IMG/VR virus record: IMGVR_UViG_3300027754_003435
Source of the DNA: a virus
Length of the DNA stretch: 64,000 nucleotides
Reading direction: 5' to 3' (one strand)
The translations under genes were made by a program, and so were the position numbers. Below the pieces are notes generated by a model. It did not search any database. It saw nothing but the letters and a program-made list of their open reading frames with translations, and was not told where the DNA came from. Below, one piece after another: positions 1 to 64,000 of the stretch. Every line of letters starts with the position of its first letter. Within the stretch, counting starts at the first letter, position 1.

Positions 1-1430
1 ATAGAATCTAACACATCCACTTTAATAGTTTCTTGTTCTTCAATAGCCATGTTATAACCTATAATTTCGTCAACGTTATAAGAATTTTCATCCTCTTCAA
101 TACCATCTAATAAACTAGCAGGCTTATCCCCTTCTTTCCCAAACTTACTAGGTTTTACATATTTATTAGTTTTTCTATTTTTTGCTTCTTCTTGATCCAC
201 TCCAGACGGTCCACCTGGATTTTCATTTACGAACGCTTGTTTACTTGGTAGTCTTTCTAAATCGGATAATAGAGTAGCTAACTGAGAATTAGCGACTGCA
301 AAGTCTCCTGAATTTACTGGTGTACCAGATGGTCCAACTCCAGTTGGGTGCGTTTGAACTTGAATAGCACTAATAACATTTTGTAATACAATACATAAAT
401 CTGCCAACCATTGTATAGTTCTATTACCCAATAGAATAGGAGAAACCGCATTTAAACCTAAACTTATTTTATTGGATTCCAATTCAACTACTTGTTTGCC
501 ATCTAATGAAATTCCTTTTTCAGAAGAAAATCCTATACCTTCCTTACTAAATCCAATTATCTCTTGTCTTTTTGCATTAAGAACAATTCTATCACTAGAA
601 ATAAGAACCTGATTTCCACCCAACTCATTTTTTTCGTATAATGAAACTTGTTTATTTTTTATAGATGGTGAATAGGTTGAACTTGGGGTAAATTTAAGAT
701 ATTGACCAGATGTTAACCATATTGATGCATCATCCACGTCTGGATTTTCTATAATAAATTCATTAAAAGGTGTAGACTTTGGATTTGTTCCATTTGAAAT
801 TATTAATATTGGATTTCCAGTTTCACCTAATCCTTTTTTCCAATGTGGTCTTTGTGGGTAGATTCTACGTTCATCTATTGTTGAACCAAACCGTATAGAT
901 TGACCCCACCTTCCTTCTATTATAATGTCACCAGAATAAGGTTGTATTGGATATACATCCAATCGTTCTGCAAACGCTTTATCTATTGTATTATCAACTG
1001 CTAATCTTGTTTTAACTTTATTTAAAATACCAACTCTTGATTCCTCTCTTGCCGTTGCATTATAAGGTTGTGTAGTAGTAAGATATGAAGTTGCACCAGG
1101 TAGTCCGTTATGATGAACAGAACTTTGTATTGATATTGGATTAGTGTAATAATATTCTTGTGATGTACCGATTGCACTATTATATGCAGTTGGTCCTTTC
1201 ATAAGCATTACTATTTCCCCAATAATAGGAATGTTTTTTATATTTGCATCAAGTGCCCTTGCTTGTACAACGTCGTATTGTGTTTGAGAACCGAATGCTC
1301 CAACAAATTTACACATTATAGAATATAACTTTTCTTTATTTTTTCCAGAAAAATCTACATCTACAACTTCAGCCGGAGTAATCTCATACTCAACTCCATT
1401 CAGAACTATTTTCTGTTGATCCAGTGCCAA
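1..1430 (-). CDS. Baseplate spike/hub protein (T4 gp5/VgrG-like), runs off the window edge
   Basis: Absent from the ORF track. Manual translation from TTG at 1430 gives MALDQQKIVLNGVEYEITPAEVVDVD...GDIIIEGRWGQSIRFGST...GGNQVLISSDRIVLNAK...QTHPTGVGPSGTP, open to base 1. The OB-fold start, beta-helix-like middle and THPxGxGPSGTP tip motif are typical of gp5-like spikes. Confidence 0.55.
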   Translation of the reverse strand, partial: MALDQQKIVLNGVEYEITPAEVVDVDFSGKNKEKLYSIMCKFVGAFGSQTQYDVVQARALDANIKNIPIIGEIVMLMKGPTAYNSAIGTSQEYYYTNPISIQSSVHHNGLPGATSYLTTTQPYNATAREESRVGILNKVKTRLAVDNTIDKAFAERLDVYPIQPYSGDIIIEGRWGQSIRFGSTIDERRIYPQRPHWKKGLGETGNPILIISNGTNPKSTPFNEFIIENPDVDDASIWLTSGQYLKFTPSSTYSPSIKNKQVSLYEKNELGGNQVLISSDRIVLNAKRQEIIGFSKEGIGFSSEKGISLDGKQVVELESNKISLGLNAVSPILLGNRTIQWLADLCIVLQNVISAIQVQTHPTGVGPSGTPVNSGDFAVANSQLATLLSDLERLPSKQAFVNENPGGPSGVDQEEAKNRKTNKYVKPSKFGKEGDKPASLLDGIEEDENSYNVDEIIGYNMAIEEQETIKVDVLDS

Positions 1431-1773
1431 TTTTGTTTTCCTCTTGTTCTACTTGAATGTCTTGAATTCCTTTTAATAAGGCTTCTTTTTCTTCATCGGT
1501 CAAGAATGAGGAAGATTCCTCTGTTTTATTACTTGTAGCACGTTGTATAACCGCTGCCAATTTAACTAAATGTTCATCATTCTTAACTGACACTTCCATT
1601 AAGTCTTTGATAGAAGGAACTAACATACCCGCATCACTTATATTTGTTATAAGTGGTTTTAGGTCTGCAATCAATAAATTTAATTGCCGTTCCTTTTTTT
1701 TCTGATTGTCATAAATGTCTTTCAACAAATCAGAAAACTTTTTATTTCCGAATAATTCTTGGTCAAAGCTCAT
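1390..1773 (-). CDS. Hypothetical helical protein
   Basis: ORF track 1390..1815; the more likely start is MSFDQ at 1773, directly after an ATATTTAT motif. Confidence 0.65.
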   Translation of the reverse strand: MSFDQELFGNKKFSDLLKDIYDNQKKKERQLNLLIADLKPLITNISDAGMLVPSIKDLMEVSVKNDEHLVKLAAVIQRATSNKTEESSSFLTDEEKEALLKGIQDIQVEQEENKIGTGSTENSSEWS

Positions 1774-1786
1774 ATTAATAAATATG

Positions 1787-2521
1787 TTAGTTGTTAATAA
1801 TGTCTTGTATATCATACCAAGACATATTTTCTATATTGTTTCCGTCTCTATATTCTTTATATAAACAAGAATAAATTATTTTTATTTTGTTCATAACATT
1901 TGTTATATATTGAGACTCCACACCAGTTCTTTCACGAATTAAAATATAAATTGCTTTTTTATTATAATTTTCTATAGTATCACGAGTTTTGAATAAATAT
2001 AAAATCGTATCAGCAACCTGTATATCTCTATTTTTAGAGAATAGAAGTGGTAAATATTTTTCAACCACAGAAACAAATAAATTTATAAAATCATTTTTCT
2101 CTTCTATTAAATCCGTTCTTATTTTTTCGTTTATAATATTCCGCTCAGTATCAATATTAACCATGTCCTGACTTCTTTTGAAATGATAATAATTTTTATT
2201 GTTTTCTGCAATTAAATAATTCTTAGCAACTATAGAAAAATAGGAAAAAGCTTTACCACTTTCTGCTTTATATTTATTAATTTTTTCATGTAAAAAAGTA
2301 ACAACTTCGTGTTTAACATCTTCATGTGAAACATCAAAATTATAAAACTTGAATCTGTGTATCATAATCTCTGCAAGTTTATAAAATGCAGGATGAATCT
2401 TTTTGGTATAAATTATATTACGTTGTATATTATCATCCGTAGTATTGTACTCAACAATTGCGTCTTCCGTTTCTTGAGTAAAGTACATAGTTTGTTTTAC
2501 TTTTGGTATAATCATACTCAA
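1787..2521 (-). CDS. Phage sigma factor, T4 gp55-like
   Basis: MYFTQETEDAIVEY start and the region-2-like segment KINKYKAESGKAFSYFSIVAKNYLI resemble gp55-type sigma factors. Confidence 0.55.
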   Translation of the reverse strand: MSMIIPKVKQTMYFTQETEDAIVEYNTTDDNIQRNIIYTKKIHPAFYKLAEIMIHRFKFYNFDVSHEDVKHEVVTFLHEKINKYKAESGKAFSYFSIVAKNYLIAENNKNYYHFKRSQDMVNIDTERNIINEKIRTDLIEEKNDFINLFVSVVEKYLPLLFSKNRDIQVADTILYLFKTRDTIENYNKKAIYILIRERTGVESQYITNVMNKIKIIYSCLYKEYRDGNNIENMSWYDIQDIINN

Positions 2522-2880
2522 TAATCCCTTTCAAATTTTGTATTAAATTTTTGTTTTTCAAGAATACTTGTTTTGTCATCGCCCATAGGTTCTTCACCGA
2601 AATAAACTGTAATATCATTTACAATATCTTTCATTTCTTTAAAGAAATAGCCAGTTTCGTCGTCTGCTTCAAACGAACCAATTCTATCTAATTGTCTTAA
2701 ATAAGATTGTTGAGATAGTATTCTAGTTTTCAATTCTATTAAAAATTTTTCATTTTTAAGTAATTCATCTACCGAATTTTCTGCCATCTCCTCCATCGTT
2801 TCAAATTTTTTTAAGAGATTCACATTTATGTAAATAGAAGCAATTAGTAATATAACGGTTATATAAAACAAAATAACCAT
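2518..2880 (-). CDS. Membrane-anchored hypothetical protein
   Basis: N-terminal hydrophobic helix followed by coiled coil; overlaps the next gene by 4 bp. Confidence 0.65.
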   Translation of the reverse strand: MVILFYITVILLIASIYINVNLLKKFETMEEMAENSVDELLKNEKFLIELKTRILSQQSYLRQLDRIGSFEADDETGYFFKEMKDIVNDITVYFGEEPMGDDKTSILEKQKFNTKFERDY

Positions 2881-2883
2881 AAC

Positions 2884-3540
2884 TTATCTCCTCGGATGTT
2901 TTGATTGAATAATTGTATCAATAACACCTAATTCCAATGCTTCTTTCGGTGAAATATAAAAATCTTTAATTGTAGTTGTTTTCCACCATTCAACGTCTTT
3001 TTTGGAATTTGTATGCATAATATCTAATAAAATGTCTTCTAACTTTTCCATATGCTGAACATTTGCCTTCATATCAGACGATTTACCGTAAATATCGGAG
3101 GACATTTCGTGGAACATTATTGTACTGTTTTTAGATGCTGCACGAACACCTGTACCGGCACATAAAATAAGAGCAGCGGCTGACATTGCGCATCCACGTA
3201 CAATTGTATTTACTTTAACATCTAAACTTTGAATGTAATCAATAATACCTAACGCTTCGTATACAGAACCGCCAGTTGAATTAATAACAAGGTTAATTGG
3301 TTCATCTTTTTTACTTTCTTCTCTCATATGTAAAACTGCTCTAATCCGAGTAATTAAATCATAAAGAGTACCATCCATAATTTCACCAAACAAAAGAACA
3401 CTTGAAGCATTTACGTCTATACCATAATCCATTTGAGTAGTTGCTTCTTTCCATCGTAAAGGAATATCTTCTTCTTGCTTTGCATTTTTTTCAATTTTAT
3501 TATTTTCTACACTAACTCCGTCATCATAAAAATCTTCCAT
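2884..3540 (-). CDS. clpP: ClpP-family protease
   Basis: INSTGGSV, AMSAAALIL (catalytic Ser), MFHE (His) and KDFYISPKEALELGVID motifs. Confidence 0.9.
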   Translation of the reverse strand: MEDFYDDGVSVENNKIEKNAKQEEDIPLRWKEATTQMDYGIDVNASSVLLFGEIMDGTLYDLITRIRAVLHMREESKKDEPINLVINSTGGSVYEALGIIDYIQSLDVKVNTIVRGCAMSAAALILCAGTGVRAASKNSTIMFHEMSSDIYGKSSDMKANVQHMEKLEDILLDIMHTNSKKDVEWWKTTTIKDFYISPKEALELGVIDTIIQSKHPRR

Positions 3541-3572
3541 ATAACTACTCCAGTATATATAATAATAATATT

Positions 3573-4601
3573 CTATAAAGAAATTCCTCTTCTATAAGAT
3601 TGAATTGGAGGTTCTCCATAGAATACATGCTGTTCATCTTTATTAACTTCAAAGATACTCATTTTTTCCTCATTTTCCAAGTCTTTTTTTTCTATAACCG
3701 TATCTATATCAACTACTTCCGTTATTTCTTCAGTTGGAACAGTTTCTATTTTGGAAACGGTTATGGCATCTGTTATTTGGGATTCTACGTTTATCCGTTC
3801 TTTTTCTTTATGTCTTAAATGATTTGCAGCAATTATTAAAGAAACCGCCAATGGGTCAAACACAGAAACAAGAACAAGTATAAACCAATTTGCAATTACG
3901 TCCATTGGTTTTCCTGTTAATCTACTCAAATAAAGTAATGGACCAATTTCAGAACTAAATGTTGAATTTTCCAATACTAATTTATCTTGTTCTAATAAAG
4001 CAACCGAATCTGATAAATTAATTGATTTCTGATTTAATTGAGAAATTTCGCCATTGAGTGTTTGTGTGGATTGATCAACTGATTGAATATTTTTTTGTAA
4101 ACCGCGAGTTCCTTGCTTCTGAGTTAATTGGGAATTCAATGAGTTTTCTTGTGAAAGTCTCAGTCTATCGTATGAGGAAATACGTTCAGTTTTTTGTTTA
4201 ACCAATGTATCTATTTGTGTTTTTTGTTCCGTAAATATTTTTTTCTTTTGTTCAAGAAGAGCAATTTTATTTTGTGTTTCATAAATAGATTTTGCTGTTT
4301 CTTGATACGAGTTGGTAAGATAACCATATACACCAACAGAAGTTAATATCATTAGTACCGCTGCGGATGACATTAAATAAAACTTAAATAAAAGTTTAAG
4401 TGTTTTGAAGTGTTCATGTAAAAATGTTATAACAACTAACTTGGAAAATTCAAGCATTGTAGCCATTCCTATGATTGACCATGAACCACCAGAAAATAAT
4501 TTGGATATTCCGTATATAGAATAATATCCAGAAAAAGATGCTAAACCTATTGCACAAAACCAGATAAGTGTCTGTAATGACAATAATTTGGATTTCATCA
4601 A
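3573..4601 (-). CDS. Multi-pass membrane protein with long coiled coil
   Basis: Three N-terminal TM helices, a long heptad region and a C-terminal TM (WFILVLVSVFDPLAVSL). Confidence 0.75.
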   Translation of the reverse strand: MMKSKLLSLQTLIWFCAIGLASFSGYYSIYGISKLFSGGSWSIIGMATMLEFSKLVVITFLHEHFKTLKLLFKFYLMSSAAVLMILTSVGVYGYLTNSYQETAKSIYETQNKIALLEQKKKIFTEQKTQIDTLVKQKTERISSYDRLRLSQENSLNSQLTQKQGTRGLQKNIQSVDQSTQTLNGEISQLNQKSINLSDSVALLEQDKLVLENSTFSSEIGPLLYLSRLTGKPMDVIANWFILVLVSVFDPLAVSLIIAANHLRHKEKERINVESQITDAITVSKIETVPTEEITEVVDIDTVIEKKDLENEEKMSIFEVNKDEQHVFYGEPPIQSYRRGISL

Positions 4602-4608
4602 ATTCTCA

Positions 4609-5397
4609 CTATGGTTCTAAATTTCTCATTAAACCAATAAGTTCTTCACTTATTGATAAATTTGTAAGATACGCAACACCTTCTTTTTGCATAAGTTGTA
4701 TTAATTTTTTACCAACTTGATTTTGCAATGGACTTTCCAATATACTTTTACCTTTTCTAAAAAGTTGAAGCATCAAATCAGAATATTCTTCTGAATCAGA
4801 ACTGTATGATTTGTTATTATCAACTACATGAAAGTGTTGATTTCCAAAATAGCTTTGGAAAGCACCAATGTTATGTTGAACTTCTTCCCATTTCTTTGCT
4901 ACTATCATTGGTGGTACTTTTCTTGGACGCATTTGATTTCTTTGTTGAGCTATATCTAATGAAGTATTTACCATTACCATGTCAACATCATATCCCAATG
5001 AATGTAACATACTTGAAACTCTCTGAATTTTAGGTAAATCTGCACCAGTTCCATCGATAAAAACAGGTAAACAACCGTTAACTATCTGAAAAAACTGATT
5101 TGAAGCCATTAATTTTGCTTTTTCTCTCTGAAACATCTGTGTAGAATATATATCAGAACCAGGGTCCATTATCAATGGAAGATTGTTTTTTTTCAATAAA
5201 AACTCGTAAAAAGTGTCAGAATTAACTACTTTTACCCCAAATGGACTGATTCCACCCGCTGTTGTACCTGTTAAAACCCCCAATACGAATCCTTTACCAG
5301 ATCCAGGTCCACCGCCAAGAAACACTGCTTTGAATATGTTCTTGTCATGCACACTTTCTTTTAGTATACCTTCTATTATTTTTTTTAGCTTAATCAT
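4609..5397 (-). CDS. P-loop kinase (zeta-toxin/PNK-like) with N-terminal MIKL tag
   Basis: Walker A GGPGSGKG, VNSD, FIDGTG and the lid motif RNQMRPR; starts MIKLKKIIEGILKE. Confidence 0.75.
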   Translation of the reverse strand: MIKLKKIIEGILKESVHDKNIFKAVFLGGGPGSGKGFVLGVLTGTTAGGISPFGVKVVNSDTFYEFLLKKNNLPLIMDPGSDIYSTQMFQREKAKLMASNQFFQIVNGCLPVFIDGTGADLPKIQRVSSMLHSLGYDVDMVMVNTSLDIAQQRNQMRPRKVPPMIVAKKWEEVQHNIGAFQSYFGNQHFHVVDNNKSYSSDSEEYSDLMLQLFRKGKSILESPLQNQVGKKLIQLMQKEGVAYLTNLSISEELIGLMRNLEP

Positions 5398-5442
5398 AGC
5401 TCTACCGATTGTTTTAGAATATTACGAATAAATATAAAAATT

Positions 5443-6333
5443 TTACTTTTTAATCATTTTTAGAAGTGTCAACTCTTTCTGTTTTGTCTCTAACATAACA
5501 TCAATATCTAACCCATACGTGTTTGGTAATGTATGTATATAGTCTGAATGTGCTTGTGGTTTTATCTTATCGTCATTCTCATGAAGTGCTTTACTTTCTG
5601 AGTAGTGTACAACAGGTTTTACAGTACCCCACGTCGATGTGGCGAGTCTTAATGCATCTTCCTCTGATAAGTCACCCGTACAGAATGTATGGTGGTGGTA
5701 ATCGAATACAATAGGAATACCGATGGTGTTATGAATCTGCGTTAAGTCTTTAACGGAATACATACTTGCTTTATCATCGTTCTCTACTGTTAGTCTTAAT
5801 TTAACAGAATCAGATAACATATCGAATTTACGGCAGAAGCGTTCCATAGTTGTTACTTTGTCACCGTATGTGCCGTTACAATGTATGTTAATTTTGTTGA
5901 ACGGTGTTTTAGATAAATTCATTAAATCAAATATTTTACCATGTGTTTCTAAATCAATAATAGTTCTTCTAACTACATCGTCATTTGGAGAACCTAACAC
6001 ATTGAATGGACCAGGATGGCAAGTGATACGTATATTGTTTTCTTGTACGAATTTACCGATACGTTGAAGTACAATACGGATTAAATGAATTTGCGGTAAA
6101 GTTTCTAAGTCATACTCAGAAGCCCAAGGAAAAATATCAGATGAAACACGAAAGAAATAAATACCGTTCTTTACGTTCCACTTGAGAATCTTTTCTAAAT
6201 CAACAACATTTTTATATGCAAGTTCAGAAGCATAACTTACACCTTTAGTTAAAAAAGTTTTTTTAATCATAGAACGATTAGTGGTAATTTTTTCTTTACC
6301 CAATGTCATGTTAATACAAGCGTAGCCAAGCAT
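5443..6333 (-). CDS. uvsE: UV DNA damage endonuclease
   Basis: MLGYACIN, FFRVSSDIFPW, CHPGPFNVLGSP, INIH, VENDD and FDYHHH motifs. Confidence 0.95.
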   Translation of the reverse strand: MLGYACINMTLGKEKITTNRSMIKKTFLTKGVSYASELAYKNVVDLEKILKWNVKNGIYFFRVSSDIFPWASEYDLETLPQIHLIRIVLQRIGKFVQENNIRITCHPGPFNVLGSPNDDVVRRTIIDLETHGKIFDLMNLSKTPFNKINIHCNGTYGDKVTTMERFCRKFDMLSDSVKLRLTVENDDKASMYSVKDLTQIHNTIGIPIVFDYHHHTFCTGDLSEEDALRLATSTWGTVKPVVHYSESKALHENDDKIKPQAHSDYIHTLPNTYGLDIDVMLETKQKELTLLKMIKK

Positions 6334-6377
6334 AAAAAATCCGTATAAAGTTTTAATACAACAAGATACGGATTTTA

Positions 6378-6746
6378 TTAGAATTTTGCTATTGCTAATA
6401 TGGTTTGAATTTGTCTATCACCACTTGAATTAAATCTTGAGTCTGGAACTTTATCAGCAGTTTTCTTACTTAATACATTTATATTACTAATCCGATCAAC
6501 CCTAAGTAATTTCCAACCAGGAATCTGTGTTGTTGTTTTTCCAGTTGTTTGCCATACTCGTAAATATTTTTTACCATTGGTTAACCCAAAACAAACAGGA
6601 ATAATTCCAGTTCGCCAACCAGGTGAGTTTTCTCTATCACCCTTATAATAAAGTGCTAATATTTTTTTATCATTAACAGCATTAACCAAAACAGAATCTT
6701 GAGGAGCTGCTTCAGTAAGTAGTAATATTTCGGTTAAACTTATCAT
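6378..6746 (-). CDS. WYL-like domain protein with N-terminal tag
   Basis: YYKG...WRTGIIPVCFG...YLRVWQ...WKLLRVDRISNI fits the WYL fold; probable start MISLTEILLLTE at 6746. Confidence 0.6.
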   Translation of the reverse strand: MISLTEILLLTEAAPQDSVLVNAVNDKKILALYYKGDRENSPGWRTGIIPVCFGLTNGKKYLRVWQTTGKTTTQIPGWKLLRVDRISNINVLSKKTADKVPDSRFNSSGDRQIQTILAIAKF

Positions 6747-6834
6747 AACCATAAATATATAAAAATAAAAAACCCCCAACCAAAGTTGGAGGTTATTTAG
6801 GGTATCATCCCTTTTCCCATTCCGTAGGAATTTT

Positions 6835-7386
6835 TTATGATTTTTTTCGTTCACATGGTAGTTGGCCAGTTAACTTCCATTTATTAAAAATTACCAATTG
6901 TTCTTCAGTAAGTAAACCTTCAATCAAAGAAAGTGTTGTTTCATTGCATTTTTTCATATTAACTTGAAATGTAAGTTGTGTTTCTTTAGCAAGTTTACCA
7001 TATTCTTTTCTAATGGATTCAACTTGCTGACGTACTAAGGAATCTTTTTCTAAACCTTTGTATTGAGCCAACTTTTCTGCTTGTTGTTTTCTCAATGATT
7101 CCATTGTTGTTTTTAATTTTAACTTACATTCTTTTTCACAAGTACGAGCTTCTGATAAAATAAATTTAATTTTATTCATTTGCTCTTGTGAAAGATTCAA
7201 GCAAGGTAAAACTGCTTCTAACGGAACTCTTTTTTGCATTCCAATCGAATCTTTTTTTATTGAATCACGTAAATCAATCGGTGTTCTTTTTTCAAATGCA
7301 GTTGTATCTTCAACTTTTGTTAATTGTTCTTGACAACCAACAACCAATAATAAACTTAAAACCAAAATCTTCATATAGTTTTTCAT
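6835..7386 (-). CDS. Spy/CpxP-like helical lipoprotein
   Basis: Lipobox LLVVGC and two LTXXQ-like motifs (LNLSQEQ, LLTEEQ). Confidence 0.6.
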   Translation of the reverse strand: MKNYMKILVLSLLLVVGCQEQLTKVEDTTAFEKRTPIDLRDSIKKDSIGMQKRVPLEAVLPCLNLSQEQMNKIKFILSEARTCEKECKLKLKTTMESLRKQQAEKLAQYKGLEKDSLVRQQVESIRKEYGKLAKETQLTFQVNMKKCNETTLSLIEGLLTEEQLVIFNKWKLTGQLPCERKKS

Positions 7387-7409
7387 AACTACTTCCTTTA
7401 AATAAAAAA

Positions 7410-8036
7410 TTAAAAATCAATTGCTGGATTTCCACTCATACTACCTGAGTATGTACTCGTATGCACTAAACGAATTGCAAGTCCCATCCCAAATGGTGTA
7501 TTTATCTTAACAACATTATCGTTTGACCAATATAAACGAGTTGCAACTGCCGCTGCTGCTGAAGCTGTTGTTGCTGTCCAAAAATTTGCACTCCAACCAA
7601 AATCGTATTGTTCTGCATTTTCTTTCATATAACCATTTGGATTTCCACAAAAGTTACTTTCATTACTACCATTACCAGAACGTTTATTAAGAGTTGACCA
7701 ATTAATATTATTTTTTAATAAATTACCGGCTGCTTGTTGACCACCTTCTGCAGTAATCAATGTGTTCCAATCACTTTCAGTTGGAACTCTAAATCCTGTT
7801 GGAGCAATTGCTGCATGTGAACCAGATACGGCATACCAATTATACAATTTTCCGTATTCTTCTTCCATACCTTCGTCGAAATCATAGTAACACCAACCAG
7901 GTGTACCATTTTGAGAATATGCTTCCCATTGTTCTGAACTAGAAACTTCTGCGATGGCTGTGCCATCTTGAAAAGATTCTACTGCAAGATTTTCTTTAAA
8001 CCAATATTGTGAACCTATTTGAACAATAGCCATCAA
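7410..8036 (-). CDS. FISUMP (Fibrobacter succinogenes major paralogous) domain protein
   Basis: QYWFKENL, YGKLYNWYAV, APTGFRVPTESDWNTL, FWTAT and GLAIRLV motifs. Confidence 0.85.
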   Translation of the reverse strand: MMAIVQIGSQYWFKENLAVESFQDGTAIAEVSSSEQWEAYSQNGTPGWCYYDFDEGMEEEYGKLYNWYAVSGSHAAIAPTGFRVPTESDWNTLITAEGGQQAAGNLLKNNINWSTLNKRSGNGSNESNFCGNPNGYMKENAEQYDFGWSANFWTATTASAAAAVATRLYWSNDNVVKINTPFGMGLAIRLVHTSTYSGSMSGNPAIDF

Positions 8037-8107
8037 ATTCTCCTAACAATTTTAATAATCATGTATTATCTATAATAAATATAAATATAACCGCAATAAC
8101 CAAAAAA

Positions 8108-8371
8108 CTATTTTGTTCTTGTACTTCTTGTCTTTTTTGGTGGAGATGTAATTGTTTTTATATTATGATCTTTAGAAAGTTTTTTTACATTTTTTCTTTC
8201 TATTTCATCAGAATGATGAACTAATGCAGAAATAATTACTTTTTTATCAGTCAACTCTTCTAAAACAGAAATAAATTTACTTCTATAATATAACCAAACA
8301 CCAATAACCCCAACTAAAAATGGTATTACCGAATTAACGATAATCATTAAAATTGAATTTCCATCTAACAT
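8108..8371 (-). CDS. Small membrane protein
   Basis: N-terminal TM helix and basic tail. Confidence 0.6.
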   Translation of the reverse strand: MLDGNSILMIIVNSVIPFLVGVIGVWLYYRSKFISVLEELTDKKVIISALVHHSDEIERKNVKKLSKDHNIKTITSPPKKTRSTRTK

Positions 8372-8376
8372 AACCT

Positions 8377-8913
8377 TTACTCCGTAGTACGTATATAAAA
8401 TATATAATTATTTTCTGAAATTTTTTTCACACACACATGATTATATAGTGATGTAAAATGTTGAAATAGATAAACCATACTATATCTGTAAACAGGTGTT
8501 GGAAACTCTTTTATAGAAAAAACAACATTTTTTGAAAATTTAAAACATTCTCTTATTATAGTGTCTATAAATTGATATTGTCTTTCACTATACAATGGTT
8601 TATCAAAAATACCAGTTATTATAGACCAATCATATTGATTATAATCATTATTATCTATAAATTCTTGTATTGATTCTTGGACATAACTCCAATTGTGAGT
8701 TTTTTCTAATGGTTCATTATCTACAAATATATTATGAATATCATCACTAATATCAACTGCTGTGTACTCAATATCCAATCCAAATTCATCAATTTTATTT
8801 ATAAAGTTTAATTCTTTATCGCATGCTCCAAAATGAACCACTCTCTCATTTTGGCCAATTCCACAATAAATAATTTCATCGGCTGTTCTAATTACGTTTG
8901 TTATTTGTTCCAT
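8377..8913 (-). CDS. Putative class I SAM-methyltransferase-fold protein
   Basis: VVHFGAC, YTAVDIS and YDWSIITGIFD align with degenerate MTase motifs I, II and IV. Confidence 0.45.
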   Translation of the reverse strand: MEQITNVIRTADEIIYCGIGQNERVVHFGACDKELNFINKIDEFGLDIEYTAVDISDDIHNIFVDNEPLEKTHNWSYVQESIQEFIDNNDYNQYDWSIITGIFDKPLYSERQYQFIDTIIRECFKFSKNVVFSIKEFPTPVYRYSMVYLFQHFTSLYNHVCVKKISENNYIFYIRTTE

Positions 8914-9542
8914 TTTAGCGCTTCCGAAATGTTAGGAAAATTTATAATAAATATGTCTTTAATGTCATTCGCAATAATTCTGTGTTCAAGTTGTGTATCT
9001 TCTGAACACCGTAGATCAAGATAGTGAATCCAACTACGAATAGAACCTTTCATATACATAGTTGTTTCAGTTGCTAGTGGAAGAACATCACGAGCAGTTT
9101 CTCGTGATACACCATCATCAATTAAGTATTGATATAGTTCTTTACTTTTTTCTAAATGGTTATCAACCATTTTACTTAAAGTAGAATCTAAAATAATTTC
9201 TTCTGAACTTTGTCTGTTTGTTTTTCCTTGTTTACGCAATTCAATTGGTTGAATGTCTGTTGCTGTTGAATATCTTTGAGAAAATTCTTGAAAAGAAAAA
9301 CTACGGTGGCGTAAAATTTGAGCTGCAATACTTCTGCGAGTAACTATCGAAACTGTCATGTCTACCATTTCAAAAGGCGACCAATGCTTATGCTTAATTA
9401 AATAACTTAGGAGTTTAGACGATGAATCCATATTCATCTGATTAGACGGATTACTAACTCTTGCACAATACGAAATCAATTCTTCTGCCGTTGTTAACCC
9501 ACTCATCGTTGGAAGAGTAATCGAAACTAATTTTACGGACAT
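8901..9542 (-). CDS. thyX: FAD-dependent thymidylate synthase
   Basis: HKHWSPFE, RHRSFSFQEFSQRY signature, ARDVLP and TQLEHR. Confidence 0.95.
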   Translation of the reverse strand: MSVKLVSITLPTMSGLTTAEELISYCARVSNPSNQMNMDSSSKLLSYLIKHKHWSPFEMVDMTVSIVTRRSIAAQILRHRSFSFQEFSQRYSTATDIQPIELRKQGKTNRQSSEEIILDSTLSKMVDNHLEKSKELYQYLIDDGVSRETARDVLPLATETTMYMKGSIRSWIHYLDLRCSEDTQLEHRIIANDIKDIFIINFPNISEALKWNK

Positions 9543-9545
9543 AAC

Positions 9546-10007
9546 TTATTTTTTACCTTTATCCTTCTTTATTTTTATCAATTTTATATAAATACCACTA
9601 GTGTCTTCGGATATAATTACCGAGTGATTTCCTGTGTATAATACAAGTGTTAACCACTTTAAAAATTTATTTATATCTGTACTAATTGGATCACTTAAAT
9701 TTTTATCATTTTCATTTTGTGTTTTTTTTTCATCAAATGAATCATAACTATCTTCTTCCGACCAATCTTCACTAAAATCTTCATCTTCATTATCATTATC
9801 ATTATCAAATGGTGATGACTTTTCATCTTTTGTTTTTTGTTTTATTTTTTCTACAATATCCTGTAGAATTAAAGAATCATATATTTGATTAAATCTATCA
9901 ATAAATTTATTTTTTTCTTTGATTGATATTTTTTCATCAGTTACACTCTTTAAATCAATCTGAAAATAATTTAGCATAGATTTAAGTTTACGTTCTTGCT
10001 TTGTCAT
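9546..10007 (-). CDS. Hypothetical protein with acidic linker
   Basis: ORF track; part of a tightly packed operon. Confidence 0.6.
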   Translation of the reverse strand: MTKQERKLKSMLNYFQIDLKSVTDEKISIKEKNKFIDRFNQIYDSLILQDIVEKIKQKTKDEKSSPFDNDNDNEDEDFSEDWSEEDSYDSFDEKKTQNENDKNLSDPISTDINKFLKWLTLVLYTGNHSVIISEDTSGIYIKLIKIKKDKGKK

Positions 10008-10263
10008 TATTTTGCCTTTTTATAGTGTCAATAACTTCAACATATTCATAATTACCATGTTGTATTTGTACCATGGAATATCGTTTCAGTTCGTTACAAA
10101 TTTTTTCGTTTGATCCATAATTACTTGCAATATTAAGCATTGTGTTTTTTAATGGACAATTTTGTTTAAATATAGTAATTGGTGTTCTGGAAATAAACCA
10201 CATACTTATAAAACCGATAATGAATGAAGTAACTAATTCCATTTTCATCTCCAATTTATACAA
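9988..10263 (-). CDS. Small membrane-anchored hypothetical protein
   Basis: N-terminal hydrophobic segment; overlaps the downstream gene. Confidence 0.55.
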   Translation of the reverse strand: MYKLEMKMELVTSFIIGFISMWFISRTPITIFKQNCPLKNTMLNIASNYGSNEKICNELKRYSMVQIQHGNYEYVEVIDTIKRQNNDKART

Positions 10264-10291
10264 AATTTCCTTTTCAATAAATAGAATACAA

Positions 10292-10339
10292 ACAAAAAAA
10301 CGAGAGAAAAATGGTCGGTATATTTAATATCTCTCGTTT
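10292..10339 (-). terminator. Intrinsic terminator with an unusually large loop
   Basis: Stem AAACGAGAGA/TCTCTCGTTT, about 23-nt loop, then a T-run on the minus strand. Confidence 0.65.
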
Positions 10340-10354
10340 ATGTATAACTGAAGA

Positions 10355-10858
10355 TTATACTGAAATTCCTTTATTCTTTAATTCAGAACAAACTAATCTC
10401 GATACTTTCTTCCAATAGTGTTTGGTAGCCCCTTTTTTGTGTCCATGTGGACCACCGTTCCACTTTCTCGCTAATATCTCCATTTCGGTCATCGTAATGG
10501 TTTCCCAGTTAAGTTTGGGATTGTAGAAATTCTGATAAATCCAAAACATTTGTTCAGACTTATCAGGATTTAACCTGTCTTGTAAAGCAAATTGTTTATG
10601 TATTCCCTTTGCTTTACAGATACGATTCACTTCCTTTACCATTATTGGTAAAATTTGAACTATTCCAAGTGAACCATCCTTTGATCGTGCGGTTGCATTG
10701 CCCTTAGACTCAACCCAAACGATAGATGAATATAACACATTCTTAACTATTGCTGACTTAATCTCAGCGTTTTTGTTTACTACAGAAGTCATAGTTACTA
10801 TAGGTAAACAAAAAATAATAAAGAACGATGTTATAACCCGTTTACATTTGTTAGTCAT
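10355..10858 (-). CDS. Lytic transglycosylase / lysozyme-fold muralytic enzyme with N-terminal TM
   Basis: VESKG (catalytic Glu), GSLGIVQI, ARKWNGGP and YWKKV motifs; hydrophobic N-terminal anchor. Confidence 0.75.
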   Translation of the reverse strand: MTNKCKRVITSFFIIFCLPIVTMTSVVNKNAEIKSAIVKNVLYSSIVWVESKGNATARSKDGSLGIVQILPIMVKEVNRICKAKGIHKQFALQDRLNPDKSEQMFWIYQNFYNPKLNWETITMTEMEILARKWNGGPHGHKKGATKHYWKKVSRLVCSELKNKGISV

Positions 10859-11030
10859 AATTTATGTCCTCATTTATGGATAATATATTTAACTGACCAT
10901 TTCGTTGAAGTCAACGTTATGGTTAAAACATATACCGACCATATTTTTCTATGTAAAAGAACGATGTACAAATATAAGCAAAAAGATAAATATTAACAAA
11001 TCAAATTTTTCCTAATAATTTTATCTCTAG

Positions 11031-11042
11031 TAGTATATACTA
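11031..11042. repeat. TAGTATATACTA palindrome, same core as in the 25.3-26.3 kb cluster
   Basis: Perfect 12-bp palindrome read directly from the sequence. Confidence 0.8.
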
Positions 11043-11158
11043 TATAATCTAGTATATAATATTAATATATAATAATTAACACTTTTCTCTGTGTTCACAC
11101 CTTTCCCGTGTTCACTGGCAATATACAAAAAAAATGAATACAAAACAAGAACTTTTTT

Positions 11159-11818
11159 TCACCAAGTCAAAATATTTGGATATTTTCTCATATTTTTTAC
11201 TGCTGACTGAACATAAAGATATTCAGAGTTCTGATAAAGGAAGGTAGAACCACCGCCATCACAATTAATTGCATCTTTACAACCAAGTTCCAATAATCGT
11301 TTCGGCATATCAACGATTCGTATGGAAGAGTTAATGTAGATAAAAACACTATCAGGGTGATGACTACCAAATACAGTTCTAGGACGTTTGGTGAGTGTAA
11401 ACTTGTTGTTTGGTATCTTTTGTGGTATACTATCCTTAACAATCAATGGTGTCCCCGTAACGATGTATTTTGACCATATAGCTGGTACATCAGTATAGCG
11501 ATTAAAGTGTAAATGTGGTTTCAAATTAGGAACGCCTAACTGATTTGAATAATCGATTGATACAAACGGCCATAGTAGTGGATTGTTTGGATTAAACCTA
11601 ACAGAATCTTTATACGGAGGAACAAAAGTTTTAGTTGTAAAAAAAGATAGGTTAATCATATTTTTTACTTTATATTTGTAAACAAACCAGGAAGGATGTT
11701 TTAATCCAGCGTTAGATAATAACCTAACCTTATTCAAAGGAAGTTTAATTATCCATTCTTTTGAATAAGCGGTACTAAGTGATAATATCACTAATAATAT
11801 TTTTATTATCTCTTTCAT
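11159..11818 (-). CDS. Secreted phosphodiester glycosidase (NAGPA) domain protein
   Basis: Signal peptide, RPRTVFG and AINCDGGGST motifs. Confidence 0.75.
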   Translation of the reverse strand: MKEIIKILLVILSLSTAYSKEWIIKLPLNKVRLLSNAGLKHPSWFVYKYKVKNMINLSFFTTKTFVPPYKDSVRFNPNNPLLWPFVSIDYSNQLGVPNLKPHLHFNRYTDVPAIWSKYIVTGTPLIVKDSIPQKIPNNKFTLTKRPRTVFGSHHPDSVFIYINSSIRIVDMPKRLLELGCKDAINCDGGGSTFLYQNSEYLYVQSAVKNMRKYPNILTW

Positions 11819-11922
11819 TTTTATAAGTATGATTCAAAAAAATAAAAATATTATTTGGAATAGATTGAACCATTTTGTATATTTGTACATGATTATTAAC
11901 AACAATTATTTAAGGATTATTT

Positions 11923-12132
11923 ATGGCTTACTACCTCGCTAAAGTACAGTTTGAAATTACTAGCGATAATGGTAAAGTGAGAAGAAATTCTCGCAGTTAC
12001 ATGGTGAATGCAGTATCTATTACTGATGCAGAAGTTCAACTAACCAAATACTTGTCAGCAAGTGTTGAACCGTTTGAAGTTAAAACTATTTCAGAATCAA
12101 AAATTGTGGATTACATCAATGAACAAGAATGA
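11923..12132 (+). CDS. DUF4494-like protein
   Basis: YYLAKVQF...SYMVNAVSITDAE...FEVKTISESKIVD pattern, typical of Bacteroidota DUF4494. Confidence 0.65.
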   Translation: MAYYLAKVQFEITSDNGKVRRNSRSYMVNAVSITDAEVQLTKYLSASVEPFEVKTISESKIVDYINEQE

Positions 12133-12538
12133 TTTCAAAAAAATGTTAAATGAGTTTGAAGAAGAATTTATTAAAGTGAACAATTCAGAAAACTTACAGC
12201 AGTTGAAAGAGAATTATATTAAATTAGAATTAGTACGTGAAAACATATTTGATTCTTTATTTGAGAAAGTTCAAGACACAGAAGAACGTGGAGAATTTCT
12301 AAAAATATTTTCCAAGTTTGAATATGAAATACCATATCAGATTCCTTTGTTTAGTGATGATGATATGGATCAGGTTGACCAATTGTTTGAAGATTACAAT
12401 GGTTACTTCCAAAGATTTGCATGCTTAAACGCTGAACAAATTATTTCATGGAGTGATACCGAAGTTCTTTTTGATGATGAGTTCGGCAACATTGATATAG
12501 TAACTCGACCCGATACTCTGGTGGGAAAAGCAGAATAA
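12119..12538 (+). CDS. Hypothetical acidic protein
   Basis: Likely start MNKNDF at 12119, coupled to the upstream stop. Confidence 0.65.
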   Translation: MNKNDFKKMLNEFEEEFIKVNNSENLQQLKENYIKLELVRENIFDSLFEKVQDTEERGEFLKIFSKFEYEIPYQIPLFSDDDMDQVDQLFEDYNGYFQRFACLNAEQIISWSDTEVLFDDEFGNIDIVTRPDTLVGKAE

Positions 12539-12550
12539 CCTTAATAAAAT

Positions 12551-12578
12551 AAAGTCCAACAGATTGTTGGACTTTTTT
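12551..12578 (+). terminator. Intrinsic terminator
   Basis: AAAGTCCAAC-AGATT-GTTGGACTTT followed by a T-run. Confidence 0.85.
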
Positions 12579-12643
12579 GTTTTTGGTTGTTATTAGAAAA
12601 AAACGTATATTTGTGTGTTAGGGATTTTCAAATGAAATAAAAA

Positions 12644-13060
12644 ATGGAGCTTAAAAATATGAGTACGAGTATGAAAAAATTAGCGTGTGAAGGAAACAAT
12701 CCATTAAGTAAATATTATCACACAGATCCATGCGATCAATACGTTAAAGTTGCTGATAACGTAGTTAAGGTTATTTGTTGGAAATGTACTTCCAAAGGAA
12801 TTCCAGCACCAACTAATGTAAACAAATCAAATGCAGCAAGTGGGTTTCTTCGTGGTTGGAAGTTTATGAAAGAATTTGTACATCAGAACGGAACTGTTTA
12901 TCATAAGGGAGTAGAGCAACCAAGTCTACGTGGTACACTTGAACCAACGCCATTCAAAACTTCTAAGTCACGTAAAGTAAAACCTACGTTGGATGATAAA
13001 ATTCAAGAAGAGTACAACAAGAAATTAAAAAATAAAAAATCTAAATCTAAAAAATCATAA
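12644..13060 (+). CDS. Hypothetical protein with Cys motif and basic tail
   Basis: C..CWKC motif; Bacteroidota-type promoter upstream. Confidence 0.65.
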   Translation: MELKNMSTSMKKLACEGNNPLSKYYHTDPCDQYVKVADNVVKVICWKCTSKGIPAPTNVNKSNAASGFLRGWKFMKEFVHQNGTVYHKGVEQPSLRGTLEPTPFKTSKSRKVKPTLDDKIQEEYNKKLKNKKSKSKKS

Positions 13061-13071
13061 GGGGTATTGTT

Positions 13072-13284
13072 ATGAACATCTGGCTAACGGTGAAAGAGTT
13101 ATCCACCGAACTCGAATGTTCCGAACAATATGTTCGGTACTTGATAGTAGGTAGAACCCGTAAATATGGTGATATAACCCGCAAGGAATCACCTAAGATA
13201 GACGAAAGATATATGAGAGTTATAAGGAATGGCAGACGGATTAAATACTTAATACACAGTTCTATATTGGAAAAATTAAAATGA
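13072..13284 (+). CDS. HTH (excisionase/MerR-like) DNA-binding protein
   Basis: WLTVKELSTELECSEQYVRYLI helix-turn-helix pattern. Confidence 0.65.
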   Translation: MNIWLTVKELSTELECSEQYVRYLIVGRTRKYGDITRKESPKIDERYMRVIRNGRRIKYLIHSSILEKLK

Positions 13285-13547
13285 AAAAGAAAATTCCAAC
13301 AAAGCGAAAAAATACAAACGGTATATATGAATATAACGTGTTTGATAATTTATGGGGTTCAAAACATTATCCAACTAACTATGAATTTGCAGTAGTTTCG
13401 TATGAAGGCGGTTCAGATGAACCATACGTATTTGCAATGGAAAATACTATGGATGCTGCAGAAAAAAGAAAAACATATTGGACTAAACAAAGTTTCATTA
13501 ACTACAACATAGAAATCGTTCCAATAGAAGATATTACACAAATATAA
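13281..13547 (+). CDS. Hypothetical protein
   Basis: ORF track; ATGA overlap with the upstream gene. Confidence 0.6.
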   Translation: MKKKIPTKRKNTNGIYEYNVFDNLWGSKHYPTNYEFAVVSYEGGSDEPYVFAMENTMDAAEKRKTYWTKQSFINYNIEIVPIEDITQI

Positions 13548-13554
13548 TTTTTAC

Positions 13555-13608
13555 TTTGTTATATCAAATCAATTAGCTATCTTTGTATGTAAGATTAACA
13601 ACAACCAA
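13555..13608 (+). promoter_or_regulatory. Host-type early promoter plus conserved leader
   Basis: TTTG(13555)-19 nt-TATCTTTG(13578), then TATGTAAGATTAACAACAACCAA. Confidence 0.8.
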
Positions 13609-13624
13609 TTAAAGGAAACAAGTT

Positions 13625-13951
13625 ATGAAAAAATACATTTCAACTAAAACAGAGTACATTAGTACAGACGGATGGAGAGGTTATGTACAACCAATAAATG
13701 CAGTAGCCGGTGCAAATGATACTGGTACATGGGATGATTCACCATGCAATTCTAATGTATGTGAAAAAGAAATCAAAGAATATCGTTCTATACTCCGCAA
13801 GAATAAAATACAAAGTCGTACAATGTCTTGTCAAACTTCAAACGTATTTTGTGTACATACCTATGTTTTGGTTCATCCAGATGATAGAGCTAAAGCGTTA
13901 GAACTTGCTAAGGAACATCATCCAAATACTAAATTATTCTACGCCGTATAA
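13625..13951 (+). CDS. Early hypothetical protein
   Basis: ORF track; has its own promoter and leader. Confidence 0.7.
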   Translation: MKKYISTKTEYISTDGWRGYVQPINAVAGANDTGTWDDSPCNSNVCEKEIKEYRSILRKNKIQSRTMSCQTSNVFCVHTYVLVHPDDRAKALELAKEHHPNTKLFYAV

Positions 13952-13956
13952 AAACA

Positions 13957-14011
13957 TTTGGAATTATCAGATAGTTTCACTAGCTTTGTATGTAAGATTA
14001 AGAACAACCAA
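13957..14011 (+). promoter_or_regulatory. Host-type early promoter plus conserved leader
   Basis: TTTG(13957)-20 nt-TAGCTTTG(13981), then TATGTAAGATTAAGAACAACCAA. Confidence 0.8.
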
Positions 14012-14024
14012 CAAGGATACGGAC

Positions 14025-14255
14025 ATGACGTTAGATAATTTATTGAGAGGAAAAAATTCTGGTGTTTTCAAGAATAATAATGGCGAATATTGTCAAATTA
14101 TTAGATATTATGTTGGTAATAACAAAAAGTTTCAAATAATCTTTTCTAAAAGTTTGACTGATATTGCAAAACGTAATGCTATTATCACAACTTCTGAAAA
14201 AAGGGTATTAAAGCTAATTAAAAACGAAGAGTTTATTTTGGAAGAAATAAAATAA
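14025..14255 (+). CDS. Early hypothetical protein
   Basis: Likely start MTLDNLL at 14025, after the leader. Confidence 0.65.
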   Translation: MTLDNLLRGKNSGVFKNNNGEYCQIIRYYVGNNKKFQIIFSKSLTDIAKRNAIITTSEKRVLKLIKNEEFILEEIK

Positions 14256-14258
14256 TAC

Positions 14259-14312
14259 TTTGGTATTTCTAATAAATACACTAGCTTTGTATGTAAGATT
14301 AACAACAACCAA
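14259..14312 (+). promoter_or_regulatory. Host-type early promoter plus conserved leader
   Basis: TTTG(14259)-19 nt-TAGCTTTG(14282), then TATGTAAGATTAACAACAACCAA. Confidence 0.8.
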
Positions 14313-14344
14313 TTAAACAACCAACAAATTAGGAAAAAATAATT

Positions 14345-15256
14345 ATGAATACGATTCAACAAACAATTGAAAATGCTCCATCATTTCGTCCAGAAAATCT
14401 GATTATATCAGATGTTAAATGGAAATATTTAGTACGTTCCGTGTTACGTGGCAACAACCTTATGATTACGGGACCTGCTGGCTGTGGTAAAACACTTGCA
14501 GTTTCAACTGTTGCTAAAGCTATGGCAAGACCGTTCTTTTACTTCAACTTAGGTGCTACACAAGATCCGCGTTCTTCTCTTATCGGTAATACACACTTTA
14601 ACAAAGATACTGGTACTTACTTCGCTGATTCTACTTTTGTTCGTGCTATTCAAACAGAAGGTGCGGTAATTTTATTAGATGAGCTTTCAAGAGCGCATCC
14701 TGAAGCAAGTAACATTCTTATGACTGTGTTGGACGAAACACAACGTTACCTACGAGTTGATGAGTCACCGTCATCACCAGTAGTAGAAGTTGCAAAAGGT
14801 GTTTCATTCCTTGCTACCGCTAACATCGGTGTTGAATATACAGGTACGAGAGAAATGGACAGAGCATTGAAAGATAGATTTATGATTTTAGAAATGGACG
14901 TTCTTACTAAAGAACAACAAGCATTCCTTATTAAACAAGTTTGTCCAAGCCTATCGGAATCAGTTATCACTATTCTAACTGGCATCTATAATCAAATTCA
15001 AAATGAAGTTGAGTCTGGCTCTGGTAAAATTTCAACTGGCATTTCAACACGAACCATACTTGCGGCATCTTCATTGATTTGTGATGGATTTTCTATAAAA
15101 GATTCAATAGAAGTTTGTGTGTTTCCTTACTTCTCAAATGATGGCGGTTTAGATTCTGAAAGAACATATGTTCGCCAAATTGTTCAAAAGTTTATTCCAG
15201 ATGAGCATTTGAAAGATGATAATATGTTCAATGAGAAGGACGCAGTAAACTTCTAA
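14345..15256 (+). CDS. MoxR/CbbQ/NorQ-family AAA+ ATPase
   Basis: Walker A GPAGCGKT, Walker B ILLDELSRA, ATAN and DRALKDRF motifs. Confidence 0.9.
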   Translation: MNTIQQTIENAPSFRPENLIISDVKWKYLVRSVLRGNNLMITGPAGCGKTLAVSTVAKAMARPFFYFNLGATQDPRSSLIGNTHFNKDTGTYFADSTFVRAIQTEGAVILLDELSRAHPEASNILMTVLDETQRYLRVDESPSSPVVEVAKGVSFLATANIGVEYTGTREMDRALKDRFMILEMDVLTKEQQAFLIKQVCPSLSESVITILTGIYNQIQNEVESGSGKISTGISTRTILAASSLICDGFSIKDSIEVCVFPYFSNDGGLDSERTYVRQIVQKFIPDEHLKDDNMFNEKDAVNF

Positions 15257-15322
15257 TGACTAATACAAGGGGCTAACAGCCCCTTTTCTTTTTTAATTAT
15301 GGCAAATTCGCCACAATTAAAT

Positions 15323-15370
15323 TTTGGTTGTTATCAGAAAAAAACGTATATTTGTATGTAAGATTAACAC
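15323..15370 (+). promoter_or_regulatory. Host-type early promoter plus degenerate leader
   Basis: TTTG(15323)-20 nt-TATATTTG(15347), then TATGTAAGATTAAC. Confidence 0.75.
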
Positions 15371-15390
15371 ACACTCAAACGGAAATAGAT

Positions 15391-17499
15391 ATGAAGAAGA
15401 AATCAACAAAAAGTATTTTGAAATCGGCCATTGCTCGTACTTCAAAGTTTTGGGATACACAATCAACCAAAACTGACAAGTCAAACTATTGGTTACGTGG
15501 TTCTCTTTTTGATAAAAAAGAATCTATGTTTAAAGATACAACAGAAAAGGAATCAAGGTTTGACCATTTTGCTTTGGCACAATATCAACGTGCTATTACA
15601 AACTTCGTTCATATTATGACCGGTAATAAAGATATAGCAGTTAAGTATATTACAAATGGTAACAGCTATACTAATGGTAAAACTATAACTCTGTCTGCTT
15701 CTATTAAAGAGAAAGATTTTGATTCTAATGTTGGTTTAGCTTTACATGAAGCAAGTCATATTATTTATACCGATTTCAGTTTAGCAAAAGAAAGTATTTG
15801 GGGATTATATTCATTTTTAGAGAATACCGATAAACTTACTTCTGATGAAAAAATCAAGTCAATTGCTGCAGTTGGTACAAGAGAAAATTTCAAAACTATT
15901 ATTAATATAGTTGAGGATTTATTTATTGACGCAATGAGTTATGCAGCAGCACCTGGTTATCGTTCTTATTACCAAGCACTATATCATAAATTTTTCGGTG
16001 ATGAAAAAATCATCAAGGGTATGCGTAATAAAAAGTATATGGAAGTAAACTTTGAAAATTACATATTTCATTTATGTAATGTGCGTAATCCAGAAAGAAA
16101 TCTTAAAGCACTTCCAGATTTAGAAGTGATTTGGAATAAATTAGATTTGAGTAACATTCGTAGATTAACTACACAACAAGACAGAATAAATCTAAGTACC
16201 GATATTTTAATTACTATTCTTAAAAATGTTTTGAATAGTGAAAACCAAACTAATTCAAACAATACAAATCAAGAACAGCAATCTGAAGGTAATGAATCTG
16301 AAGGTAGTGAAGGTAATGAATCTGAAGGTAGTGAAGGTAATGAATCTGAAGGTAGTGAAGGTAATGAGTCCGAAGGTAGTGGTTCAGAAAACGATAATAG
16401 TGAATATACATTAACTGAAAAGCAAATAACCCAACTTGAAAAAATATTTGAAAAGCAACAAAATTTTATTAACGATGATGCTCAAAAAACAAAATTAACA
16501 AAAGAAGCTTCACTTCAAGTTGAAGCACTTTCTTCATTGGACATTACAGAAGTTATGACCGCTAAACACTTGAATAATGAATCTTCTACGTTCAAGGGTG
16601 TTAAAACACTTGTTATAAATAATGTTACTGAAAAGTTTATGAAATCAGATATTGCTCGTGGATTTGGTTTGTCTATGCATTCATGGTCTGCTCGAGGTGA
16701 AAGTTTAGAGCACGCTATTTCTCTCGGTAAAGTTCTTGCAAAAAGGCTCCAAGTTAGAAATGAAGAGCGTTCATTAGCTTCTAAAAGATTAAAATCTGGT
16801 AAGATTGATAATCGTATGTTGCACGAAATTGGCTTTGATAATTACGATATTTTCAAGAAAGTAAATGTAAGTCAATACAAACCATCTTATATTCACATTT
16901 CAATTGACCAATCGGGTTCAATGTCAGGTGACAGATTTGAAGAGTCCGTAAAGTTTGCAACTATGTTTGCGGTTGCTTCTAAATCTATTAAAAATCTTCA
17001 TGTTGTTGTAACCGCTCGTTCAACGTTTCATAGTGGTGGTAATAATAAATTAAAAGATACGCCTTATATTGTTTACTTATTCGATTCTAAAAAACATAAC
17101 ATTAATGATATTAGAAGAGTGTTTAACTATATAAAAACATCAAACTTAACACCAGAAGGACTTACATTTGAAGCGATTCAAAACGAAGTGATGAAAAGTT
17201 CAGTAAATACAGATGCTTACTTCATTAACTTATGCGACGGAGAACCTTGTGCTGAATATAATGGTTTTAAATACAGAGGCGATGAAGCTAAAGAACACTC
17301 ACGTAAACAAGTGGATAAAATGAAACAACGTGGTGTTAACATTATGAATTACTTCTTTGGTGGTCAATATGAGTATAGTAAGTTCTTAAAAACTTATCCT
17401 AAAAATTCATATATGTTAAAGAATGCAGAAGAGGTTAATTCAATAGTTAAGATTATGAATCGTGAACTTTTGAGTGGAGCAAGTAAGCAGAATGATTAA
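15391..17499 (+). CDS. vWA-domain partner of the AAA+ ATPase (CobT-like) with HEXXH motif
   Basis: LHEASH, IVED, acidic low-complexity linker, MIDAS IDQSGSM and LCDGEP; start placed at ATG 15391. Confidence 0.85.
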   Translation: MKKKSTKSILKSAIARTSKFWDTQSTKTDKSNYWLRGSLFDKKESMFKDTTEKESRFDHFALAQYQRAITNFVHIMTGNKDIAVKYITNGNSYTNGKTITLSASIKEKDFDSNVGLALHEASHIIYTDFSLAKESIWGLYSFLENTDKLTSDEKIKSIAAVGTRENFKTIINIVEDLFIDAMSYAAAPGYRSYYQALYHKFFGDEKIIKGMRNKKYMEVNFENYIFHLCNVRNPERNLKALPDLEVIWNKLDLSNIRRLTTQQDRINLSTDILITILKNVLNSENQTNSNNTNQEQQSEGNESEGSEGNESEGSEGNESEGSEGNESEGSGSENDNSEYTLTEKQITQLEKIFEKQQNFINDDAQKTKLTKEASLQVEALSSLDITEVMTAKHLNNESSTFKGVKTLVINNVTEKFMKSDIARGFGLSMHSWSARGESLEHAISLGKVLAKRLQVRNEERSLASKRLKSGKIDNRMLHEIGFDNYDIFKKVNVSQYKPSYIHISIDQSGSMSGDRFEESVKFATMFAVASKSIKNLHVVVTARSTFHSGGNNKLKDTPYIVYLFDSKKHNINDIRRVFNYIKTSNLTPEGLTFEAIQNEVMKSSVNTDAYFINLCDGEPCAEYNGFKYRGDEAKEHSRKQVDKMKQRGVNIMNYFFGGQYEYSKFLKTYPKNSYMLKNAEEVNSIVKIMNRELLSGASKQND
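16285..16380 (+). repeat. 4 x 24-bp tandem repeat encoding EGNESEGS
   Basis: GAAGGTAATGAATCTGAAGGTAGT four times; the last unit carries synonymous changes. Confidence 0.95.
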
Positions 17500-17977
17500 A
17501 ACCAAAAGACTTAGAAGTTTAGATAGAAAACCACCGATGCAAAAATCATCGGTGGCAACGATAAACATATCGAAAAAAAAAACTACAAATAAAGAAATTG
17601 ACATAATTATAAATCAAACATATAACTGGTGTGTAAAAAATTTAGGTATAAGTCCACACAAAGATTTACCTATGGTTTCTTGGGATTGGAAATCGTTCGG
17701 ACACGCTGACCTTGAGAAGCAGTTTATAGCAATGTATGATGCTTCGGTAAACGAAATTAGTATAAAAATAACAGGTCATCGTACATTAAAAAATCTTGTA
17801 AGAACATTTATACATGAATATGTACATTACTTACAGCCGGAACAAGGTGGTTGGTATGATCGTTATGATAAAAAATATGGTTACGATAATAACCCATATG
17901 AAATAGAAGCGTATTACATATCAGATTTATATGTAAACGATGCCGTTAGTTTTGTTGTAAAAAAAATAAAATTATAA
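17492..17977 (+). CDS. Zincin-like metallopeptidase
   Basis: FIHEYVHYLQ and NPYEIEAY motifs. Confidence 0.7.
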   Translation: MIKTKRLRSLDRKPPMQKSSVATINISKKKTTNKEIDIIINQTYNWCVKNLGISPHKDLPMVSWDWKSFGHADLEKQFIAMYDASVNEISIKITGHRTLKNLVRTFIHEYVHYLQPEQGGWYDRYDKKYGYDNNPYEIEAYYISDLYVNDAVSFVVKKIKL

Positions 17978-17982
17978 ATATT

Positions 17983-18054
17983 GGTCCCATCGACTAACGG
18001 TTAGGTCACTACCCTTTCAAGGTAGCTGCACGGGTTCAAATCCCGTTGGGACTA
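17983..18054 (+). tRNA. trnE: tRNA-Glu (TTC)
   Basis: Acceptor GGTCCCA/TGGGACT, anticodon stem CTACC/GGTAG with loop CTTTCAA, T-loop GGTTCAAATCC; CCA is not encoded. Confidence 0.95.
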
Positions 18055-18089
18055 CACAATTTTATTCACAATAATATATTAAATGTTTT

Positions 18090-18677
18090 ATGGAAAAGCT
18101 AAACTTAAAAACTGTTGAAAATTTTTTAACTATTCAAGAATGTAAAGAAGTAATTGATTATTGTATTCCATTTATGAATAATTCATCGATATTGGACTAT
18201 GATAATATAGAATCTAATGATTTATTTAGAAAATCATATGACACTTGGATTAATAAAGACATCGATATTCCTATATTTAATAAAATAAGAAATGGAATAG
18301 CAAAACATTCTGGTTTGCCAGAAAGTAATCAAGAATCATTATCGGTTATACAGTATCCAGTTGGTGGTATATTCAAAGATCATTATGACTATTTACACCC
18401 AAATACTTCCTATTATGAAACTGAGTGTAATCCAAGAGGCGGTCAGCGGATTAAAACCTGTATGATTTATTTAAACGATGATTTTGTTGGTGGTAATACT
18501 GAATTCACAACTATTGATGTTTCAATAACACCCAAAACTGGTAAATTAATATGTTGGAACAATGCGGATGAAAACCTTGATTTAATCGACGAATCTAAAC
18601 ACAGAGGAAATGTAGTAGAAGCGGGTAATAAATGGATTTTAGTTGCATGGATTAGAGCAAACACATTTATATTATAA
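18090..18677 (+). CDS. Prolyl 4-hydroxylase-like 2OG-Fe(II) oxygenase
   Basis: HYD motif, RIKTCMIYLND, GGNTEF, H..NVVEAGNKW. Confidence 0.85.
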   Translation: MEKLNLKTVENFLTIQECKEVIDYCIPFMNNSSILDYDNIESNDLFRKSYDTWINKDIDIPIFNKIRNGIAKHSGLPESNQESLSVIQYPVGGIFKDHYDYLHPNTSYYETECNPRGGQRIKTCMIYLNDDFVGGNTEFTTIDVSITPKTGKLICWNNADENLDLIDESKHRGNVVEAGNKWILVAWIRANTFIL

Positions 18678-18691
18678 ACAGGAGAGTTTTG

Positions 18692-18847
18692 ATGTACTAT
18701 ATAACAAAAGAATATTTAGAGCGTATGATTATAGTAGCCAAGGAAGTATTGACAGAAAATCCCAATGATACATGGGTTGAAAAGGGATTGCGGGAAATGG
18801 AAAGGGAAGTTAGAAGAATGGATGAAGAGAAGATAATTATTAAATAA
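18692..18847 (+). CDS. Small hypothetical protein (51 aa)
   Basis: Manual ORF MYYITKEYLERM...EEKIIIK with an AGGAG RBS; below the ORF-track size cut-off. Confidence 0.55.
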   Translation: MYYITKEYLERMIIVAKEVLTENPNDTWVEKGLREMEREVRRMDEEKIIIK

Positions 18848-18901
18848 TAATTCTTTTATATTTATATTGGATTAACTATTTTTGAAGTAATAGAGAATAA
18901 A

Positions 18902-19369
18902 ATGAAAGATATGAAAAAAATGAAAGACCTTGTTAGTGAAGGTAGAGAAATGCAAAACAAATTAACAAAGTTGATTAATGGGAAGTTAAATGAAGGTAAT
19001 ACAAACCAAGTAAACGAACGTGGTCAATACGCTTGGGGTATGGTTAAACCAGACTTAGACAGAACAAGTGGTTTGGTATACGCAGCAGACATTTCGTTTA
19101 CATTAGAAGATATATTTGAATTGTATGACGCTTATACAAAAACTGTTAGAATGTTATCAGCGTTTGCTTCACATCATCAGGGTTCAATACACATTAATCC
19201 AATAATTGAAATTGATATTCCAAATGAAACAACAGCACACCAATTTACTGGTTCAGAAATTAAAGCTCTCTATCAATTTGCAATGGCAAATAAAGATGCA
19301 ATAGTATCACGTCATGGAACAAGAACCATGAGTCAACCACAATCGCAAGCACCATTTGGGATGCGTTAA
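18902..19369 (+). CDS. Hypothetical protein with tag-like N-terminus
   Basis: MKKMKDLVSE...KLNE...QVNE; preceded by ATATTTAT at 18858. Confidence 0.65.
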   Translation: MKDMKKMKDLVSEGREMQNKLTKLINGKLNEGNTNQVNERGQYAWGMVKPDLDRTSGLVYAADISFTLEDIFELYDAYTKTVRMLSAFASHHQGSIHINPIIEIDIPNETTAHQFTGSEIKALYQFAMANKDAIVSRHGTRTMSQPQSQAPFGMR

Positions 19370-19476
19370 TTTACTAACTAACAATTAGTGAAATACACAA
19401 TCACCAAAAAATTATTTTGGTGATTTTTTTTTATCTTTGATATTATGTTATAAATCCTTATATTTGTAGGAGTTAA

Positions 19477-19827
19477 ATGAGAATGAGATGGTTCATAAAT
19501 TCAATTAAGAATGATGACTTTGAGGAGTTACCTATTGTGTTAGATAGATTAAAAAAATGGATATTAAGACCAACCGGTTTATTTATTGGTGATATAATTC
19601 ACATGCCAATTCAAAGTGGTTTTAATAGAAGAAAAATAACTAAAAAGTTTTACAATTGGAAAGAAGGTGTTTGGTTTGTTTCATTAGATGATAATGGCAC
19701 ACCAATGGACATTCCGTATGAATATGCAATAGAAATTAGACAGCTTTATTATACACGTAAGATTACTGAAACCATCGGTACGTATATCAATAATATGAAT
19801 GATAAATTAAATAATTTAAAGGATTGA
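19477..19827 (+). CDS. Hypothetical protein
   Basis: ORF track; TATATTTG promoter directly upstream. Confidence 0.6.
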   Translation: MRMRWFINSIKNDDFEELPIVLDRLKKWILRPTGLFIGDIIHMPIQSGFNRRKITKKFYNWKEGVWFVSLDDNGTPMDIPYEYAIEIRQLYYTRKITETIGTYINNMNDKLNNLKD

Positions 19828-20120
19828 GTATGAGAAAAGATTTAACTAACAAGCTCGATGAAGTAACTGATGCTATTTATTGGGATGGTTATGCGGACGG
19901 TATTGCTGAGTATAAAGAACTAGTTATAAGTTACATGGAAGAAATTGAATCTAACAGTAATCGTTCAATGTTTGACGCTTTAGAGTGGGAATTGATTGAT
20001 ATGTATGATATTCCAACGGAATTAAATGCTAAACCTGTAGAAATAGAAAAAATTGAATTTGTAGGTAGTACAAGTGTGTTTGAAAAACTATTAAATATAT
20101 TCGGTAGTAAAGGAATGTAG
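19824..20120 (+). CDS. Hypothetical acidic protein
   Basis: ORF track; overlaps the upstream stop. Confidence 0.6.
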   Translation: MSMRKDLTNKLDEVTDAIYWDGYADGIAEYKELVISYMEEIESNSNRSMFDALEWELIDMYDIPTELNAKPVEIEKIEFVGSTSVFEKLLNIFGSKGM

Positions 20121-20122
20121 TT

Positions 20123-21142
20123 ATGAGTGCAACTTTAGTTGAATATGTATGGCTTGATGGTTACACGCCAGAACCTACTCTTCGTAGTAAAATCAGAGTT
20201 TCCGATGGAGGTTCATCAGAACAATGGTCATTTGATGGTAGTTCTACTAAACAAGCGGAAGGAAACTTTTCAGATTGCATTCTTAATCCAGTAAAACGCT
20301 ATCATGGAACTAATAGAAATGATAAGATATTTGTTTTATGTGAAGTTCTTAACTCAGATAGAACACCACATGAATCGAATGATAGACATAAACTGGATTT
20401 TTCCATATATTCCTCTTTAGATAATTCTGCGGAATCACCTTGGTTTGGATTTGAACAAGAATATTTTATACGGCAGGGACATAAAAAAAACATATTAGGT
20501 TTTGAATCAAATTATTCAACAGAAAAACAAGGCAAATATTATTGTGGTGTTGGAGGACTTATATTTGGAAGACACTTATCAGATGAACACCTTGAAATGT
20601 GTTTGAAATATGGTATAGGTATAGAAGGAACAAACGCTGAAGTTGCTGTTGGTCAATGGGAATATCAAATTTTCGGTAAAGATATTCTTACTGCATCGGA
20701 CGATTTGTGGATGTCTAGGTATTTCTTGTTCAAATTGGCAGAAAAATATGGTTATGATATAGAATTACACCCTAAACCACTACAAACTGGTGATTGGAAC
20801 GGCTCTGGACTACATACAAACTTCTCAACCCCAAGAATGCGTGATGTTGGTGGTGATGAATACTTTAATAAAATATTCAAACAATTTGATAAAGATAAAG
20901 AAATACACATTGCTAACTACGGTTCTGACAACCATTTACGTTTAACTGGCAAGTTTGAAACACAAGATATAAACAAATTTACGTGGGGTATTGCAGATAG
21001 GGGTGCTTCAATACGTATACCAACAGGAACAGCGGAAAATTGGTGTGGATATTTAGAAGATAGAAGGCCAGCTTCAAACGCTAATCCATATAAAGTTACT
21101 AAGGTAATATTGGATTCTATGTACGAAGTTGATAAAAAATAG
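20123..21142 (+). CDS. glnA: Glutamine synthetase type II
   Basis: WSFDGSST, NAEVAVGQWEYQI, DWNGSGLHTNFS, DRGASIRIP and YLEDRRPASN motifs. Confidence 0.95.
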   Translation: MSATLVEYVWLDGYTPEPTLRSKIRVSDGGSSEQWSFDGSSTKQAEGNFSDCILNPVKRYHGTNRNDKIFVLCEVLNSDRTPHESNDRHKLDFSIYSSLDNSAESPWFGFEQEYFIRQGHKKNILGFESNYSTEKQGKYYCGVGGLIFGRHLSDEHLEMCLKYGIGIEGTNAEVAVGQWEYQIFGKDILTASDDLWMSRYFLFKLAEKYGYDIELHPKPLQTGDWNGSGLHTNFSTPRMRDVGGDEYFNKIFKQFDKDKEIHIANYGSDNHLRLTGKFETQDINKFTWGIADRGASIRIPTGTAENWCGYLEDRRPASNANPYKVTKVILDSMYEVDKK

Positions 21143-21207
21143 GGAGATAGTAATTCTCAGGGAAACGGACGCTCTTTTACTTGGTTGTTGGGGCGTCCAT
21201 TTTTATT

Positions 21208-21762
21208 TTAATTTAATTCACGCATATAATCAGCTAGTTTAATATTCCATTTAACGTCGGGATATTTCATCGATAACTGTTTCACAGCCATTACATTAGG
21301 TCTTGCATCATCAATAAAGAACACGTCATTGTACCCTTGCTGTATTTTTGATTCTATCCAATCTGCTTTAGCTTGTGGGTCGGCAGAACCTACACCTACC
21401 ACTTCTATGTTATTTATACCGATTGTTTGTAAGAACTGTTTAATATCGTTTGCAGCAGCACCTTTACGAGCTGTTAATACCGTTATACGTCTCATACCAG
21501 TTGCTACGTATAATTTTCCAAGTATATTAGTTACTGACTTAATCTCTTGTGGACTTATTACTTGATTAAACTCAGAAAAGTCCAAGTTATCACCTGGTTG
21601 CTCACGATATATGGCAAACTCAGCCGGAGTTAATTTACTCATATTACCATGTCTATCGGTTAAAATAACCATAGATTTAGTCGTTGCAAGTGTGTCATCG
21701 AAATCAAATACTCTTAATTTCTTAGCTTCTTGCTCTTCTAGTAGTTCAGTTAATGTTATCAT
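21208..21762 (-). CDS. HAD-superfamily phosphatase with N-terminal tag
   Basis: FDFDDTL, VLTAR, K and FIDD motifs; start MITLTELLEE. Confidence 0.8.
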   Translation of the reverse strand: MITLTELLEEQEAKKLRVFDFDDTLATTKSMVILTDRHGNMSKLTPAEFAIYREQPGDNLDFSEFNQVISPQEIKSVTNILGKLYVATGMRRITVLTARKGAAANDIKQFLQTIGINNIEVVGVGSADPQAKADWIESKIQQGYNDVFFIDDARPNVMAVKQLSMKYPDVKWNIKLADYMRELN

Positions 21763-21823
21763 CTCGGTTTCTTCTCCCAACCTATTGACTTTCTATATTG
21801 TTCGTAGTTATTCATTGTCCAAT
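21756..21823. repeat. Direct repeat copy 1 (68 bp; pairs with 22380..22447)
   Basis: 63 of 68 positions identical by manual alignment. Confidence 0.95.
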
Positions 21824-22386
21824 CCTCCTGAAGTGCTTTTCATTGAGAGTATTTTTGTATTTAACGGATTGAATATAACAATTTCTTTTTCGCCATTTCC
21901 TATAATTCCATTAATACCAATATCATCCATCATTTCTGATAATTGTTTATCACTTATTGGAAAAATTCTTAGAATTTTATTATATAAATCTATACCGTTT
22001 TTAGAATCTTTTATGATATTATTAATGATAAATAACTTTTGCTCATTACTCATTCTTTCGCCTTTATTATCTACAATATCATTATTAATACTAAACATAT
22101 TTCTTACTTTATCTAAATTAGATTTACTTACCTTTTTATTATCAGATAAAAAATTTAAACGGTTTGGTATTTTTACGTTATATACATAACCACCTTTTGC
22201 ATAATGTGTAGCAAGATTTTTAATAGTTGTTAAATATATACCATAACCATATTCATCGCCACCCGTTTTTTTACCAACATCTTTTTTTAAATTATCAAAT
22301 TTATATGGTGAACCATGATAATAAATAATATCATTCATAATATTTTCGTTTAGATATTCTTTTAGTAGTTCTGATAATTTTATCAT
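21808..22386 (-). CDS. ADP-ribosyltransferase-like (ART-PolyVal-type) protein with N-terminal tag
   Basis: YYHGS...F...G...YGYGIYLT...A.HYA...E.VIF motifs; start MIKLSELLKE. Confidence 0.7.
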   Translation of the reverse strand: MIKLSELLKEYLNENIMNDIIYYHGSPYKFDNLKKDVGKKTGGDEYGYGIYLTTIKNLATHYAKGGYVYNVKIPNRLNFLSDNKKVSKSNLDKVRNMFSINNDIVDNKGERMSNEQKLFIINNIIKDSKNGIDLYNKILRIFPISDKQLSEMMDDIGINGIIGNGEKEIVIFNPLNTKILSMKSTSGGLDNE

Positions 22387-22447
22387 CTTGGTTTCTTCTC
22401 CCATCCTATTGACTTTCGATATTGTTCGTAGTTATTCATTACCCAAT
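22380..22447. repeat. Direct repeat copy 2 (68 bp; pairs with 21756..21823)
   Basis: 63 of 68 identical; covers the 3' end of the 314-aa gene and the next start codon. Confidence 0.95.
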
Positions 22448-23327
22448 TTACTATACTATTTGGATCATTATTGTATATTGCATTTGTTTGTATCAAGGGT
22501 TTTCCATCCTTTGAATGTATAGTATAAGTTTCCATTGCCTCATCAACAAACACAATATCTCTTGCGGTTTTACCATGAAATATAACTTGAAATTCTTGAT
22601 CTGAATGATGCCAACATCTTATGCCAGACGCACGGAATATTAAGAAAGTTCCATCACCGTACTTCAGTGCTTGGCCATCAACACCATATTTAGCAAAGTC
22701 TTCTGGTGTATAAGCAAAATTATACCCCTCACCTATCTTTTTACCTTGCAACCATGTTGTTAATCCTAATTTAGTTGGATCCGCAATACCCTTAATAAAA
22801 CCTTTTCTTGCCATCATCCGTCCGTCCATACGTGTTGTTCCATGAACTAACCATTGATTCTTTACCAATGTTGGTTCATGTAAATAAAACCATGACGGTA
22901 TGTCAGCTGGTTGTATACCAAAACCATCCATAAACGCCATAAACGATTGTTCTTCTGCATATATCTTGTCCATTAACCAATCAACGATTGCACCATACGA
23001 TACTGGATCTTTCTGTTTAAGTACATCCCATTTACGAAGCTCCAATGCTTGAGTATACAGTTGTATTTTAGGAACAGCGTTCGGATCCGCCCGTACGGGT
23101 TTATTTTGGTTGTGAATTTGAGGAGGGGTGAACCCAGGATTCGAGCGAAATTGGAATTTTGAATATAAATTTTGTGTTTTGATAAAATATTCATCAATTA
23201 TTTGTTTATATCCAATCATACCGACTATTTCATCCGCCATTTGTTCTGGTGTAGAATCTAAATACTTCCATAATGTAACAACATCGGTATCTACATATTC
23301 TTTTAGAAGGTCTTTTAGCTTAATCAT
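22383..23327 (-). CDS. ART-fold-like protein with N-terminal tag
   Basis: WLVHGT...GF...GYNFAY...YG...IF...DQEFQVIF; paralogous to 31252..31899; start MIKLKDLLKE. Confidence 0.55.
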   Translation of the reverse strand: MIKLKDLLKEYVDTDVVTLWKYLDSTPEQMADEIVGMIGYKQIIDEYFIKTQNLYSKFQFRSNPGFTPPQIHNQNKPVRADPNAVPKIQLYTQALELRKWDVLKQKDPVSYGAIVDWLMDKIYAEEQSFMAFMDGFGIQPADIPSWFYLHEPTLVKNQWLVHGTTRMDGRMMARKGFIKGIADPTKLGLTTWLQGKKIGEGYNFAYTPEDFAKYGVDGQALKYGDGTFLIFRASGIRCWHHSDQEFQVIFHGKTARDIVFVDEAMETYTIHSKDGKPLIQTNAIYNNDPNSIVNWVMNNYEQYRKSIGWEKKPR

Positions 23328-23958
23328 ATTTTTCCATATTATTTAAGTGAGAAGGTGAAGTGGCGAGTGAAGCAGCGGCACCACCCAACCCCATACTACT
23401 CTTATTAATTGTGTCGTTGCTGTTCCCTACGATTTTCGGTTTAGAAATCACTTTATCATTAAATATCACTAAAATGTCATCATTTACGTCATTTCTTACA
23501 CGTAATCCGTCTATTCCACACGAAAGCAGGAAATCAGATATTTTCTTAGGTTCTCTAACTTTAAGTATTCTACCAATAAAGTCATAGAACTCAGGAATAT
23601 CGTCAATTACCGTGTTCGGCCCCCATACTTGTACGTCCCATTTTTCTTCTAAATTAGGTGGTAATTCCACTCTATCTCGTATCATTCCATTATATATTTT
23701 ACGTAATTGGTCTTTAGAAACCTTTGCCCACATAATATCAGCCATATGTGGTATGTTTACTTCCATTATAACCGCACCAAATGACTTAGCTCTTTCCCAA
23801 TCTTTAATGAAATAAATACCCCATCCCCAATAAGAGTGTATTTTATCCCCACCTTTACCTACCTTATTATACGAGAATTTAGTCACAGGTTGAGCACTAC
23901 CATGATACCATATACCGTCGTTAGCCATTTCTTTTAATATGTCTTTTAATTTTATCAT
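23320..23958 (-). CDS. ADP-ribosyltransferase-like (ART-PolyVal-type) protein with N-terminal tag
   Basis: WYHGS...KF...G.GG...WGWGIYF...A..FG...ILVIFN motifs; start MIKLKDILKE. Confidence 0.7.
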   Translation of the reverse strand: MIKLKDILKEMANDGIWYHGSAQPVTKFSYNKVGKGGDKIHSYWGWGIYFIKDWERAKSFGAVIMEVNIPHMADIMWAKVSKDQLRKIYNGMIRDRVELPPNLEEKWDVQVWGPNTVIDDIPEFYDFIGRILKVREPKKISDFLLSCGIDGLRVRNDVNDDILVIFNDKVISKPKIVGNSNDTINKSSMGLGGAAASLATSPSHLNNMEKYD

Positions 23959-23960
23959 TT

Positions 23961-24323
23961 TCATTTTCGCATACGAAGTAAGGACAAATCGATAGTATCC
24001 CGAACATCTCGCTTTACAGCACCACGTTTTCCACCTCTAGTATGACCAACACTCACTTCTTTTCGTGTATGTGTGTCTTCGTGATCACTAGTTATGTTTC
24101 TATTGTATAAGAACGCCATTTCATACATTTGTTCATGTAGGAGTTTAACCTCGCCATTAACGTCTTTATACGATGTAATAGTAGTATCTACTGTTTGTTG
24201 TAGAGTCTGAATTGTCATTTTAGCGTAGTAATAGAAGCCGATCAGGGTGGAAAGCACCCCAATTATCATTCCTAATTGTGGCAGGGTTATTGTGAACTTC
24301 TTATTTGTTATATCTTCTGGCAC
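23961..24323 (-). CDS. Single-TM coiled-coil protein
   Basis: TM segment LGMIIGVLSTLIGFYYY followed by a heptad helix. Confidence 0.6.
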   Translation of the reverse strand: MPEDITNKKFTITLPQLGMIIGVLSTLIGFYYYAKMTIQTLQQTVDTTITSYKDVNGEVKLLHEQMYEMAFLYNRNITSDHEDTHTRKEVSVGHTRGGKRGAVKRDVRDTIDLSLLRMRK

Positions 24324-24435
24324 TTTATTTCTCTCTTTACACTATAGTTTTACACTACTATTAACATATATATAAATATATAAATACTATAATATTTATA
24401 CCTATATACATTTTAATGATTATCGAGAATGAGTT

Positions 24436-24591
24436 ATGAGATTGAATGAAGACATTACAGTAAATGGCAATTTAAGTCAGATAGATAATTCACCCCTATA
24501 CATGATAAACGACCTTATCTTCACGAGTGCTGGAGAATGGGAGAAATTAGTCCTTGTGGTGAATAAGCCCGCAACAGAAATAGATGAGTAA
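24436..24591 (+). CDS. Small hypothetical protein (51 aa)
   Basis: Manual ORF MRLNEDITVNGNLSQIDNSPLYMINDLIFTSAGEWEKLVLVVNKPATEIDE, followed by hairpins. Confidence 0.45.
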   Translation: MRLNEDITVNGNLSQIDNSPLYMINDLIFTSAGEWEKLVLVVNKPATEIDE

Positions 24592-24725
24592 TATTTACCC
24601 TTATATGTTGAACAAGAGTAAATATTTGGTATTTTTACTTGGACACTATGTCCAAGTTATTGTCCAAGTCACACAAACCAATGCGGATTTTAAAGTGGTC
24701 GAATTCCACCACTTTACTTTACCAT

Positions 24726-24794
24726 TTAATGCGGGATATATCATTCATTAAGTCTGTTTTATGGTGTTAATGCGTGATATAACATTCATTAAGT
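24726..24794 (+). repeat. Two 28-bp direct repeats at 41-bp period
   Basis: TTAATGCG(G/T)GATATA(T/A)CATTCATTAAGT at 24726 and 24767; a degenerate third copy ends near 24828. Confidence 0.9.
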
Positions 24795-24876
24795 GGGTGT
24801 ATGCCGAAGGGTATAAATTCATTTAAGTTTTTCTATAGTAAAAAAATTGACCTCGATAAAAAAACGGATGAGCGCG

Positions 24877-24934
24877 CCACCCCTCACCCCTACTCCCCCT
24901 GGCCATTTACGTTAAATTGGCCCACCCCCACCCC
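24877..24934 (-). other. Potential G-quadruplex
   Basis: Minus strand reads GGGG-T-GGGGG-T-GGG-...-GGGGG-AGTA-GGGG-TGA-GGGG. Confidence 0.6.
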
Positions 24935-25307
24935 AGTGATGATTATTGTATAAGCCCGTTTATTTACAATAACTTAGCTTCCCCCACCTACCCCTATATC
25001 CCTATTATTATTTCATTTGGTTATTAAATTATCTTTCGTATTTTTGCTGTCAGATTAAACCTGATATAGTTACTATGAAAGATAAATTTATTATATGTAC
25101 CGATGAAATAAATGATTTGGTTAGTATCTAATAATTCCGTATATTTGTAGTATAAGAAATGGGGAAGGAGATAACGGGTATATATAGAAACCGATTGAAA
25201 CAATCGTTTGGAAGTTATCTCAAAATTTCTTATATTTGTATTATAAATGATTGGTTGATATTTGAACACAGTAGAATGGAAGTAGACAGTAAGTCTCGTT
25301 AGTATAC

Positions 25308-26251
25308 TATAGTATATACTATATAGAAGCAGTAAGTTCTGAAGAGTTCTATTTCATTTCCCAATTTAAACGAGGGTAACTATATAGTAGTTATATAGTA
25401 TCCATATAGTATATACTTAACGGTAATACCAAGGGTAAATAAATCAAGGGTAATTACTTAGGGCAACCCTAATGATGTACAGTTAGTATAGTATATACTA
25501 TATACCAATAGAGAATAATGTGCGATGAAGTTACGGTTATAATCCGTCTAGTAGTCAATATCATTATTCTCTTTTTTTATTTCAACTCTATGCATGCGTA
25601 CACTTTTGGATACCCTAACACCTCATACATGGAAAACTAGTAATATAAGGCGTGCTGTTCAATGAGACAAGTGCGGCTTCCCACATTACAAATATAACGT
25701 ATATACATCCCATAATGAAATTAAATAAATAATTTGTTTAAAATGATAAATAAATTATATCGGAATAACCAAAGGATTTATTTAATTAATAATTTTTATA
25801 TTACAAAAATGCATATTTCATTAGGAAATTACAATGCGCGTAAGCCGTTGAGCTATATAGAGTTACAGAGATGGCAAATGGAAATGAGCGGGCTCACTCA
25901 GATTCACCACATCTTCCCACTTCAACCCACACCACACTATATATTACCCACAGTATAGATATACATTAACTGGACATTAACTATACACATACTATGTAAT
26001 AATATTTTATTATATGGTAACATGAATGGAGTGAAATTGTACAATAATAGTTATAGGAGTATATTGTGGGTAACATTATCATCACTTATATAGTATATAA
26101 ACATTTGGAGTATTAGAATGGAATCATTATATTTGCATTGGGAACGTATAGTATTCCTTATACTTACTATTGTATTCTCTATAGTATTCAATATTAGTTA
26201 TAAGAAAGATTGTTTAAGTTGTATTGAAGTAGTAGTAATAGTATATACTAT
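25308..26251. repeat. Cluster of (TA)TAGTATATACTA(TA) palindromes
   Basis: 16-bp copies at 25308 and 25487, a 14-bp copy at 26238 and a 10-bp core at 25408. Confidence 0.9.
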
Positions 26252-26315
26252 AGTACTGATATTATTTAGTGTACCGTTCGTTTTTTTGAAATGATTTTAG
26301 TTTGAGGAATTTGAT

Positions 26316-26627
26316 ATGAGTAATACAAGAGTAGTACTTACACAATGGAAGTCAACACATTGGGATGTACTTTGGAGCTATAACTTTACTAAGTTACAAT
26401 TGGATGAGTTAGATTCATATACTACTTCATTGGGAAGTAAGTTTAGCGAACCAACTCTATGGGGTTACGCATTCGGTAAAGATTATATTGAATCATTACT
26501 CTTGTTCTTAAAAGAGTATACTAATGATATAACTAACAAGGATGTGGAACTACTTAATAGTATAGTACACTTATTAGTACAATGTTACTACTATCCTACC
26601 GCGACTGTTATGAATGATGGCAAATGA
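26316..26627 (+). CDS. Hypothetical protein
   Basis: ORF track; GAGG RBS upstream. Confidence 0.6.
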   Translation: MSNTRVVLTQWKSTHWDVLWSYNFTKLQLDELDSYTTSLGSKFSEPTLWGYAFGKDYIESLLLFLKEYTNDITNKDVELLNSIVHLLVQCYYYPTATVMNDGK

Positions 26628-26656
26628 ATAATTTAATTTATATTGGGATTAATGTA

Positions 26657-29425
26657 ATGAAAAAAAGTATGGTGTTCTTATTCATACTATTGAGTTTATT
26701 GAATAGTGTGATTGGAAAAGGTGTTGGTGTTCTTAGTGGTATGGTAAAGAATAAAGAAACAGGCGAACTTATTCGTTCTGCTACTATTCGTATTAAAGGA
26801 ACTAAGTGGGGAAGCCAATCTGATGTTAAAGGTAAATTTATTATTAAAGGAATTCCGTCTGATTCTTTGTTTACTGTTAGATGTTCTTTCGTTGGCTATA
26901 GAACTATTGAGATTGATTCTATTTTAGTTACCGATGGAGAAATGAAAACATTGGATCTTTTACTTGAAGAACAAGTAAGTAAAACAGATGAAGTAATAGT
27001 TGAAGTAAGACGTTCTACGGAAAGCCAATCTACTGTATTAGCCCAACGTAGAAATGCTGCTAATGTTTCGGATGGTATTTCTAAAGAAGAAATAACGAAG
27101 TCAAGTGATGGTGATGCAGGACAAGCTCTAAAGCGTGTTTCGGGTGTTACATTAGTAGGTGATAAGTTTATTTATGTACGTGGTGTAAGTGATCGTTACA
27201 ACACTACGACATTAAACGGAGCTACACTTGCGACGACTGAGTCTGACAAACGTTCCTTCGCCTTCGATATGTTTCCATCCGAGTTCCTACAATCCGCAAC
27301 CGTTACTAAATCGTTTACACCAGACTTGCCAGGTAATTTTGTTGGTGGTTTAGTTCAATTAAATACTATTGATTTTCCCGATGGGTTTTCATTAAAGGTA
27401 AACATTTCATCTGCCTTTAATACTAATACTACATTGCAAGATAACTCATTCTCTATTGGTGGTATACCGACTCGACTTCCAAGTAGTACACCGTCTTCTC
27501 GTAAAGAAATGGATAAGTTAATACGGGATGCTTATGCAGGTGTTGAAGACGCACAGGATAAATTACAAGGATTTGGTAGAGACTTGAAATCAACTTCTTG
27601 GAAACAAGATAGTATAACAGCCAATCCAAATACAAGCACTAACATTTCATACACAAACATATTCGATGTGTTCGATAATGAGTTGGGTATTATTGGTTCG
27701 GTATTCTATAACAATACATTCTCTATTAAAACCGCAGGTGATAGAAACACAACATTGGGTGATGGTTCTTATGAGCGTATAAGTTCTGGCAAGGTTTCAA
27801 ATGAATCTATCAATTCCGGTGGTATGGTAAACGTAGCATATAAAATAGGTTCAAATCATTCTTTATCTATTAAGAACATTATCAATAAATCATTTGACTT
27901 GGAAGTTCTTAATCTAAGTGGTACAGACTCTACACAAGGTATTGACTTCAAACAATATTCTTCTCAATACTTAGAGAAGAGTTTGGTTTCTTCACAAATT
28001 GGTGGTGAACATACATTACCGATTCAAAACATATTATTGGATTGGAGAATTGGTTATTCACATTCAGATAGAAATGAGCCAGACTTCCGTAGACTTAGAT
28101 ATTCAAGACAATCGACTTCACCTGATTTACCGTTCATTGCGGATATACAACCGATGGGTGATGGTACACTTGCTGGTAGATTCTTTTCAGAACTTACCGA
28201 TGAAGTTATAAACGGTGGATTGAACATAACGATACCGATGAGTACAACGTTCAAAATCAAAGTAGGTGGTATAACTGAAATGCGGGATAGAGGATTTTTA
28301 GCACGTTCATTCGCCATTGCTTCAAATGATGCTGCGGGATTACTTGGTACTGATTTCTATGCAGGTTCACCTGATGTTATATTTGATTCAAAGAACTTTG
28401 ATAGAGTAGGTGATACGTTATACATACGTGAGGATTCAAAACCAAGTGATGGGTATTCTGGAACAGAAACACTTTATGCTGGTTACAGTATGGTTGACTT
28501 TGGGATTGGAGATTTCCGTATAATAACTGGAGTTAGATTAGAAGATAATAAAATTCAATTGAATGGCTTCTATTCAAACGGTATTGTAGCAAATATAGAT
28601 TACCATACATTTGATATTTTACCAGCACTTAACTTGATATACAAACTTGGTGACAATACAAACATTCGTAGTTCCGCTTCTCAAACACTTACACGCCCTA
28701 CGTTCCGTGAGTTAGCACCCTTTGAGTTTTATAACTTCAATGACTTGGTTGTGGTACGTGGAAACACAGGACTACAACGAACACTCGTTCAAAACTATGA
28801 TTTGAGATTTGAAACATTTATGAGCAGTAACGAGGTTTTTTCGATAGGTGGTTTTTTTAAATCGTTTGTTAATCCGATAGAAGAAACTCTAAGTGGCGAG
28901 ACAGGTGGTAAGCCAGATAGAACTTGGCAGAACTCAAACGGTGTTGCTACTAATTGGGGAGCTGAAATAGAACTGCGTAAAACCATTGGTGATTTTCTGT
29001 TCAGTACAAATGTATCGCTTGTTAATTCACAGATAACAATAAGTCAAGGTAACAATACCGAAACAAGAACTATGTGGGGTCAGTCACCATATTCTATAAA
29101 CTGTGGTTTATATTATACGAATGTAGATTTAGGAACTTCGGTGAATGTATCGTATAACCGAGTTGGTAGAAGAATAGTATCGGTTACACAGTTAGGTCGC
29201 TTCCCTACATTAGAAGTTGATGGTAGTTCACCACACTGGTATGAAGAACCAAGAGACTTAGTAGATATTACAATAACAAAAAACATACTAAAAGGATTCG
29301 ATTGTAAGGTTACGGTAAAAGATATTCTTAACCAAACTCTATATTGGAAGCAAGGTGATAGAATTGTTCAATCGAATGTATTTGGAACAACAGCGAGTAT
29401 TTCTTTAAGCTATAAATTGTTTTAA
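26657..29425 (+). CDS. TonB-dependent receptor (CarboxypepD_reg-like + plug + beta-barrel)
   Basis: Signal peptide MKKSMVF, then SGMVKNKETGE...SDVKGKF, plug LKRVSGV...YVRGVSDRYNTTTLNG, barrel NYDLRFE and terminal SLSYKLF (aromatic C-terminus). Confidence 0.92.
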   Translation: MKKSMVFLFILLSLLNSVIGKGVGVLSGMVKNKETGELIRSATIRIKGTKWGSQSDVKGKFIIKGIPSDSLFTVRCSFVGYRTIEIDSILVTDGEMKTLDLLLEEQVSKTDEVIVEVRRSTESQSTVLAQRRNAANVSDGISKEEITKSSDGDAGQALKRVSGVTLVGDKFIYVRGVSDRYNTTTLNGATLATTESDKRSFAFDMFPSEFLQSATVTKSFTPDLPGNFVGGLVQLNTIDFPDGFSLKVNISSAFNTNTTLQDNSFSIGGIPTRLPSSTPSSRKEMDKLIRDAYAGVEDAQDKLQGFGRDLKSTSWKQDSITANPNTSTNISYTNIFDVFDNELGIIGSVFYNNTFSIKTAGDRNTTLGDGSYERISSGKVSNESINSGGMVNVAYKIGSNHSLSIKNIINKSFDLEVLNLSGTDSTQGIDFKQYSSQYLEKSLVSSQIGGEHTLPIQNILLDWRIGYSHSDRNEPDFRRLRYSRQSTSPDLPFIADIQPMGDGTLAGRFFSELTDEVINGGLNITIPMSTTFKIKVGGITEMRDRGFLARSFAIASNDAAGLLGTDFYAGSPDVIFDSKNFDRVGDTLYIREDSKPSDGYSGTETLYAGYSMVDFGIGDFRIITGVRLEDNKIQLNGFYSNGIVANIDYHTFDILPALNLIYKLGDNTNIRSSASQTLTRPTFRELAPFEFYNFNDLVVVRGNTGLQRTLVQNYDLRFETFMSSNEVFSIGGFFKSFVNPIEETLSGETGGKPDRTWQNSNGVATNWGAEIELRKTIGDFLFSTNVSLVNSQITISQGNNTETRTMWGQSPYSINCGLYYTNVDLGTSVNVSYNRVGRRIVSVTQLGRFPTLEVDGSSPHWYEEPRDLVDITITKNILKGFDCKVTVKDILNQTLYWKQGDRIVQSNVFGTTASISLSYKLF

Positions 29426-29455
29426 GTTGTTCGTACATACCAGACAACTAAAAAG

Positions 29456-29483
29456 AAAAGGTGAGTAGAAATACTCACCTTTT
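29456..29483. terminator. Bidirectional terminator
   Basis: AAAAGGTGAGTA-GAAA-TACTCACCTTTT between convergent genes. Confidence 0.9.
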
Positions 29484-29486
29484 TTA

Positions 29487-30119
29487 TTATCGTTGATCGA
29501 GAAGTGCAAAGTCTGTTATACGGAAATAATCGTATGGGTTTATGGTTCTTTTACGAGACCAGACGCCACCACCACTCCATTGACTTCCACTCTTTCCAGA
29601 TGATGTATTTCCTTCAATAGTTGTTCCGCTGTTACCCTGCCATTTGTCAGTAAATCCAACATGGCCGAATAAGGTTGCACCACGTCTCCAAACTAAAACT
29701 GTACCAACCGGTATCTTCATATTCTCAAACGATACTTTTGTTGCTTTAATAGTTTTGTTTTTGGTTATGAAATGTCTAGCTAATCCAGAACGAGTTTTCA
29801 TTGTAGTAACCTTTGCAGAATCAAGAACGAATGAAACAAATGCTGCACACCATTGGTTGCCTTTTGTTAATCCTACTGATTTTAAAAAACGCTCAACCCA
29901 ATATCCACCATTGTCTCCGACTTCTTTTGTACCAACTAATCCATAAGCAATACTTCGTACACGCTCATCATCAGTTTGTTTAACTACCGATAGTTTCTTC
30001 TCACAGCTTGAACATAAACTATCAGTTTTTTTAACTGTTTGAGAAGCAGAGTGCAGCGGTAAGGATGTTAGCAAACATCCAAATAGCGTAAGCAACAGGA
30101 TTTGATGCAAGTATCTCAC
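29487..30119 (-). CDS. CHAP-domain peptidoglycan amidase (lysin) with N-terminal hydrophobic leader
   Basis: WCAAFV (catalytic Cys), GHVG (His) and TIEGNT motifs. Confidence 0.85.
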   Translation of the reverse strand: MRYLHQILLLTLFGCLLTSLPLHSASQTVKKTDSLCSSCEKKLSVVKQTDDERVRSIAYGLVGTKEVGDNGGYWVERFLKSVGLTKGNQWCAAFVSFVLDSAKVTTMKTRSGLARHFITKNKTIKATKVSFENMKIPVGTVLVWRRGATLFGHVGFTDKWQGNSGTTIEGNTSSGKSGSQWSGGGVWSRKRTINPYDYFRITDFALLDQR

Positions 30120-30294
30120 GGGTCTTTACCTCCTGAATTAAGTATGAATCAACAAACCACGCAGCCCCAACGGCAAGTGCGTACTTACTCAAACCAACAG
30201 CGAATGTGCTGAAATTACCATCCCCAAATGTTGCACCGATCGCTATCACGGATAAAACAAGTAGCGGTATGAATGTTTTTAAGTTTTCCAACAT
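30031..30294 (-). CDS. Holin-like small membrane protein
   Basis: Three hydrophobic helices, GGAGG RBS before MLENLK, directly upstream of the lysin. Confidence 0.55.
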   Translation of the reverse strand: MLENLKTFIPLLVLSVIAIGATFGDGNFSTFAVGLSKYALAVGAAWFVDSYLIQEVKTREILASNPVAYAIWMFANILTAALCFSNS

Positions 30295-30390
30295 TTCAAA
30301 AACCTCCCATTTATTATAAAACACCTATGTAACAATAACTATAATACATACAAAAAAACCGTTAGTGTTTACTAACGGTTATTTGTTAAT

Positions 30391-30630
30391 TTAATCTTCT
30401 TGATTTTGTTGGAGTATTGTGTAGTACCCGCTTTCAACTTGACTGTGGAATTGATCCTGATTTATTTTACCAACAGAACCATCTGAGTTATCTCGGAAGT
30501 AATAGAACATATCTGATATGTGAACTAGCTTCCAAGTTTTACGGAAGTTCTTATTAGTCTCCCAAATACATTGAACGTAATCATGTATTTTTACTATCAA
30601 GCCATTGTATGCTTCAACTTCAGTTAACAT
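30391..30630 (-). CDS. Hypothetical protein
   Basis: ORF track. Confidence 0.55.
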   Translation of the reverse strand: MLTEVEAYNGLIVKIHDYVQCIWETNKNFRKTWKLVHISDMFYYFRDNSDGSVGKINQDQFHSQVESGYYTILQQNQED

Positions 30631-30643
30631 GAAAATCTATTCC

Positions 30644-31123
30644 TTACATCATTCTAAAATAGTGACCGTTTGATTCGGAATAATCATACATAAGTTCTTT
30701 AGCAGTGCTTTCCCAATCAATATGAATATAACCTGGTAAGTCGTTCGGTATCTCTCCAAGTTGTTCACATAAGTCTCGTGCAAACTCTGCATCACTAGCA
30801 AATTGACCAGAGTATGCTTCATCTACATTGCAATATTGAACATCACAATTACGTGCCGCTTCCCAAATATCCATGTCATCATAGTGACTATTAGGATAAT
30901 TCTCAATGAAATCTTCCAAGTCATCAGGACTTAAAAAGTATGGTAAATCAGAGTAATCAATTTGAATATCATTCTTATCAATCAATTCATAATCCTCAAT
31001 ACTATTGTTTTCTGCAATTTCTAAGAATGCATCTTTAATATCATCTGAGGTGAAACAGCTATCGTCAATAGTAATCGATGCTGTAAATAATGATGGTTTG
31101 TGACTTACTGATACTTCAAACAT
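30644..31123 (-). CDS. ardA: ArdA-like antirestriction DNA mimic
   Basis: Highly acidic; C-terminal YIHIDWESTAKELMYDYSESNGHYFR matches the ArdA pattern; has an early promoter. Confidence 0.7.
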   Translation of the reverse strand: MFEVSVSHKPSLFTASITIDDSCFTSDDIKDAFLEIAENNSIEDYELIDKNDIQIDYSDLPYFLSPDDLEDFIENYPNSHYDDMDIWEAARNCDVQYCNVDEAYSGQFASDAEFARDLCEQLGEIPNDLPGYIHIDWESTAKELMYDYSESNGHYFRMM

Positions 31124-31142
31124 AACTTTAATCCTTATTTTA

Positions 31143-31174
31143 TTGGTTGTTCTTAATCTTACATTACAAATATA
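31143..31174 (-). promoter_or_regulatory. Early promoter -7 box plus conserved leader
   Basis: TATATTTGTAATGTAAGATTAAGAACAACCAA on the minus strand. Confidence 0.85.
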
Positions 31175-31251
31175 AGGAATTTCGCATTAAGATCAAAGCA
31201 CTATTCCAACGGTAACTAAAATAAAAATTGTAATTGTATATTGACGAAGTT

Positions 31252-31899
31252 TTATATTTTCCCCACGCTTTTTAAAAATGTTGATAATTTTACATCAGTT
31301 TCAATTAAATTCATATTTTTATCATAAACATCCCAAATCCATTCCTTCGTGTTTTTGCTATCAATTTTCACATTTACAATACAAACCACATCAATACCAT
31401 GTGTCACATCAAAAACTATTTGAAATTGTTTATCACCAGTATTGTAAACTTTACAAAAATCATTAGATTTAAAAACAATACCCCATCCACCATATAAAAA
31501 ATCTTTTTGGTATCTACTATCAATCTTTTTGTTAGTTAAATCAAATGCAAAACCGAAATTACCATCAATAATTTGTTCCTTACTTTTTCTTGTTTTAGTA
31601 AATGAAGAATAATATGCACCAACCCCACGAAAACCATTTTGTAAAATAGATGTTATATTTTCTTTGGTTGTTGAATGAAATAACAATGTGTTTGTTGATA
31701 ATTTTATTGCTGAATTTGGTTTGTATGAAAATCCTCTCTGTGGAGTTTTTTCCAAATTATTAACAACATTAACAAACTCATCAATTGTGTTTATTTTCGT
31801 AACATCTTTTTTTGAAACACTTTCTTTTAAAATTTGTTGTTCATTCAAAACCTCTCGTATTGATAACATGTCTTTGAGTTTAATTCTTTTGTTTTTCAT
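31252..31899 (-). CDS. ART-fold-like protein with N-terminal tag
   Basis: LLFHST...ILQNGF...FGFAF...YG..GIVF...DKQFQIVF; start MKNKRIKLKDML...ILKE. Confidence 0.55.
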   Translation of the reverse strand: MKNKRIKLKDMLSIREVLNEQQILKESVSKKDVTKINTIDEFVNVVNNLEKTPQRGFSYKPNSAIKLSTNTLLFHSTTKENITSILQNGFRGVGAYYSSFTKTRKSKEQIIDGNFGFAFDLTNKKIDSRYQKDFLYGGWGIVFKSNDFCKVYNTGDKQFQIVFDVTHGIDVVCIVNVKIDSKNTKEWIWDVYDKNMNLIETDVKLSTFLKSVGKI

Positions 31900-31973
31900 A
31901 ACAAAACTCCAACGGTAAATAAAATAATAATACTGTATATGCTAATATAAGGAATAAGGATATAAACAAAACA

Positions 31974-32294
31974 TTATTGGAAATCTTTATATGAAGCAAC
32001 TATCACATCTGGATGTTCATCCATGAAGTTAAGTATATGTAACATATCATCGTAACACATTTCAATTTTTTCCGATTCATTATCATCTATAACTTCTTGC
32101 AATGTAATAACATTACGTTCTGAGTCATACCACCAATCCCATTTCGATTGTTGTAATCGCATTACGTTTAATGAAGTGTTTTTACCTAATACCGAAAACA
32201 TCTGTTCAATGTCTTCACGAACGAACTCATGTCCTTTGTAAATAAGTAGACCAGTGTAATCACTAATATTTACATAATCATCATATACTTTCAT
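31974..32294 (-). CDS. Early hypothetical acidic protein
   Basis: ORF track; degenerate leader and promoter at 32310-32341. Confidence 0.65.
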   Translation of the reverse strand: MKVYDDYVNISDYTGLLIYKGHEFVREDIEQMFSVLGKNTSLNVMRLQQSKWDWWYDSERNVITLQEVIDDNESEKIEMCYDDMLHILNFMDEHPDVIVASYKDFQ

Positions 32295-32401
32295 AACTTA
32301 TTTCCTTAATTGGCTGTTATTAATCTAACAGAACAAATATAAGGATTTTTTCAATACAATCAAAGTGCTATTATTTACCCATCCAATAGAATTCCACTAA
32401 C

Positions 32402-33181
32402 TTAATCATAGTCTATTTCCATCGGTATTCCCAAATCCAAATGAAATTGTTTATCAGACATTTTATATGATTCTTGAGTTTCATCATTCATATCTGTTGT
32501 ATATTGCCAATTCCAAAACAGATTATCAGGTGTATCAAATCCAAAGAAGTTCAATACATTTTTCTGTACACCGACTACGTTTGCCCCATTCCAATTTTGC
32601 CCTATGCAAATAAACCCTGCTTGTTTTCCCATAAGTAAATTATCTTCACCCAATGTACTATGGCGATTCTCTAACCAAGTTAGGCGTTCAATGAGCTTTT
32701 GATATTGTGCATTTGTTTGCCCCCAACGAATAGAGCCAAAGAATAATATAATATCTGCATTGAATATTTCATCAGATACTTTCCAAAGTTGGTCTGATTT
32801 ATCGTTAACACTTGCCCAACATCTGTGGTTTCCACTTGGATTTTTCTTTTTATCTTTAAGGGCTGAATCCATTACACCACATGAGTTACCAGTTTTATGT
32901 GATACATTCCCTTCACATGATACAATATTCAGCTGAGGAATATCAATCCAACTTGATTTGTTCGGTATATTATCTTTAATAAATAAAGCAAGTTCAGTTG
33001 ACTTAGGAAGTTCATCTTCTACACCACCTTTATCATACCCGGTGTTAAATGGATAACGTGTTGATGTAGTTAGAAATAAAACTTTCTTTTGTTGGTAAGA
33101 AGCCAAATATGAAACAGTATCAGATACTACTCCACTTAAATCTCTTCTTTTTATTAACGATGCTAATGATGGTATTGACAT
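32402..33181 (-). CDS. Flavodoxin-fold / NADPH-dependent FMN reductase-like (iron-sulfur flavoprotein-like)
   Basis: CEG, CG, CW cysteines, ADIILFFGSIRWG and GFICIGQNWNG motifs. Confidence 0.7.
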   Translation of the reverse strand: MSIPSLASLIKRRDLSGVVSDTVSYLASYQQKKVLFLTTSTRYPFNTGYDKGGVEDELPKSTELALFIKDNIPNKSSWIDIPQLNIVSCEGNVSHKTGNSCGVMDSALKDKKKNPSGNHRCWASVNDKSDQLWKVSDEIFNADIILFFGSIRWGQTNAQYQKLIERLTWLENRHSTLGEDNLLMGKQAGFICIGQNWNGANVVGVQKNVLNFFGFDTPDNLFWNWQYTTDMNDETQESYKMSDKQFHLDLGIPMEIDYD

Positions 33182-33185
33182 GGCG

Positions 33186-33416
33186 TTACTTATATATTGT
33201 TATTAGTGAAGTTAAAAGGTTTCCCCTGCCAACTATCGTGCCTATATGATCAAATGTTTTATCTGTTTTCGGATTGTATATACCCAATTTTCTACCTTGT
33301 CTATCTCTTAGTATATGCATACCAGTTGACAAAATTTCTAACGTACCAAGTGGAACACCACGTCTGTCACGTATGTAATCTCGTCTTTCAAACAATATGT
33401 CCATTAGTTTAATCAT
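33186..33416 (-). CDS. Small beta-repeat protein with N-terminal tag
   Basis: Start MIKLMDILFE; internal repeats RDRRGVPLG and RDRQGRKLG. Confidence 0.65.
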   Translation of the reverse strand: MIKLMDILFERRDYIRDRRGVPLGTLEILSTGMHILRDRQGRKLGIYNPKTDKTFDHIGTIVGRGNLLTSLITIYK

Positions 33417-33439
33417 ACATATAAATATGATAAAATAAA

Positions 33440-33463
33440 AAACCCCTTGAATTCAAGGGGTTT
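33440..33463 (-). terminator. Terminator after groEL
   Basis: AAACCCCTTGAATTCAAGGGGTTT hairpin with an adjacent A-run. Confidence 0.85.
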
Positions 33464-33472
33464 ATAATATAA

Positions 33473-35445
<1,973 letters not shown>

Positions 35446-35490
35446 ATAACATCTCCTTAAATAATACTTACAAATATACTAATTTTATAC

Positions 35491-36189
35491 TTAAACATCC
35501 GATTTATTTTCTTTGTTCCAATCAAAAAATTTCTCTTGTTCTTGTTTCTTTTTTTCAGCTTGTTGCTTGATTCTTTCTTCTAGCCTACGTCTATATCTAC
35601 CATCGTGTTTTCTGCTTTCACCATACCATGGTATTTTAGTAGCAGTTCCATAAGTCCAACCCTGATAAGAAGTTGACGGTGTTCTAACTAAGTTAAAATA
35701 ACAATTAAAGCAAAGTAACCTTAGATTTTCTAACGTGGTATTTATCCAGTTATTATCTATGAAGTCTATCAATAGTGGATAATTACCATCAGTCATCCTT
35801 GGCTCGTCCCATCCACAAGCAGCGCAAACACACGGGACCCAACCTGATAGTAATAATCTTTTTCGTAGTTTCTTTGAATCATAACCTGGATGTTTTCCAT
35901 CCAATATATCCTCTAATCTTTCTGTGTAACCTTTGTTACAATCAAAATTTTTACCGTTCCACTTTTCATCCTTTTGTATTTTCTTAATTCCTACACCAAC
36001 TTTGGAGTGAATTTCAAATAAGGTTTTATCTGTTTCTGAATCAATAAATGTTTTAGCATACTTTTTGTATGTACGATAATCTATATTGAGAAATCTTGCA
36101 GCGTCTTTATTACCGAATGAGTTTTCCATTGCATAACGCAATTGAGATTCGGTTAGACTAATAGGCGGTCTTCCATGCCTTTCATTCAT
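35491..36189 (-). CDS. HTH + degenerate HNH zinc-finger protein
   Basis: AARFLNIDYRTYKKY helix-turn-helix; CAACG...IDFIDNN...LENLRLLCFNCY. Confidence 0.65.
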   Translation of the reverse strand: MNERHGRPPISLTESQLRYAMENSFGNKDAARFLNIDYRTYKKYAKTFIDSETDKTLFEIHSKVGVGIKKIQKDEKWNGKNFDCNKGYTERLEDILDGKHPGYDSKKLRKRLLLSGWVPCVCAACGWDEPRMTDGNYPLLIDFIDNNWINTTLENLRLLCFNCYFNLVRTPSTSYQGWTYGTATKIPWYGESRKHDGRYRRRLEERIKQQAEKKKQEQEKFFDWNKENKSDV

Positions 36190-36372
36190 AACACTATATC
36201 CTAAGAATATATAACATAACGTATATAAATATAAGGGTAGTATAAAATGTTTATTTTTCTTTCAAACTCTTGAGTAAAGCAATCATTTTAGGAAAGTAAA
36301 AACAATAATTTTTATGAAGCAACAATAAAACGCTTTCATGCTGTATATGAATATTTTTTATAGACTAATAAA

Positions 36373-36906
36373 TTAGTGTTCTTTAACTGGTTGTCCTGCA
36401 ACAACTTGTTTAATAACTTCGTATAATTTATCTTCATCGCCAGGTGCATAAGAATTATGCTGCCATACTACTTTTCCATTTCCATCTATCAAGAATGCGT
36501 GTGGAACATTATTTACATTCATTGCTCTTTTTAAGTCACCATTTTCATCAAGATATACTTCATATTCCCAACGTTTTCCATTGATAAATGGTGCAACTTT
36601 AGCAGAATTACGAACATCATCAACTGAAATTGCAACAACTTTAACTCCAGTAGCATCTCTCCACTCATCATATACATTACTTATATTTGTTAATTCTTGA
36701 ATACAAGGTTTGCACCATGAAGCCCAGAAGTTTAACAAAATGGGTTTTCCATTATTAGTGATTGAACTAGCATTAATTTTTTCTCCCTTAATATTTTTTA
36801 TCGAGGCAGACGGAATTACTGCTTTTGTAGAATCAGATACTTGAGCGTGAATTGATGACAAAGAAATAATCATCAATAATGAAATGAAGAATAAGAAGAC
36901 TTTCAT
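36373..36906 (-). CDS. TlpA/thioredoxin-like disulfide reductase, exported
   Basis: Signal peptide, NFWASWCKPC and VPHAFLID motifs. Confidence 0.92.
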   Translation of the reverse strand: MKVFLFFISLLMIISLSSIHAQVSDSTKAVIPSASIKNIKGEKINASSITNNGKPILLNFWASWCKPCIQELTNISNVYDEWRDATGVKVVAISVDDVRNSAKVAPFINGKRWEYEVYLDENGDLKRAMNVNNVPHAFLIDGNGKVVWQHNSYAPGDEDKLYEVIKQVVAGQPVKEH

Positions 36907-36960
36907 GGTGATTTCCAATATTTACAAATATTTACAAGGCAATCTAGTGTTTAATTTATT

Positions 36961-37290
36961 TTATTCCTTTATTAAACTTTCTGTATCTAATATGGAATTA
37001 ATTTCCGTTTGTATATCTTCGTTTATTCTTGAGTGAGTAACTGAAAGTGTACCAATCGGTGTATGTTTAAAACCATCAATCACATCAATCGCATTCATAA
37101 TAAAGTCTGTTATTATCATTCGCTTTTCAATTTCAAAATCTACCTTATCATCCAAATCTTCATGTAAATCTGAAGTTATTTTGTCTTCTAAGTAATAAAG
37201 TTTTTTTATATAATTAGAAACATGCCCAAGACGAATGATTTCTTCATTTAATTCATCAGCCCAATACATAAAACTTTCTTTTGTAATCAT
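36961..37290 (-). CDS. Hypothetical acidic protein
   Basis: ORF track. Confidence 0.6.
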   Translation of the reverse strand: MITKESFMYWADELNEEIIRLGHVSNYIKKLYYLEDKITSDLHEDLDDKVDFEIEKRMIITDFIMNAIDVIDGFKHTPIGTLSVTHSRINEDIQTEINSILDTESLIKE

Positions 37291-37358
37291 AACTAAATCC
37301 TAAATAAGCATAAATATAATAGCGTTAATAATACCTACGCCAATAATAAAGTCTTCTA

Positions 37359-37715
37359 TCATATAGAAATCTCCGATATACCTTCGTTTCTATCTGGATT
37401 AAAACATAATGCGGTTGGAGTTCCATCTACTTTCTTATCATTAATTAAAACTCTTGCACCACCACCAACGCCCATTATTAGTTGGTCATAAATAATACCA
37501 ACCTCATCCAACTGTCTTTCGGTTTGCCTACGTAAACTTTCTCGTCTACCCGTGAGTAAAATAATATTGTACCCCCGTTTGTCCCACTCAAGAAGTTTTT
37601 CTATAGTGCCAGGTAACAATTTCATGGTGTGTCTAAATGTTTGAGCATCAGTTGGAATGGCATGCTCAACTAATGTTCCGTCAATATCAAGTATTATTGT
37701 TTTAGGTCTGTTCAT
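37359..37715 (-). CDS. HAD-superfamily phosphatase (small, capless)
   Basis: LDIDGTL, LLTGR and INDK motifs. Confidence 0.8.
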   Translation of the reverse strand: MNRPKTIILDIDGTLVEHAIPTDAQTFRHTMKLLPGTIEKLLEWDKRGYNIILLTGRRESLRRQTERQLDEVGIIYDQLIMGVGGGARVLINDKKVDGTPTALCFNPDRNEGISEISI

Positions 37716-37906
37716 AAATCTGTGTCCGGGTAAAAATTATAATCATCCACTTCATGTTCTTGCATGATTTCTGCTTCTTGTTTTATATATTCATCAGCTA
37801 TCCTATCAAGAATCATACTTAGTAATTCTTTACATTCTTCGCTCGTTGCTTTTGAATCATGCAATCCTAACAAATACCATTGTAAATTTTTCATTGCACT
37901 ACGCAT
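37712..37906 (-). CDS. Hypothetical protein
   Basis: ORF track; coupled to its neighbours. Confidence 0.55.
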   Translation of the reverse strand: MRSAMKNLQWYLLGLHDSKATSEECKELLSMILDRIADEYIKQEAEIMQEHEVDDYNFYPDTDL

Positions 37907-37907
37907 A

Positions 37908-38138
37908 TTAAACTCCTACCAAACTACGTTGAATTCTAATTTTTGTTTTTCTAATGCTTTTCACTTCTTCTATAATCTGAGAATATATTTGAAAATTATT
38001 AATCGATTCTTCAAGAATTCGTTTATAATCATTTAACTGTTCTTCTGATACTCCACCAAGTCTAACAAGTCTACTATATGAAATAAAATCTTCTTTTGCT
38101 TGATTAAGTTTTTCATCGATATATAAATTGTTTTTCAT
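37908..38138 (-). CDS. Early hypothetical protein
   Basis: Start MKNNLY after the leader and promoter at 38154-38185. Confidence 0.65.
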   Translation of the reverse strand: MKNNLYIDEKLNQAKEDFISYSRLVRLGGVSEEQLNDYKRILEESINNFQIYSQIIEEVKSIRKTKIRIQRSLVGV

Positions 38139-38321
38139 AACTAAGTTCCTAAATTGGTTGTTTATTAATCTCACATACAAATATACGAACTTTATTTATA
38201 ACAACCAACTGTTAATTTTGTTTGTTTTTCATAGTTGTGTATAAATCATATAACGCCTTTACGAGCGTCCATATATTCGATGCCATTGCTGCAACAAATA
38301 GAAAAGCAATCAAGTATAAAC

Positions 38322-38660
38322 CTATCTCCATACTTCTACCGTATGATTCATGTAATTTGTATTTTTCGATTCGTACTTCTCAGTATGCTCTATGTTCATA
38401 TCAAATCTTTTTCTTCGTTCCGTTTTAACCAATGGTCTTAGTTCAATGAAAACATCATTGTCCTTGTAGTTCCATGTCTGCCACATTAAGTGTCCACTCA
38501 AACCATTAACTACTTGAATTAGCGGTATTCCATCTTGTTTCATTTCCTTTACTTTTCTAAACACTTCTTGCATAGCACGTGATTTGTTTTTAAATAACGT
38601 CTGATTTTTTAGAACTTCACCATCAGCAAGCCACTTGCCCGTTTTTAATTGCCATATCAT
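38322..38660 (-). CDS. Hypothetical protein
   Basis: ORF track; AAGGA RBS upstream. Confidence 0.6.
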   Translation of the reverse strand: MIWQLKTGKWLADGEVLKNQTLFKNKSRAMQEVFRKVKEMKQDGIPLIQVVNGLSGHLMWQTWNYKDNDVFIELRPLVKTERRKRFDMNIEHTEKYESKNTNYMNHTVEVWR

Positions 38661-38740
38661 ATTATATTCCTTTATATTTCATCTACTAATATACTAAATA
38701 ATAGAGTAATAACCAAATAAATTATTACTCTATTCTCATA

Positions 38741-39127
38741 TTATCCGTTTACAGATTTTAAAGATTTCACGTAGTCTGGGCCGTATACATTGAAAGAAGC
38801 AGGCGCACCTTTCTTCTCACCAATCGTTACACATATTGAACCACGGGAGATAGCAGTGGGTCTACTGAATGAAGCGGGTTTAAGTAAGTCACCTGCACAA
38901 TGTTTATGGCCATTGATAGAACCATCCTCAAGAGCTATGAATCCCCAAGCAGAGGCAACATTACCACTCTTATTAACACACACAAGTTTAGCATATTTTT
39001 TACCAAATTTAACTTCTATGTGTTCACGTAAATGTTCGGGAAATGGTTGTAAGCCAAACGCAGTATCATAGTGTTCCTTACGTAGTTGCTCTAATATTTC
39101 AACGAATTTTTTAATTTCTCTTAACAT
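38741..39127 (-). CDS. Early conserved phage hypothetical protein
   Basis: GKKYAKL...AWGFI...GDLLKPASF..P...RG pattern; own promoter and leader at 39142-39173. Confidence 0.7.
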   Translation of the reverse strand: MLREIKKFVEILEQLRKEHYDTAFGLQPFPEHLREHIEVKFGKKYAKLVCVNKSGNVASAWGFIALEDGSINGHKHCAGDLLKPASFSRPTAISRGSICVTIGEKKGAPASFNVYGPDYVKSLKSVNG

Positions 39128-39199
39128 AACTTTTGTTCCTTTTGGTTGTTCTTAATCTTACATTACAAATATACGGAATTATCTTCTAATATCAAATCA

Positions 39200-39412
39200 T
39201 TATTTTTCAAGAATAACATAATCTCCAAAATATCTATCAAAGACTTGAAGAAGATTTTCATAATTACCAGCCTTCATTTCATTTGTGATTTCATTCGGAT
39301 TAAGGCCTAATTGTTTTGCGATATTGTTTGCTGTTCCAAGTAGAAAATAAGCATTTCCTTGAGGACCTGTTAAATCAATAACTAATGGACCATTCGTTTT
39401 CTTTCTTATCAT
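39200..39412 (-). CDS. Early hypothetical protein
   Basis: IDLTGPQGNAYFLLG...M.AG.YE.LL..F pattern; leader at 39426-39452. Confidence 0.7.
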   Translation of the reverse strand: MIRKKTNGPLVIDLTGPQGNAYFLLGTANNIAKQLGLNPNEITNEMKAGNYENLLQVFDRYFGDYVILEK

Positions 39413-39480
39413 AACATTTTCCTTTTTGGTTGTTTTTAATCTTACATACAAATATACGAAATTTTTTGGATATAACAAAA

Positions 39481-39651
39481 TTATCTGGTACACAAACCTG
39501 CATCAATCAGGTCAGTTGCAGTTCTACCATAGAAGCCCTGTAATCCCCAAATATGTCCACTATCTATTAGTGTTTGAAATGATTGAATATAAAGTTCTTC
39601 TGTACATTCATTATTACATTCAATGTTCATAATTGCATCAATTATTTCCAT
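39481..39651 (-). CDS. Early small protein (56 aa)
   Basis: Manual ORF MEIIDAIMNIE...FQTLIDSGHIWGLQGFYGRTATDLIDAGLCTR; leader at 39681-39708. Confidence 0.7.
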   Translation of the reverse strand: MEIIDAIMNIECNNECTEELYIQSFQTLIDSGHIWGLQGFYGRTATDLIDAGLCTR

Positions 39652-39738
39652 GATATTTTTTCCTTATTGGTTGTTCTTAATTGGTTGTTCTTAATCTTAC
39701 ATTACAAATATACGGAATTATTCGTTAATATCCTAAAA

Positions 39739-39834
39739 TTATCCGATAACATCAAACATCATAAAAAAGTAAAGTACACAATAAAATAATATTGCCATAC
39801 CAATACCCATTGCTAAATCCTTAATCTTGCTCAT
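39739..39834 (-). CDS. 31-aa single-TM peptide
   Basis: Manual ORF MSKIKDLAMGIGMAILFYCVLYFFMMFDVIG. Confidence 0.45.
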   Translation of the reverse strand: MSKIKDLAMGIGMAILFYCVLYFFMMFDVIG

Positions 39835-39855
39835 ACCCAAATCCTTATATATAAA

Positions 39856-40074
39856 TTACTTAGAAATATATTCTGAATTATAAACACGAGGAGCAGATTG
39901 AACTACTTCCTCTACCAACGACTTACGTGAAGCTGCTTGAAGAACTCTCAACTTTTTATTTAAGTCATTAGTGTTAATCAAGTTACCTAACACATGGTTC
40001 TGATAACAGATAACCAAAGTTATTACAACTCCAAGAGTTAAACCAAGTGTAAAGATATTAAATGCGTTTTTCAT
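39856..40074 (-). CDS. Small membrane-anchored protein
   Basis: N-terminal TM; TATATTTG promoter at about 40095-40102. Confidence 0.6.
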   Translation of the reverse strand: MKNAFNIFTLGLTLGVVITLVICYQNHVLGNLINTNDLNKKLRVLQAASRKSLVEEVVQSAPRVYNSEYISK

Positions 40075-40148
40075 CGTTTCCTAATAGTGTTAAACATCAA
40101 CACACAAATATACGATTTTTTCCGTTCACAACCAACTAAAAAAATAAC

Positions 40149-40203
40149 TTTGGTATTTCAAATAAATTGATTATATTTGTAATGTAAGATTAAGAACAAC
40201 CAA
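40149..40203 (+). promoter_or_regulatory. Host-type early promoter plus conserved leader
   Basis: TTTG(40149)-19 nt-TATATTTG(40172), then TAATGTAAGATTAAGAACAACCAA. Confidence 0.85.
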
Positions 40204-40217
40204 AAGGAAAATAAATT

Positions 40218-40409
40218 ATGAAAAGAGTTGGAGAAAAGGAATTTGACGTAGTTGTTAGCGGTATTGAAGAAGGTGAATTTGGTCCAGAAAAAGCAACAGA
40301 AATTGTTACGGTAGTTGCTAACTCTCCCAAGAATGCGATAAAAAGAGCAGTTGGTGTTTCAAACTTAATAAACCCAGAGTTTGTTTCTTTTATTTCAAAT
40401 TTCCAATAA
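40218..40409 (+). CDS. Early small protein
   Basis: Lies between its own promoter/leader and a terminator. Confidence 0.7.
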   Translation: MKRVGEKEFDVVVSGIEEGEFGPEKATEIVTVVANSPKNAIKRAVGVSNLINPEFVSFISNFQ

Positions 40410-40418
40410 TAGATAAAA

Positions 40419-40451
40419 AAAGAAAGCCTCACTAATTGTGAGGCTTTCTTT
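40419..40451. terminator. Bidirectional terminator
   Basis: AAAGAAAGCCTCAC-TAATT-GTGAGGCTTTCTTT. Confidence 0.9.
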
Positions 40452-40466
40452 ATATGTTTTAATTTC

Positions 40467-41894
40467 TTATTGTAATCGAGCGTCTGCCAACGCTTCCGCT
40501 AACTCACCCATCAATTGTTTGAGGAATGGTATGTAATCTGCTCCTCTACCTGAACCAATGAAATTTAATCCAGATATGTTTGTAATATCACGATGCCCAC
40601 CTGAGCCTTTTACTATAACATCATATACTGTTGTTGTTATACCATTGAGTATTGATTTTTGCTTTGATGAAAGTAATTGATATTGTTTACCTGCAATATC
40701 TTTTACCATATTTTGAAATCCTGGACTCTTCGGTAAATTCATAGCAACCTCACCAAACAAAGCCATGAAGTCATCCATAGTGAAACCAATGGATTCTGTA
40801 CTTCCTTTTTTTATATCCATTTCCATCTTTCTCTTAACATCACCCATTGTAAGTTGCATTGCTTGAAGTTCTGATTTGTGCTTATTCAATATACCCATCG
40901 CTAACTCACCCAAGTTAATTGGATTTGCACCTTTCTTGAATGGATTCTTAGATGCTTGTACCAATCCCATTGGCCAACCAATTACAAGGTACTCAGCAGT
41001 TGGGTTCATCTTGAATGGCGTGTATCTATCGTATCCACCTTTAGTCATTGTACCACCACCGTATTGAACTAAGCAAGTTCCAAACATTGCATATTGACCG
41101 TTCCCGAGTGTTTGTATTTCTCGTGGGCTTGTTATTTGTTTCATCTTTAGAGCGGGTGCTTGTGAAGCAAGGTATGATGCTGTTTTAGCAGGTAAATCTG
41201 CCCATGATAAACCACGTGCTGTAACTTCTTGTTTAATTACATTGTAGATAGAAACAAGTGAAGGACGTGCTTTCATTACTAACGCTTCTAAGAAGCCAGG
41301 TTTGTTCTTGAATGCAAGAAGAACTTTATTAACTACCAATCCCATTGCTAATCTATTTGGTACAGCAGACATAGTTGGATCGAACTCAAATACTGAACGC
41401 ATTACTTGGTCTGGATTAATACCTTGTGAAGCAAAGTCAGCGGAATCAACTGTTGATATAATTTGAATATCTTGTGCAGGAAACAAATCAGTTGGTGAAA
41501 TTTCCTGAGACATCGCTGCAACATTTGAAGGTGCGTGTTTGAATGCAGCAGATGTAGTTGGAGCAACACCTGCTTGTGATTGATGGTGATCGGTATGAAT
41601 GTGTACCATTGGTTTACCATGAGCAAAGTCAACGATAACAACTAATAAACCAGGTTCTGGTTTTTGAACTGCAAATTCCATACCACCATACTGAATTTTT
41701 TCACATTTTACTAACTTAACACCATATTTTTCTAAGTATGCTTTCATACCGATTGCAGTTGTTACACCGTCTAAATCCATGTGAAAGTATATCAAAGCCT
41801 TTTTTCTCGTTGCTGTTAATGCGTTAATGTTTCGGATTCCTGTTTCTGTAAGCGTCTGCTTTGCATCTGTCAACAGGTCTTTTAATTTTATCAT
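40467..41894 (-). CDS. DHH-family phosphoesterase with N-terminal tag
   Basis: HMDLDG, VDFAHG, TDHH and C-terminal SGGH (DHHA1-like GGGH); start MIKLKDLLTD...LTE. Confidence 0.8.
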   Translation of the reverse strand: MIKLKDLLTDAKQTLTETGIRNINALTATRKKALIYFHMDLDGVTTAIGMKAYLEKYGVKLVKCEKIQYGGMEFAVQKPEPGLLVVIVDFAHGKPMVHIHTDHHQSQAGVAPTTSAAFKHAPSNVAAMSQEISPTDLFPAQDIQIISTVDSADFASQGINPDQVMRSVFEFDPTMSAVPNRLAMGLVVNKVLLAFKNKPGFLEALVMKARPSLVSIYNVIKQEVTARGLSWADLPAKTASYLASQAPALKMKQITSPREIQTLGNGQYAMFGTCLVQYGGGTMTKGGYDRYTPFKMNPTAEYLVIGWPMGLVQASKNPFKKGANPINLGELAMGILNKHKSELQAMQLTMGDVKRKMEMDIKKGSTESIGFTMDDFMALFGEVAMNLPKSPGFQNMVKDIAGKQYQLLSSKQKSILNGITTTVYDVIVKGSGGHRDITNISGLNFIGSGRGADYIPFLKQLMGELAEALADARLQ

Positions 41895-41904
41895 TTTATT
41901 TTCC

Positions 41905-42186
41905 TCAAAATGTATCTTGTTTCAAATCTACCGTTATTAAATTCAAATATTCTACACCTTTTAAAGTGAGAGAACTATCGCCATATTTAATTTTATCTTT
42001 CATCCTACTAACAATATCAAAGTCATACTTTCTAATATCTTTAATCTTATGTAATTTAAGTATTACCCAATCTATTTTTTCCAATACTTCTTCTTTTTGT
42101 TCCGACGTTTTATACTGAACATAGTCTGTATATTTCAAATCGGAAACATCATCTATTTCTAAACTTGCCCAAAACGAATTTAACAT
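41905..42186 (-). CDS. Hypothetical protein
   Basis: ORF track; within an operon. Confidence 0.6.
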   Translation of the reverse strand: MLNSFWASLEIDDVSDLKYTDYVQYKTSEQKEEVLEKIDWVILKLHKIKDIRKYDFDIVSRMKDKIKYGDSSLTLKGVEYLNLITVDLKQDTF

Positions 42187-42188
42187 AA

Positions 42189-44081
42189 TTAATTCTCTGC
42201 AAGCTTCTTAGAAACTAACTCTCCATTTAAAGTCTCATTAATCTCAACAGCAAAAGTAAATGATTTACCACTAATACAGGAGAAAGAAATAAAATTGTAA
42301 ACAAAGTCTTTATCCATAGGAGTAGAATCGGTCGAACCTTTATAGTCAGAAAGACTAAAAACGGATATACTATAATATGTAGAGACGTCAATACTTTTAC
42401 TTTTAACTGGCAGTATTTTTAGAGCAATTATTGGCAATGTCTTTATAGAACTAAAATACTCTACCATTTTACTGTTATGTTTAACTTCATACTTATTACG
42501 AGAGTCATATTTTATTATGTTTATACCATCGTATTTTATTAACGGAACATCTACTGCACCACCAAATATTGCCTCAGCGTTTATTTCAGTTGCAAACTTT
42601 ACCAAACTAGCAACCGCAGCTTTTGTATCAGACGTGTTAACGGTTTTTAGATAACTATTTATCATATTATTTAACACCGCTATGGCAATGAAATTTGCAT
42701 TTGACATTAGAATATTCTTTAACTCTTTACGAGTAAATGTGAATGGGATAGTTCCATTCAATAATTCAGAACACTTTGCTACTTTGCCACCCGAAGTCAG
42801 TTTTCCGGATCCTGTTGTTGCTGTTTTAACTGAATCTATCATACCTGTTATTCTTTTCAATTCATCAATAAATTCACGATTATCATCTGATAAACTCTCA
42901 AACTTAACTCTAAAAAAATTCTTAGTTGAATACTCTTTAACAGTATTCTGAAACTGATTGAATATCGTGTTATATTGTTTTGTATCGTTATCGAATTTGG
43001 CATACCAATCTAATAGTTGATCTCTGAAACACGATGTTATAGGAATGGGTGCATTTTCCGCTTCATCTTCTGTTATTGGTTTACCAGAACGATTCATGTG
43101 TTCTACTATTTCCTTATCGAACTCTTTTAATACGGCTTCGGCATCCTCAGACATCTTCTTTATTTTAACCTGTGCATCCACCACACTTTTACTCGTTGGT
43201 GAAAATATATCAATTATATGTGACTTTATTTCTTTTGCCCAATCGGTAAATTTAGTCATAAGTGCCGTTACTTTTTTTACAAAGTTTGAGCCTACATCTT
43301 TCATCTTTGAAATTGTGTCTTTTACCATATCAGCAACACCTTCGTTTGTAGGTGAAGGTAAAACATTTTTTCCAAATTTTGATTGGAATAAAGTAGTTAC
43401 TTTTCCAACACGACCATTTAACGCTTTCAAACTAACACATGCCATCACGGTACTATCGTCTTTTAATTTTACCAAAGACTCGCCTGCTGGTTTCATACTT
43501 TTCAACAAATCACCTTGAAATGCATCTTGAACTCTACCAGGGCCCCAAAATAAAACAACATCTGCAGTAAATGTTTTACTCTGTTCATTGTGTTTTGATA
43601 CTGATTTTAATTTTGCATAAAAGTTAGTTATATTGGCATGAATAAATCCATCGACTTTATTACCACCATATATTGCTTTTAATGTTGGAGCATTCGGATT
43701 AACAGTTCCTGCAATAACAACATCATTAAATGTTTGGAATGCTTTTTCATCATCCTTTATTTTATTCAACAGAGTAAGCATCCAGTCTTTGCCAGCAGGA
43801 TCCCAATCGTAATTTTTATTGAGTATGCTAATCATATCATTTGAAGTTAGATTTTCCTTATCTGTTACTGCAAACATCAATGGTATGGTTTCAAAAACCT
43901 TTGTTTTATTTTTTAGACTTTTCCAAGAATCCCTGATTATCTTTTCGTTGGGACTCATGTTTTCATCGGCATTTTTTTTCTCGTTCATATGTCTTTTCTT
44001 ACCATTTACTTCACGTATTAATTTTTTAATACAAGTAAGTATCTTTCTTTCATTTTCTAATAGTACTTTGTACCGATTCAT
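42189..44081 (-). CDS. Large hypothetical protein, possible virion internal protein
   Basis: 630 aa; several LxE sites near the N-terminus; a TADVV...VSLK segment recalls a PD-(D/E)XK motif; ATATTTAT upstream. Confidence 0.7.
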   Translation of the reverse strand: MNRYKVLLENERKILTCIKKLIREVNGKKRHMNEKKNADENMSPNEKIIRDSWKSLKNKTKVFETIPLMFAVTDKENLTSNDMISILNKNYDWDPAGKDWMLTLLNKIKDDEKAFQTFNDVVIAGTVNPNAPTLKAIYGGNKVDGFIHANITNFYAKLKSVSKHNEQSKTFTADVVLFWGPGRVQDAFQGDLLKSMKPAGESLVKLKDDSTVMACVSLKALNGRVGKVTTLFQSKFGKNVLPSPTNEGVADMVKDTISKMKDVGSNFVKKVTALMTKFTDWAKEIKSHIIDIFSPTSKSVVDAQVKIKKMSEDAEAVLKEFDKEIVEHMNRSGKPITEDEAENAPIPITSCFRDQLLDWYAKFDNDTKQYNTIFNQFQNTVKEYSTKNFFRVKFESLSDDNREFIDELKRITGMIDSVKTATTGSGKLTSGGKVAKCSELLNGTIPFTFTRKELKNILMSNANFIAIAVLNNMINSYLKTVNTSDTKAAVASLVKFATEINAEAIFGGAVDVPLIKYDGINIIKYDSRNKYEVKHNSKMVEYFSSIKTLPIIALKILPVKSKSIDVSTYYSISVFSLSDYKGSTDSTPMDKDFVYNFISFSCISGKSFTFAVEINETLNGELVSKKLAEN

Positions 44082-44200
44082 TTAAAATATCTCCAATGTA
44101 AACGAGGAACATACCAATAAATATAATAAAAATTAAAATAAACAGAAATCGCCAGACATAATATCTAGCGATTCTATAATTTAATTAATACACTACTTGA

Positions 44201-45376
44201 TTATTGTACTACAATCCAAAAAGCGCCATTGAACCAAAGTGTTCTAGATTGATTTGGTAAAATTACACAACTAATTGCTGTATCGATTATCCATGTATTA
44301 TTATTTAGTGTAACTGTATTTGCAGTTGAACCATTGTAGATTGTAACGAGTTGACCGATAACTGGGTTTGATACCGTGACCAAGTTATAATCCACAGCAA
44401 CGCGGGAAACAATCCATCTTGAACTCGAAGGTAGACTCGCTGGAGCGGATGTATAAATGGAAACACTACTTGTTCTGTGGTGTTGATTAACTTCCCACGA
44501 AATTCCATTAGTTCCACGTGTGAGAGTTGAACCGACTTGAGCGGTTTCTGCACCATCAAGTGAAAGAATGGTAACTGAACCACGTGTGAAATTTCTTGGA
44601 AAAAGAAGTGAATCTCTAAGAAACCTAGCCGTATCTGTAACAGAAGCATGTTTTGCGTTCATTGCAAAAGCACTTGTTTCTGAATATAATGAAATACCAG
44701 ATTGTAATGAATATAAAGTGGTATCTGAGTATGCAGATTGTTTTGATTTCAATGCAAACTTTGCTGTATCTGATTTCAAGGAATGGGTAGAATTTGCCGA
44801 ATACCCAGCCAAATCAGAGTATGCAGACGAGATAGAAGAATCTGATGTATTAGCGTGCCTGGCATGGTTCGCTGTATCTGAAACTAATGATGTATCTGAA
44901 TATACTGCTCTGATTGAACTACGTGAGAATGTTGCTGTATCAGATAGGGTTGCTCTCTTTGCAAGGTTAGCTCTTTCTGCAAAGTTAGCAGTTCTTGCTT
45001 CTGCTGCTTCTAAAGAATATTTAGACAGTAAAGAATACGGTACAGATTGAATTCTTAATCTACCGAGTGTTACACCGTTCACGTATGCGTATACAAATAA
45101 TGGTTTACCATAATTGTTGATGAATACACTATCGGGTACACTTTCAAGTAAATAATTTAATATACCGTTTTGAATTTCTACTTCTCTATTTTCACGATAC
45201 CAGAAAGCAGATGAATTCAAATGTGAGTTTTCATCGAATGTTTCATTCGCAATATAAACTGAAAACTTAGATGCAGTTGATGTACCAGCAGGAACGTGTG
45301 CTTGATACTGAAGATTTGTTTGTGCCGATAATGTAACCGAGAATAAAGCAAATATTGCTAAAAAAACTTGTTTCAT
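44201..45376 (-). CDS. Secreted fibre/adhesin-like protein with SDTA-rich stalk
   Basis: Signal peptide, LQYQA...SVPYSL.S motif, then A/S every third residue with recurring SDTA/SDTS. Confidence 0.7.
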   Translation of the reverse strand: MKQVFLAIFALFSVTLSAQTNLQYQAHVPAGTSTASKFSVYIANETFDENSHLNSSAFWYRENREVEIQNGILNYLLESVPDSVFINNYGKPLFVYAYVNGVTLGRLRIQSVPYSLLSKYSLEAAEARTANFAERANLAKRATLSDTATFSRSSIRAVYSDTSLVSDTANHARHANTSDSSISSAYSDLAGYSANSTHSLKSDTAKFALKSKQSAYSDTTLYSLQSGISLYSETSAFAMNAKHASVTDTARFLRDSLLFPRNFTRGSVTILSLDGAETAQVGSTLTRGTNGISWEVNQHHRTSSVSIYTSAPASLPSSSRWIVSRVAVDYNLVTVSNPVIGQLVTIYNGSTANTVTLNNNTWIIDTAISCVILPNQSRTLWFNGAFWIVVQ

Positions 45377-45390
45377 CTTTCCCTCATTGA

Positions 45391-45819
45391 TTAATTAAAA
45401 ATAACTATTGTTTTGTAAACTTGATTGTCTGTTGTAATAACTCTTACAAAGAATGAGCCCCTATATGGAAGTTGAATTTGTTTTGATAATAAATCAATTC
45501 CATCACCGATTGTAAATCCTTTCAAATCAGACACTTCAATTCGCATTGGGTTTGGCACATCTATTCTTACTATTCCATCTGATGTTGGATTAGGAAACGC
45601 TAATCCTGATAATTCCATTGGAATCGGTTCGTTCACAGAAGTTGTAAGTACCCTTGGTGTGCGTATTCCAACATGATAGCCATTCTTATAACCAGCAACT
45701 ACTTGACCGAGAGTTGCATTACCGTTTCCACCACTAACTATTTTTTTCAATAGATATGGTTGTGTGTCTCCTGCAGTCATTGACATAACTGCGAGAAACA
45801 CTACAATGATATACTTCAT
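45391..45819 (-). CDS. Small T9SS (Por) C-terminal sorting domain protein
   Basis: Signal peptide, ATLGQ, AFPNP...IEVSDLKG...GSFFVRV...K..V pattern of the T9SS type A CTD. Confidence 0.75.
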   Translation of the reverse strand: MKYIIVVFLAVMSMTAGDTQPYLLKKIVSGGNGNATLGQVVAGYKNGYHVGIRTPRVLTTSVNEPIPMELSGLAFPNPTSDGIVRIDVPNPMRIEVSDLKGFTIGDGIDLLSKQIQLPYRGSFFVRVITTDNQVYKTIVIFN

Positions 45820-45932
45820 TGTGTTTTACTCCTTCTAAATGTTTATTGAAACTTTGGTATATCTTGTTTATTTGATTTATTATTTGTTGTATCTTTTTTA
45901 CAACACGAATGATCTTTTTTATGTTGTTTAGA

Positions 45933-46004
45933 CTTAATTGGATTTTCGTTTGAATGTGCCGTAATACAGCATAATAATACTATTAGAAATAGAATACTTT
46001 TCAC
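45933..46004 (-). pseudogene. Truncated duplicate of the TlpA signal peptide
   Basis: GTG start with RBS; reads MKSILFLIVLLCCITAHSNENPN then stop. Confidence 0.6.
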
Positions 46005-46029
46005 AATTGGCTCCTTTTTTAATTAATAT
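45942..46029. repeat. Direct repeat copy 1 (88 bp; pairs with 46537..46624)
   Basis: 82 of 88 identical by manual alignment. Confidence 0.95.
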
Positions 46030-46059
46030 AATTCTCAAAATTCGATATGAGTACGTTTT

Positions 46060-46599
46060 TTATTTTATTACCATTGCACGCATAATTGCAGACTTAAAAT
46101 CTTCTTTGCTTCTTGCACCAACTATTTTTTCTGAAATACTTCCATCTGCTTTGATAATAAATGTAGTAGGAATAGCTCCAATTCCATCAAAAGCGTCTGC
46201 AACTTCATCATTCCCAATTAACACTATATAAGGCATATTTTTTAAGCGGACAAATTTGCTTACAGTTTTTAAAGCGTCATCATCTCTATCCATCGAAACA
46301 CCTAAAACTAAAACTTCATTTTCAGAAAACTCTTTATAAAGTTCAATTATATCTGGAATTTCTTTTCTGCAAGGAGGGCACCATGTTGCCCAAAAGTTCA
46401 AGAATATTACCTTTCCAGCACCATACTGAATTAAATTACTAAAATTGGTTCCATCTTTCCATGTAAAAGTTGATGCCTTGTCAGGAACCATTGATCTACT
46501 AACTATTTCAATAGGAAAAACCTTGACTTTTACTATATTTTCGTTTGAATGTGCGGTAATATAGCATAATAATAGTATTAGAAATATAATACTTTTCAC
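46060..46599 (-). CDS. TlpA/thioredoxin-like disulfide reductase, exported
   Basis: Signal peptide, NFWATWCPPC and IPTTFII motifs. Confidence 0.92.
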   Translation of the reverse strand: MKSIIFLILLLCYITAHSNENIVKVKVFPIEIVSRSMVPDKASTFTWKDGTNFSNLIQYGAGKVIFLNFWATWCPPCRKEIPDIIELYKEFSENEVLVLGVSMDRDDDALKTVSKFVRLKNMPYIVLIGNDEVADAFDGIGAIPTTFIIKADGSISEKIVGARSKEDFKSAIMRAMVIK

Positions 46600-46624
46600 A
46601 ATTGACTCCGTTTTTAATTAATAT
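46537..46624. repeat. Direct repeat copy 2 (88 bp; pairs with 45942..46029)
   Basis: Covers the RBS and signal peptide of the TlpA gene. Confidence 0.95.
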
Positions 46625-46627
46625 TGT

Positions 46628-46960
46628 TTATGCATTTGGATTAGAGTCTCGGATTATTTGTTTAATCCATTCATAAATTGTTTCATCATGTGCATTTACT
46701 TTCCATTTTCTTATGTTTCTATAATCCGTCTCTTGTGTTCCAAAAGGACGGACATCGGAAACTTTAACAACATGACCTGTTTGAAATTGGATATGCCATG
46801 CAACTTTTTCCACACCATCAAATTCATCACCATATTCAGTAGAGAGATTTGGATTACCAAACGCTTTCACCAAATGTTTATATGCACATTCCATAACACC
46901 AACTTGTGGTGTCATTTTAACCACAATATCTTTACCCATTCTAAACTTGGGGTAATTCAT
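46628..46960 (-). CDS. Hypothetical protein
   Basis: ORF track. Confidence 0.6.
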   Translation of the reverse strand: MNYPKFRMGKDIVVKMTPQVGVMECAYKHLVKAFGNPNLSTEYGDEFDGVEKVAWHIQFQTGHVVKVSDVRPFGTQETDYRNIRKWKVNAHDETIYEWIKQIIRDSNPNA

Positions 46961-46975
46961 AGTAACCTCTCTTAA

Positions 46976-47164
46976 TTATTTTTTATAATCCGTTTCGTAA
47001 AATCCGTTACCCTTTAGTATGGGTTTACTTGAACTAAAACTTTCTATTTTAGTTAATTCACTATTTTTGCCACATTTACATTTTGGTATTGGAGAAGAAG
47101 ATAATGGAACATAATGTTCATCTACCTTATTGCAAGTGTTACAATTGAAATCATATATTGGCAT
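46976..47164 (-). CDS. FmdB-family zinc-ribbon protein
   Basis: MPIYDFNCNTC...CKCG...LKGNGFYETDY. Confidence 0.85.
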   Translation of the reverse strand: MPIYDFNCNTCNKVDEHYVPLSSSPIPKCKCGKNSELTKIESFSSSKPILKGNGFYETDYKK

Positions 47165-47166
47165 AT

Positions 47167-47334
47167 TTAATGAACTCCAAAGATTTGTTTCACAGTTAAC
47201 TGTATAAGATAAAAGGCAATACCAATCGGTACTCCTAATAAAAATACACTTATTATTGCTGCAATTGTGTATATCGCGTAGAATATTGGTGTAAGAATAC
47301 CAATGATAAAAAATTCAAATATTTTATTTAACAT
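47167..47334 (-). CDS. Small membrane protein (55 aa)
   Basis: Manual ORF MLNKIFEFFIIGILTP...KQIFGVH; fills the gap between two genes exactly. Confidence 0.6.
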   Translation of the reverse strand: MLNKIFEFFIIGILTPIFYAIYTIAAIISVFLLGVPIGIAFYLIQLTVKQIFGVH

Positions 47335-47339
47335 AACAA

Positions 47340-47657
47340 TTAAGCCTGTGTAATACTTTCAAAAACCATTTTGTAATCAACCGCATTCAGATTGATCATT
47401 CCATTTAAAAAACTCAAATCTGTACCTCTTAAATCTATTTTTACATAGCGTTTAAGAGTATCATGTATTATTGGGGATATAGTAATTATAAAATCTGTTG
47501 CATCAAGAGAAGTATCATTCATACTGAGTAGAAATAACCGCTCATCATCAATAATTCTATTCAATTTATTTTTCAAATCTGTATCAAAATTAATTAAATC
47601 TACAATAGTTCTTGTATTAAAATTCATAAGTTTGATAAATAATATTTGAAAAATCAT
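47340..47657 (-). CDS. Hypothetical protein
   Basis: ORF track; start position uncertain. Confidence 0.55.
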   Translation of the reverse strand: MIFQILFIKLMNFNTRTIVDLINFDTDLKNKLNRIIDDERLFLLSMNDTSLDATDFIITISPIIHDTLKRYVKIDLRGTDLSFLNGMINLNAVDYKMVFESITQA

Positions 47658-47820
47658 TAAATGGAACGCCAGCCAAATATGAATAAGCCATTGATTTTAT
47701 ATCTTCGTCAGTTAATCCATTCTCACGATAATCAAGTAAATCTTTTTCCCTGATTTTTATATAGTTACCGTCACTTGAAAATAAACGCCATCCATCTACA
47801 AAAACAAAATCGTTAACCAT
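47617..47820 (-). CDS. Hypothetical protein
   Basis: ORF track. Confidence 0.55.
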   Translation of the reverse strand: MVNDFVFVDGWRLFSSDGNYIKIREKDLLDYRENGLTDEDIKSMAYSYLAGVPFNDFSNIIYQTYEF

Positions 47821-47842
47821 AGAATATAACCACTAATATAAA

Positions 47843-48424
47843 TTATACAGGAGAACTAAACTCATCCTCGTCATCTTCATCTTCATCTTCTATGAAGTAA
47901 TCAAACGGTTCATCACCATCATCATCATCCCATTCATCTTCACCATATACTATGTCTTCCATATCTTCGTCTGACTCCATTTCTGTGTCATCAACGTGTG
48001 GTAATGACATTTCGTCTTTTTCGTCTTCCATATCCTCTACTCCATTGTAGTATTTCATAAAACCGTGAACTGATGTTATATAATCTTCTGCTACTGTTAT
48101 TTTCGATTGTACCCAATCTTCAAGTTGTTCATGCTCATCTATCATGTGATAAAGTTTTTCAGCGTTTTCCATAATGGAAAGTAGTTGGGCTTTTAGCATT
48201 CTACCTTCACCCTCATCGTGATGAATTTCTTTTAGTAATTTACTTTCCGTAATTGCAATAATTTTATTTGCAACTTTACTTTTCTTTGGATTTGACTTAA
48301 CTAATTCAGCTACTTTTACTGCTTCAACCAAGTCATTAGATAATAATCTGACATTACGTTTATGTTTTTCTTCACGTAATACTTCTACTATTTCTTTTAC
48401 AACAAATTTCTTAATGCTATTCAT
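47843..48424 (-). CDS. Probable head internal/scaffold-like protein
   Basis: Several [LI]xE sites in the N-terminal half, EGRMLKAQL...LEDWVQSKIT.A.DY helix block, acidic tail. Confidence 0.5.
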   Translation of the reverse strand: MNSIKKFVVKEIVEVLREEKHKRNVRLLSNDLVEAVKVAELVKSNPKKSKVANKIIAITESKLLKEIHHDEGEGRMLKAQLLSIMENAEKLYHMIDEHEQLEDWVQSKITVAEDYITSVHGFMKYYNGVEDMEDEKDEMSLPHVDDTEMESDEDMEDIVYGEDEWDDDDGDEPFDYFIEDEDEDDEDEFSSPV

Positions 48425-48499
48425 TTAAGTCTCCAAAATACTTCTTATGTAGAAGTTACAAATATAAACAATTTATTTTTAAGAATCAAACATTTTTTT

Positions 48500-48853
48500 T
48501 TATTCTTCACCTATAATGTCATCCATACCACCCAACAAATAATCCAAATCATCATCTTGATATTCTGGTTCTTCAAAATCAGACTGGCTTATTCTCGTAT
48601 CTATATCTATAAACGAATCTAAGTTTGGATCTCTCTCTTTTGAAATATAAGATTTTTTATTCATAATAGGTTCTACTATAGCAACAAAATCTTCTTTCTC
48701 TTTATCATTAATCGGTTGATATAGTTTATTTTTTAATTTACTAGTATCTTTGGCAGTTACCATAGTTACTCTATGACCGAATACATCTTCGTGCATTAAA
48801 TCTAAAAGATAATTTGCATCGTTTATTTCTTTATATGGTAATTTCTTTTTCAT
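48500..48853 (-). CDS. Hypothetical acidic protein
   Basis: ORF track; ATATTTAT just upstream of MKKKLP. Confidence 0.6.
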   Translation of the reverse strand: MKKKLPYKEINDANYLLDLMHEDVFGHRVTMVTAKDTSKLKNKLYQPINDKEKEDFVAIVEPIMNKKSYISKERDPNLDSFIDIDTRISQSDFEEPEYQDDDLDYLLGGMDDIIGEE

Positions 48854-48864
48854 AGTTATAAATA

Positions 48865-49296
48865 TCAAAATATTTTAATTGCTTCTAAAATTTGTGGAGC
48901 AATAGGTTGTGGTAAATTATCTTTCGTGAACCAACCAAGGTCTTCATGTTCCCAATCTATTTTAACAAAAAATCTTTTTTTAACTTTATATAAAAATAAA
49001 AAGTATATTCTATTATCAGTATAATATCTATCTATTGCTATTAATTTACTGCTAGATGGAATTTCATGTGTTGTTTCTTCAAAAAATTCTCTACGAGCAC
49101 AATCCTCAATTGATTCAAAGTTATTAACATCAGATTCACCCGATGGTACTGACCAATAACCACCGAGATATTGTGCCTTAGAAGTTCTTTTTGTTAAAAG
49201 AAATTCACCGTCGGCAGTCATAACTAATACACCAGCAGCTCCTGGCTTTGTAACCTGAGATAATTCTTCTGGTGATATATTACTAATTGTGCTCAT
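48865..49296 (-). CDS. NUDIX hydrolase
   Basis: Nudix box G(ESD)...EDCARREFFEETTH and WEHEDLGWF. Confidence 0.9.
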   Translation of the reverse strand: MSTISNISPEELSQVTKPGAAGVLVMTADGEFLLTKRTSKAQYLGGYWSVPSGESDVNNFESIEDCARREFFEETTHEIPSSSKLIAIDRYYTDNRIYFLFLYKVKKRFFVKIDWEHEDLGWFTKDNLPQPIAPQILEAIKIF

Positions 49297-50296
49297 ATTC
49301 CACGTTCACTTTTATTTTAGATTTATAATTTTGTGGAAATCTACGCTCTATTCCAATAAATTCTGTGTCTTTATCTATTACAAGTGTAAGTTCTAACTGA
49401 GTTAAATTCATCATTATTTGAGTTGAAGTCCAAAGTTTATAATTGTGTCTACGTGGGTTTGCCCAACCAGGAACTTCATATTTTTTATTCAATGTAGGTA
49501 AAACTTCATTTGGAGAATGAACCTTTTTCATTAATCTATAAGTTATAAGCTGTCTCATAACCGATGACTTTCTATCTATTCCTTTTTGATAACCAGCTCT
49601 TGAATATACTTCACCGTGGTTTGTTCTAACTATTAGACGATTTTGTTTTAGCTTTTTTACTATCGGTGGTCTGTCTGATATATTTTCTATAAAGAATATA
49701 TTCTTTTTAGTACCGACTATTGTATGGCCATTTAGTGCAGTTGGTTTTCCACTTAAAGTTTTAGAACCATCGGAATAACCAGTGAACGTAACAACAGATT
49801 CTATAACATCTGCTACGTTATTGAATCCAAGTGCGTGCCTTATCTTAAATCCATCCTTAGATTGAACTTTAGTTTTAACTGCTTTCTTCTTATCCTTTTC
49901 ATCCGTCTCACCTTGAAGAGTTGCATTTATTATACCAATTCCATATTCATTCATACCCTCTGAATAATCGGTATCTAGATCTAACATGAAAACAACTTCA
50001 ACATTATTAATAAGTTCGTGAACTACTTTTATCGTTGGGTAATAATTTCTATCACGATTTTTTACTAACACTATATCGTTTTCTATTTTAGCCCCAACAA
50101 TCGTACATTCTTGCAAATTAGATTCTGGATATTTTCCGTTTTTAATTCGGTTGTATATCATAGTAAGTTCCACTTCTGACATATCGTCAAGGTGTTCTTT
50201 ACCAACTGTTTGTTTGCACCATATCATGAAGTTTTTATCTCCATCCCATTTGATGCCCATTTTATCTGCTATGTCATGTACGTTTTGTTGTGTCAT
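49283..50296 (-). CDS. Ntn-hydrolase (Cys nucleophile; C45/choloylglycine hydrolase-like) with 63-aa prodomain
   Basis: CTIVG...KNRDR, GMNEYGIGIIN and RTNH motifs; the nucleophile Cys is residue 64, preceded by LQE. Confidence 0.7.
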   Translation of the reverse strand: MTQQNVHDIADKMGIKWDGDKNFMIWCKQTVGKEHLDDMSEVELTMIYNRIKNGKYPESNLQECTIVGAKIENDIVLVKNRDRNYYPTIKVVHELINNVEVVFMLDLDTDYSEGMNEYGIGIINATLQGETDEKDKKKAVKTKVQSKDGFKIRHALGFNNVADVIESVVTFTGYSDGSKTLSGKPTALNGHTIVGTKKNIFFIENISDRPPIVKKLKQNRLIVRTNHGEVYSRAGYQKGIDRKSSVMRQLITYRLMKKVHSPNEVLPTLNKKYEVPGWANPRRHNYKLWTSTQIMMNLTQLELTLVIDKDTEFIGIERRFPQNYKSKIKVNVEYEHN

Positions 50297-50475
50297 TTAT
50301 TATACGGGAATAAATCATTTAATTTTTGTTTTCTTTTATTGCAACCACAATCTTCTTTACCAACCGCATGTGCTACTGTTTCAGCAACTTTATCTAAACC
50401 TAATGCGTTTGTAACTTTAGCAATAGTATCACCGAATCCTTTTGATTCTTTATTTCTAATTTCCTCATTCATCAT
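50293..50475 (-). CDS. Small CGC-motif phage protein
   Basis: SKGFGDTIAK...DCGCNKRKQKLN..FPY. Confidence 0.65.
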   Translation of the reverse strand: MMNEEIRNKESKGFGDTIAKVTNALGLDKVAETVAHAVGKEDCGCNKRKQKLNDLFPYNK

Positions 50476-50486
50476 AACACCTCTTT

Positions 50487-50843
50487 TTATTTTAATGTAA
50501 TTAAGTATTTAAGTTTATTAAATTCTGCTAACATTTCATCACGAATATTTAATAAGTCTGTATCCGTCTTTGGATTTAACATTGAAGATAAACCAATTAA
50601 AAGCTGAATAGTTTCTTCTATAAACGAATTTATATCTTTTGCGTTACTATTTACTATTTCAAATGGTATCGCAGGAACGCGTCCGTATTTACCCATGAGA
50701 ACCTCTACAAAAGTATCAATTAAATCATCCATTGCATCATATGTACCACCGTACGCTTGATGGCGCGCATATGATTTAGTTTGCCAGTGATAGAATCTGA
50801 TTTGTGTTTGAACTTGAACTAATTTACTTGCTATCTCATGCAT
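50487..50843 (-). CDS. Ferritin-like four-helix protein (DUF5856-like)
   Basis: HWQTKSYARHQAYG..Y......D...E...G and NIRDEML motifs. Confidence 0.7.
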   Translation of the reverse strand: MHEIASKLVQVQTQIRFYHWQTKSYARHQAYGGTYDAMDDLIDTFVEVLMGKYGRVPAIPFEIVNSNAKDINSFIEETIQLLIGLSSMLNPKTDTDLLNIRDEMLAEFNKLKYLITLK

Positions 50844-50923
50844 AAACGTCTCCTAATTGTTCTGTTTAATTTGTATATATAAATATAAATATAAATGTGA
50901 TTTATTATGTATTATTTATCTTT

Positions 50924-51724
50924 TTACAGATTTTTGTATTTTTCTAACATTTTTGAATTAGTAATTGGATTATGTTGAGCCGGTTGTTCCCATTTATAAT
51001 TAAAATACTCATGACAAATATGTTCTTCCATTTTAGATGTATCTATCTGTTCTACTGATTTGGCAGAGACAGAAACAAAATGATAAAAGTGTGCAGAGTA
51101 ATCTCTTGACATTTTCATCCCACTCAACTCACATTTCAAAAAGAAATCCCAATCTGCAACATATCCTGCCTGTGATGGATAACTTTCATCAAATCCACCA
51201 ACTTTTAAAAAATCTTTCTTTGAAATAAAAATTGGAAACGTTGAACCAGAATCATCCTTAACTGATTTTGAAATCATTTCAGAAAATTCCCAAAACTTTT
51301 CCAAATCAAAACTATCAGGAATTCTACCTAAATCATTTATTACAAACTGTCTGAACATACTTGGCGATGGTTCAATTTGATTTGGTGTAATTACGGAATT
51401 TTCTTCAAAAGATTTTTCTAATTTATCATCCCAATTCTTAGGAAAAACATTATCATCATTTGCTATTAGAATTTTATTATGTGTAGAATTATATACACCA
51501 AGATTTGTAGCACGGCAAGTACCAACATTTGTTTCTAAATTCAAAATGAGAATGTCATCACCGTGCTTTTCTAAAACATATTGATTAATATAGTATGTAC
51601 CATCAACAACTACGATTATCTGGTTCTTCTCGGATTGACCTTGTATTATGGAAGTTAAACATAAGTCCAAAGATCCAGGTGCTTTGTATGTAGGTATTAT
51701 TACCGAAATCATAAGTTGCCCCAA
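50924..51724 (-). CDS. Glycosyltransferase family 2
   Basis: SVIIPTY, VVDGT, NDD and GGFDE...DWDF motifs. Confidence 0.9.
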   Translation of the reverse strand: MGQLMISVIIPTYKAPGSLDLCLTSIIQGQSEKNQIIVVVDGTYYINQYVLEKHGDDILILNLETNVGTCRATNLGVYNSTHNKILIANDDNVFPKNWDDKLEKSFEENSVITPNQIEPSPSMFRQFVINDLGRIPDSFDLEKFWEFSEMISKSVKDDSGSTFPIFISKKDFLKVGGFDESYPSQAGYVADWDFFLKCELSGMKMSRDYSAHFYHFVSVSAKSVEQIDTSKMEEHICHEYFNYKWEQPAQHNPITNSKMLEKYKNL

Positions 51725-52407
51725 TCAGTAAGTGGTGATAACCAAGCAGTTTCACCGTGAGTTGAATAACCAGGAATTGAAGTCATTAATGATTTGCCGT
51801 TCTCTCTTAGTTCCATAAACATATCAAAGTCTCTTGGATAATTACCCATGTTTGTCCATTTACGAAGAACTACTTCATCTTCTTTTAGTGTACTAACTTT
51901 GGATGCAAATGTCATTGTAGTACTGTTTGTTAGTTTCCAATGACATGATTTTGACAAATAAACTTTTGTTACTTCACCACCATCATCTTCTATATATGGA
52001 TTACCACCACGACTTGCTGGAATATACTTATCTGGATGATCATATAAACTAACATAGTTACCACCCAAATTTATTCCTTCAACCAATATTTTTTCCGATT
52101 CTGATTTATGCGAATAGTCATTTTCTAAGAAGTAAATAATTTCACTATCATTCTGTTTCAATGCCCAATTCAATGCCAAATTAAAAGTTCCTGCACCATG
52201 GCCAACGGAAACATAATCAATTTGTTTATCTTCAATTTCACACTCTAAAATAATACGCTTTGTTTCTTCAGACACATTATCTGCAATTATATGGAAGTTT
52301 TCTTTGCCAAAAACTCTTACTGCATTCTTCAAACAATTCTCATTGTTAATGTATGGTGGTTTTACTTTGTTGTAACCGGCATCCGATATTCTATAGATAA
52401 TTTTCAT
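51709..52407 (-). CDS. GT-A fold glycosyltransferase
   Basis: IADN, YFLENDY and STHG motifs. Confidence 0.7.
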   Translation of the reverse strand: MKIIYRISDAGYNKVKPPYINNENCLKNAVRVFGKENFHIIADNVSEETKRIILECEIEDKQIDYVSVGHGAGTFNLALNWALKQNDSEIIYFLENDYSHKSESEKILVEGINLGGNYVSLYDHPDKYIPASRGGNPYIEDDGGEVTKVYLSKSCHWKLTNSTTMTFASKVSTLKEDEVVLRKWTNMGNYPRDFDMFMELRENGKSLMTSIPGYSTHGETAWLSPLTDWGNL

Positions 52408-52408
52408 A

Positions 52409-53350
52409 TTAAACTGATTTCATCCAATCAATAGTTTTGTGAACACCGTCTTTCAAAAAGAACGTAGAAGTATAACCTAATTCATTTACCGATAAAGTAA
52501 TATCTGGCGTTTTCGTTTTAGTTGTAAGAACTTCAGAACTTTTGTAAGTTATTAAATTCTTATCAGCACCAACATAGTCCCAAATTATATTTGCTAAATC
52601 TTCTATACTATGATATTCATTACTTCCAATATTATAAACTCTTCCATCGATAAAATTATCCGAGATGTTTGCTATTGCAGAAACTGCATCATCAATGTAT
52701 GTACTCGAACGATGGTGGCCAGTATAAACCGTTATTGGTAAGTTATTTAATGCATGATAACAAAACTTGCAATTAACAGAACGATACGGATGGTAAAATT
52801 CGCCTGGACCATATGTGTTAAATAATCTAACAATAACAGTTTGTGTACCTTCCATTATGCGTGAGTTTCTAATTTGCATTTCATTTGCCCATTTTGAAAT
52901 AGCATAATCATTCATTTGTTTTATTTCTATCGTATCCATTACATCTTCTGACATAACACCTTCATAGTCACCATACACTTCTGAACTAGAGAAATGTACC
53001 AACTTAAAACTATATTCTTCTTGTAAACGTATTATGTTTTTCAAACCGATTGCATTGGTTCTCCAAAGTTGTTCATAATAATCTTCACCATTCCATCTAC
53101 CAAATTCTGCTGCACAATTATATACCAAATCAAATGGACCAAAGTTTTCTATAACACGTTGTATTTGTCTATAATCTCCAATATCACATCTACAATAAGT
53201 TTGTTTCTCAGAACTCATTGATTGAACAAAACCCTGTTCGCCAGCAGAGTGTGGTAAATCAATTCCAAATACTTCATGTCCCTTATCTACAAGTTTATTT
53301 TTTAGTATAGAACCAACTGTACCTAAAACACCTGTTACTAAAATTCGCAT
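52409..53350 (-). CDS. NAD-dependent epimerase/dehydratase
   Basis: TGVLGTVG, SSSEVYG, YAISK and RLFNTYGP motifs. Confidence 0.93.
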   Translation of the reverse strand: MRILVTGVLGTVGSILKNKLVDKGHEVFGIDLPHSAGEQGFVQSMSSEKQTYCRCDIGDYRQIQRVIENFGPFDLVYNCAAEFGRWNGEDYYEQLWRTNAIGLKNIIRLQEEYSFKLVHFSSSEVYGDYEGVMSEDVMDTIEIKQMNDYAISKWANEMQIRNSRIMEGTQTVIVRLFNTYGPGEFYHPYRSVNCKFCYHALNNLPITVYTGHHRSSTYIDDAVSAIANISDNFIDGRVYNIGSNEYHSIEDLANIIWDYVGADKNLITYKSSEVLTTKTKTPDITLSVNELGYTSTFFLKDGVHKTIDWMKSV

Positions 53351-53365
53351 AACATAATCTCCATT

Positions 53366-53917
53366 TTACTTTTTAACAAAAATATAAGTTCCATTCCCCT
53401 CTGTATATTTTACAGTTTCATAATTTTCTGGTAGGTTAATTCTATGATAACCATCGACGTAGAAATTATAATTAGTATCGTGTATTATAACATACTGTAC
53501 GGGAAACTTATTTAATATATAATTCGCAATATCCCCTCTTACATGAAATCCACCGTCAACTAAAACAGTATTGAATTTGTATTTGGAAAACAATTCATCT
53601 ATCCGTGATAATAAACCGCTTGGTAATTCTGGTGGTATTATTCCTGTGTGTTCAGGTCCTGGATCAACGAAGTCGATGTCTTGCCACATTACAACTTCAC
53701 TACCCCAATTTGAATACGATTTGAATCGTTCTTCTGCTTGGTTATACCAATCAATTAATGTGTAATCGTTTTTATCAATAAGTTCATATGAATAAACATA
53801 TTTGAAATTATCCAATAAGTATTTAGTTCCATCGCCCAAACCAAATTCTAAAATTGATAGTTGATTTTTGTTTTTAATTGTTGGTTCAACAATATCTTGC
53901 CAATCTGTATACGCCAT
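53366..53917 (-). CDS. Putative methyltransferase
   Basis: LEFGLGDGT and VLVDG...HD motifs; the second ATG (MAYTDW) is used here because of the tandem duplication. Confidence 0.6.
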   Translation of the reverse strand: MAYTDWQDIVEPTIKNKNQLSILEFGLGDGTKYLLDNFKYVYSYELIDKNDYTLIDWYNQAEERFKSYSNWGSEVVMWQDIDFVDPGPEHTGIIPPELPSGLLSRIDELFSKYKFNTVLVDGGFHVRGDIANYILNKFPVQYVIIHDTNYNFYVDGYHRINLPENYETVKYTEGNGTYIFVKK

Positions 53918-53985
53918 ACTTAAACCCCTGCTTGTAATGCATCTATTATACGCCATACTTAAACTCCTGCTTTTAATGAATCTAT
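53908..53985. repeat. 39-bp tandem duplication of a gene junction
   Basis: TATACGCCATACTTAAAC(C/T)CCTGCTT(G/T)TAATG(C/A)ATCTAT twice; 3 mismatches. Confidence 0.9.
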
Positions 53986-54690
53986 TAAAACTCTATTTTT
54001 TGCTACTAACATTGACATATCCGTTCTACTATGCCAAAGGTCTTCGTGCCATTGATGAAATACTAACTGAGAATCTTCTATAAGAATTTCAACTCCGTTT
54101 CTTTCTAATGTTACAATGAATGCGTCATCATCTGACCACATTCCTTCTGCATATCTATTATCAAATCCACCAACACGTTTTAAATCCTCAGTAAAAAGTG
54201 CTGCACAGAAATTAAAAGGTTGTGGTCTATGTTGAGAATGACAATACCATTTTGATTCACTTAAATCAATTTGTTCTGGACTTGTTTTTCTATTTATTCT
54301 TTCGGATGAATCTCTTGATAAACTCAATGCACTCATAGCAATATACTGATTTTTCTTCAAATTATCAATAGTAAATTGAATAATATCTGTGCCATGTAGA
54401 CATTCTGCATTTTGAATTATAGTTCGCTTACCATGTATAAAATGAAAAGCTGTATTAAAACCAACAACTGGATTAACCCACCATTTATTTTTTGTATGTA
54501 TTGTTATTAACTTTATATCCAAATCAAAATCTTCAATATCTTTATATGATAATGGTTCTACACTAACATCATCAACTATAATAATTTCGGTTAACTCTTT
54601 TGCATTTGGTTGATCCTGAATACTTTGTAACGTATTTAACAATTGATTTTTTCTATTAACATGAGTCATACATATGCTTAGTTCTTTCAT
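53959..54690 (-). CDS. Glycosyltransferase family 2
   Basis: IIVDDVS, QNAE, GGFD and DD motifs. Confidence 0.85.
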   Translation of the reverse strand: MKELSICMTHVNRKNQLLNTLQSIQDQPNAKELTEIIIVDDVSVEPLSYKDIEDFDLDIKLITIHTKNKWWVNPVVGFNTAFHFIHGKRTIIQNAECLHGTDIIQFTIDNLKKNQYIAMSALSLSRDSSERINRKTSPEQIDLSESKWYCHSQHRPQPFNFCAALFTEDLKRVGGFDNRYAEGMWSDDDAFIVTLERNGVEILIEDSQLVFHQWHEDLWHSRTDMSMLVAKNRVLIDSLKAGV

Positions 54691-54699
54691 ATAATATCC

Positions 54700-55614
54700 T
54701 TATAAATTATTTACAATCTCATTGAAAACTTCATCATCAGTTAAAAATGGATTTAGAGTTACATGATTAGAATCGGGAAAGTAATACTTTGGTCCCAACT
54801 TTGGTTCTTTAATTTTTCTAATAACACCGTTTGCACCATAAAGTTGATGAACAAAATCACCTGTGATAATTGTTTTCGTACCAACTCCTGCTGCTATGTT
54901 ACACAAACCACCTTCAGTTCCAACAAATGCGTCACAGTTTTTTAGAATTGAAGCAGTATATATAATAGATTCCATATAATCGTCTTCTACAATTGCACTA
55001 TCATGCTGTGAAACTTGCATCGGAAAACCAACATAAATTATATTATATAACTCATTTAACTTATCTACAATATAATTTATATTTCTATGTTTACCACCGT
55101 AGCCTAAGTTAGGAACATCGATTCCTTTATCATATTCCTCTTGTGTAAACAAGTAACTTTTCTCTTCCCATGTTTTTAATACCGCTATTATTTTTTTATC
55201 GTTAACATTACGAAACTGAGTATCTAATGTTTCTTTTGCATATAGGTCATATGTACCATTAGTATAAAGTCTATATTCTGATTTCGGATTTTTAACTCCT
55301 GCAAACTTTTGATATTCTATTGTTGGTGTTTCTAAAAAAGATAAAGCGGGTAATGTTATAATCTTATCATATACCAAATCAATTGAACTTAAATCAGGCA
55401 AAGGTGTTGGAGTTCTCGATACAAATACATTATAAATATGTGGATTATTTTCCAACAAACTTTTCATTTGTGGAAATCCAATAAGATAATCAATTTGATC
55501 AAACTTATTTTCATATTTTAGACGCTCTGCAATAGAACTTGCAAAAGTAATATCCCCAAAGAATCCGTGTGTAACTACAAGACACTTAGTATTTTTCATA
55601 AGATTTTTCCTCAA
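54700..55614 (-). CDS. GT-B fold, GT9-like glycosyltransferase
   Basis: GFFGDITFA, NNPHI and CDAFVGTEGGLCNIAAGVGT motifs. Confidence 0.7.
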   Translation of the reverse strand: MRKNLMKNTKCLVVTHGFFGDITFASSIAERLKYENKFDQIDYLIGFPQMKSLLENNPHIYNVFVSRTPTPLPDLSSIDLVYDKIITLPALSFLETPTIEYQKFAGVKNPKSEYRLYTNGTYDLYAKETLDTQFRNVNDKKIIAVLKTWEEKSYLFTQEEYDKGIDVPNLGYGGKHRNINYIVDKLNELYNIIYVGFPMQVSQHDSAIVEDDYMESIIYTASILKNCDAFVGTEGGLCNIAAGVGTKTIITGDFVHQLYGANGVIRKIKEPKLGPKYYFPDSNHVTLNPFLTDDEVFNEIVNNL

Positions 55615-55966
55615 CCAATTTCGATAAAGTTATTATATTTATTTTATTTTTAAGTATAAATCTAGTATCATTAGTAATATAAACACTTCTTGCAAGTTCG
55701 ATGAATTCCGAATCAAATTCTTTTTCTTTTTCTTTAATACGAATTTTATCTTCTATGTCCCATAGTGATTCATTTACAGAAATCAATTCATTAAAAATTA
55801 CAGAAAGTCTCAAATCCGATTGTATTATTTCTTCACAGTTTTTTGAGATAGTGTCTATTTCATTTTTGATATTAATTAATTTGAATTCATCTTTTATCTT
55901 TTCTAACTTTATTTTTAGTATAGAAAATTTATCAAGTAATTCTCCATTTGAAACTTCTATTTTCAT
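55586..55966 (-). CDS. Conserved helical protein of phage glyco-islands (DUF6165-like)
   Basis: VSNGELLDK.SIL.IK...N..LW..ED..R...F..LAR.VY..ND.R...K..IN......EEK.Y. Confidence 0.7.
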   Translation of the reverse strand: MKIEVSNGELLDKFSILKIKLEKIKDEFKLINIKNEIDTISKNCEEIIQSDLRLSVIFNELISVNESLWDIEDKIRIKEKEKEFDSEFIELARSVYITNDTRFILKNKINIITLSKLVEEKSYEKY

Positions 55967-55967
55967 A

Positions 55968-56576
55968 TCACATCATCTTTTTGTTTATGAATAATATATC
56001 TTGTTGATGTGATCCGTGATTCCTTGATTCATCTAAAACTGCAACGGGAATAAAACCAAAGTTATCCATGAATTGAATCACTTCATCGTACAATGGAGCA
56101 CCTTCGTTATATTGTGTGAGTGATACTTCCAACAATATTCCGTTTGCCTTAGAACATAATTTACTACCGCCAGAAATAATATCAAGTTCAGATCCCTGTG
56201 TGTCTATCTTTATCAAATCAAATTCAGTATCATCTGTAAATAATTCATCCAACAAGACACCAGATTTCTCTATTACTTCTAATTGATCATCAGAATAAAA
56301 TTGAGTCAGTTCCCTATAAACAGAATTACCAGTGCAAGTTGGATCGTTTTTTCGTGTGTAAAAATTGTATGTATTTTTATCTTTTGCCAATAGTGTTATA
56401 AGATAATCATCGGTCAACTGTTTCAATGATTCTTCACATTGTGGTGACGCTTCTATACTGAAAACATAACTATATGAATATAGTTTCTTAAACATGGAAT
56501 GGAATTGACCTATGTTTGCACCTATATCCAAAACTCTATACGGTACAAAATAATTACTAATTAGATTTAACTTCAT
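55968..56576 (-). CDS. FkbM-family methyltransferase
   Basis: VLDIGANIG, IEA and IKIDTQGSELDI motifs. Confidence 0.9.
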   Translation of the reverse strand: MKLNLISNYFVPYRVLDIGANIGQFHSMFKKLYSYSYVFSIEASPQCEESLKQLTDDYLITLLAKDKNTYNFYTRKNDPTCTGNSVYRELTQFYSDDQLEVIEKSGVLLDELFTDDTEFDLIKIDTQGSELDIISGGSKLCSKANGILLEVSLTQYNEGAPLYDEVIQFMDNFGFIPVAVLDESRNHGSHQQDILFINKKMM

Positions 56577-56578
56577 TC

Positions 56579-57544
56579 CTATAACTCCAATATATCAATG
56601 ATTTTATAAGTAATATTTGGACCAGAGGCATTTCTTATATACCAACTTCTAGCATTATCTCTTATATAATCTAAAAATTCATCATTATCTATAACTTCAT
56701 TGTACCTTTCAATTATTTTATCAGCTAAAACATCTTGAGTTTGATATTTAAAAGTACTATCAAATTCACAGTCAACCGAAATATAATGTACGTTTGGTAG
56801 TAAAGGGTCATCGGATTCAACTGCATACCTTGGTCTTATAGTTGGAATCCCTAAGCCATACATTTCTATATCCCTAAAACAGAAATCACCACATGACCAA
56901 CCACCACCACCACCAAAACATAATGCTAATTTAAAATCCATAGCTTCTGATATATAGCTTTCAAAGTTAATTGGGAGGTTTCCAAAATAAAAATCATTCA
57001 TTTTTTTATTCAATAAATCTATTGATAATCTGGTATTTCTATAATTCTGATTTTCCATCTCTTTATATACACTACCCCTCCAATATAATCTTTTATCTAA
57101 TTTGGTTGATTTTCTATACGATTGTATTTGTTCCCAATTTTCTATTCCAAGATTCCAACACGATTCTGGATAAACACTTGGTTTTATTTTTTTTCTAACT
57201 TCTTCATTTTTTATTAAAAAGTCCCAAAGCACTTTATTGTACTGGCCGATTGCTGCACCAACAAAGTTTTCTGATTCAGCTAGTTTTATTGTAGTTGTTG
57301 GTGCATCACCAAAATCAAATGTTTTGAATTTTTTAGTATCATCAAATTCAAATATCAAAATAGAACCTTGATTTATTAAAACCTCACATCCATTTTTATA
57401 TACAAATTTATCGTCACCATTCAAATCAAACCATTTTACATCATAGTTTTTACTAAGTTCTTCTAATAAATGGGCAGTATTTTGGGCATCAAATCTATGA
57501 TTTGCAATGCCTCTATGAAACGAATATAGATTTAGTTTTTTCAT
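56579..57544 (-). CDS. Putative GT-B glycosyltransferase (exostosin/GT90-like)
   Basis: YWRGS, ALCFGGGGG..C..RDIE..G.G.P motifs; island context. Confidence 0.55.
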   Translation of the reverse strand: MKKLNLYSFHRGIANHRFDAQNTAHLLEELSKNYDVKWFDLNGDDKFVYKNGCEVLINQGSILIFEFDDTKKFKTFDFGDAPTTTIKLAESENFVGAAIGQYNKVLWDFLIKNEEVRKKIKPSVYPESCWNLGIENWEQIQSYRKSTKLDKRLYWRGSVYKEMENQNYRNTRLSIDLLNKKMNDFYFGNLPINFESYISEAMDFKLALCFGGGGGWSCGDFCFRDIEMYGLGIPTIRPRYAVESDDPLLPNVHYISVDCEFDSTFKYQTQDVLADKIIERYNEVIDNDEFLDYIRDNARSWYIRNASGPNITYKIIDILEL

Positions 57545-58272
57545 ATATTAACTTTATAGTTTGTGCTTTTTATCCATCTTACATTTTTAATACCAGTTTC
57601 AAATTCCTCCACATCTGCTGTAAGGTTTTTGTAACCAACTTGTCTATCTACAAACGCTCTTTCGTAAAAGTATTTTTTACCTTCCAAAAAGTCCTTTTGC
57701 CCATCTTCATTTTTCTTACTCATATCTCCATTATCCTCATGATAAAGACAATAGAAAGTTCCAACATCATTTCGTTTAACAGAAATGTCTGCCCACACAA
57801 ATCGTTCACGTAAATCTTCATCTTCATTACCCCAACCTTTATACAATGGATTGAACCCATTTATTGCTTCAAAGTGTTCTCTCTTCATACAAATCACTCC
57901 ACCATAAAACCTTGGATCTATTTCTTCATGCCAGTTTCTATATCCACCTGGTATGTCTAAGTAATCACGGGTTGTGGAGTTATCTTTATCTAAAAATATT
58001 CCTCTTTTAGCAGGAAGTACTGGACAATCCATTACATCGTATGAAACATCTTCCGATGGCACATAATCGACTTGATGAAAAACTACTATATCACCTTTCG
58101 CATAATTGTATGCTATATTTTGCACACAAGATATTTGGAAGTTATCATTGTTATTTTGTTCTGATACAATGATTTCATAAGATTCATTCTTAAAAAAATC
58201 TTGAAGTGTAGGTAATAGTATTTCTAAATGTTCTTCTCTATTCCGATACGGTATTATTATTGAGTATTTCAT
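57541..58272 (-). CDS. GT7-like galactosyltransferase
   Basis: IIIPYRNR..HL, GG and INGFN..YKGWGNEDEDL motifs. Confidence 0.88.
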   Translation of the reverse strand: MKYSIIIPYRNREEHLEILLPTLQDFFKNESYEIIVSEQNNNDNFQISCVQNIAYNYAKGDIVVFHQVDYVPSEDVSYDVMDCPVLPAKRGIFLDKDNSTTRDYLDIPGGYRNWHEEIDPRFYGGVICMKREHFEAINGFNPLYKGWGNEDEDLRERFVWADISVKRNDVGTFYCLYHEDNGDMSKKNEDGQKDFLEGKKYFYERAFVDRQVGYKNLTADVEEFETGIKNVRWIKSTNYKVNI

Positions 58273-58409
58273 CTTTATTTACCTTTTTGTATGATGCTTT
58301 TTTACCATCATTTGCTACTAATTTGAACTATTACTTCTAACATAATAAATCCATACATTTATAAAAAATATCTAACTAAGTTTAATTACTGAGTTTATCT
58401 AACCACCTA

Positions 58410-59174
58410 TCAAAATCTATCATATTGATGCACTATTGCATAACTACTTAAATTATTCAAATCAAATTCAACAAGACCGTTTGCAATAACGTGTAGGTGT
58501 ACTGCAAAATTATCATTCAAATCAGTAAACATAACATCATCTTTGTAAGAAGTTTGAATTAAATAATTGAAAGATGTTTGGTCTGCGACTAATCGTTTCC
58601 CAACTGACATTAAATAAATGTCTCTACATATATTTTTAACGTAATGTGCAGAACCACCAAATACACCAACATTATAAACTTCTTTATCCAATAGAGTTTC
58701 TATACCAATTCCACCAAGATTTACAAACAAATGTCTTTTATTCCAATTCTCATTTTCATATTTAACCACTTCACTTGATGCAATTATCAGATTATGTGGT
58801 ATATCTGAGAATGGATCTCTATTGAAATACACATCCCTCACATCCGTAATTAACACTTTATTGAATTTACTTTCATTTAATATTTGCCATATATGAAAGA
58901 ACCGTAAGTTATGAACTAATTCATAAGATGAATTTATATCCATTGTTCCTGTATTTGTTGGAAACTGTATTGTAAATTCCCCATACATATTATGTTCTGG
59001 TAAAATAACTTCAACTTTGTTTTCCGTTAAATACGGTACTAACTCTGAATTAGGATTGTTATTATATAACAATAATATTCTTTTAGCTGATATAGTGTTT
59101 GATGTTTCAACCCACTTACTAATATCGCTTACATTATAATTGCCACTTATTGCACCGATTAAAAGATTATCCAT
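58410..59174 (-). CDS. GT-A fold glycosyltransferase
   Basis: TDVRDVYF..DPF, NVGVFGG, DQ..FN and VHQYDR motifs. Confidence 0.7.
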   Translation of the reverse strand: MDNLLIGAISGNYNVSDISKWVETSNTISAKRILLLYNNNPNSELVPYLTENKVEVILPEHNMYGEFTIQFPTNTGTMDINSSYELVHNLRFFHIWQILNESKFNKVLITDVRDVYFNRDPFSDIPHNLIIASSEVVKYENENWNKRHLFVNLGGIGIETLLDKEVYNVGVFGGSAHYVKNICRDIYLMSVGKRLVADQTSFNYLIQTSYKDDVMFTDLNDNFAVHLHVIANGLVEFDLNNLSSYAIVHQYDRF

Positions 59175-59182
59175 GATTCATG

Positions 59183-59806
59183 CTAAATAGTTGTATAAAA
59201 TTCATTTTGCTTTTCTTGACGTTCTATTGTTTTTGAATGTAACAAACAATACTCAACTTCTTCTGGTAGTGTGGAGTAAGTAGTATATCCAGTTAACCTC
59301 TCATGTACTTTGTTTTTCCAAACAATGGATTCTTTGTTTCTATAAATTCTTGTTTGTAAATCTGGCCAATTCACTCTACCTTCTTTATCATAATTCCAAC
59401 CCCATCGCTTTATATGCTCTTCTGATATTCCGTGAACAGTATTCCACCGTGGAACTAAAAACATATCAAGTTCTTTATTTTCTTTTAAAATATCGTATAT
59501 GTTAAGTAATAAACTCGTAGTTGGTATTTCGTCAGCATCAATATTAAAAATCCATTCTTTAGTGCAATGTTTTTTTAAGTTATTTTTAAATTGTGCAAAA
59601 TCTTTATTTAATGGATATTCGATAACAACAAAATTATCTATCTGGTTTCTGTAAAAATCTATCACCGTTCTAACAGAACTAGTTACAGACATAGTATCCA
59701 TTTGAATAACTATTTCATCGTATTTACTTATTCTATCTTTCAAGAACCCCAATAAATTATCTAATTCTTTGTCTTCATTGCAAACAGTAATGGTGTACGA
59801 AATCAT
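59183..59806 (-). CDS. Glycosyltransferase family 2
   Basis: ISYTITVCNE, FNIDADE and WPDLQTRIY motifs. Confidence 0.85.
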   Translation of the reverse strand: MISYTITVCNEDKELDNLLGFLKDRISKYDEIVIQMDTMSVTSSVRTVIDFYRNQIDNFVVIEYPLNKDFAQFKNNLKKHCTKEWIFNIDADEIPTTSLLLNIYDILKENKELDMFLVPRWNTVHGISEEHIKRWGWNYDKEGRVNWPDLQTRIYRNKESIVWKNKVHERLTGYTTYSTLPEEVEYCLLHSKTIERQEKQNEFYTTI

Positions 59807-59808
59807 AG

Positions 59809-61167
59809 TTATTCTCCATCATTAGAGATTTTTCTTAGAGTTGGTAGTTTCTTTAATTGAGGCAGATTCAGTTGCATTTTCTGTGCAAATTTTGGTAATT
59901 TTTCATCGAGTAATGTTTGAAACTTTTTGTGCATTGAATCATAAGACCAACGAGATTCTATTTCCCTTATTGATTTTTTTGAACTGTTTAAGTATTTACT
60001 ATAATTGTTATATACCTTATCCAATACTTTTGCAGCAGCAACATAATCAACCGTGAACCAATGTGAACCTGCATTCAAAACACCTTCCCAAACAGCACTC
60101 TTGTGAACTTCTGTTAGATTGCCCTTTAACTGTATGTGAAACGCCTCATTCACAAAATCAGTTTGTCCACTCCAACCAGAAACAATTACTGGTTTACCAC
60201 TAGTAATGAATTCTGCAATAGGTCTTCCATATCCCTCACCTTTAGTAAATGAAACAAATGCTTTAACTTTTTTGTGATTGTACAAAGAATTCATTTCAGC
60301 GTCTGTTAACTCACCGTGGAGTACATATATACTTGGCAATAACTTCTTTTTAGACATACGTTTTATCAAAGATATTTTTTCAAGTATTTTACTCCTATCC
60401 AATAAAGAGAATGTACCAGCAGACGCTTTGAGTAAAAGTGCAGGTGGATTTGGAGTGTCTCCAAATGTTTCCAAGAATGTATATATCAAACCAGATATAT
60501 CTTTTCTATCTTGACCAAAGTCTCCTTTCATCCAATGTCCAACGAATAGAAAACAAAAATCTTCTTTTATAGAATTTAATGTAGTCTCAACTATTGTTTC
60601 CATTGAATTATTTTTATTATAAATATCTGTTCTAACACCTTCATGTAAAACTTCTATTGGAACATTAACTTCTACTGTACCAATAACCTGATTCGATTCT
60701 TTATCTCTTTTTTCATACTTGGTATTTTGAAATACGTGTTTTGCATGCTTAGACGGAACTATAACTAAATTCATTCTATTACACCCCTCAATCCATTCTC
60801 CAGAGCATATATCGGTTTCAATTCCAGCTGTAATACCTATGTTATATTTACCAACTGCTTGAAATTCGTTTGGTATAGTACATTGTACCCAAACGTCTGG
60901 TTGAGATTGTAATCCTGGAATTATTAAATCTTTTATTTGTCTATGTTCTGGATTATCGGTATCTAAAGCGTTCATCGGTGTGTCACCCCAATTAATAGAA
61001 ATAACACGTATATTAAACTTATCCATCTTCATTAAAGAGAGTAGCATATCTCGTGCATGAGCACCATACCCACTCATTGTTGAAACTGGTCCACAAAATA
61101 CTAATTCTGGTTTAAAACTCATATATTCCTCACGCCTTATGTAATTCAAAACGATTTCTTGATTCAA
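59809..61167 (-). CDS. Glycosyltransferase family 4 (GT-B)
   Basis: SGYG, RK and EGYGRPIAEF motifs. Confidence 0.88.
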   Translation of the reverse strand: MNQEIVLNYIRREEYMSFKPELVFCGPVSTMSGYGAHARDMLLSLMKMDKFNIRVISINWGDTPMNALDTDNPEHRQIKDLIIPGLQSQPDVWVQCTIPNEFQAVGKYNIGITAGIETDICSGEWIEGCNRMNLVIVPSKHAKHVFQNTKYEKRDKESNQVIGTVEVNVPIEVLHEGVRTDIYNKNNSMETIVETTLNSIKEDFCFLFVGHWMKGDFGQDRKDISGLIYTFLETFGDTPNPPALLLKASAGTFSLLDRSKILEKISLIKRMSKKKLLPSIYVLHGELTDAEMNSLYNHKKVKAFVSFTKGEGYGRPIAEFITSGKPVIVSGWSGQTDFVNEAFHIQLKGNLTEVHKSAVWEGVLNAGSHWFTVDYVAAAKVLDKVYNNYSKYLNSSKKSIREIESRWSYDSMHKKFQTLLDEKLPKFAQKMQLNLPQLKKLPTLRKISNDGE

Positions 61168-62566
61168 AATTATTTAGACTATTATTAATAGATTCGTATA
61201 TACGATCACACATATTAGTCTTTGACATTCCAACTTCTACATTCATAATAAATTCTCTTCCTTTTAATCCTGCGAGTTTTCTTTCTTCCTTTGGGGTTTT
61301 ATACCATTCATATAAAGCATGTCCTATTTCTCTGAAATCTGCTCTATCATCAAAAATATAAGGAGTTGCAACAGAACCTTGTAATGAAATGTTTGATGGC
61401 CAAACTGGCTTAACCCACTCACCGTGTTCTAAATGTCCCCACTCATCTTTTCTATGAAGTGTGTGTACTTCCAAATAGTCTTCTTCTGTAAAATACTTAT
61501 TTGTAGTTGGATTGATAAATCCACATTGGTCTTGTAAACCACCCGTAACGTTTACCACAATAGGTGTTCCTGCTGCAAGTGCTTCTGCTGTTCCTAACCC
61601 AAATCCTTCATTTGAAGCCATATTCATAACAACATCTGCACAATTGTATAATATGTTCAGCTTTTCACTCGGAACTACGTTCTCATCAAATAATACAGAA
61701 TATTCATTACAGAGTTCACCTACTAATGCAACTAAGTCTGTACCATTGGGGTCAATTGGTTGAGTATGCATGAATAACATACAGTCATCTACTGCGTTAC
61801 CACCGTTTTTATCCACAAGTTGACAAAAGTGTTTATATGCAAGAATAACATCACCCGGATGCTTACGATGAATATTTCTATTATTCCACATAACAATAAA
61901 CTTATTCGGTTTATCACCACGAAGTTTTTTACTTTCTTCTTGTAATTCTTTCCATTGGTTATGAGTTGCTGTATACTCTTCTCTAATCGGATGAAACATA
62001 TCAGTATCAATTCCATGTGGCACATAGGTTATTCTACGCTTTGAAACTTCTTCTCCAAATCTTTTGAGTACCCTATTATTTATACCATACGTTTGTTTTG
62101 AAATTGCCAATAATAAATCACAACTAGCATACGCTTCTTTATTCCACATTGGATCTGTTGGTGAATTTCCAACTAATCCCACACCATCCCATATATTCAA
62201 GTACATTAGTGGAATTTTAGTTCTTATTTCATGTTCCATATTATACAACCATCCCCAAAATCTTGGGTCTGTGAAGTGTAAAATTGCGTCTGGCTTTTCA
62301 GTATCAATTAATTTTCTTAATAAAAATGGATCACCATATCCATCATTGCAATAAATTTTAATAGAAGCGTCACTAATACCAGTTCTATTTTTTACATCCT
62401 CTGATAAATCTAAAATTTTACCTTTTTCTGGATGATTAATTGCAGCACCCACTTGTATCCAGTCAAAATGCTGTACCGTTCCTATAACTATATCACGAGA
62501 AACGGTTGCTATACCAGACGTTAATCTTAAATCGTCAGATAATAATAATATTTTTTTCTTTGCCAT
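61130..62566 (-). CDS. Glycosyltransferase family 4 (GT-B)
   Basis: SGIA, HG.D, RK and NEGFGLGTAEALAAGTP motifs. Confidence 0.9.
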   Translation of the reverse strand: MAKKKILLLSDDLRLTSGIATVSRDIVIGTVQHFDWIQVGAAINHPEKGKILDLSEDVKNRTGISDASIKIYCNDGYGDPFLLRKLIDTEKPDAILHFTDPRFWGWLYNMEHEIRTKIPLMYLNIWDGVGLVGNSPTDPMWNKEAYASCDLLLAISKQTYGINNRVLKRFGEEVSKRRITYVPHGIDTDMFHPIREEYTATHNQWKELQEESKKLRGDKPNKFIVMWNNRNIHRKHPGDVILAYKHFCQLVDKNGGNAVDDCMLFMHTQPIDPNGTDLVALVGELCNEYSVLFDENVVPSEKLNILYNCADVVMNMASNEGFGLGTAEALAAGTPIVVNVTGGLQDQCGFINPTTNKYFTEEDYLEVHTLHRKDEWGHLEHGEWVKPVWPSNISLQGSVATPYIFDDRADFREIGHALYEWYKTPKEERKLAGLKGREFIMNVEVGMSKTNMCDRIYESINNSLNNFESRNRFELHKA

Positions 62567-62595
62567 ACAAAACCTTTATAAATTTAATTTATTTT

Positions 62596-62757
62596 TCAAA
62601 TAGATAAACTACCAGACAAATGTGTTTGAATCAACTTCTCAACCAACCCACTTAATTTGTAACCGTTTTCGGTACAATATTTTAACAAATCTTCTTTTAT
62701 AGATTGCCGAAGTTGAATACTTGAATATTTAGATTTTTCATCCACGATTTTCTCCAA
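62596..62757 (-). CDS. Ribbon-helix-helix-like small DNA-binding protein (53 aa)
   Basis: Manual ORF MEKIVDEKSKYSSIQLRQSIKEDLLKYCTENGYKLSGLVEKLI...; strand-helix-helix pattern at the head of the glyco operon. Confidence 0.55.
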   Translation of the reverse strand: MEKIVDEKSKYSSIQLRQSIKEDLLKYCTENGYKLSGLVEKLIQTHLSGSLSI

Positions 62758-62830
62758 TGTTTATATGAATTCCATACATACATAAGTATGTACTAATTAT
62801 AGAAAACAGTAGAAAATAGTAGAAAATATT

Positions 62831-63742
62831 TTAGAACGGTAGGGTATTTCTTTTTTCTTTTGGACATAGTTCTTCAGACTTGTTGAAATCACAAAATTTA
62901 CAATTATAATAGTCATTACCACCTTCTGGTGTATAAACAACATCTAACTTAAATTCACCGTCTTCTGTAAAGTTGGTGGTTATAAATTCGTGTATTTCTT
63001 TTTGAATTTGATTCTGAGAAACTTTTCCATGTGATGGTTCAAATCGTTGAACTCTTTTTTTCATTACTTCATATTCAGCATCTTCCCGTATCTTTCTTCT
63101 TAGAATAAGATATTCAATGTGAATATTTTCTGGACTAACATTGTATTGTTTTGCGTAATATGTTTTATACAAAACAAGTTGCGATACTTTTGCTTTATCA
63201 TTCTTTTGATACTTACCCCATCCACCAGTACTTGTTTTGAAATCGTATATATAAATCTCATCTGTTTTTGTATTCTTTATTACCAAATCCAAAAATCCAA
63301 CAAGTCTTACAGTTGAATGAGTTTCAAGTGGAATTATATTAATAGGTAATTCTATTCCAACTAACTCATAATCTTTCTTTAAGAAGAAGTCTGCTCTATG
63401 TGCCTTGAACCATTTTAGAATTTCAATACCATCATTACAATACTCAGCAAGTTCATTTTGATTTGAGAAATGTACACCATTTGTTTCGGTAAGTATTTTT
63501 TTATAATGTTCCTTCAAACCATTCTGAAGCATAGTATCTAATTCTAAAGCATTAGCCTCGTTTATTGATTTTTCATATATAGTCTTTACATATTCTTGTA
63601 GAACTTCATGCATTACCGTTCCAAACAACATTGCTATGTTTGGGGTAAAAATACCAACCTTATCTTTGTAAACAAGTTTCCATCGGTGAGAACAACCTTT
63701 CCACATTTGATATTGTGAAAATGATATTTTTTTATCAGACAT
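62831..63742 (-). CDS. PD-(D/E)XK exonuclease, Cas4/AddB-like with Fe-S cysteines
   Basis: N-terminal Cys, FG...HE, GFLDL...DFKT, QL..Y and C-terminal CKFC...C. Confidence 0.85.
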   Translation of the reverse strand: MSDKKISFSQYQMWKGCSHRWKLVYKDKVGIFTPNIAMLFGTVMHEVLQEYVKTIYEKSINEANALELDTMLQNGLKEHYKKILTETNGVHFSNQNELAEYCNDGIEILKWFKAHRADFFLKKDYELVGIELPINIIPLETHSTVRLVGFLDLVIKNTKTDEIYIYDFKTSTGGWGKYQKNDKAKVSQLVLYKTYYAKQYNVSPENIHIEYLILRRKIREDAEYEVMKKRVQRFEPSHGKVSQNQIQKEIHEFITTNFTEDGEFKLDVVYTPEGGNDYYNCKFCDFNKSEELCPKEKRNTLPF

Positions 63743-63950
63743 TTTGTTTTTTTGCTCTTAATGGTACAAATAAATTGACAATTGGTAAGTTACCAGTATC
63801 GTAGAATACACCACTAAAGAATTGACCTGCTGTTCTAAACATAGCATCATAATCTATTACACCGTATTGGTTTACGGACGATTGCATTATCTTGAAAGCG
63901 TTTGGATTTTTGATAGCAAGTGAATCTGGATTTGTTTGATACTCCTTCAA
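63735..63950 (-). CDS. Hypothetical protein; true start may lie further upstream
   Basis: ORF track. Confidence 0.5.
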   Translation of the reverse strand: MKEYQTNPDSLAIKNPNAFKIMQSSVNQYGVIDYDAMFRTAGQFFSGVFYDTGNLPIVNLFVPLRAKKQNV

Positions 63951-64000
63951 TATCTGCGATACGTTTAGTATTTTAGTACCATCATATTCTGCTGCATATA

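Follow-up and report, generated by a model that had tools for sequence, protein, structure and literature searches.

Nine minus-strand genes of the 64,000-nucleotide viral DNA stretch analyzed here (hereafter, the window), which derives from an uncultured T4-like phage, encode proteins with a common N-terminal leader, MI[KTS]L..[IL][IL]..E, with the ten-residue consensus MIKLKDLLKE; no copies were found elsewhere in the six-frame translation of the window, whereas looser leaders are present in three additional genes (Table 1). Because this leader closely resembles the head-loading tag of phage T4, the nine tagged proteins are probably packed into the virion, and the leader itself is likely to be a T4-type capsid-targeting sequence that is removed by the prohead protease. 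Cargo loading by such a tag has already been established with that of T4; what is new here is a sequence variant of the leader and a far larger set of predicted cargo proteins.

The leader is confined to gene starts. The regular expression MI[KTSR]L[KSTMR][DEK][ILM][ILM] yielded nine matches in six frames, all at an ORF start and none internal; a PSSM assigned 12-31 bits to six N-termini, compared with a top internal score of 3.4 among 15,580 internal windows; and a loose T4-style pattern gave 9 N-terminal matches, with 0.15 expected. All nine N-termini quoted in that annotation were recovered in the translations of the window, but the coordinates attached to them as N-termini were wrong, being the low ends (3' ends) of the minus-strand ORFs; we retain these low ends as gene designations. 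Of its two looser matches, 18902 qualifies from the second Met, and 42189 is no more than a loose fit. The [IL]-x-E motif is present in 9/9 leaders; the residue following the Glu is very variable, which counts against the capsid-targeting reading. In 6378, 21208, 21808, and 23320, the longest ORF begins 36, 6, 6, and 2 codons, respectively, before the leader Met, which is the likelier start given the GGAG 10-12 nt upstream of it at 21762 and 22386 and the terminator and promoter-like motif immediately upstream of 6746. The tag positions use all synonymous codons at frequencies near those of the gene bodies, and the DNA upstream of the tagged genes, with the exception of one pair (21762/22386), is not conserved, which implies selection on the peptide. 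The housekeeping enzymes of the window were checked for the leader and are untagged.

The window shares collinearity (72-98% nucleotide identity) with G001, a 110-kb IMG/VR contig, and ends short of the head module, so that the protease, scaffold, and capsid protein were read from G001. The head module of this relative consists of a terminase, a portal, a gp21-type protease (Peptidase_S77, E = 5.5e-31), a scaffold, and a T4-type capsid protein; the combination of gp21-family protease, gp22-like scaffold, and gp23-like capsid protein likewise occurs in 11/11 tag-bearing contigs that reach at least 46% completeness. The leader is restricted to T4-like phages. The exact sequence MIKLKD[LI]LKE was found in at least 119 viral contigs, where at least 170 ORFs, from 72 unrelated families, begin with it, and Peptidase_S77 was detected in 20/35 searchable tag-bearing contigs longer than 35 kb, including all 11 with a completeness of at least 46%. 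Among prokaryote genomes (596 Gb), there are only eight matches, about five of which look like phage contigs inside MAG/SAG bins. A freshwater bacterium of the Bacteroidota is the probable host. Two observations count against the capsid-targeting reading: NUDIX and DnaQ-like exonuclease proteins of other phages also carry the tag and are not necessarily virion cargo, and the closest cultured relative has only three or four tagged genes. Mel-JY01, a cultured relative, bears the tag, as does another cultured phage, Flavobacterium phage immuto.

The T4 propeptides removed by gp21 (NC_000866) fit the pattern M-x-x-phi-x-[DE]-phi-phi-x-E, as in MKTYQEFIAE of IPII/III, MELITELFDE of Alt, and MAKINELLRE of gp24, along with MKTFKEF..ITE. 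The leader described here has the same residue pattern; over ten residues, such a likeness could stem from homology or from convergence. In T4, the propeptides act as targeting sequences (PMC9958956, PMC5694885). As in T4, the leaders head otherwise unrelated proteins, span 10-20 residues, and end in [L/I]-x-E (PMC9958956, PMC3012670, PMC5694885), the head genes, here seen in relatives, are of the gp21, gp22, and gp23 types, and the leader genes form variable arrays; one T4 cargo, Alt, is an ADP-ribosyltransferase, the activity predicted for some of the candidate cargo here. The differences concern sequence (consensus MIKLKDLLKE as opposed to MKTYQEFIAE) and scale: 9-12 headed genes in 64 kb compared with about five T4 proteins (IPI-III, Alt, gp24), and at least 72 cargo families across the clade, with many enzymes (kinase, HAD, DHH, NUDIX, exonuclease, lysozyme). 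The probable freshwater Bacteroidota host also differs. In 13/18 scaffold proteins from tag-bearing phages, the N-terminus reads M(x0-5)[DKN][LI]LKE-[AS]IADAK and matches tag residues 6-10; T4 contains a comparable pair, in which the leader ..EFIAEA resembles gp22 ..QLIAEA. This scaffold likeness might reflect no more than the preferred site of the protease, a point against the capsid-targeting reading.

The putative cleavage site is more constant than the leader that carries it. In cargo orthologs, the leader family varies by genome (MKIIITESQ and MNLQEHIRRVLREE were observed in G003 and G004), while [IL]xE stays directly before the conserved domain of the DHH, ART, and 122-aa proteins. The position of this junction is kept in distant orthologs despite differences in leader length and family; in the DHH homologs, [IL]xE immediately precedes the conserved GIRNI in 27/27 cases.

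Table 1. Tagged genes, candidate tagged genes, and promoter-like motifs in the window
Feature	Coordinates	Strand	Leader start	Description
Tagged protein 1	4609..5397	-	5397	262 aa; leader MIKLKKIIEGILKE, two [IL]xE sites; Zeta-toxin-like P-loop kinase
Tagged protein 2	6378..6746	-	6746	122 aa from leader Met; leader MISLTEILLLTE
Tagged protein 3	21208..21762	-	21762	184 aa; leader MITLTELLEE; HAD-family phosphatase (PNK-phosphatase-like)
Tagged protein 4	21808..22386	-	22386	192 aa; leader MIKLSELLKE; predicted ADP-ribosyltransferase fold, H-Y-E type
Tagged protein 5	22383..23327	-	23327	314 aa; leader MIKLKDLLKE (exact consensus)
Tagged protein 6	23320..23958	-	23958	212 aa; leader (MK)MIKLKDILKE; predicted ART-fold paralog of 21808
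Tagged protein 7	31252..31899	-	31884 (start codon 31899)	215 aa; extended leader MKNKR-IKLKDML-SIREVLNE-QQILKE; body weakly PARP-like
Tagged protein 8	33186..33416	-	33416	76 aa; leader MIKLMDILFE
Tagged protein 9	40467..41894	-	41894	475 aa; 17-aa leader MIKLKDLLTDAKQTLTE; DHH/DHHA1-type phosphoesterase
Candidate tagged protein	18902..19369	+		MKKMKDLVSE from second Met
Weak candidate	42189..44081	-		630 aa; N-terminus MNRYKVLLENE
Candidate, second leader type	47843..48424	-		MNSIKKFVVKE-IVEVLRE
Promoter-like motif TATATTTAT	24372..24380	-		heads operon 24323 to 21208 holding the four-gene tagged array
TATATTTAT copy	5428-5436			31 nt upstream of 4609
TATATTTAT copy	6751-6759			5 nt upstream of 6378
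TATATTTAT copy	18857-18865			37 nt upstream of 18902
TATATTTAT copy	44117-44125			36 nt upstream of 42189

Downstream of the leader, the bodies of the tagged proteins are mostly, though not all, unrelated, as the first-pass annotation had it. The exceptions are the paralogs 21808 and 23320 (BLAST E = 1e-8) and a weak relationship between 22383 and 31252 (E = 0.002). Four fold labels of that annotation held up (P-loop kinase, HAD, ART, and DHH), whereas "WYL-like" comes down to a motif resemblance: the body of 6378 looks WYL/SH3-like by motif, and the family search for this protein returned no match (its orthologs carry MKLYNTLNNLILE in G003 and MKLYNSFKTLILE in G004). Gene 4609 scores 33.1 bits against Pfam Zeta_toxin, above the curated cut-off of 22.3, contains the Walker A loop GGGPGSGKG, and matches phrog_12810 (2e-33). 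Gene 21208, which closes the four-gene tagged array, matches phrog_415 (7e-10) and DUF2608 (25.2 bits, cut-off 22.6). In the translation of 40467, all four DHH-family motifs (DxD, D, DHH, and GGGH) can be read as HMDLDGV, VDFAHG, HTDHHQ, and GSGGHRD, with a Pfam DHH match (E = 0.0014) below the cut-off (19.4 versus 28.1 bits); this gene closes the operon opened by 42189, the ortholog of which in G001 has an identical start. Gene 33186 lies directly downstream of GroEL, past a terminator hairpin, and its G001 ortholog begins with MIKLLNILTE. A homolog of 47843 adjoins the capsid gene in G018. The characterization of the cargo as a nucleotide-modifying toolkit finds partial support.

An ADP-ribosyltransferase (ART) fold is supported for two tagged proteins, 21808 and 23320, and suspected for two others, 22383 and 31252. 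Gene 21808 contains the motifs YYHGS ... GIY ... KEIVIF, and the H, Y, and E positions (YYHGS, GIY, KE-IVIF) are conserved in the alignment of the 21808/23320 group. The matches of both proteins to Pfam ART-PolyVal are below the cut-off (E = 1.2e-5 and 26.6 bits versus 31.2 for 21808; E = 2.8e-4 for 23320). For the AF2 model of 21808 (pLDDT 74.6), the top structural match was chain 9k3a_B (gp27) of the cyanophage A4 pre-ejectosome (VIA Z = 11.5), followed by the catalytic domains of diphtheria toxin and PARP (Z = 6-6.6). Fold and motifs together support the prediction that 21808 and 23320 are ADP-ribosyltransferases of the ART-PolyVal/H-Y-E clade. The matched A4 domain belongs to a large ejection protein seen within the capsid of cyanophage A4 (PMC12002296), and ART and Zeta-like domains are characteristic of the polyvalent proteins, which are predicted to be injected (PMC5512222). 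Gene 22383 may adopt the ART fold, given LVHGT ... QEFQVIF in its C-terminal half; its Atlas leads (DarT/PARP, Arr, and Tox-ART) reached only 0.87-0.88. The Pfam PARP match of 31252 (E = 0.0023) is under the cut-off.

Several tagged genes are preceded by the promoter-like motif TATATTTAT, which occurs at 14 sites in the window compared with 5.5 expected, a count reached in 0/100 shuffles. In G001, the portal, tail tube, tape-measure-like, and tail-fiber-assembly genes have this motif 19-56 nt upstream. The motif also stands ahead of the GroES/GroEL operon and of a small number of non-structural genes, which counts against the capsid-targeting reading.

Under the capsid-targeting reading, the tagged proteins would be produced along with the head proteins. 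The leader, which is amphipathic and spans about 10 residues (more in three cases), would dock them into the scaffolding core while the prohead assembles. The gp21-family prohead protease would then cut after the Glu of [IL]-x-E, removing the leader as the scaffold is degraded, and the folded enzymes would remain in the head with the DNA. By analogy with the internal proteins of T4 and with Alt, they would pass into the host cell together with the DNA and act before any phage gene expression, probably against host defense or in host takeover. We infer each of these steps, from core binding and cleavage to virion retention, ejection, and enzyme action, from the genomic evidence; every prediction of the capsid-targeting reading that could be tested at the sequence level held (T4-like lineage with the protease, T4 pattern, junction, scaffold end, promoter motif, untagged housekeeping genes, and near-absence from prokaryote genomes). 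The commonest tagged family, encoded directly behind the protease gene, is also in keeping with this reading.

A variant of this scheme, in which the leader targets the prohead and is cut but the cargo serves as core or scaffold accessories of the assembly phase or as in-head enzymes, to be degraded or left behind rather than injected, accounts for the location of the commonest tagged family in the head module, directly behind the protease gene, and for the homologs of several tagged families that adjoin the capsid gene. It also has a precedent in T4 gp67 and gp68, core proteins that are degraded by gp21 (PMC9958956). We nevertheless consider it unlikely because the cargo in the window is made up of folded enzymes (kinase, HAD, ARTs, DHH) without an obvious assembly role, T4 Alt and IPI bear such leaders and are injected (PMC9958956, PMC5512222), and the ART fold has its match in an ejection protein.

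Two further explanations dispense with the capsid altogether. The leader could act in the cytoplasm, as a translation-start or mRNA-unfolding optimum, a GroEL/GroES folding signal, or a recognition site for the ClpP-family protease (2884-3540). A lean toward AAA at codon positions 5 and 9, the phage-encoded GroEL/GroES and ClpP homolog adjoining tagged genes, and the ability of the T4 gp23 N-terminus to direct fusions to GroEL (PMC3012670) are all compatible with such a role, which is nonetheless very improbable: every synonymous codon is in use, the peptide hardly occurs in AT-rich prokaryote genomes and is found only with T4-type heads, abundant untagged genes in the window manage without it, and neither the [IL]xE junction nor the match to the scaffold N-terminus is explained. 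We assign even less credence to the possibility that the shared start arose as a side effect of gene shuffling, with a conserved gene-start cassette serving as a recombination site through which new ORFs enter expression slots and encoding a functionless peptide. The tagged genes do often form tandem arrays of variable content (the Baikal MAG contig L220 carries the same array minus one ART, and further arrays are present in L010, L091, and L096), and the adjacent 21762 and 22386 have about 45 nt of upstream DNA in common. However, apart from this pair, the upstream regions are unrelated, many synonymous differences separate the 30-nt leaders, such short, diverged stretches are poor recombination substrates, and amino acid conservation over 147 unique ORFs indicates purifying selection on the peptide.

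Beyond T4, the capsid-targeting reading has partial parallels in the giant phages phiKZ, 201phi2-1, and SPN3US, in which a T4-related prohead protease cuts at x-x-E motifs and paralogous head proteins share identical N-termini thought to target the prohead (PMC5694885). The propeptides of these phages, carried by ejection and inner-body proteins, are however mostly longer than 100 residues, with the motif A/S/G-x-E, and belong to a few paralogous families, in contrast to the portable tag described here, which is short and shared by many unrelated proteins. The polyvalent proteins of phages and conjugative elements (Iyer et al. 2017, PMC5512222) resemble the tagged set in their ART-PolyVal, Zeta-like kinase, phosphoesterase, and peptidase domains and in their predicted delivery with the DNA at the onset of infection, but combine many domains in one giant polypeptide, unlike the separate, small tagged proteins. 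With one recognizable domain each, the tagged proteins are not members of this class; by analogy, they may work in the same way.

The window, a phage fragment of 30-34% GC, encodes nine proteins that share an N-terminal leader with the consensus MIKLKDLLKE. All nine N-termini quoted in the first-pass annotation exist, on the minus strand; the positions attached to them are ORF 3' ends, not leader positions, and both are listed in the table. A motif regular expression applied to the six-frame translation of the window gave nine matches, all at ORF starts and none internal in frame, and a deliberately loose T4-style pattern yielded nine N-terminal matches in the window against 0.15 expected. In a scan with a position-specific scoring matrix (PSSM) built from related tags, six window N-termini scored 12-31 bits; the best of 15,580 internal windows reached 3.4. 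Leaders that contain T or S (21762, 6746, and 31884) escape the strict PSSM because its training set consisted of pattern-selected tags.

The 30-nt leader DNA of the window genes diverges at synonymous sites, the upstream DNA is unrelated with one exception, and among 147 unique tagged ORFs all synonymous codons are present in the leaders at frequencies close to those of the gene bodies. Thus, the peptide is conserved, not the DNA or RNA. A general conserved DNA element was considered because two gene pairs have upstream sequence in common, and was rejected given that each case has a local cause, namely, a local duplication for 21762 and 22386 and a terminator-plus-promoter arrangement for 6746 and 33416.

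Mapped features of the window (tagged genes are positioned by ORF 3' end)
Feature	Position	Leader start	Strand	Remark
Zeta-toxin-like P-loop kinase	4609	5397	minus	above Pfam cut-off
Protein without family assignment (122 aa)	6378	6746	minus	
HAD phosphatase, PNK-phosphatase type	21208	21762	minus	
ART-fold protein (192 aa)	21808	22386	minus	H-Y-E motif positions
Possible ART-fold protein (314 aa)	22383	23327	minus	lead only
ART-fold protein	23320	23958	minus	H-Y-E motif positions
Possible ART-fold protein	31252	31884/31899	minus	lead only
Protein without family assignment	33186	33416	minus	
DHH/DHHA1 phosphoesterase	40467	41894	minus	four of four motifs
UvdE UV endonuclease	5443-6333		minus	
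ThyX	8901-9542		minus	
CobS/CobT-like AAA+/vWA pair	14345-17499		+	
tRNA-Glu (UUC)	17983-18055		+	
Short glutamine-synthetase-like protein	20123-21142		+	
TATATTTAT sites	5428, 6751, 8075/8081, 18857, 24372, 36225, 37310, 44117, 50879/50885		coding strand	mostly ~20-50 nt 5' of gene starts; 5 nt at 6746

The bodies behind the leaders, initially described as mutually unrelated, fall into about seven sequence families and not nine: the proteins at 21808 and 23320 are paralogous, and those at 22383 and 31252 are weakly related. Family or motif evidence backs the kinase, HAD, ART, and DHH labels; the proteins at 6378 and 33186 have no family assignment. AF2 modeling of the 192-aa ART (pLDDT 74.6) placed the leader in a separate low-confidence helix. 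The model resembles the catalytic domains of diphtheria toxin and PARP (Z ~6.5). The highest score by a wide margin (Z 11.5) falls on residues 1418-1611 of PDB 9k3a chain B, which belong to a large ejection protein resolved by cryo-EM in the pre-ejectosome of cyanophage A4 (PMC12002296). Given this match and the absence of the term ADP-ribosyl from the searched text of the A4 paper, the A4 domain may be an unrecognized ART. No usable result came from single-sequence PDB searches with the DHH, 314-aa, and ART proteins, and when the ART alignment was compared by profile with the 314-aa protein, only the leaders aligned. Across the clade, tagged cargo additionally includes lysozyme, NUDIX, DnaQ-like exonuclease, NT5C, M78 and M48 peptidases, and Tpt1, and for most tagged families Pfam gives no match. 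ART and Zeta-like domains are characteristic components of those polyvalent proteins that are predicted to enter with the DNA (PMC5512222). The untagged housekeeping enzymes of the window comprise NUDIX, a second HAD, ThyX, UvdE, glutamine-synthetase-like, GroEL/ES, glycosyltransferases, and an exonuclease. Genes of glycosyltransferase, epimerase, and methyltransferase-like type follow one another over a long stretch at 50924-62566 (minus strand), a sugar-modification cluster of a size unusual for a phage.

Leaders of 10-20 residues guide T4 proteins to the scaffolding core; the prohead protease gp21 removes the leaders, and their fusion to foreign proteins results in encapsidation (PMC9958956, PMC5694885, PMC3012670). 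The T4 N-termini (NC_000866) are MKTYQEFIAE (IPII and IPIII), MKTFKEF...ITE (IPI), MELITELFDE (Alt), MAKINELLRE (gp24), and MLKEQLIAEA (the scaffold gp22). MIKLKDLLKE ends in [L/I]-x-E and conforms to the T4 propeptide pattern M-x-x-phi-x-[DE]-phi-phi-x-E; compared with the ten-residue gp24 propeptide, five positions are identical and three conservative. A resemblance over ten residues may reflect either homology or convergence. Unlike in T4, the consensus is another one and the cargo set is much larger and enzyme rich, while the proposed class of mechanism would be the same.

The leader/domain junction is conserved among orthologs. The 27 homologs of the DHH protein have variable leaders (for example, MIKLKDLLTDAKQTLTE, MKKLLTE, MRKIISE, and MKNLIRRIIKEETTKLLNE), and in all 27, [IL]-x-E immediately precedes GIRNI, a conserved stretch of the mature domain. 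The same motif occupies the junction in orthologs of the 192-aa ART and the 122-aa protein. In the more distant jumbo relatives G003 (272 kb) and G004 (222 kb; loci L188-L213 for the two), dozens of genes have the leaders MKIIITESQ / MKYLITESQ and MNLQEHIRRVLREE / MKELIRHILKEE, each containing [IL]-x-E, and the DHH orthologs of these phages bear the leader families of their own genomes. Judged by these sequences, leader type tracks the genome, not the cargo.

The exact leader MIKLKD[LI]LKE is found in at least 119 IMG/VR contigs and, in the fetched loci, heads at least 170 complete ORFs that belong to 72 unrelated families; tandem arrays of tagged genes are frequent. The same peptide pattern has only 8 matches in 596 Gb of prokaryote genomes, about five of them in phage-like contigs within MAG or SAG bins. 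One such contig (SHWW01000027.1), binned with a Lake Baikal Flavobacteriaceae MAG, contains the ART / 314-aa / HAD array of window 21.2-24 kb without the 192-aa ART; it shows apparent cassette-like gain or loss of genes within the tagged array and hints weakly at host and habitat. A megablast search of GenBank phages with 20 kb of window sequence gave no matches. By portal protein, Microcystis phage Mel-JY01 (76%) and, at 51%, Flavobacterium phage immuto are the closest cultured relatives. Mel-JY01 has three to four leaders of this kind, among them those of three paralogs at 60.3-62.7 kb that begin MIKLKSLLKE, MIKLKSLLQE, and MIKLMSLVTE; immuto has one, MIKLIDLLTE, at 24.6 kb.

Positions 31,944-64,000 of the window are collinear (72-98% nucleotide identity) with G001, an IMG/VR contig of 110 kb. 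The head module of G001 is of T4 type and encodes terminase, portal, and Peptidase_S77 (E 5.5e-31), together with a coiled-coil scaffold and a major capsid protein of T4 type; it is from this close relative, not from the window itself, that the protease and scaffold are known. Peptidase_S77, the gp21 family, was detected in 20 of the 35 searchable tag-bearing contigs longer than 35 kb, in all 11 that are at least 46% complete, and in all 4 at 90% or above (CheckV). The commonest tagged family (22 members) is encoded immediately after the protease gene. In 13 of 18 tag-bearing phages, the scaffold starts with M(x0-5)[DKN][LI]LKE-[AS]IADAK, matching tag residues 6-10, and T4 likewise has ..EFIAEA in the tag and ..QLIAEA in gp22. 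No clear match of this kind is seen in G003 and G004, where the scaffolds start ..KNLVED and ..RNVVED. The tag may copy the scaffold N-terminus, or both may mirror the preferred site of the protease; either view links the tag to head maturation. A ribosomal-protein-S21-like gene lies between protease and scaffold in the head modules of Mel-JY01 (22183-22410, annotated RpsU) and G001 (16622-16849). The window also encodes, two genes from the tagged kinase, a ClpP-family protease (2884-3540, minus strand; Pfam CLP_protease 1e-33) that matches PHROG 'head maturation protease' families as well; as the main candidate for leader processing it was set aside because a gp21-type protease is present within the head module of the lineage.

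From these comparisons, we infer that the leader is probably a targeting and processing leader of the T4 class with a new consensus. A stronger version, which we hold tentatively and consider rather doubtful, is that it would be a universal, swappable address label mimicking the N-terminus of the phage's own scaffold (..DLLKE and M..DLLKE-AIADAK; in T4, ..FIAEA and gp22 ..LIAEA). A leader acting in the cytoplasm, as a translation optimum or by chaperonin or ClpP targeting, would leave without explanation the restriction to T4-type heads, the conservation of the junction, and the scaffold match. Spread of the leader as a recombination cassette is contradicted by the synonymous divergence of its DNA. 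The rival to be taken most seriously holds that some of the tagged proteins serve as core accessories, not as injected effectors; any individual tagged protein may be of either kind.

The principle of leader-driven loading is already established for T4; what differs here is the consensus and the larger, enzyme-rich cargo, and the scaffold match offers a testable clue to the way such tags act. In the literature, the peptide string retrieved only unrelated papers on vaccine design, and the open literature yielded none linking 'capsid targeting sequence' to cyanophages, metagenomes, or environmental T4-like phages. The route of the T4 tag to the core has been termed mysterious (PMC9958956). Scaffold mimicry, if true, would also account for how that tag finds the core, and such routing could become testable through the leader/scaffold match, the lineage-specific variants, and the different leaders borne by orthologous cargo. 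A simple motif search would then reveal the full virion-delivered effector set of a large uncultured clade, comprising at least 72 families, with the ARTs, Zeta-like kinase, HAD phosphatase, and DHH phosphoesterase as pre-packed counter-defense enzymes here. Most proteins carried into cells by phages elsewhere are counter-defense or take-over factors that are hard to detect by homology. If the leader loads cargo, it would mark the proteins taken into the cell by widespread aquatic T4-like phages, and ten residues would suffice to point out dozens of candidate effector families in metagenomic data. In practice, T4-style cargo loading, a principle known from T4, could then be used in phages that infect other hosts.

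The window shows no enrichment of the T4 late-promoter octamer TATAAATA (21 sites found, 16 expected). A different motif, TATATTTAT, has 14 sites against 5.5 expected, a count reached in none of 100 shuffles, and is located upstream of the genes starting at 5397 and 6746, a looser tagged candidate (18902), the operon of the four-gene tagged array, and the operon ending in the DHH gene. Of the 17 sites in G001, 14 are located 19-56 nt ahead of genes, including those for portal, tail tube, tape-measure-like, and tail-fiber-assembly proteins, making TATATTTAT a candidate for a phage-specific (late?) promoter element. Its association is not purely structural, since the GroES/GroEL operon and a few others are preceded by it as well. 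Two tagged genes, 6746 and 33416, have no space for a ribosome-binding site: a terminator hairpin and its T-run are followed by the promoter-like motif, which abuts the start codon. This suggests leaderless or very-short-leader mRNAs for both genes. The phage-encoded GroEL (547 aa) and GroES (105 aa) genes (33473-35445, minus strand) form an operon in which an HNH endonuclease gene comes first, and the 76-aa tagged gene directly follows this operon, beyond a terminator hairpin.

Follow-up and report, generated by a model that had tools for sequence, protein, structure and literature searches.

A conserved complementarity between the leader and the trailer of a lytic transglycosylase mRNA in freshwater phages

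The SLT lytic transglycosylase mRNA of an uncultured freshwater phage of the Flavobacteria type carries in its leader a short sequence whose complement lies in its trailer, and the 11-bp duplex that the two can form is kept in 69 of 69 complete loci while the adjacent non-coding sequence has been replaced. The DNA analysed is a stretch of 64,000 nt (the window). The comparative data make it highly probable that RNA–RNA pairing between the 5′ and 3′ motifs has been selected. For its role, we propose a selected 5′–3′ panhandle, topologically a pseudoknot, that would control RNase access to the message or the formation of its ends, and we give this proposal as a whole a probability of about 0.5.

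Transcription unit of the lytic transglycosylase gene

The SLT transglycosylase gene makes up a separate, self-contained transcription unit on the minus strand, with a predicted promoter, a leader of ~105 nt, an ORF and a terminator-like stem. Its features are given below in the order of the transcript; the leader hairpin is taken from the consensus fold, while the −7-type box, the Shine–Dalgarno-like element and the 5′ arm of the closing stem were read from the sequence.

10997..11000, minus strand: TTTG, candidate −33-type element of a Bacteroidota-type promoter (TTTG, 20 nt, TATATTTG)
10994..10986, minus strand: AATATTTAT, candidate late-type box
10969..10976, minus strand: TATATTTG, candidate −7-type promoter box
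10930..10942, minus strand: 5′ motif 'A' AUGGUCGGUAUAU, with the conserved core AUGGUCGGUAU at 10942..10932
10896..10923, minus strand: leader hairpin with an ACCAU/AUGGU base, a 2-nt internal loop, a 5-bp stem and a 4-nt loop
10876..10888, minus strand: box AUAUAUUAUCCAU ('A-prime-1'), imperfectly complementary to the 5′ motif and directly 5′ of the Shine–Dalgarno element
10867..10871, minus strand: Shine–Dalgarno-like GAGGA, kept in group 1
10355..10858, minus strand: CDS of 167 aa, N-terminal hydrophobic segment and SLT lytic transglycosylase domain (Pfam, PHROG)
10330..10339, minus strand: 5′ arm of the closing stem, AAACGAGAGA
10311..10323, minus strand: 3′ motif 'A-prime-2' AUAUACCGACCAU in the hairpin loop, with the conserved core AUACCGACCAU at 10321..10311
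10294..10307, minus strand: 3′ arm of the closing stem, UCUCUCGUUU (10307..10298), and U-tract (10300..10294), terminator-like
10277..10284, minus strand: CTATTTAT box past the terminator, conserved among relatives and probably the promoter box for the next gene
10241 (start), minus strand: next gene, small membrane protein MELV..., syntenic in relatives (MEL..F..GF..W)

The TTTG element and TATATTTG fit TTTG-N19-21-TAnnTTTG, which we take to be the Bacteroidota-type promoter consensus. The transcript is predicted to start at ~10960–10965, which would put the 5′ motif ~20 nt into the leader. A 13-mer at 10976..10964 of the minus strand, TATATTTGTACAT, is found again at 11878..11890 of the plus strand, ahead of divergent genes. 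Sigma-70 and terminator consensus scans were uninformative at this locus, and CTATTTAT, counted as an 8-mer, is not enriched in the window. The 167-aa ORF matched PF01464 in Pfam (E 4.5e-6) and endolysin in PHROG (E 3e-6), and its product is probably an exported muralytic or lysis enzyme. A reading frame that opens with the AUG in the 5′ motif was rejected as coding because it is broken by indels in the relatives L006, L016 and L064. The late-type box, TATTTAT(A/T), also occurs 3′ of the terminator; among the relatives described below, it lies ~45 nt upstream of the 5′ motif in group 1 and adjoins the motif in group 2.

The complementary pair in the window

An earlier note on this DNA, made from the sequence alone, had reported that the leader string AGAAAAATATGGTCGGTATAT is complementary to the trailer string ATATACCGACCATTTTTCT, and both are found on the minus strand, at 10950..10930 and 10323..10305, respectively. 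Between them lies the 13-bp perfect core that the note described (10942..10930 with 10323..10311), beyond which an extension needs a 2-nt bulge. Its figure of 19 bp for the duplex stands only in part: the 11-bp element (AUGGUCGGUAU/AUACCGACCAU) is robust, whereas the A/U-tract extension, which across lineages is better than flank-shuffled controls by only ~2.6 kcal/mol, is not. The trailer string does sit inside the loop of a terminator-like hairpin, as the note also had it, with a loop of 22 nt closed by AAACGAGAGA and UCUCUCGUUU and followed by a U-run. Depending on the lineage, the duplex is extended to 16–23 bp with bulges: in group 1, the A/U tract lies on the 5′ side of the motif, and in group 2, UGUUG/CAACA lies on its 3′ side.

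Within the 64-kb window, the 13-mer is present at just these two sites. In simulated sequence with the same dinucleotide make-up as the AT-rich window, ~4.4 perfect 13-nt inverted pairs, 30–1000 nt apart, are expected by chance per 64 kb; the pair is therefore not significant from the window alone, and the argument for it is comparative.

Conservation among relatives

Protein-guided scans yielded 42 viral loci, 80 metagenome loci and one MAG contig, the last labelled Flavobacteriaceae and from Lake Baikal. The conservation set comprised the 69 loci in which the gene is complete and both flanks are present, which gave 54 unique transcripts after duplicate removal, drawn from many lakes and rivers. 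The earlier note had proposed conservation in related phages as a check on the pair, and the pair is kept in all 69 loci, at protein identities down to ~50%: GGTCGGTAT is present upstream and its complement downstream in every one, and GGUCGGUAU of the 5′ motif is invariant throughout. Two clades, group 1, to which the window belongs, and group 2 (~55–60% aa identity), keep the pair despite different non-coding architecture, and so do the singletons L017, L090, L095 and L097. Protein identity is 73–98% for most group-1 relatives. In group 2, L095 and L097 (~50–60% aa identity), the pair persists where the other non-coding bases have all changed and synonymous sites are saturated. Among the 54 unique transcripts, in-register pairing was found in 92.6% of cells, compared with 27–42% when the 3′ partner was slid by 1–3 columns, and none of 500 shuffles of the whole-transcript alignment matched the observed pairing or covariation score.

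The motif is missing from more remote genes. The distant SLT relatives L022–L042 (31–46% aa identity), whose genes sit within operons, have neither the motif nor an excess of 5′/3′ complementarity, with duplex z scores of ~0, and the out-group of L099 and L102–L109 (50–54% aa identity) has an ordinary compact terminator without the motif. The element is thus clade-specific. No DNA similar to the window was found among the INPHARED phage records, and a search of Rfam 15 gave just two chance-level matches (E 1.6 and 7.7), far under the gathering scores.

A conserved third copy of the motif was searched for among the relatives and none was found. Extra 7-mer matches in L019, L024 and L042 lie in coding sequence and were put down to chance. 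As a possible target in trans, we considered a 17-nt match in a 137-kb relative, antisense in a large ORF, and rejected it because it is a coding stretch (Y-T-D-H-I) with free synonymous drift in 80 relatives of that ORF.

Evidence for pairing at the RNA level

Variation within the duplex is one-sided. The nine core positions of the 5′ copy show zero variation, and the core variants, nine unique sequences, are all in the 3′ copy and all preserve pairing as G.U on the sense RNA. The change from ACCGACC to ACCGGCC is seen in lineages of both clades, where the gene tree gives it two or more origins, probably five or six, and the change to ACUGACC occurred once, in L097. The independence of the wobble events is possibly overcounted if trailers recombine. 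On the sense strand, seven of nine transitions in the 3′ copy preserve pairing compared with two of nine in the 5′ copy, so that the one-sided variation fits pairing of the sense RNA; it is the opposite of what an antisense RNA would predict, and a double-stranded DNA site would predict no asymmetry. Two-sided changes are found at four pairs of the duplex: edge pair −2 is A-U or U-A (37:14), swapped between the clades, edge pair −1 goes from U-A to C-G in L095, and edge pair +10 appears as A-U, A.C or G-C. In group 2, the conserved 11-bp helix takes the form UUGG.../...CCAA. The retained wobble and compensatory changes bear out the view of the earlier note that the complementarity acts between the leader and the trailer of one mRNA.

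The 9-nt core is frozen on both arms, bar the G.U-preserving variants of the 3′ copy, while every neighbouring helix has been replaced. This hints at a further sequence-specific constraint, by a protein or nuclease, beyond plain pairing. It may be enough that selection acts strongly on every pair of a short long-range helix that evolves via G.U intermediates; a sequence-specific reader, whether nuclease or protein, is equally possible.

Two accounts would deprive the pairing of its meaning for the RNA. That the repeat arose by chance and was conserved merely through close kinship is hardly credible: the expectation of ~4.4 such 13-mer pairs in the window and the high identity of most group-1 relatives would allow it, but the pair outlives all other non-coding bases in group 2, L095 and L097, synonymous sites of the coding 17-nt look-alike drift freely across a comparable span, and the differing flanks argue against the divergent loci being recent recombinants that share the same UTR cassette. 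A DNA-level inverted repeat, be it one recognised by an invertase (an on/off inverton), bound by a regulator that loops the DNA or bordering a mobile cassette, is very improbable. Sequence invariant on both arms would be expected of a protein-recognised site, and invertons of Bacteroidota resemble the present arrangement in their inverted orientation and 600–650 bp spacing. However, the inverted arrangement was found in none of the 69 loci and in no DNA or RNA contig, including the DNA contig of run X13 (rare variants could hide in contigs), and there are no strand-switch joints across loci and contigs. Homology with relatives runs unbroken through both repeats, upstream to the promoter box and downstream to the syntenic small membrane-protein gene, with no target-site duplications at the repeats. 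Moreover, the core variants are confined to one arm and keep G.U pairing on the sense RNA, and the 3′ arm always lies within a covarying RNA stem-loop. The alternative raised in the earlier note, inverted ends of a mobilised cassette, is contradicted by the same orientation in 69 of 69 loci, the continuous homology and the one-sided variants.

Structures flanking the two motifs

RNAalifold on the full set of leaders or trailers returned an empty structure because the two clades differ in architecture, and consensus folds were therefore made for each clade. The leader hairpin of the earlier note, ACCAU-AA-CGUUG-ACUU-CAACG-AA-AUGGU, is present at 10923..10896. In 35 group-1 sequences, 7 of its 10 pairs vary, 5 of them with two-sided compensatory changes; in group 2, its position is taken by another hairpin, which also covaries. 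The note had also suggested that ACCAU of this hairpin could pair alternatively with an upstream AUGGU. This pairing is not conserved: it is absent in group 2, and L067 shifts the hairpin base compensatorily while its 5′ motif stays unchanged.

The closing stem around the 3′ motif measures 8 bp in each of the 18 group-1 trailers that have a short loop. Its group-2 counterpart is 13 bp long and unrelated in sequence, and five of its pairs show compensatory changes. The 3′ motif is enclosed by a stem in 53 of 54 trailers, and it has a probability of being unpaired of ~0.95 when group-1 trailers are folded alone. A U-tract follows the closing stem in the window, L001 and the group-2 types, and is absent in most group-1 relatives; the stem itself is absent in L017 and L095, where the 3′ motif abuts a U-tract. 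The terminator consensus scan does not call the closing stem because its loop is 22 nt long. UUAUCCA of the A-prime-1 box is kept in both clades, and TTATCCAWAA is not enriched in the window (45 matches, one of them exact, against 35 expected). In addition, a degenerate version of the 5′ motif, GUUGUAUA, is present in the group-2 trailer and is able to mask the 3′ motif locally.

Folding of the transcript and the ribosome-binding site

The minimum free energy structure of the full transcript includes the duplex in the window, L008, L017 and L095, with pair probabilities of 0.64–1.0. The probability is 0.45 in L001, 0.2–0.8 in L002 and ~0 in L019, L076, L097 and group 2, all with nested folding. 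The values near zero arise because the duplex crosses the closing stem and such a pseudoknot is beyond nested algorithms; in group 2 and L097, a strong closing stem and the local mask GUUGUAUA compete with the duplex. We assumed that duplex and closing stem coexist as a pseudoknot. The duplex has a ΔG of about −19 to −28 kcal/mol, and blocking it costs 1.7–16 kcal/mol in the window, L002, L008, L017 and L095. In consensus folds of leader-plus-trailer mini-transcripts, the long-range helix is chosen in both clades. When the leader is folded alone, the 5′ motif has a median probability of being unpaired of 0.25, and its partner is mostly the A-prime-1 box.

The Shine–Dalgarno element (10871..10867) is ~60 nt from the duplex (10942..10932) and takes no part in it. 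The energy of opening the ribosome-binding site (RBS, −18..+6) differed by at most 1.1 kcal/mol between duplex forced and duplex blocked, with no consistent direction, in the nested model of eight diverse relatives. The earlier note had likened the mRNA to hok-type toxin messages silenced by fold-back. The unchanged predicted opening of the RBS gives no support to such inhibition; the product is an enzyme of 167 aa rather than a small toxin, and consensus promoter scans found no antisense partner.

Ends of RNA contigs

RNA contigs from two riverine metatranscriptome studies end at 10330 or ~10326, where they carry Illumina adapter, while DNA contigs extend further. At contig level, these ends fall 0–5 nt past the 5′ arm of the stem and just ahead of the 3′ motif; in run X18, the letters flanked by adapter put the RNA end directly against the 3′ motif, if the strain has an L043-type loop. 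The ends would fit a cut next to the duplex, or a stable duplex that blocks priming, and we regard them as a weak hint. If they are real, the mature mRNA would be without the 3′ motif, which fits processing rather than protection. Runs X16–X20 (word share 0.30–0.34) and X21–X24 (near 0) were not counted toward habitat or expression. In run X5, the stretch 10869–11024 is uncovered.

Proposed mechanism and alternatives

We propose that the SLT mRNA closes on itself by pairing of the 11-nt leader sequence AUGGUCGGUAU with its complement in the trailer. The complement would be presented single-stranded in the large loop of the terminator-like hairpin, ~30 nt past the stop codon, and the panhandle, by crossing the closing stem, would be topologically a pseudoknot. 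The duplex would join the 5′ and 3′ untranslated regions and control the action of ribonucleases on the message, without direct masking of the RBS, either by protecting the leader and the 3′ end from cleavage or by defining a processing site. In this way, it would set how long the mRNA of an exported and potentially lethal wall-degrading enzyme persists, or how much of it there is. We hold this RNase or end-protection function tentatively, at somewhat under even odds, and favour a panhandle that acts on RNase access or end definition because the hbs 5′/3′-UTR duplex discussed below is its closest mechanistic precedent.

It is rather unlikely that the duplex is itself part of 3′- or 5′-end formation, as a processing stalk of the rRNA kind or as a split intrinsic terminator. 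As a stalk, it might let a double-strand-specific nuclease cut the lysis-enzyme message, with defined ends, from longer phage transcripts. As a split terminator, it would have its upstream arm ~600 nt away in the leader, and the transcript would measure its own completeness. In either form, the invariant 9-nt core would be a recognition element and not merely a pairing surface.

Two further explanations accept the pairing and give it another role. An unlikely one is a hok-like three-element translational switch, in which the nascent 5′ motif would pair with AUAUAUUAUCCAU near the Shine–Dalgarno element and the 3′ complement would later capture the 5′ motif; 3′ processing may undo the capture, so that ribosome access changes and synthesis of the wall-degrading enzyme is delayed or gated. 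The layout parallels that of hok tac, ucb and fbi (PMC9841398), and translation of T4 lysozyme is likewise timed by leader structure (PMC3014915). The leader folded alone does pair the 5′ motif mostly with the box just upstream of the Shine–Dalgarno element, UUAUCCA of that box is kept in both clades though its flanks differ, and there is a possible 3′ end right before the 3′ motif. Against such a switch stand the small shift in RBS opening in the eight relatives, to which the comparison of nascent with full-length RNA adds no consistent sign, and the quality of the local pairing, which includes G.U pairs as well as mismatches, is lost in L055 and is weaker in variants with CCAAUAA. Furthermore, L097 is without UUAUCCA, and in some relatives the same box lies ahead of the Shine–Dalgarno element of the next gene and may have an unrelated role.

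More doubtful still is a split or long-range intrinsic terminator, or termination modulator, with the 5′ motif as its upstream arm and the 3′ motif with a U-tract as its downstream arm, whereby termination past the gene would depend on the availability of the leader sequence. L017 and L095, which are without the closing stem, have AUUUUUU or GUUUUUAUUUUU directly after the 3′ motif and no other terminator ahead of the next promoter box. Most group-1 relatives have U5 right after the motif in place of a U-tract after the closing stem, and group 1 has an A-tract 5′ of the 5′ motif. Yarnell and Roberts reportedly found in 1999 that release in vitro can be triggered by oligonucleotides annealed directly 5′ of a U-tract. 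On the other hand, trailers of the L001 type have ACCAUACCUC with no U-run after the motif, and group 2 has AAAUUUAUU together with its own canonical 13-bp stem and U-tract. The RNA contigs end before the motif, not past the U-tract, and we know of no precedent in cis for a helix that forms over ~600 nt within the narrow kinetic window of termination.

Relation to known systems

Functional end-to-end pairing of mRNA in bacteria and phages is known from a handful of cases (hok, icaR and hbs). The SLT element shares the end-to-end principle with all three and lacks the testable defining features of hok and icaR. In hok, translational silencing requires a pairing state that decides access to the Shine–Dalgarno element (PMC9841398). 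As in the SLT mRNA, an element at the 5′ end of hok pairs with one in the 3′ UTR, the ribosome site has a partly complementary third box close by, and the encoded product endangers the envelope (PMC9841398); the 3′ processing of hok may have a counterpart in the SLT mRNA. However, the hok product is a pore peptide of ~50 aa rather than an enzyme of 167 aa, and hok has the overlapping frame mok and an antisense RNA, whereas the SLT unit has no such frame and, by consensus scans, no antisense partner. The 3′ partner is a free 3′ end in hok and lies inside a hairpin loop in the SLT mRNA. The two mRNAs have no sequence relation, and the predicted RBS accessibility of the SLT mRNA is independent of the duplex.

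In icaR of Staphylococcus aureus, the 3′ UTR pairs with its own 5′ UTR to form a duplex that is a substrate of RNase III and lowers expression (PMC3868564); it pairs with the Shine–Dalgarno element itself, unlike the SLT duplex, which is ~60 nt away from it. The hbs mRNA of B. subtilis has a 14-bp 5′/3′-UTR duplex that limits cleavage by RNase Y in the leader (Braun, Durand and Condon 2017, PMC5737220). Like the SLT mRNA, it is a small monocistronic message with a structured leader and a short leader/3′-UTR duplex (14 bp compared with 11–13 bp), and the SLT duplex shares the hbs-type features of being short and conserved, running from leader to 3′ UTR and sparing the RBS. Since the hbs duplex acts on RNase access rather than on the RBS, it is the closest match to the proposed SLT mechanism. 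It differs in belonging to a cellular gene of another phylum with another RNase set, and the hbs pairing is reported not to be conserved among close relatives (review PMC7821165), whereas the SLT element is conserved across its clade and joins a loop to the leader as a pseudoknot. The rRNA processing stalks are cleaved by RNase III after long-distance pairing of the flanks, which releases the RNA with defined ends (PMC6582327). There is a likeness in that the limits of the SLT RNA contigs fall inside the two motifs, but the stalks are much longer helices than the SLT one (11 bp robust, up to ~19 bp with bulges), whose length is marginal for classical RNase III; such cleavage of the SLT mRNA is hypothetical.

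The SLT element differs from hok, icaR and hbs in the position of the 3′ partner in a terminator-type loop, the clade-wide conservation and the muralytic gene that the two motifs flank. Mistimed expression of such a gene should kill the host early, and post-transcriptional control is almost unexplored in Bacteroidota phages. Natural variation in dozens of uncultured phages here supplies comparative evidence, with an invariant 5′ arm, a 3′ arm that varies by wobble only and replaced flanks. The leader-to-loop pseudoknot, together with the two lineages in which the motif abuts a U-tract, leads to testable predictions on how termination and RNA decay are coupled to the timing of lysis. Being compact, the 11-nt pair might also serve as a trial module for mRNA stability or end definition in Flavobacteria.

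In phage T4, a local hairpin in the mRNA of gene e (lysozyme) sequesters the Shine–Dalgarno element and AUG, and late transcripts start inside the hairpin (PMC3014915). Both are mRNAs of a muralytic enzyme with a conserved structure thought to prevent mistimed expression (PMC3014915), and in both, the 5′ end may differ according to whether a host-type or a late-type promoter box is used. The T4 structure is local at the RBS, whereas the SLT pairing is end-to-end and spares it. If the late-type box of group 2 sets the start site there, the RNA may begin inside the 5′ motif.

Possible control elements in the leader and trailer

In trailers of group 2, the clade at about 55–60% protein identity, the terminator hairpin holds a sequence, AAUGUUGUAUA (e.g. 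L019:3525-3560), that resembles the 5′ motif in degenerate form and can pair locally with the 3′ motif. The A-to-G wobble variant of the 3′ motif fits both partners, this local copy and the leader, which suggests that the local mask competes with the leader for the 3′ motif in group 2.

Several further features were located in the window, as follows:

9988-10241 (−), gene for an 84-aa protein (MELVTSFIIGFISMWF...), downstream of the lytic transglycosylase (SLT) gene
10326-10331 (− strand mRNA), RNA contig ends joined to Illumina adapter
10874-10883 (−), UUAUCCAYAA box (in the relative L002, about 3565-3585)
10964-10976 (−) and 11878-11890 (+), identical copies of the 13-mer TATATTTGTACAT in opposite orientations
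25305-26243, palindromic repeats of the TATAGTATATACTATA type
about 39667-39712 and 40172-40203, perfect inverted repeat TTGGTTGTTCTTAATCTTACATTACAAATATA...

The RNA contig ends, found in runs X16 and X18 from two metatranscriptome studies, lie between the closing stem's 5′ arm, which they directly follow, and the 3′ motif. They may mark an RNA 3′ end produced by processing, or they may reflect a block to priming caused by the duplex.

The UUAUCCAYAA box lies 1–3 nt upstream of the Shine–Dalgarno sequence and is kept in both group 1, which includes the window, and group 2. Some relatives carry a further copy ahead of the Shine–Dalgarno sequence of the downstream gene, and no genome-wide enrichment of the box was found. 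A translational regulator might bind there.

All 18 group-2-type leaders (L076-L097; L019:2967-3005 as example) carry a conserved AUG within AAAGAAUG(A/C)AAA, 48–53 nt downstream of the 5′ motif. This AUG opens an upstream ORF of 10–13 codons, whose stop lies 0–5 nt from the main start or overlaps it (AUGA); in L080 and L095 the upstream ORF is in frame with the main ORF, giving a longer protein. The frame of the encoded peptide differs among lineages, and therefore the act of translating the upstream ORF, or the N-terminal extension, may be important rather than the peptide.

Downstream membrane-protein gene

The gene for the 84-aa membrane protein was syntenic with the SLT gene in 9 of the 11 relatives sampled, across both clades. 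It often starts with UUG or GUG, preceded by GGAG. The protein matched no family, and could act as a holin- or spanin-like partner. In the singleton L095 (about 2055-2115), a 9-bp inverted repeat, CCAAGACAC ... GUGUCUUGG, encloses the Shine–Dalgarno sequence and UUG start of this gene and extends across the CTATTTAT box. The lysis-type cassette may thus contain another structured element of control besides the first.

Repeated sequences in the window

The 13-mer TATATTTGTACAT comprises a predicted host-type −7 box and start region. One copy would serve the SLT gene and the other the divergent + strand genes past the NAGPA-like gene, so that it looks like a promoter module used more than once.

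The palindromic repeats are clustered in a large ORF-poor region. The arms of the inverted repeat TTGGTTGTTCTTAATCTTACATTACAAATATA... (about 34–46 nt) are separated by about 500 nt, and its first 13 nt are duplicated in tandem. Its length far exceeds chance expectation, and the arms may represent a promoter cassette present in two copies, convergent or divergent.
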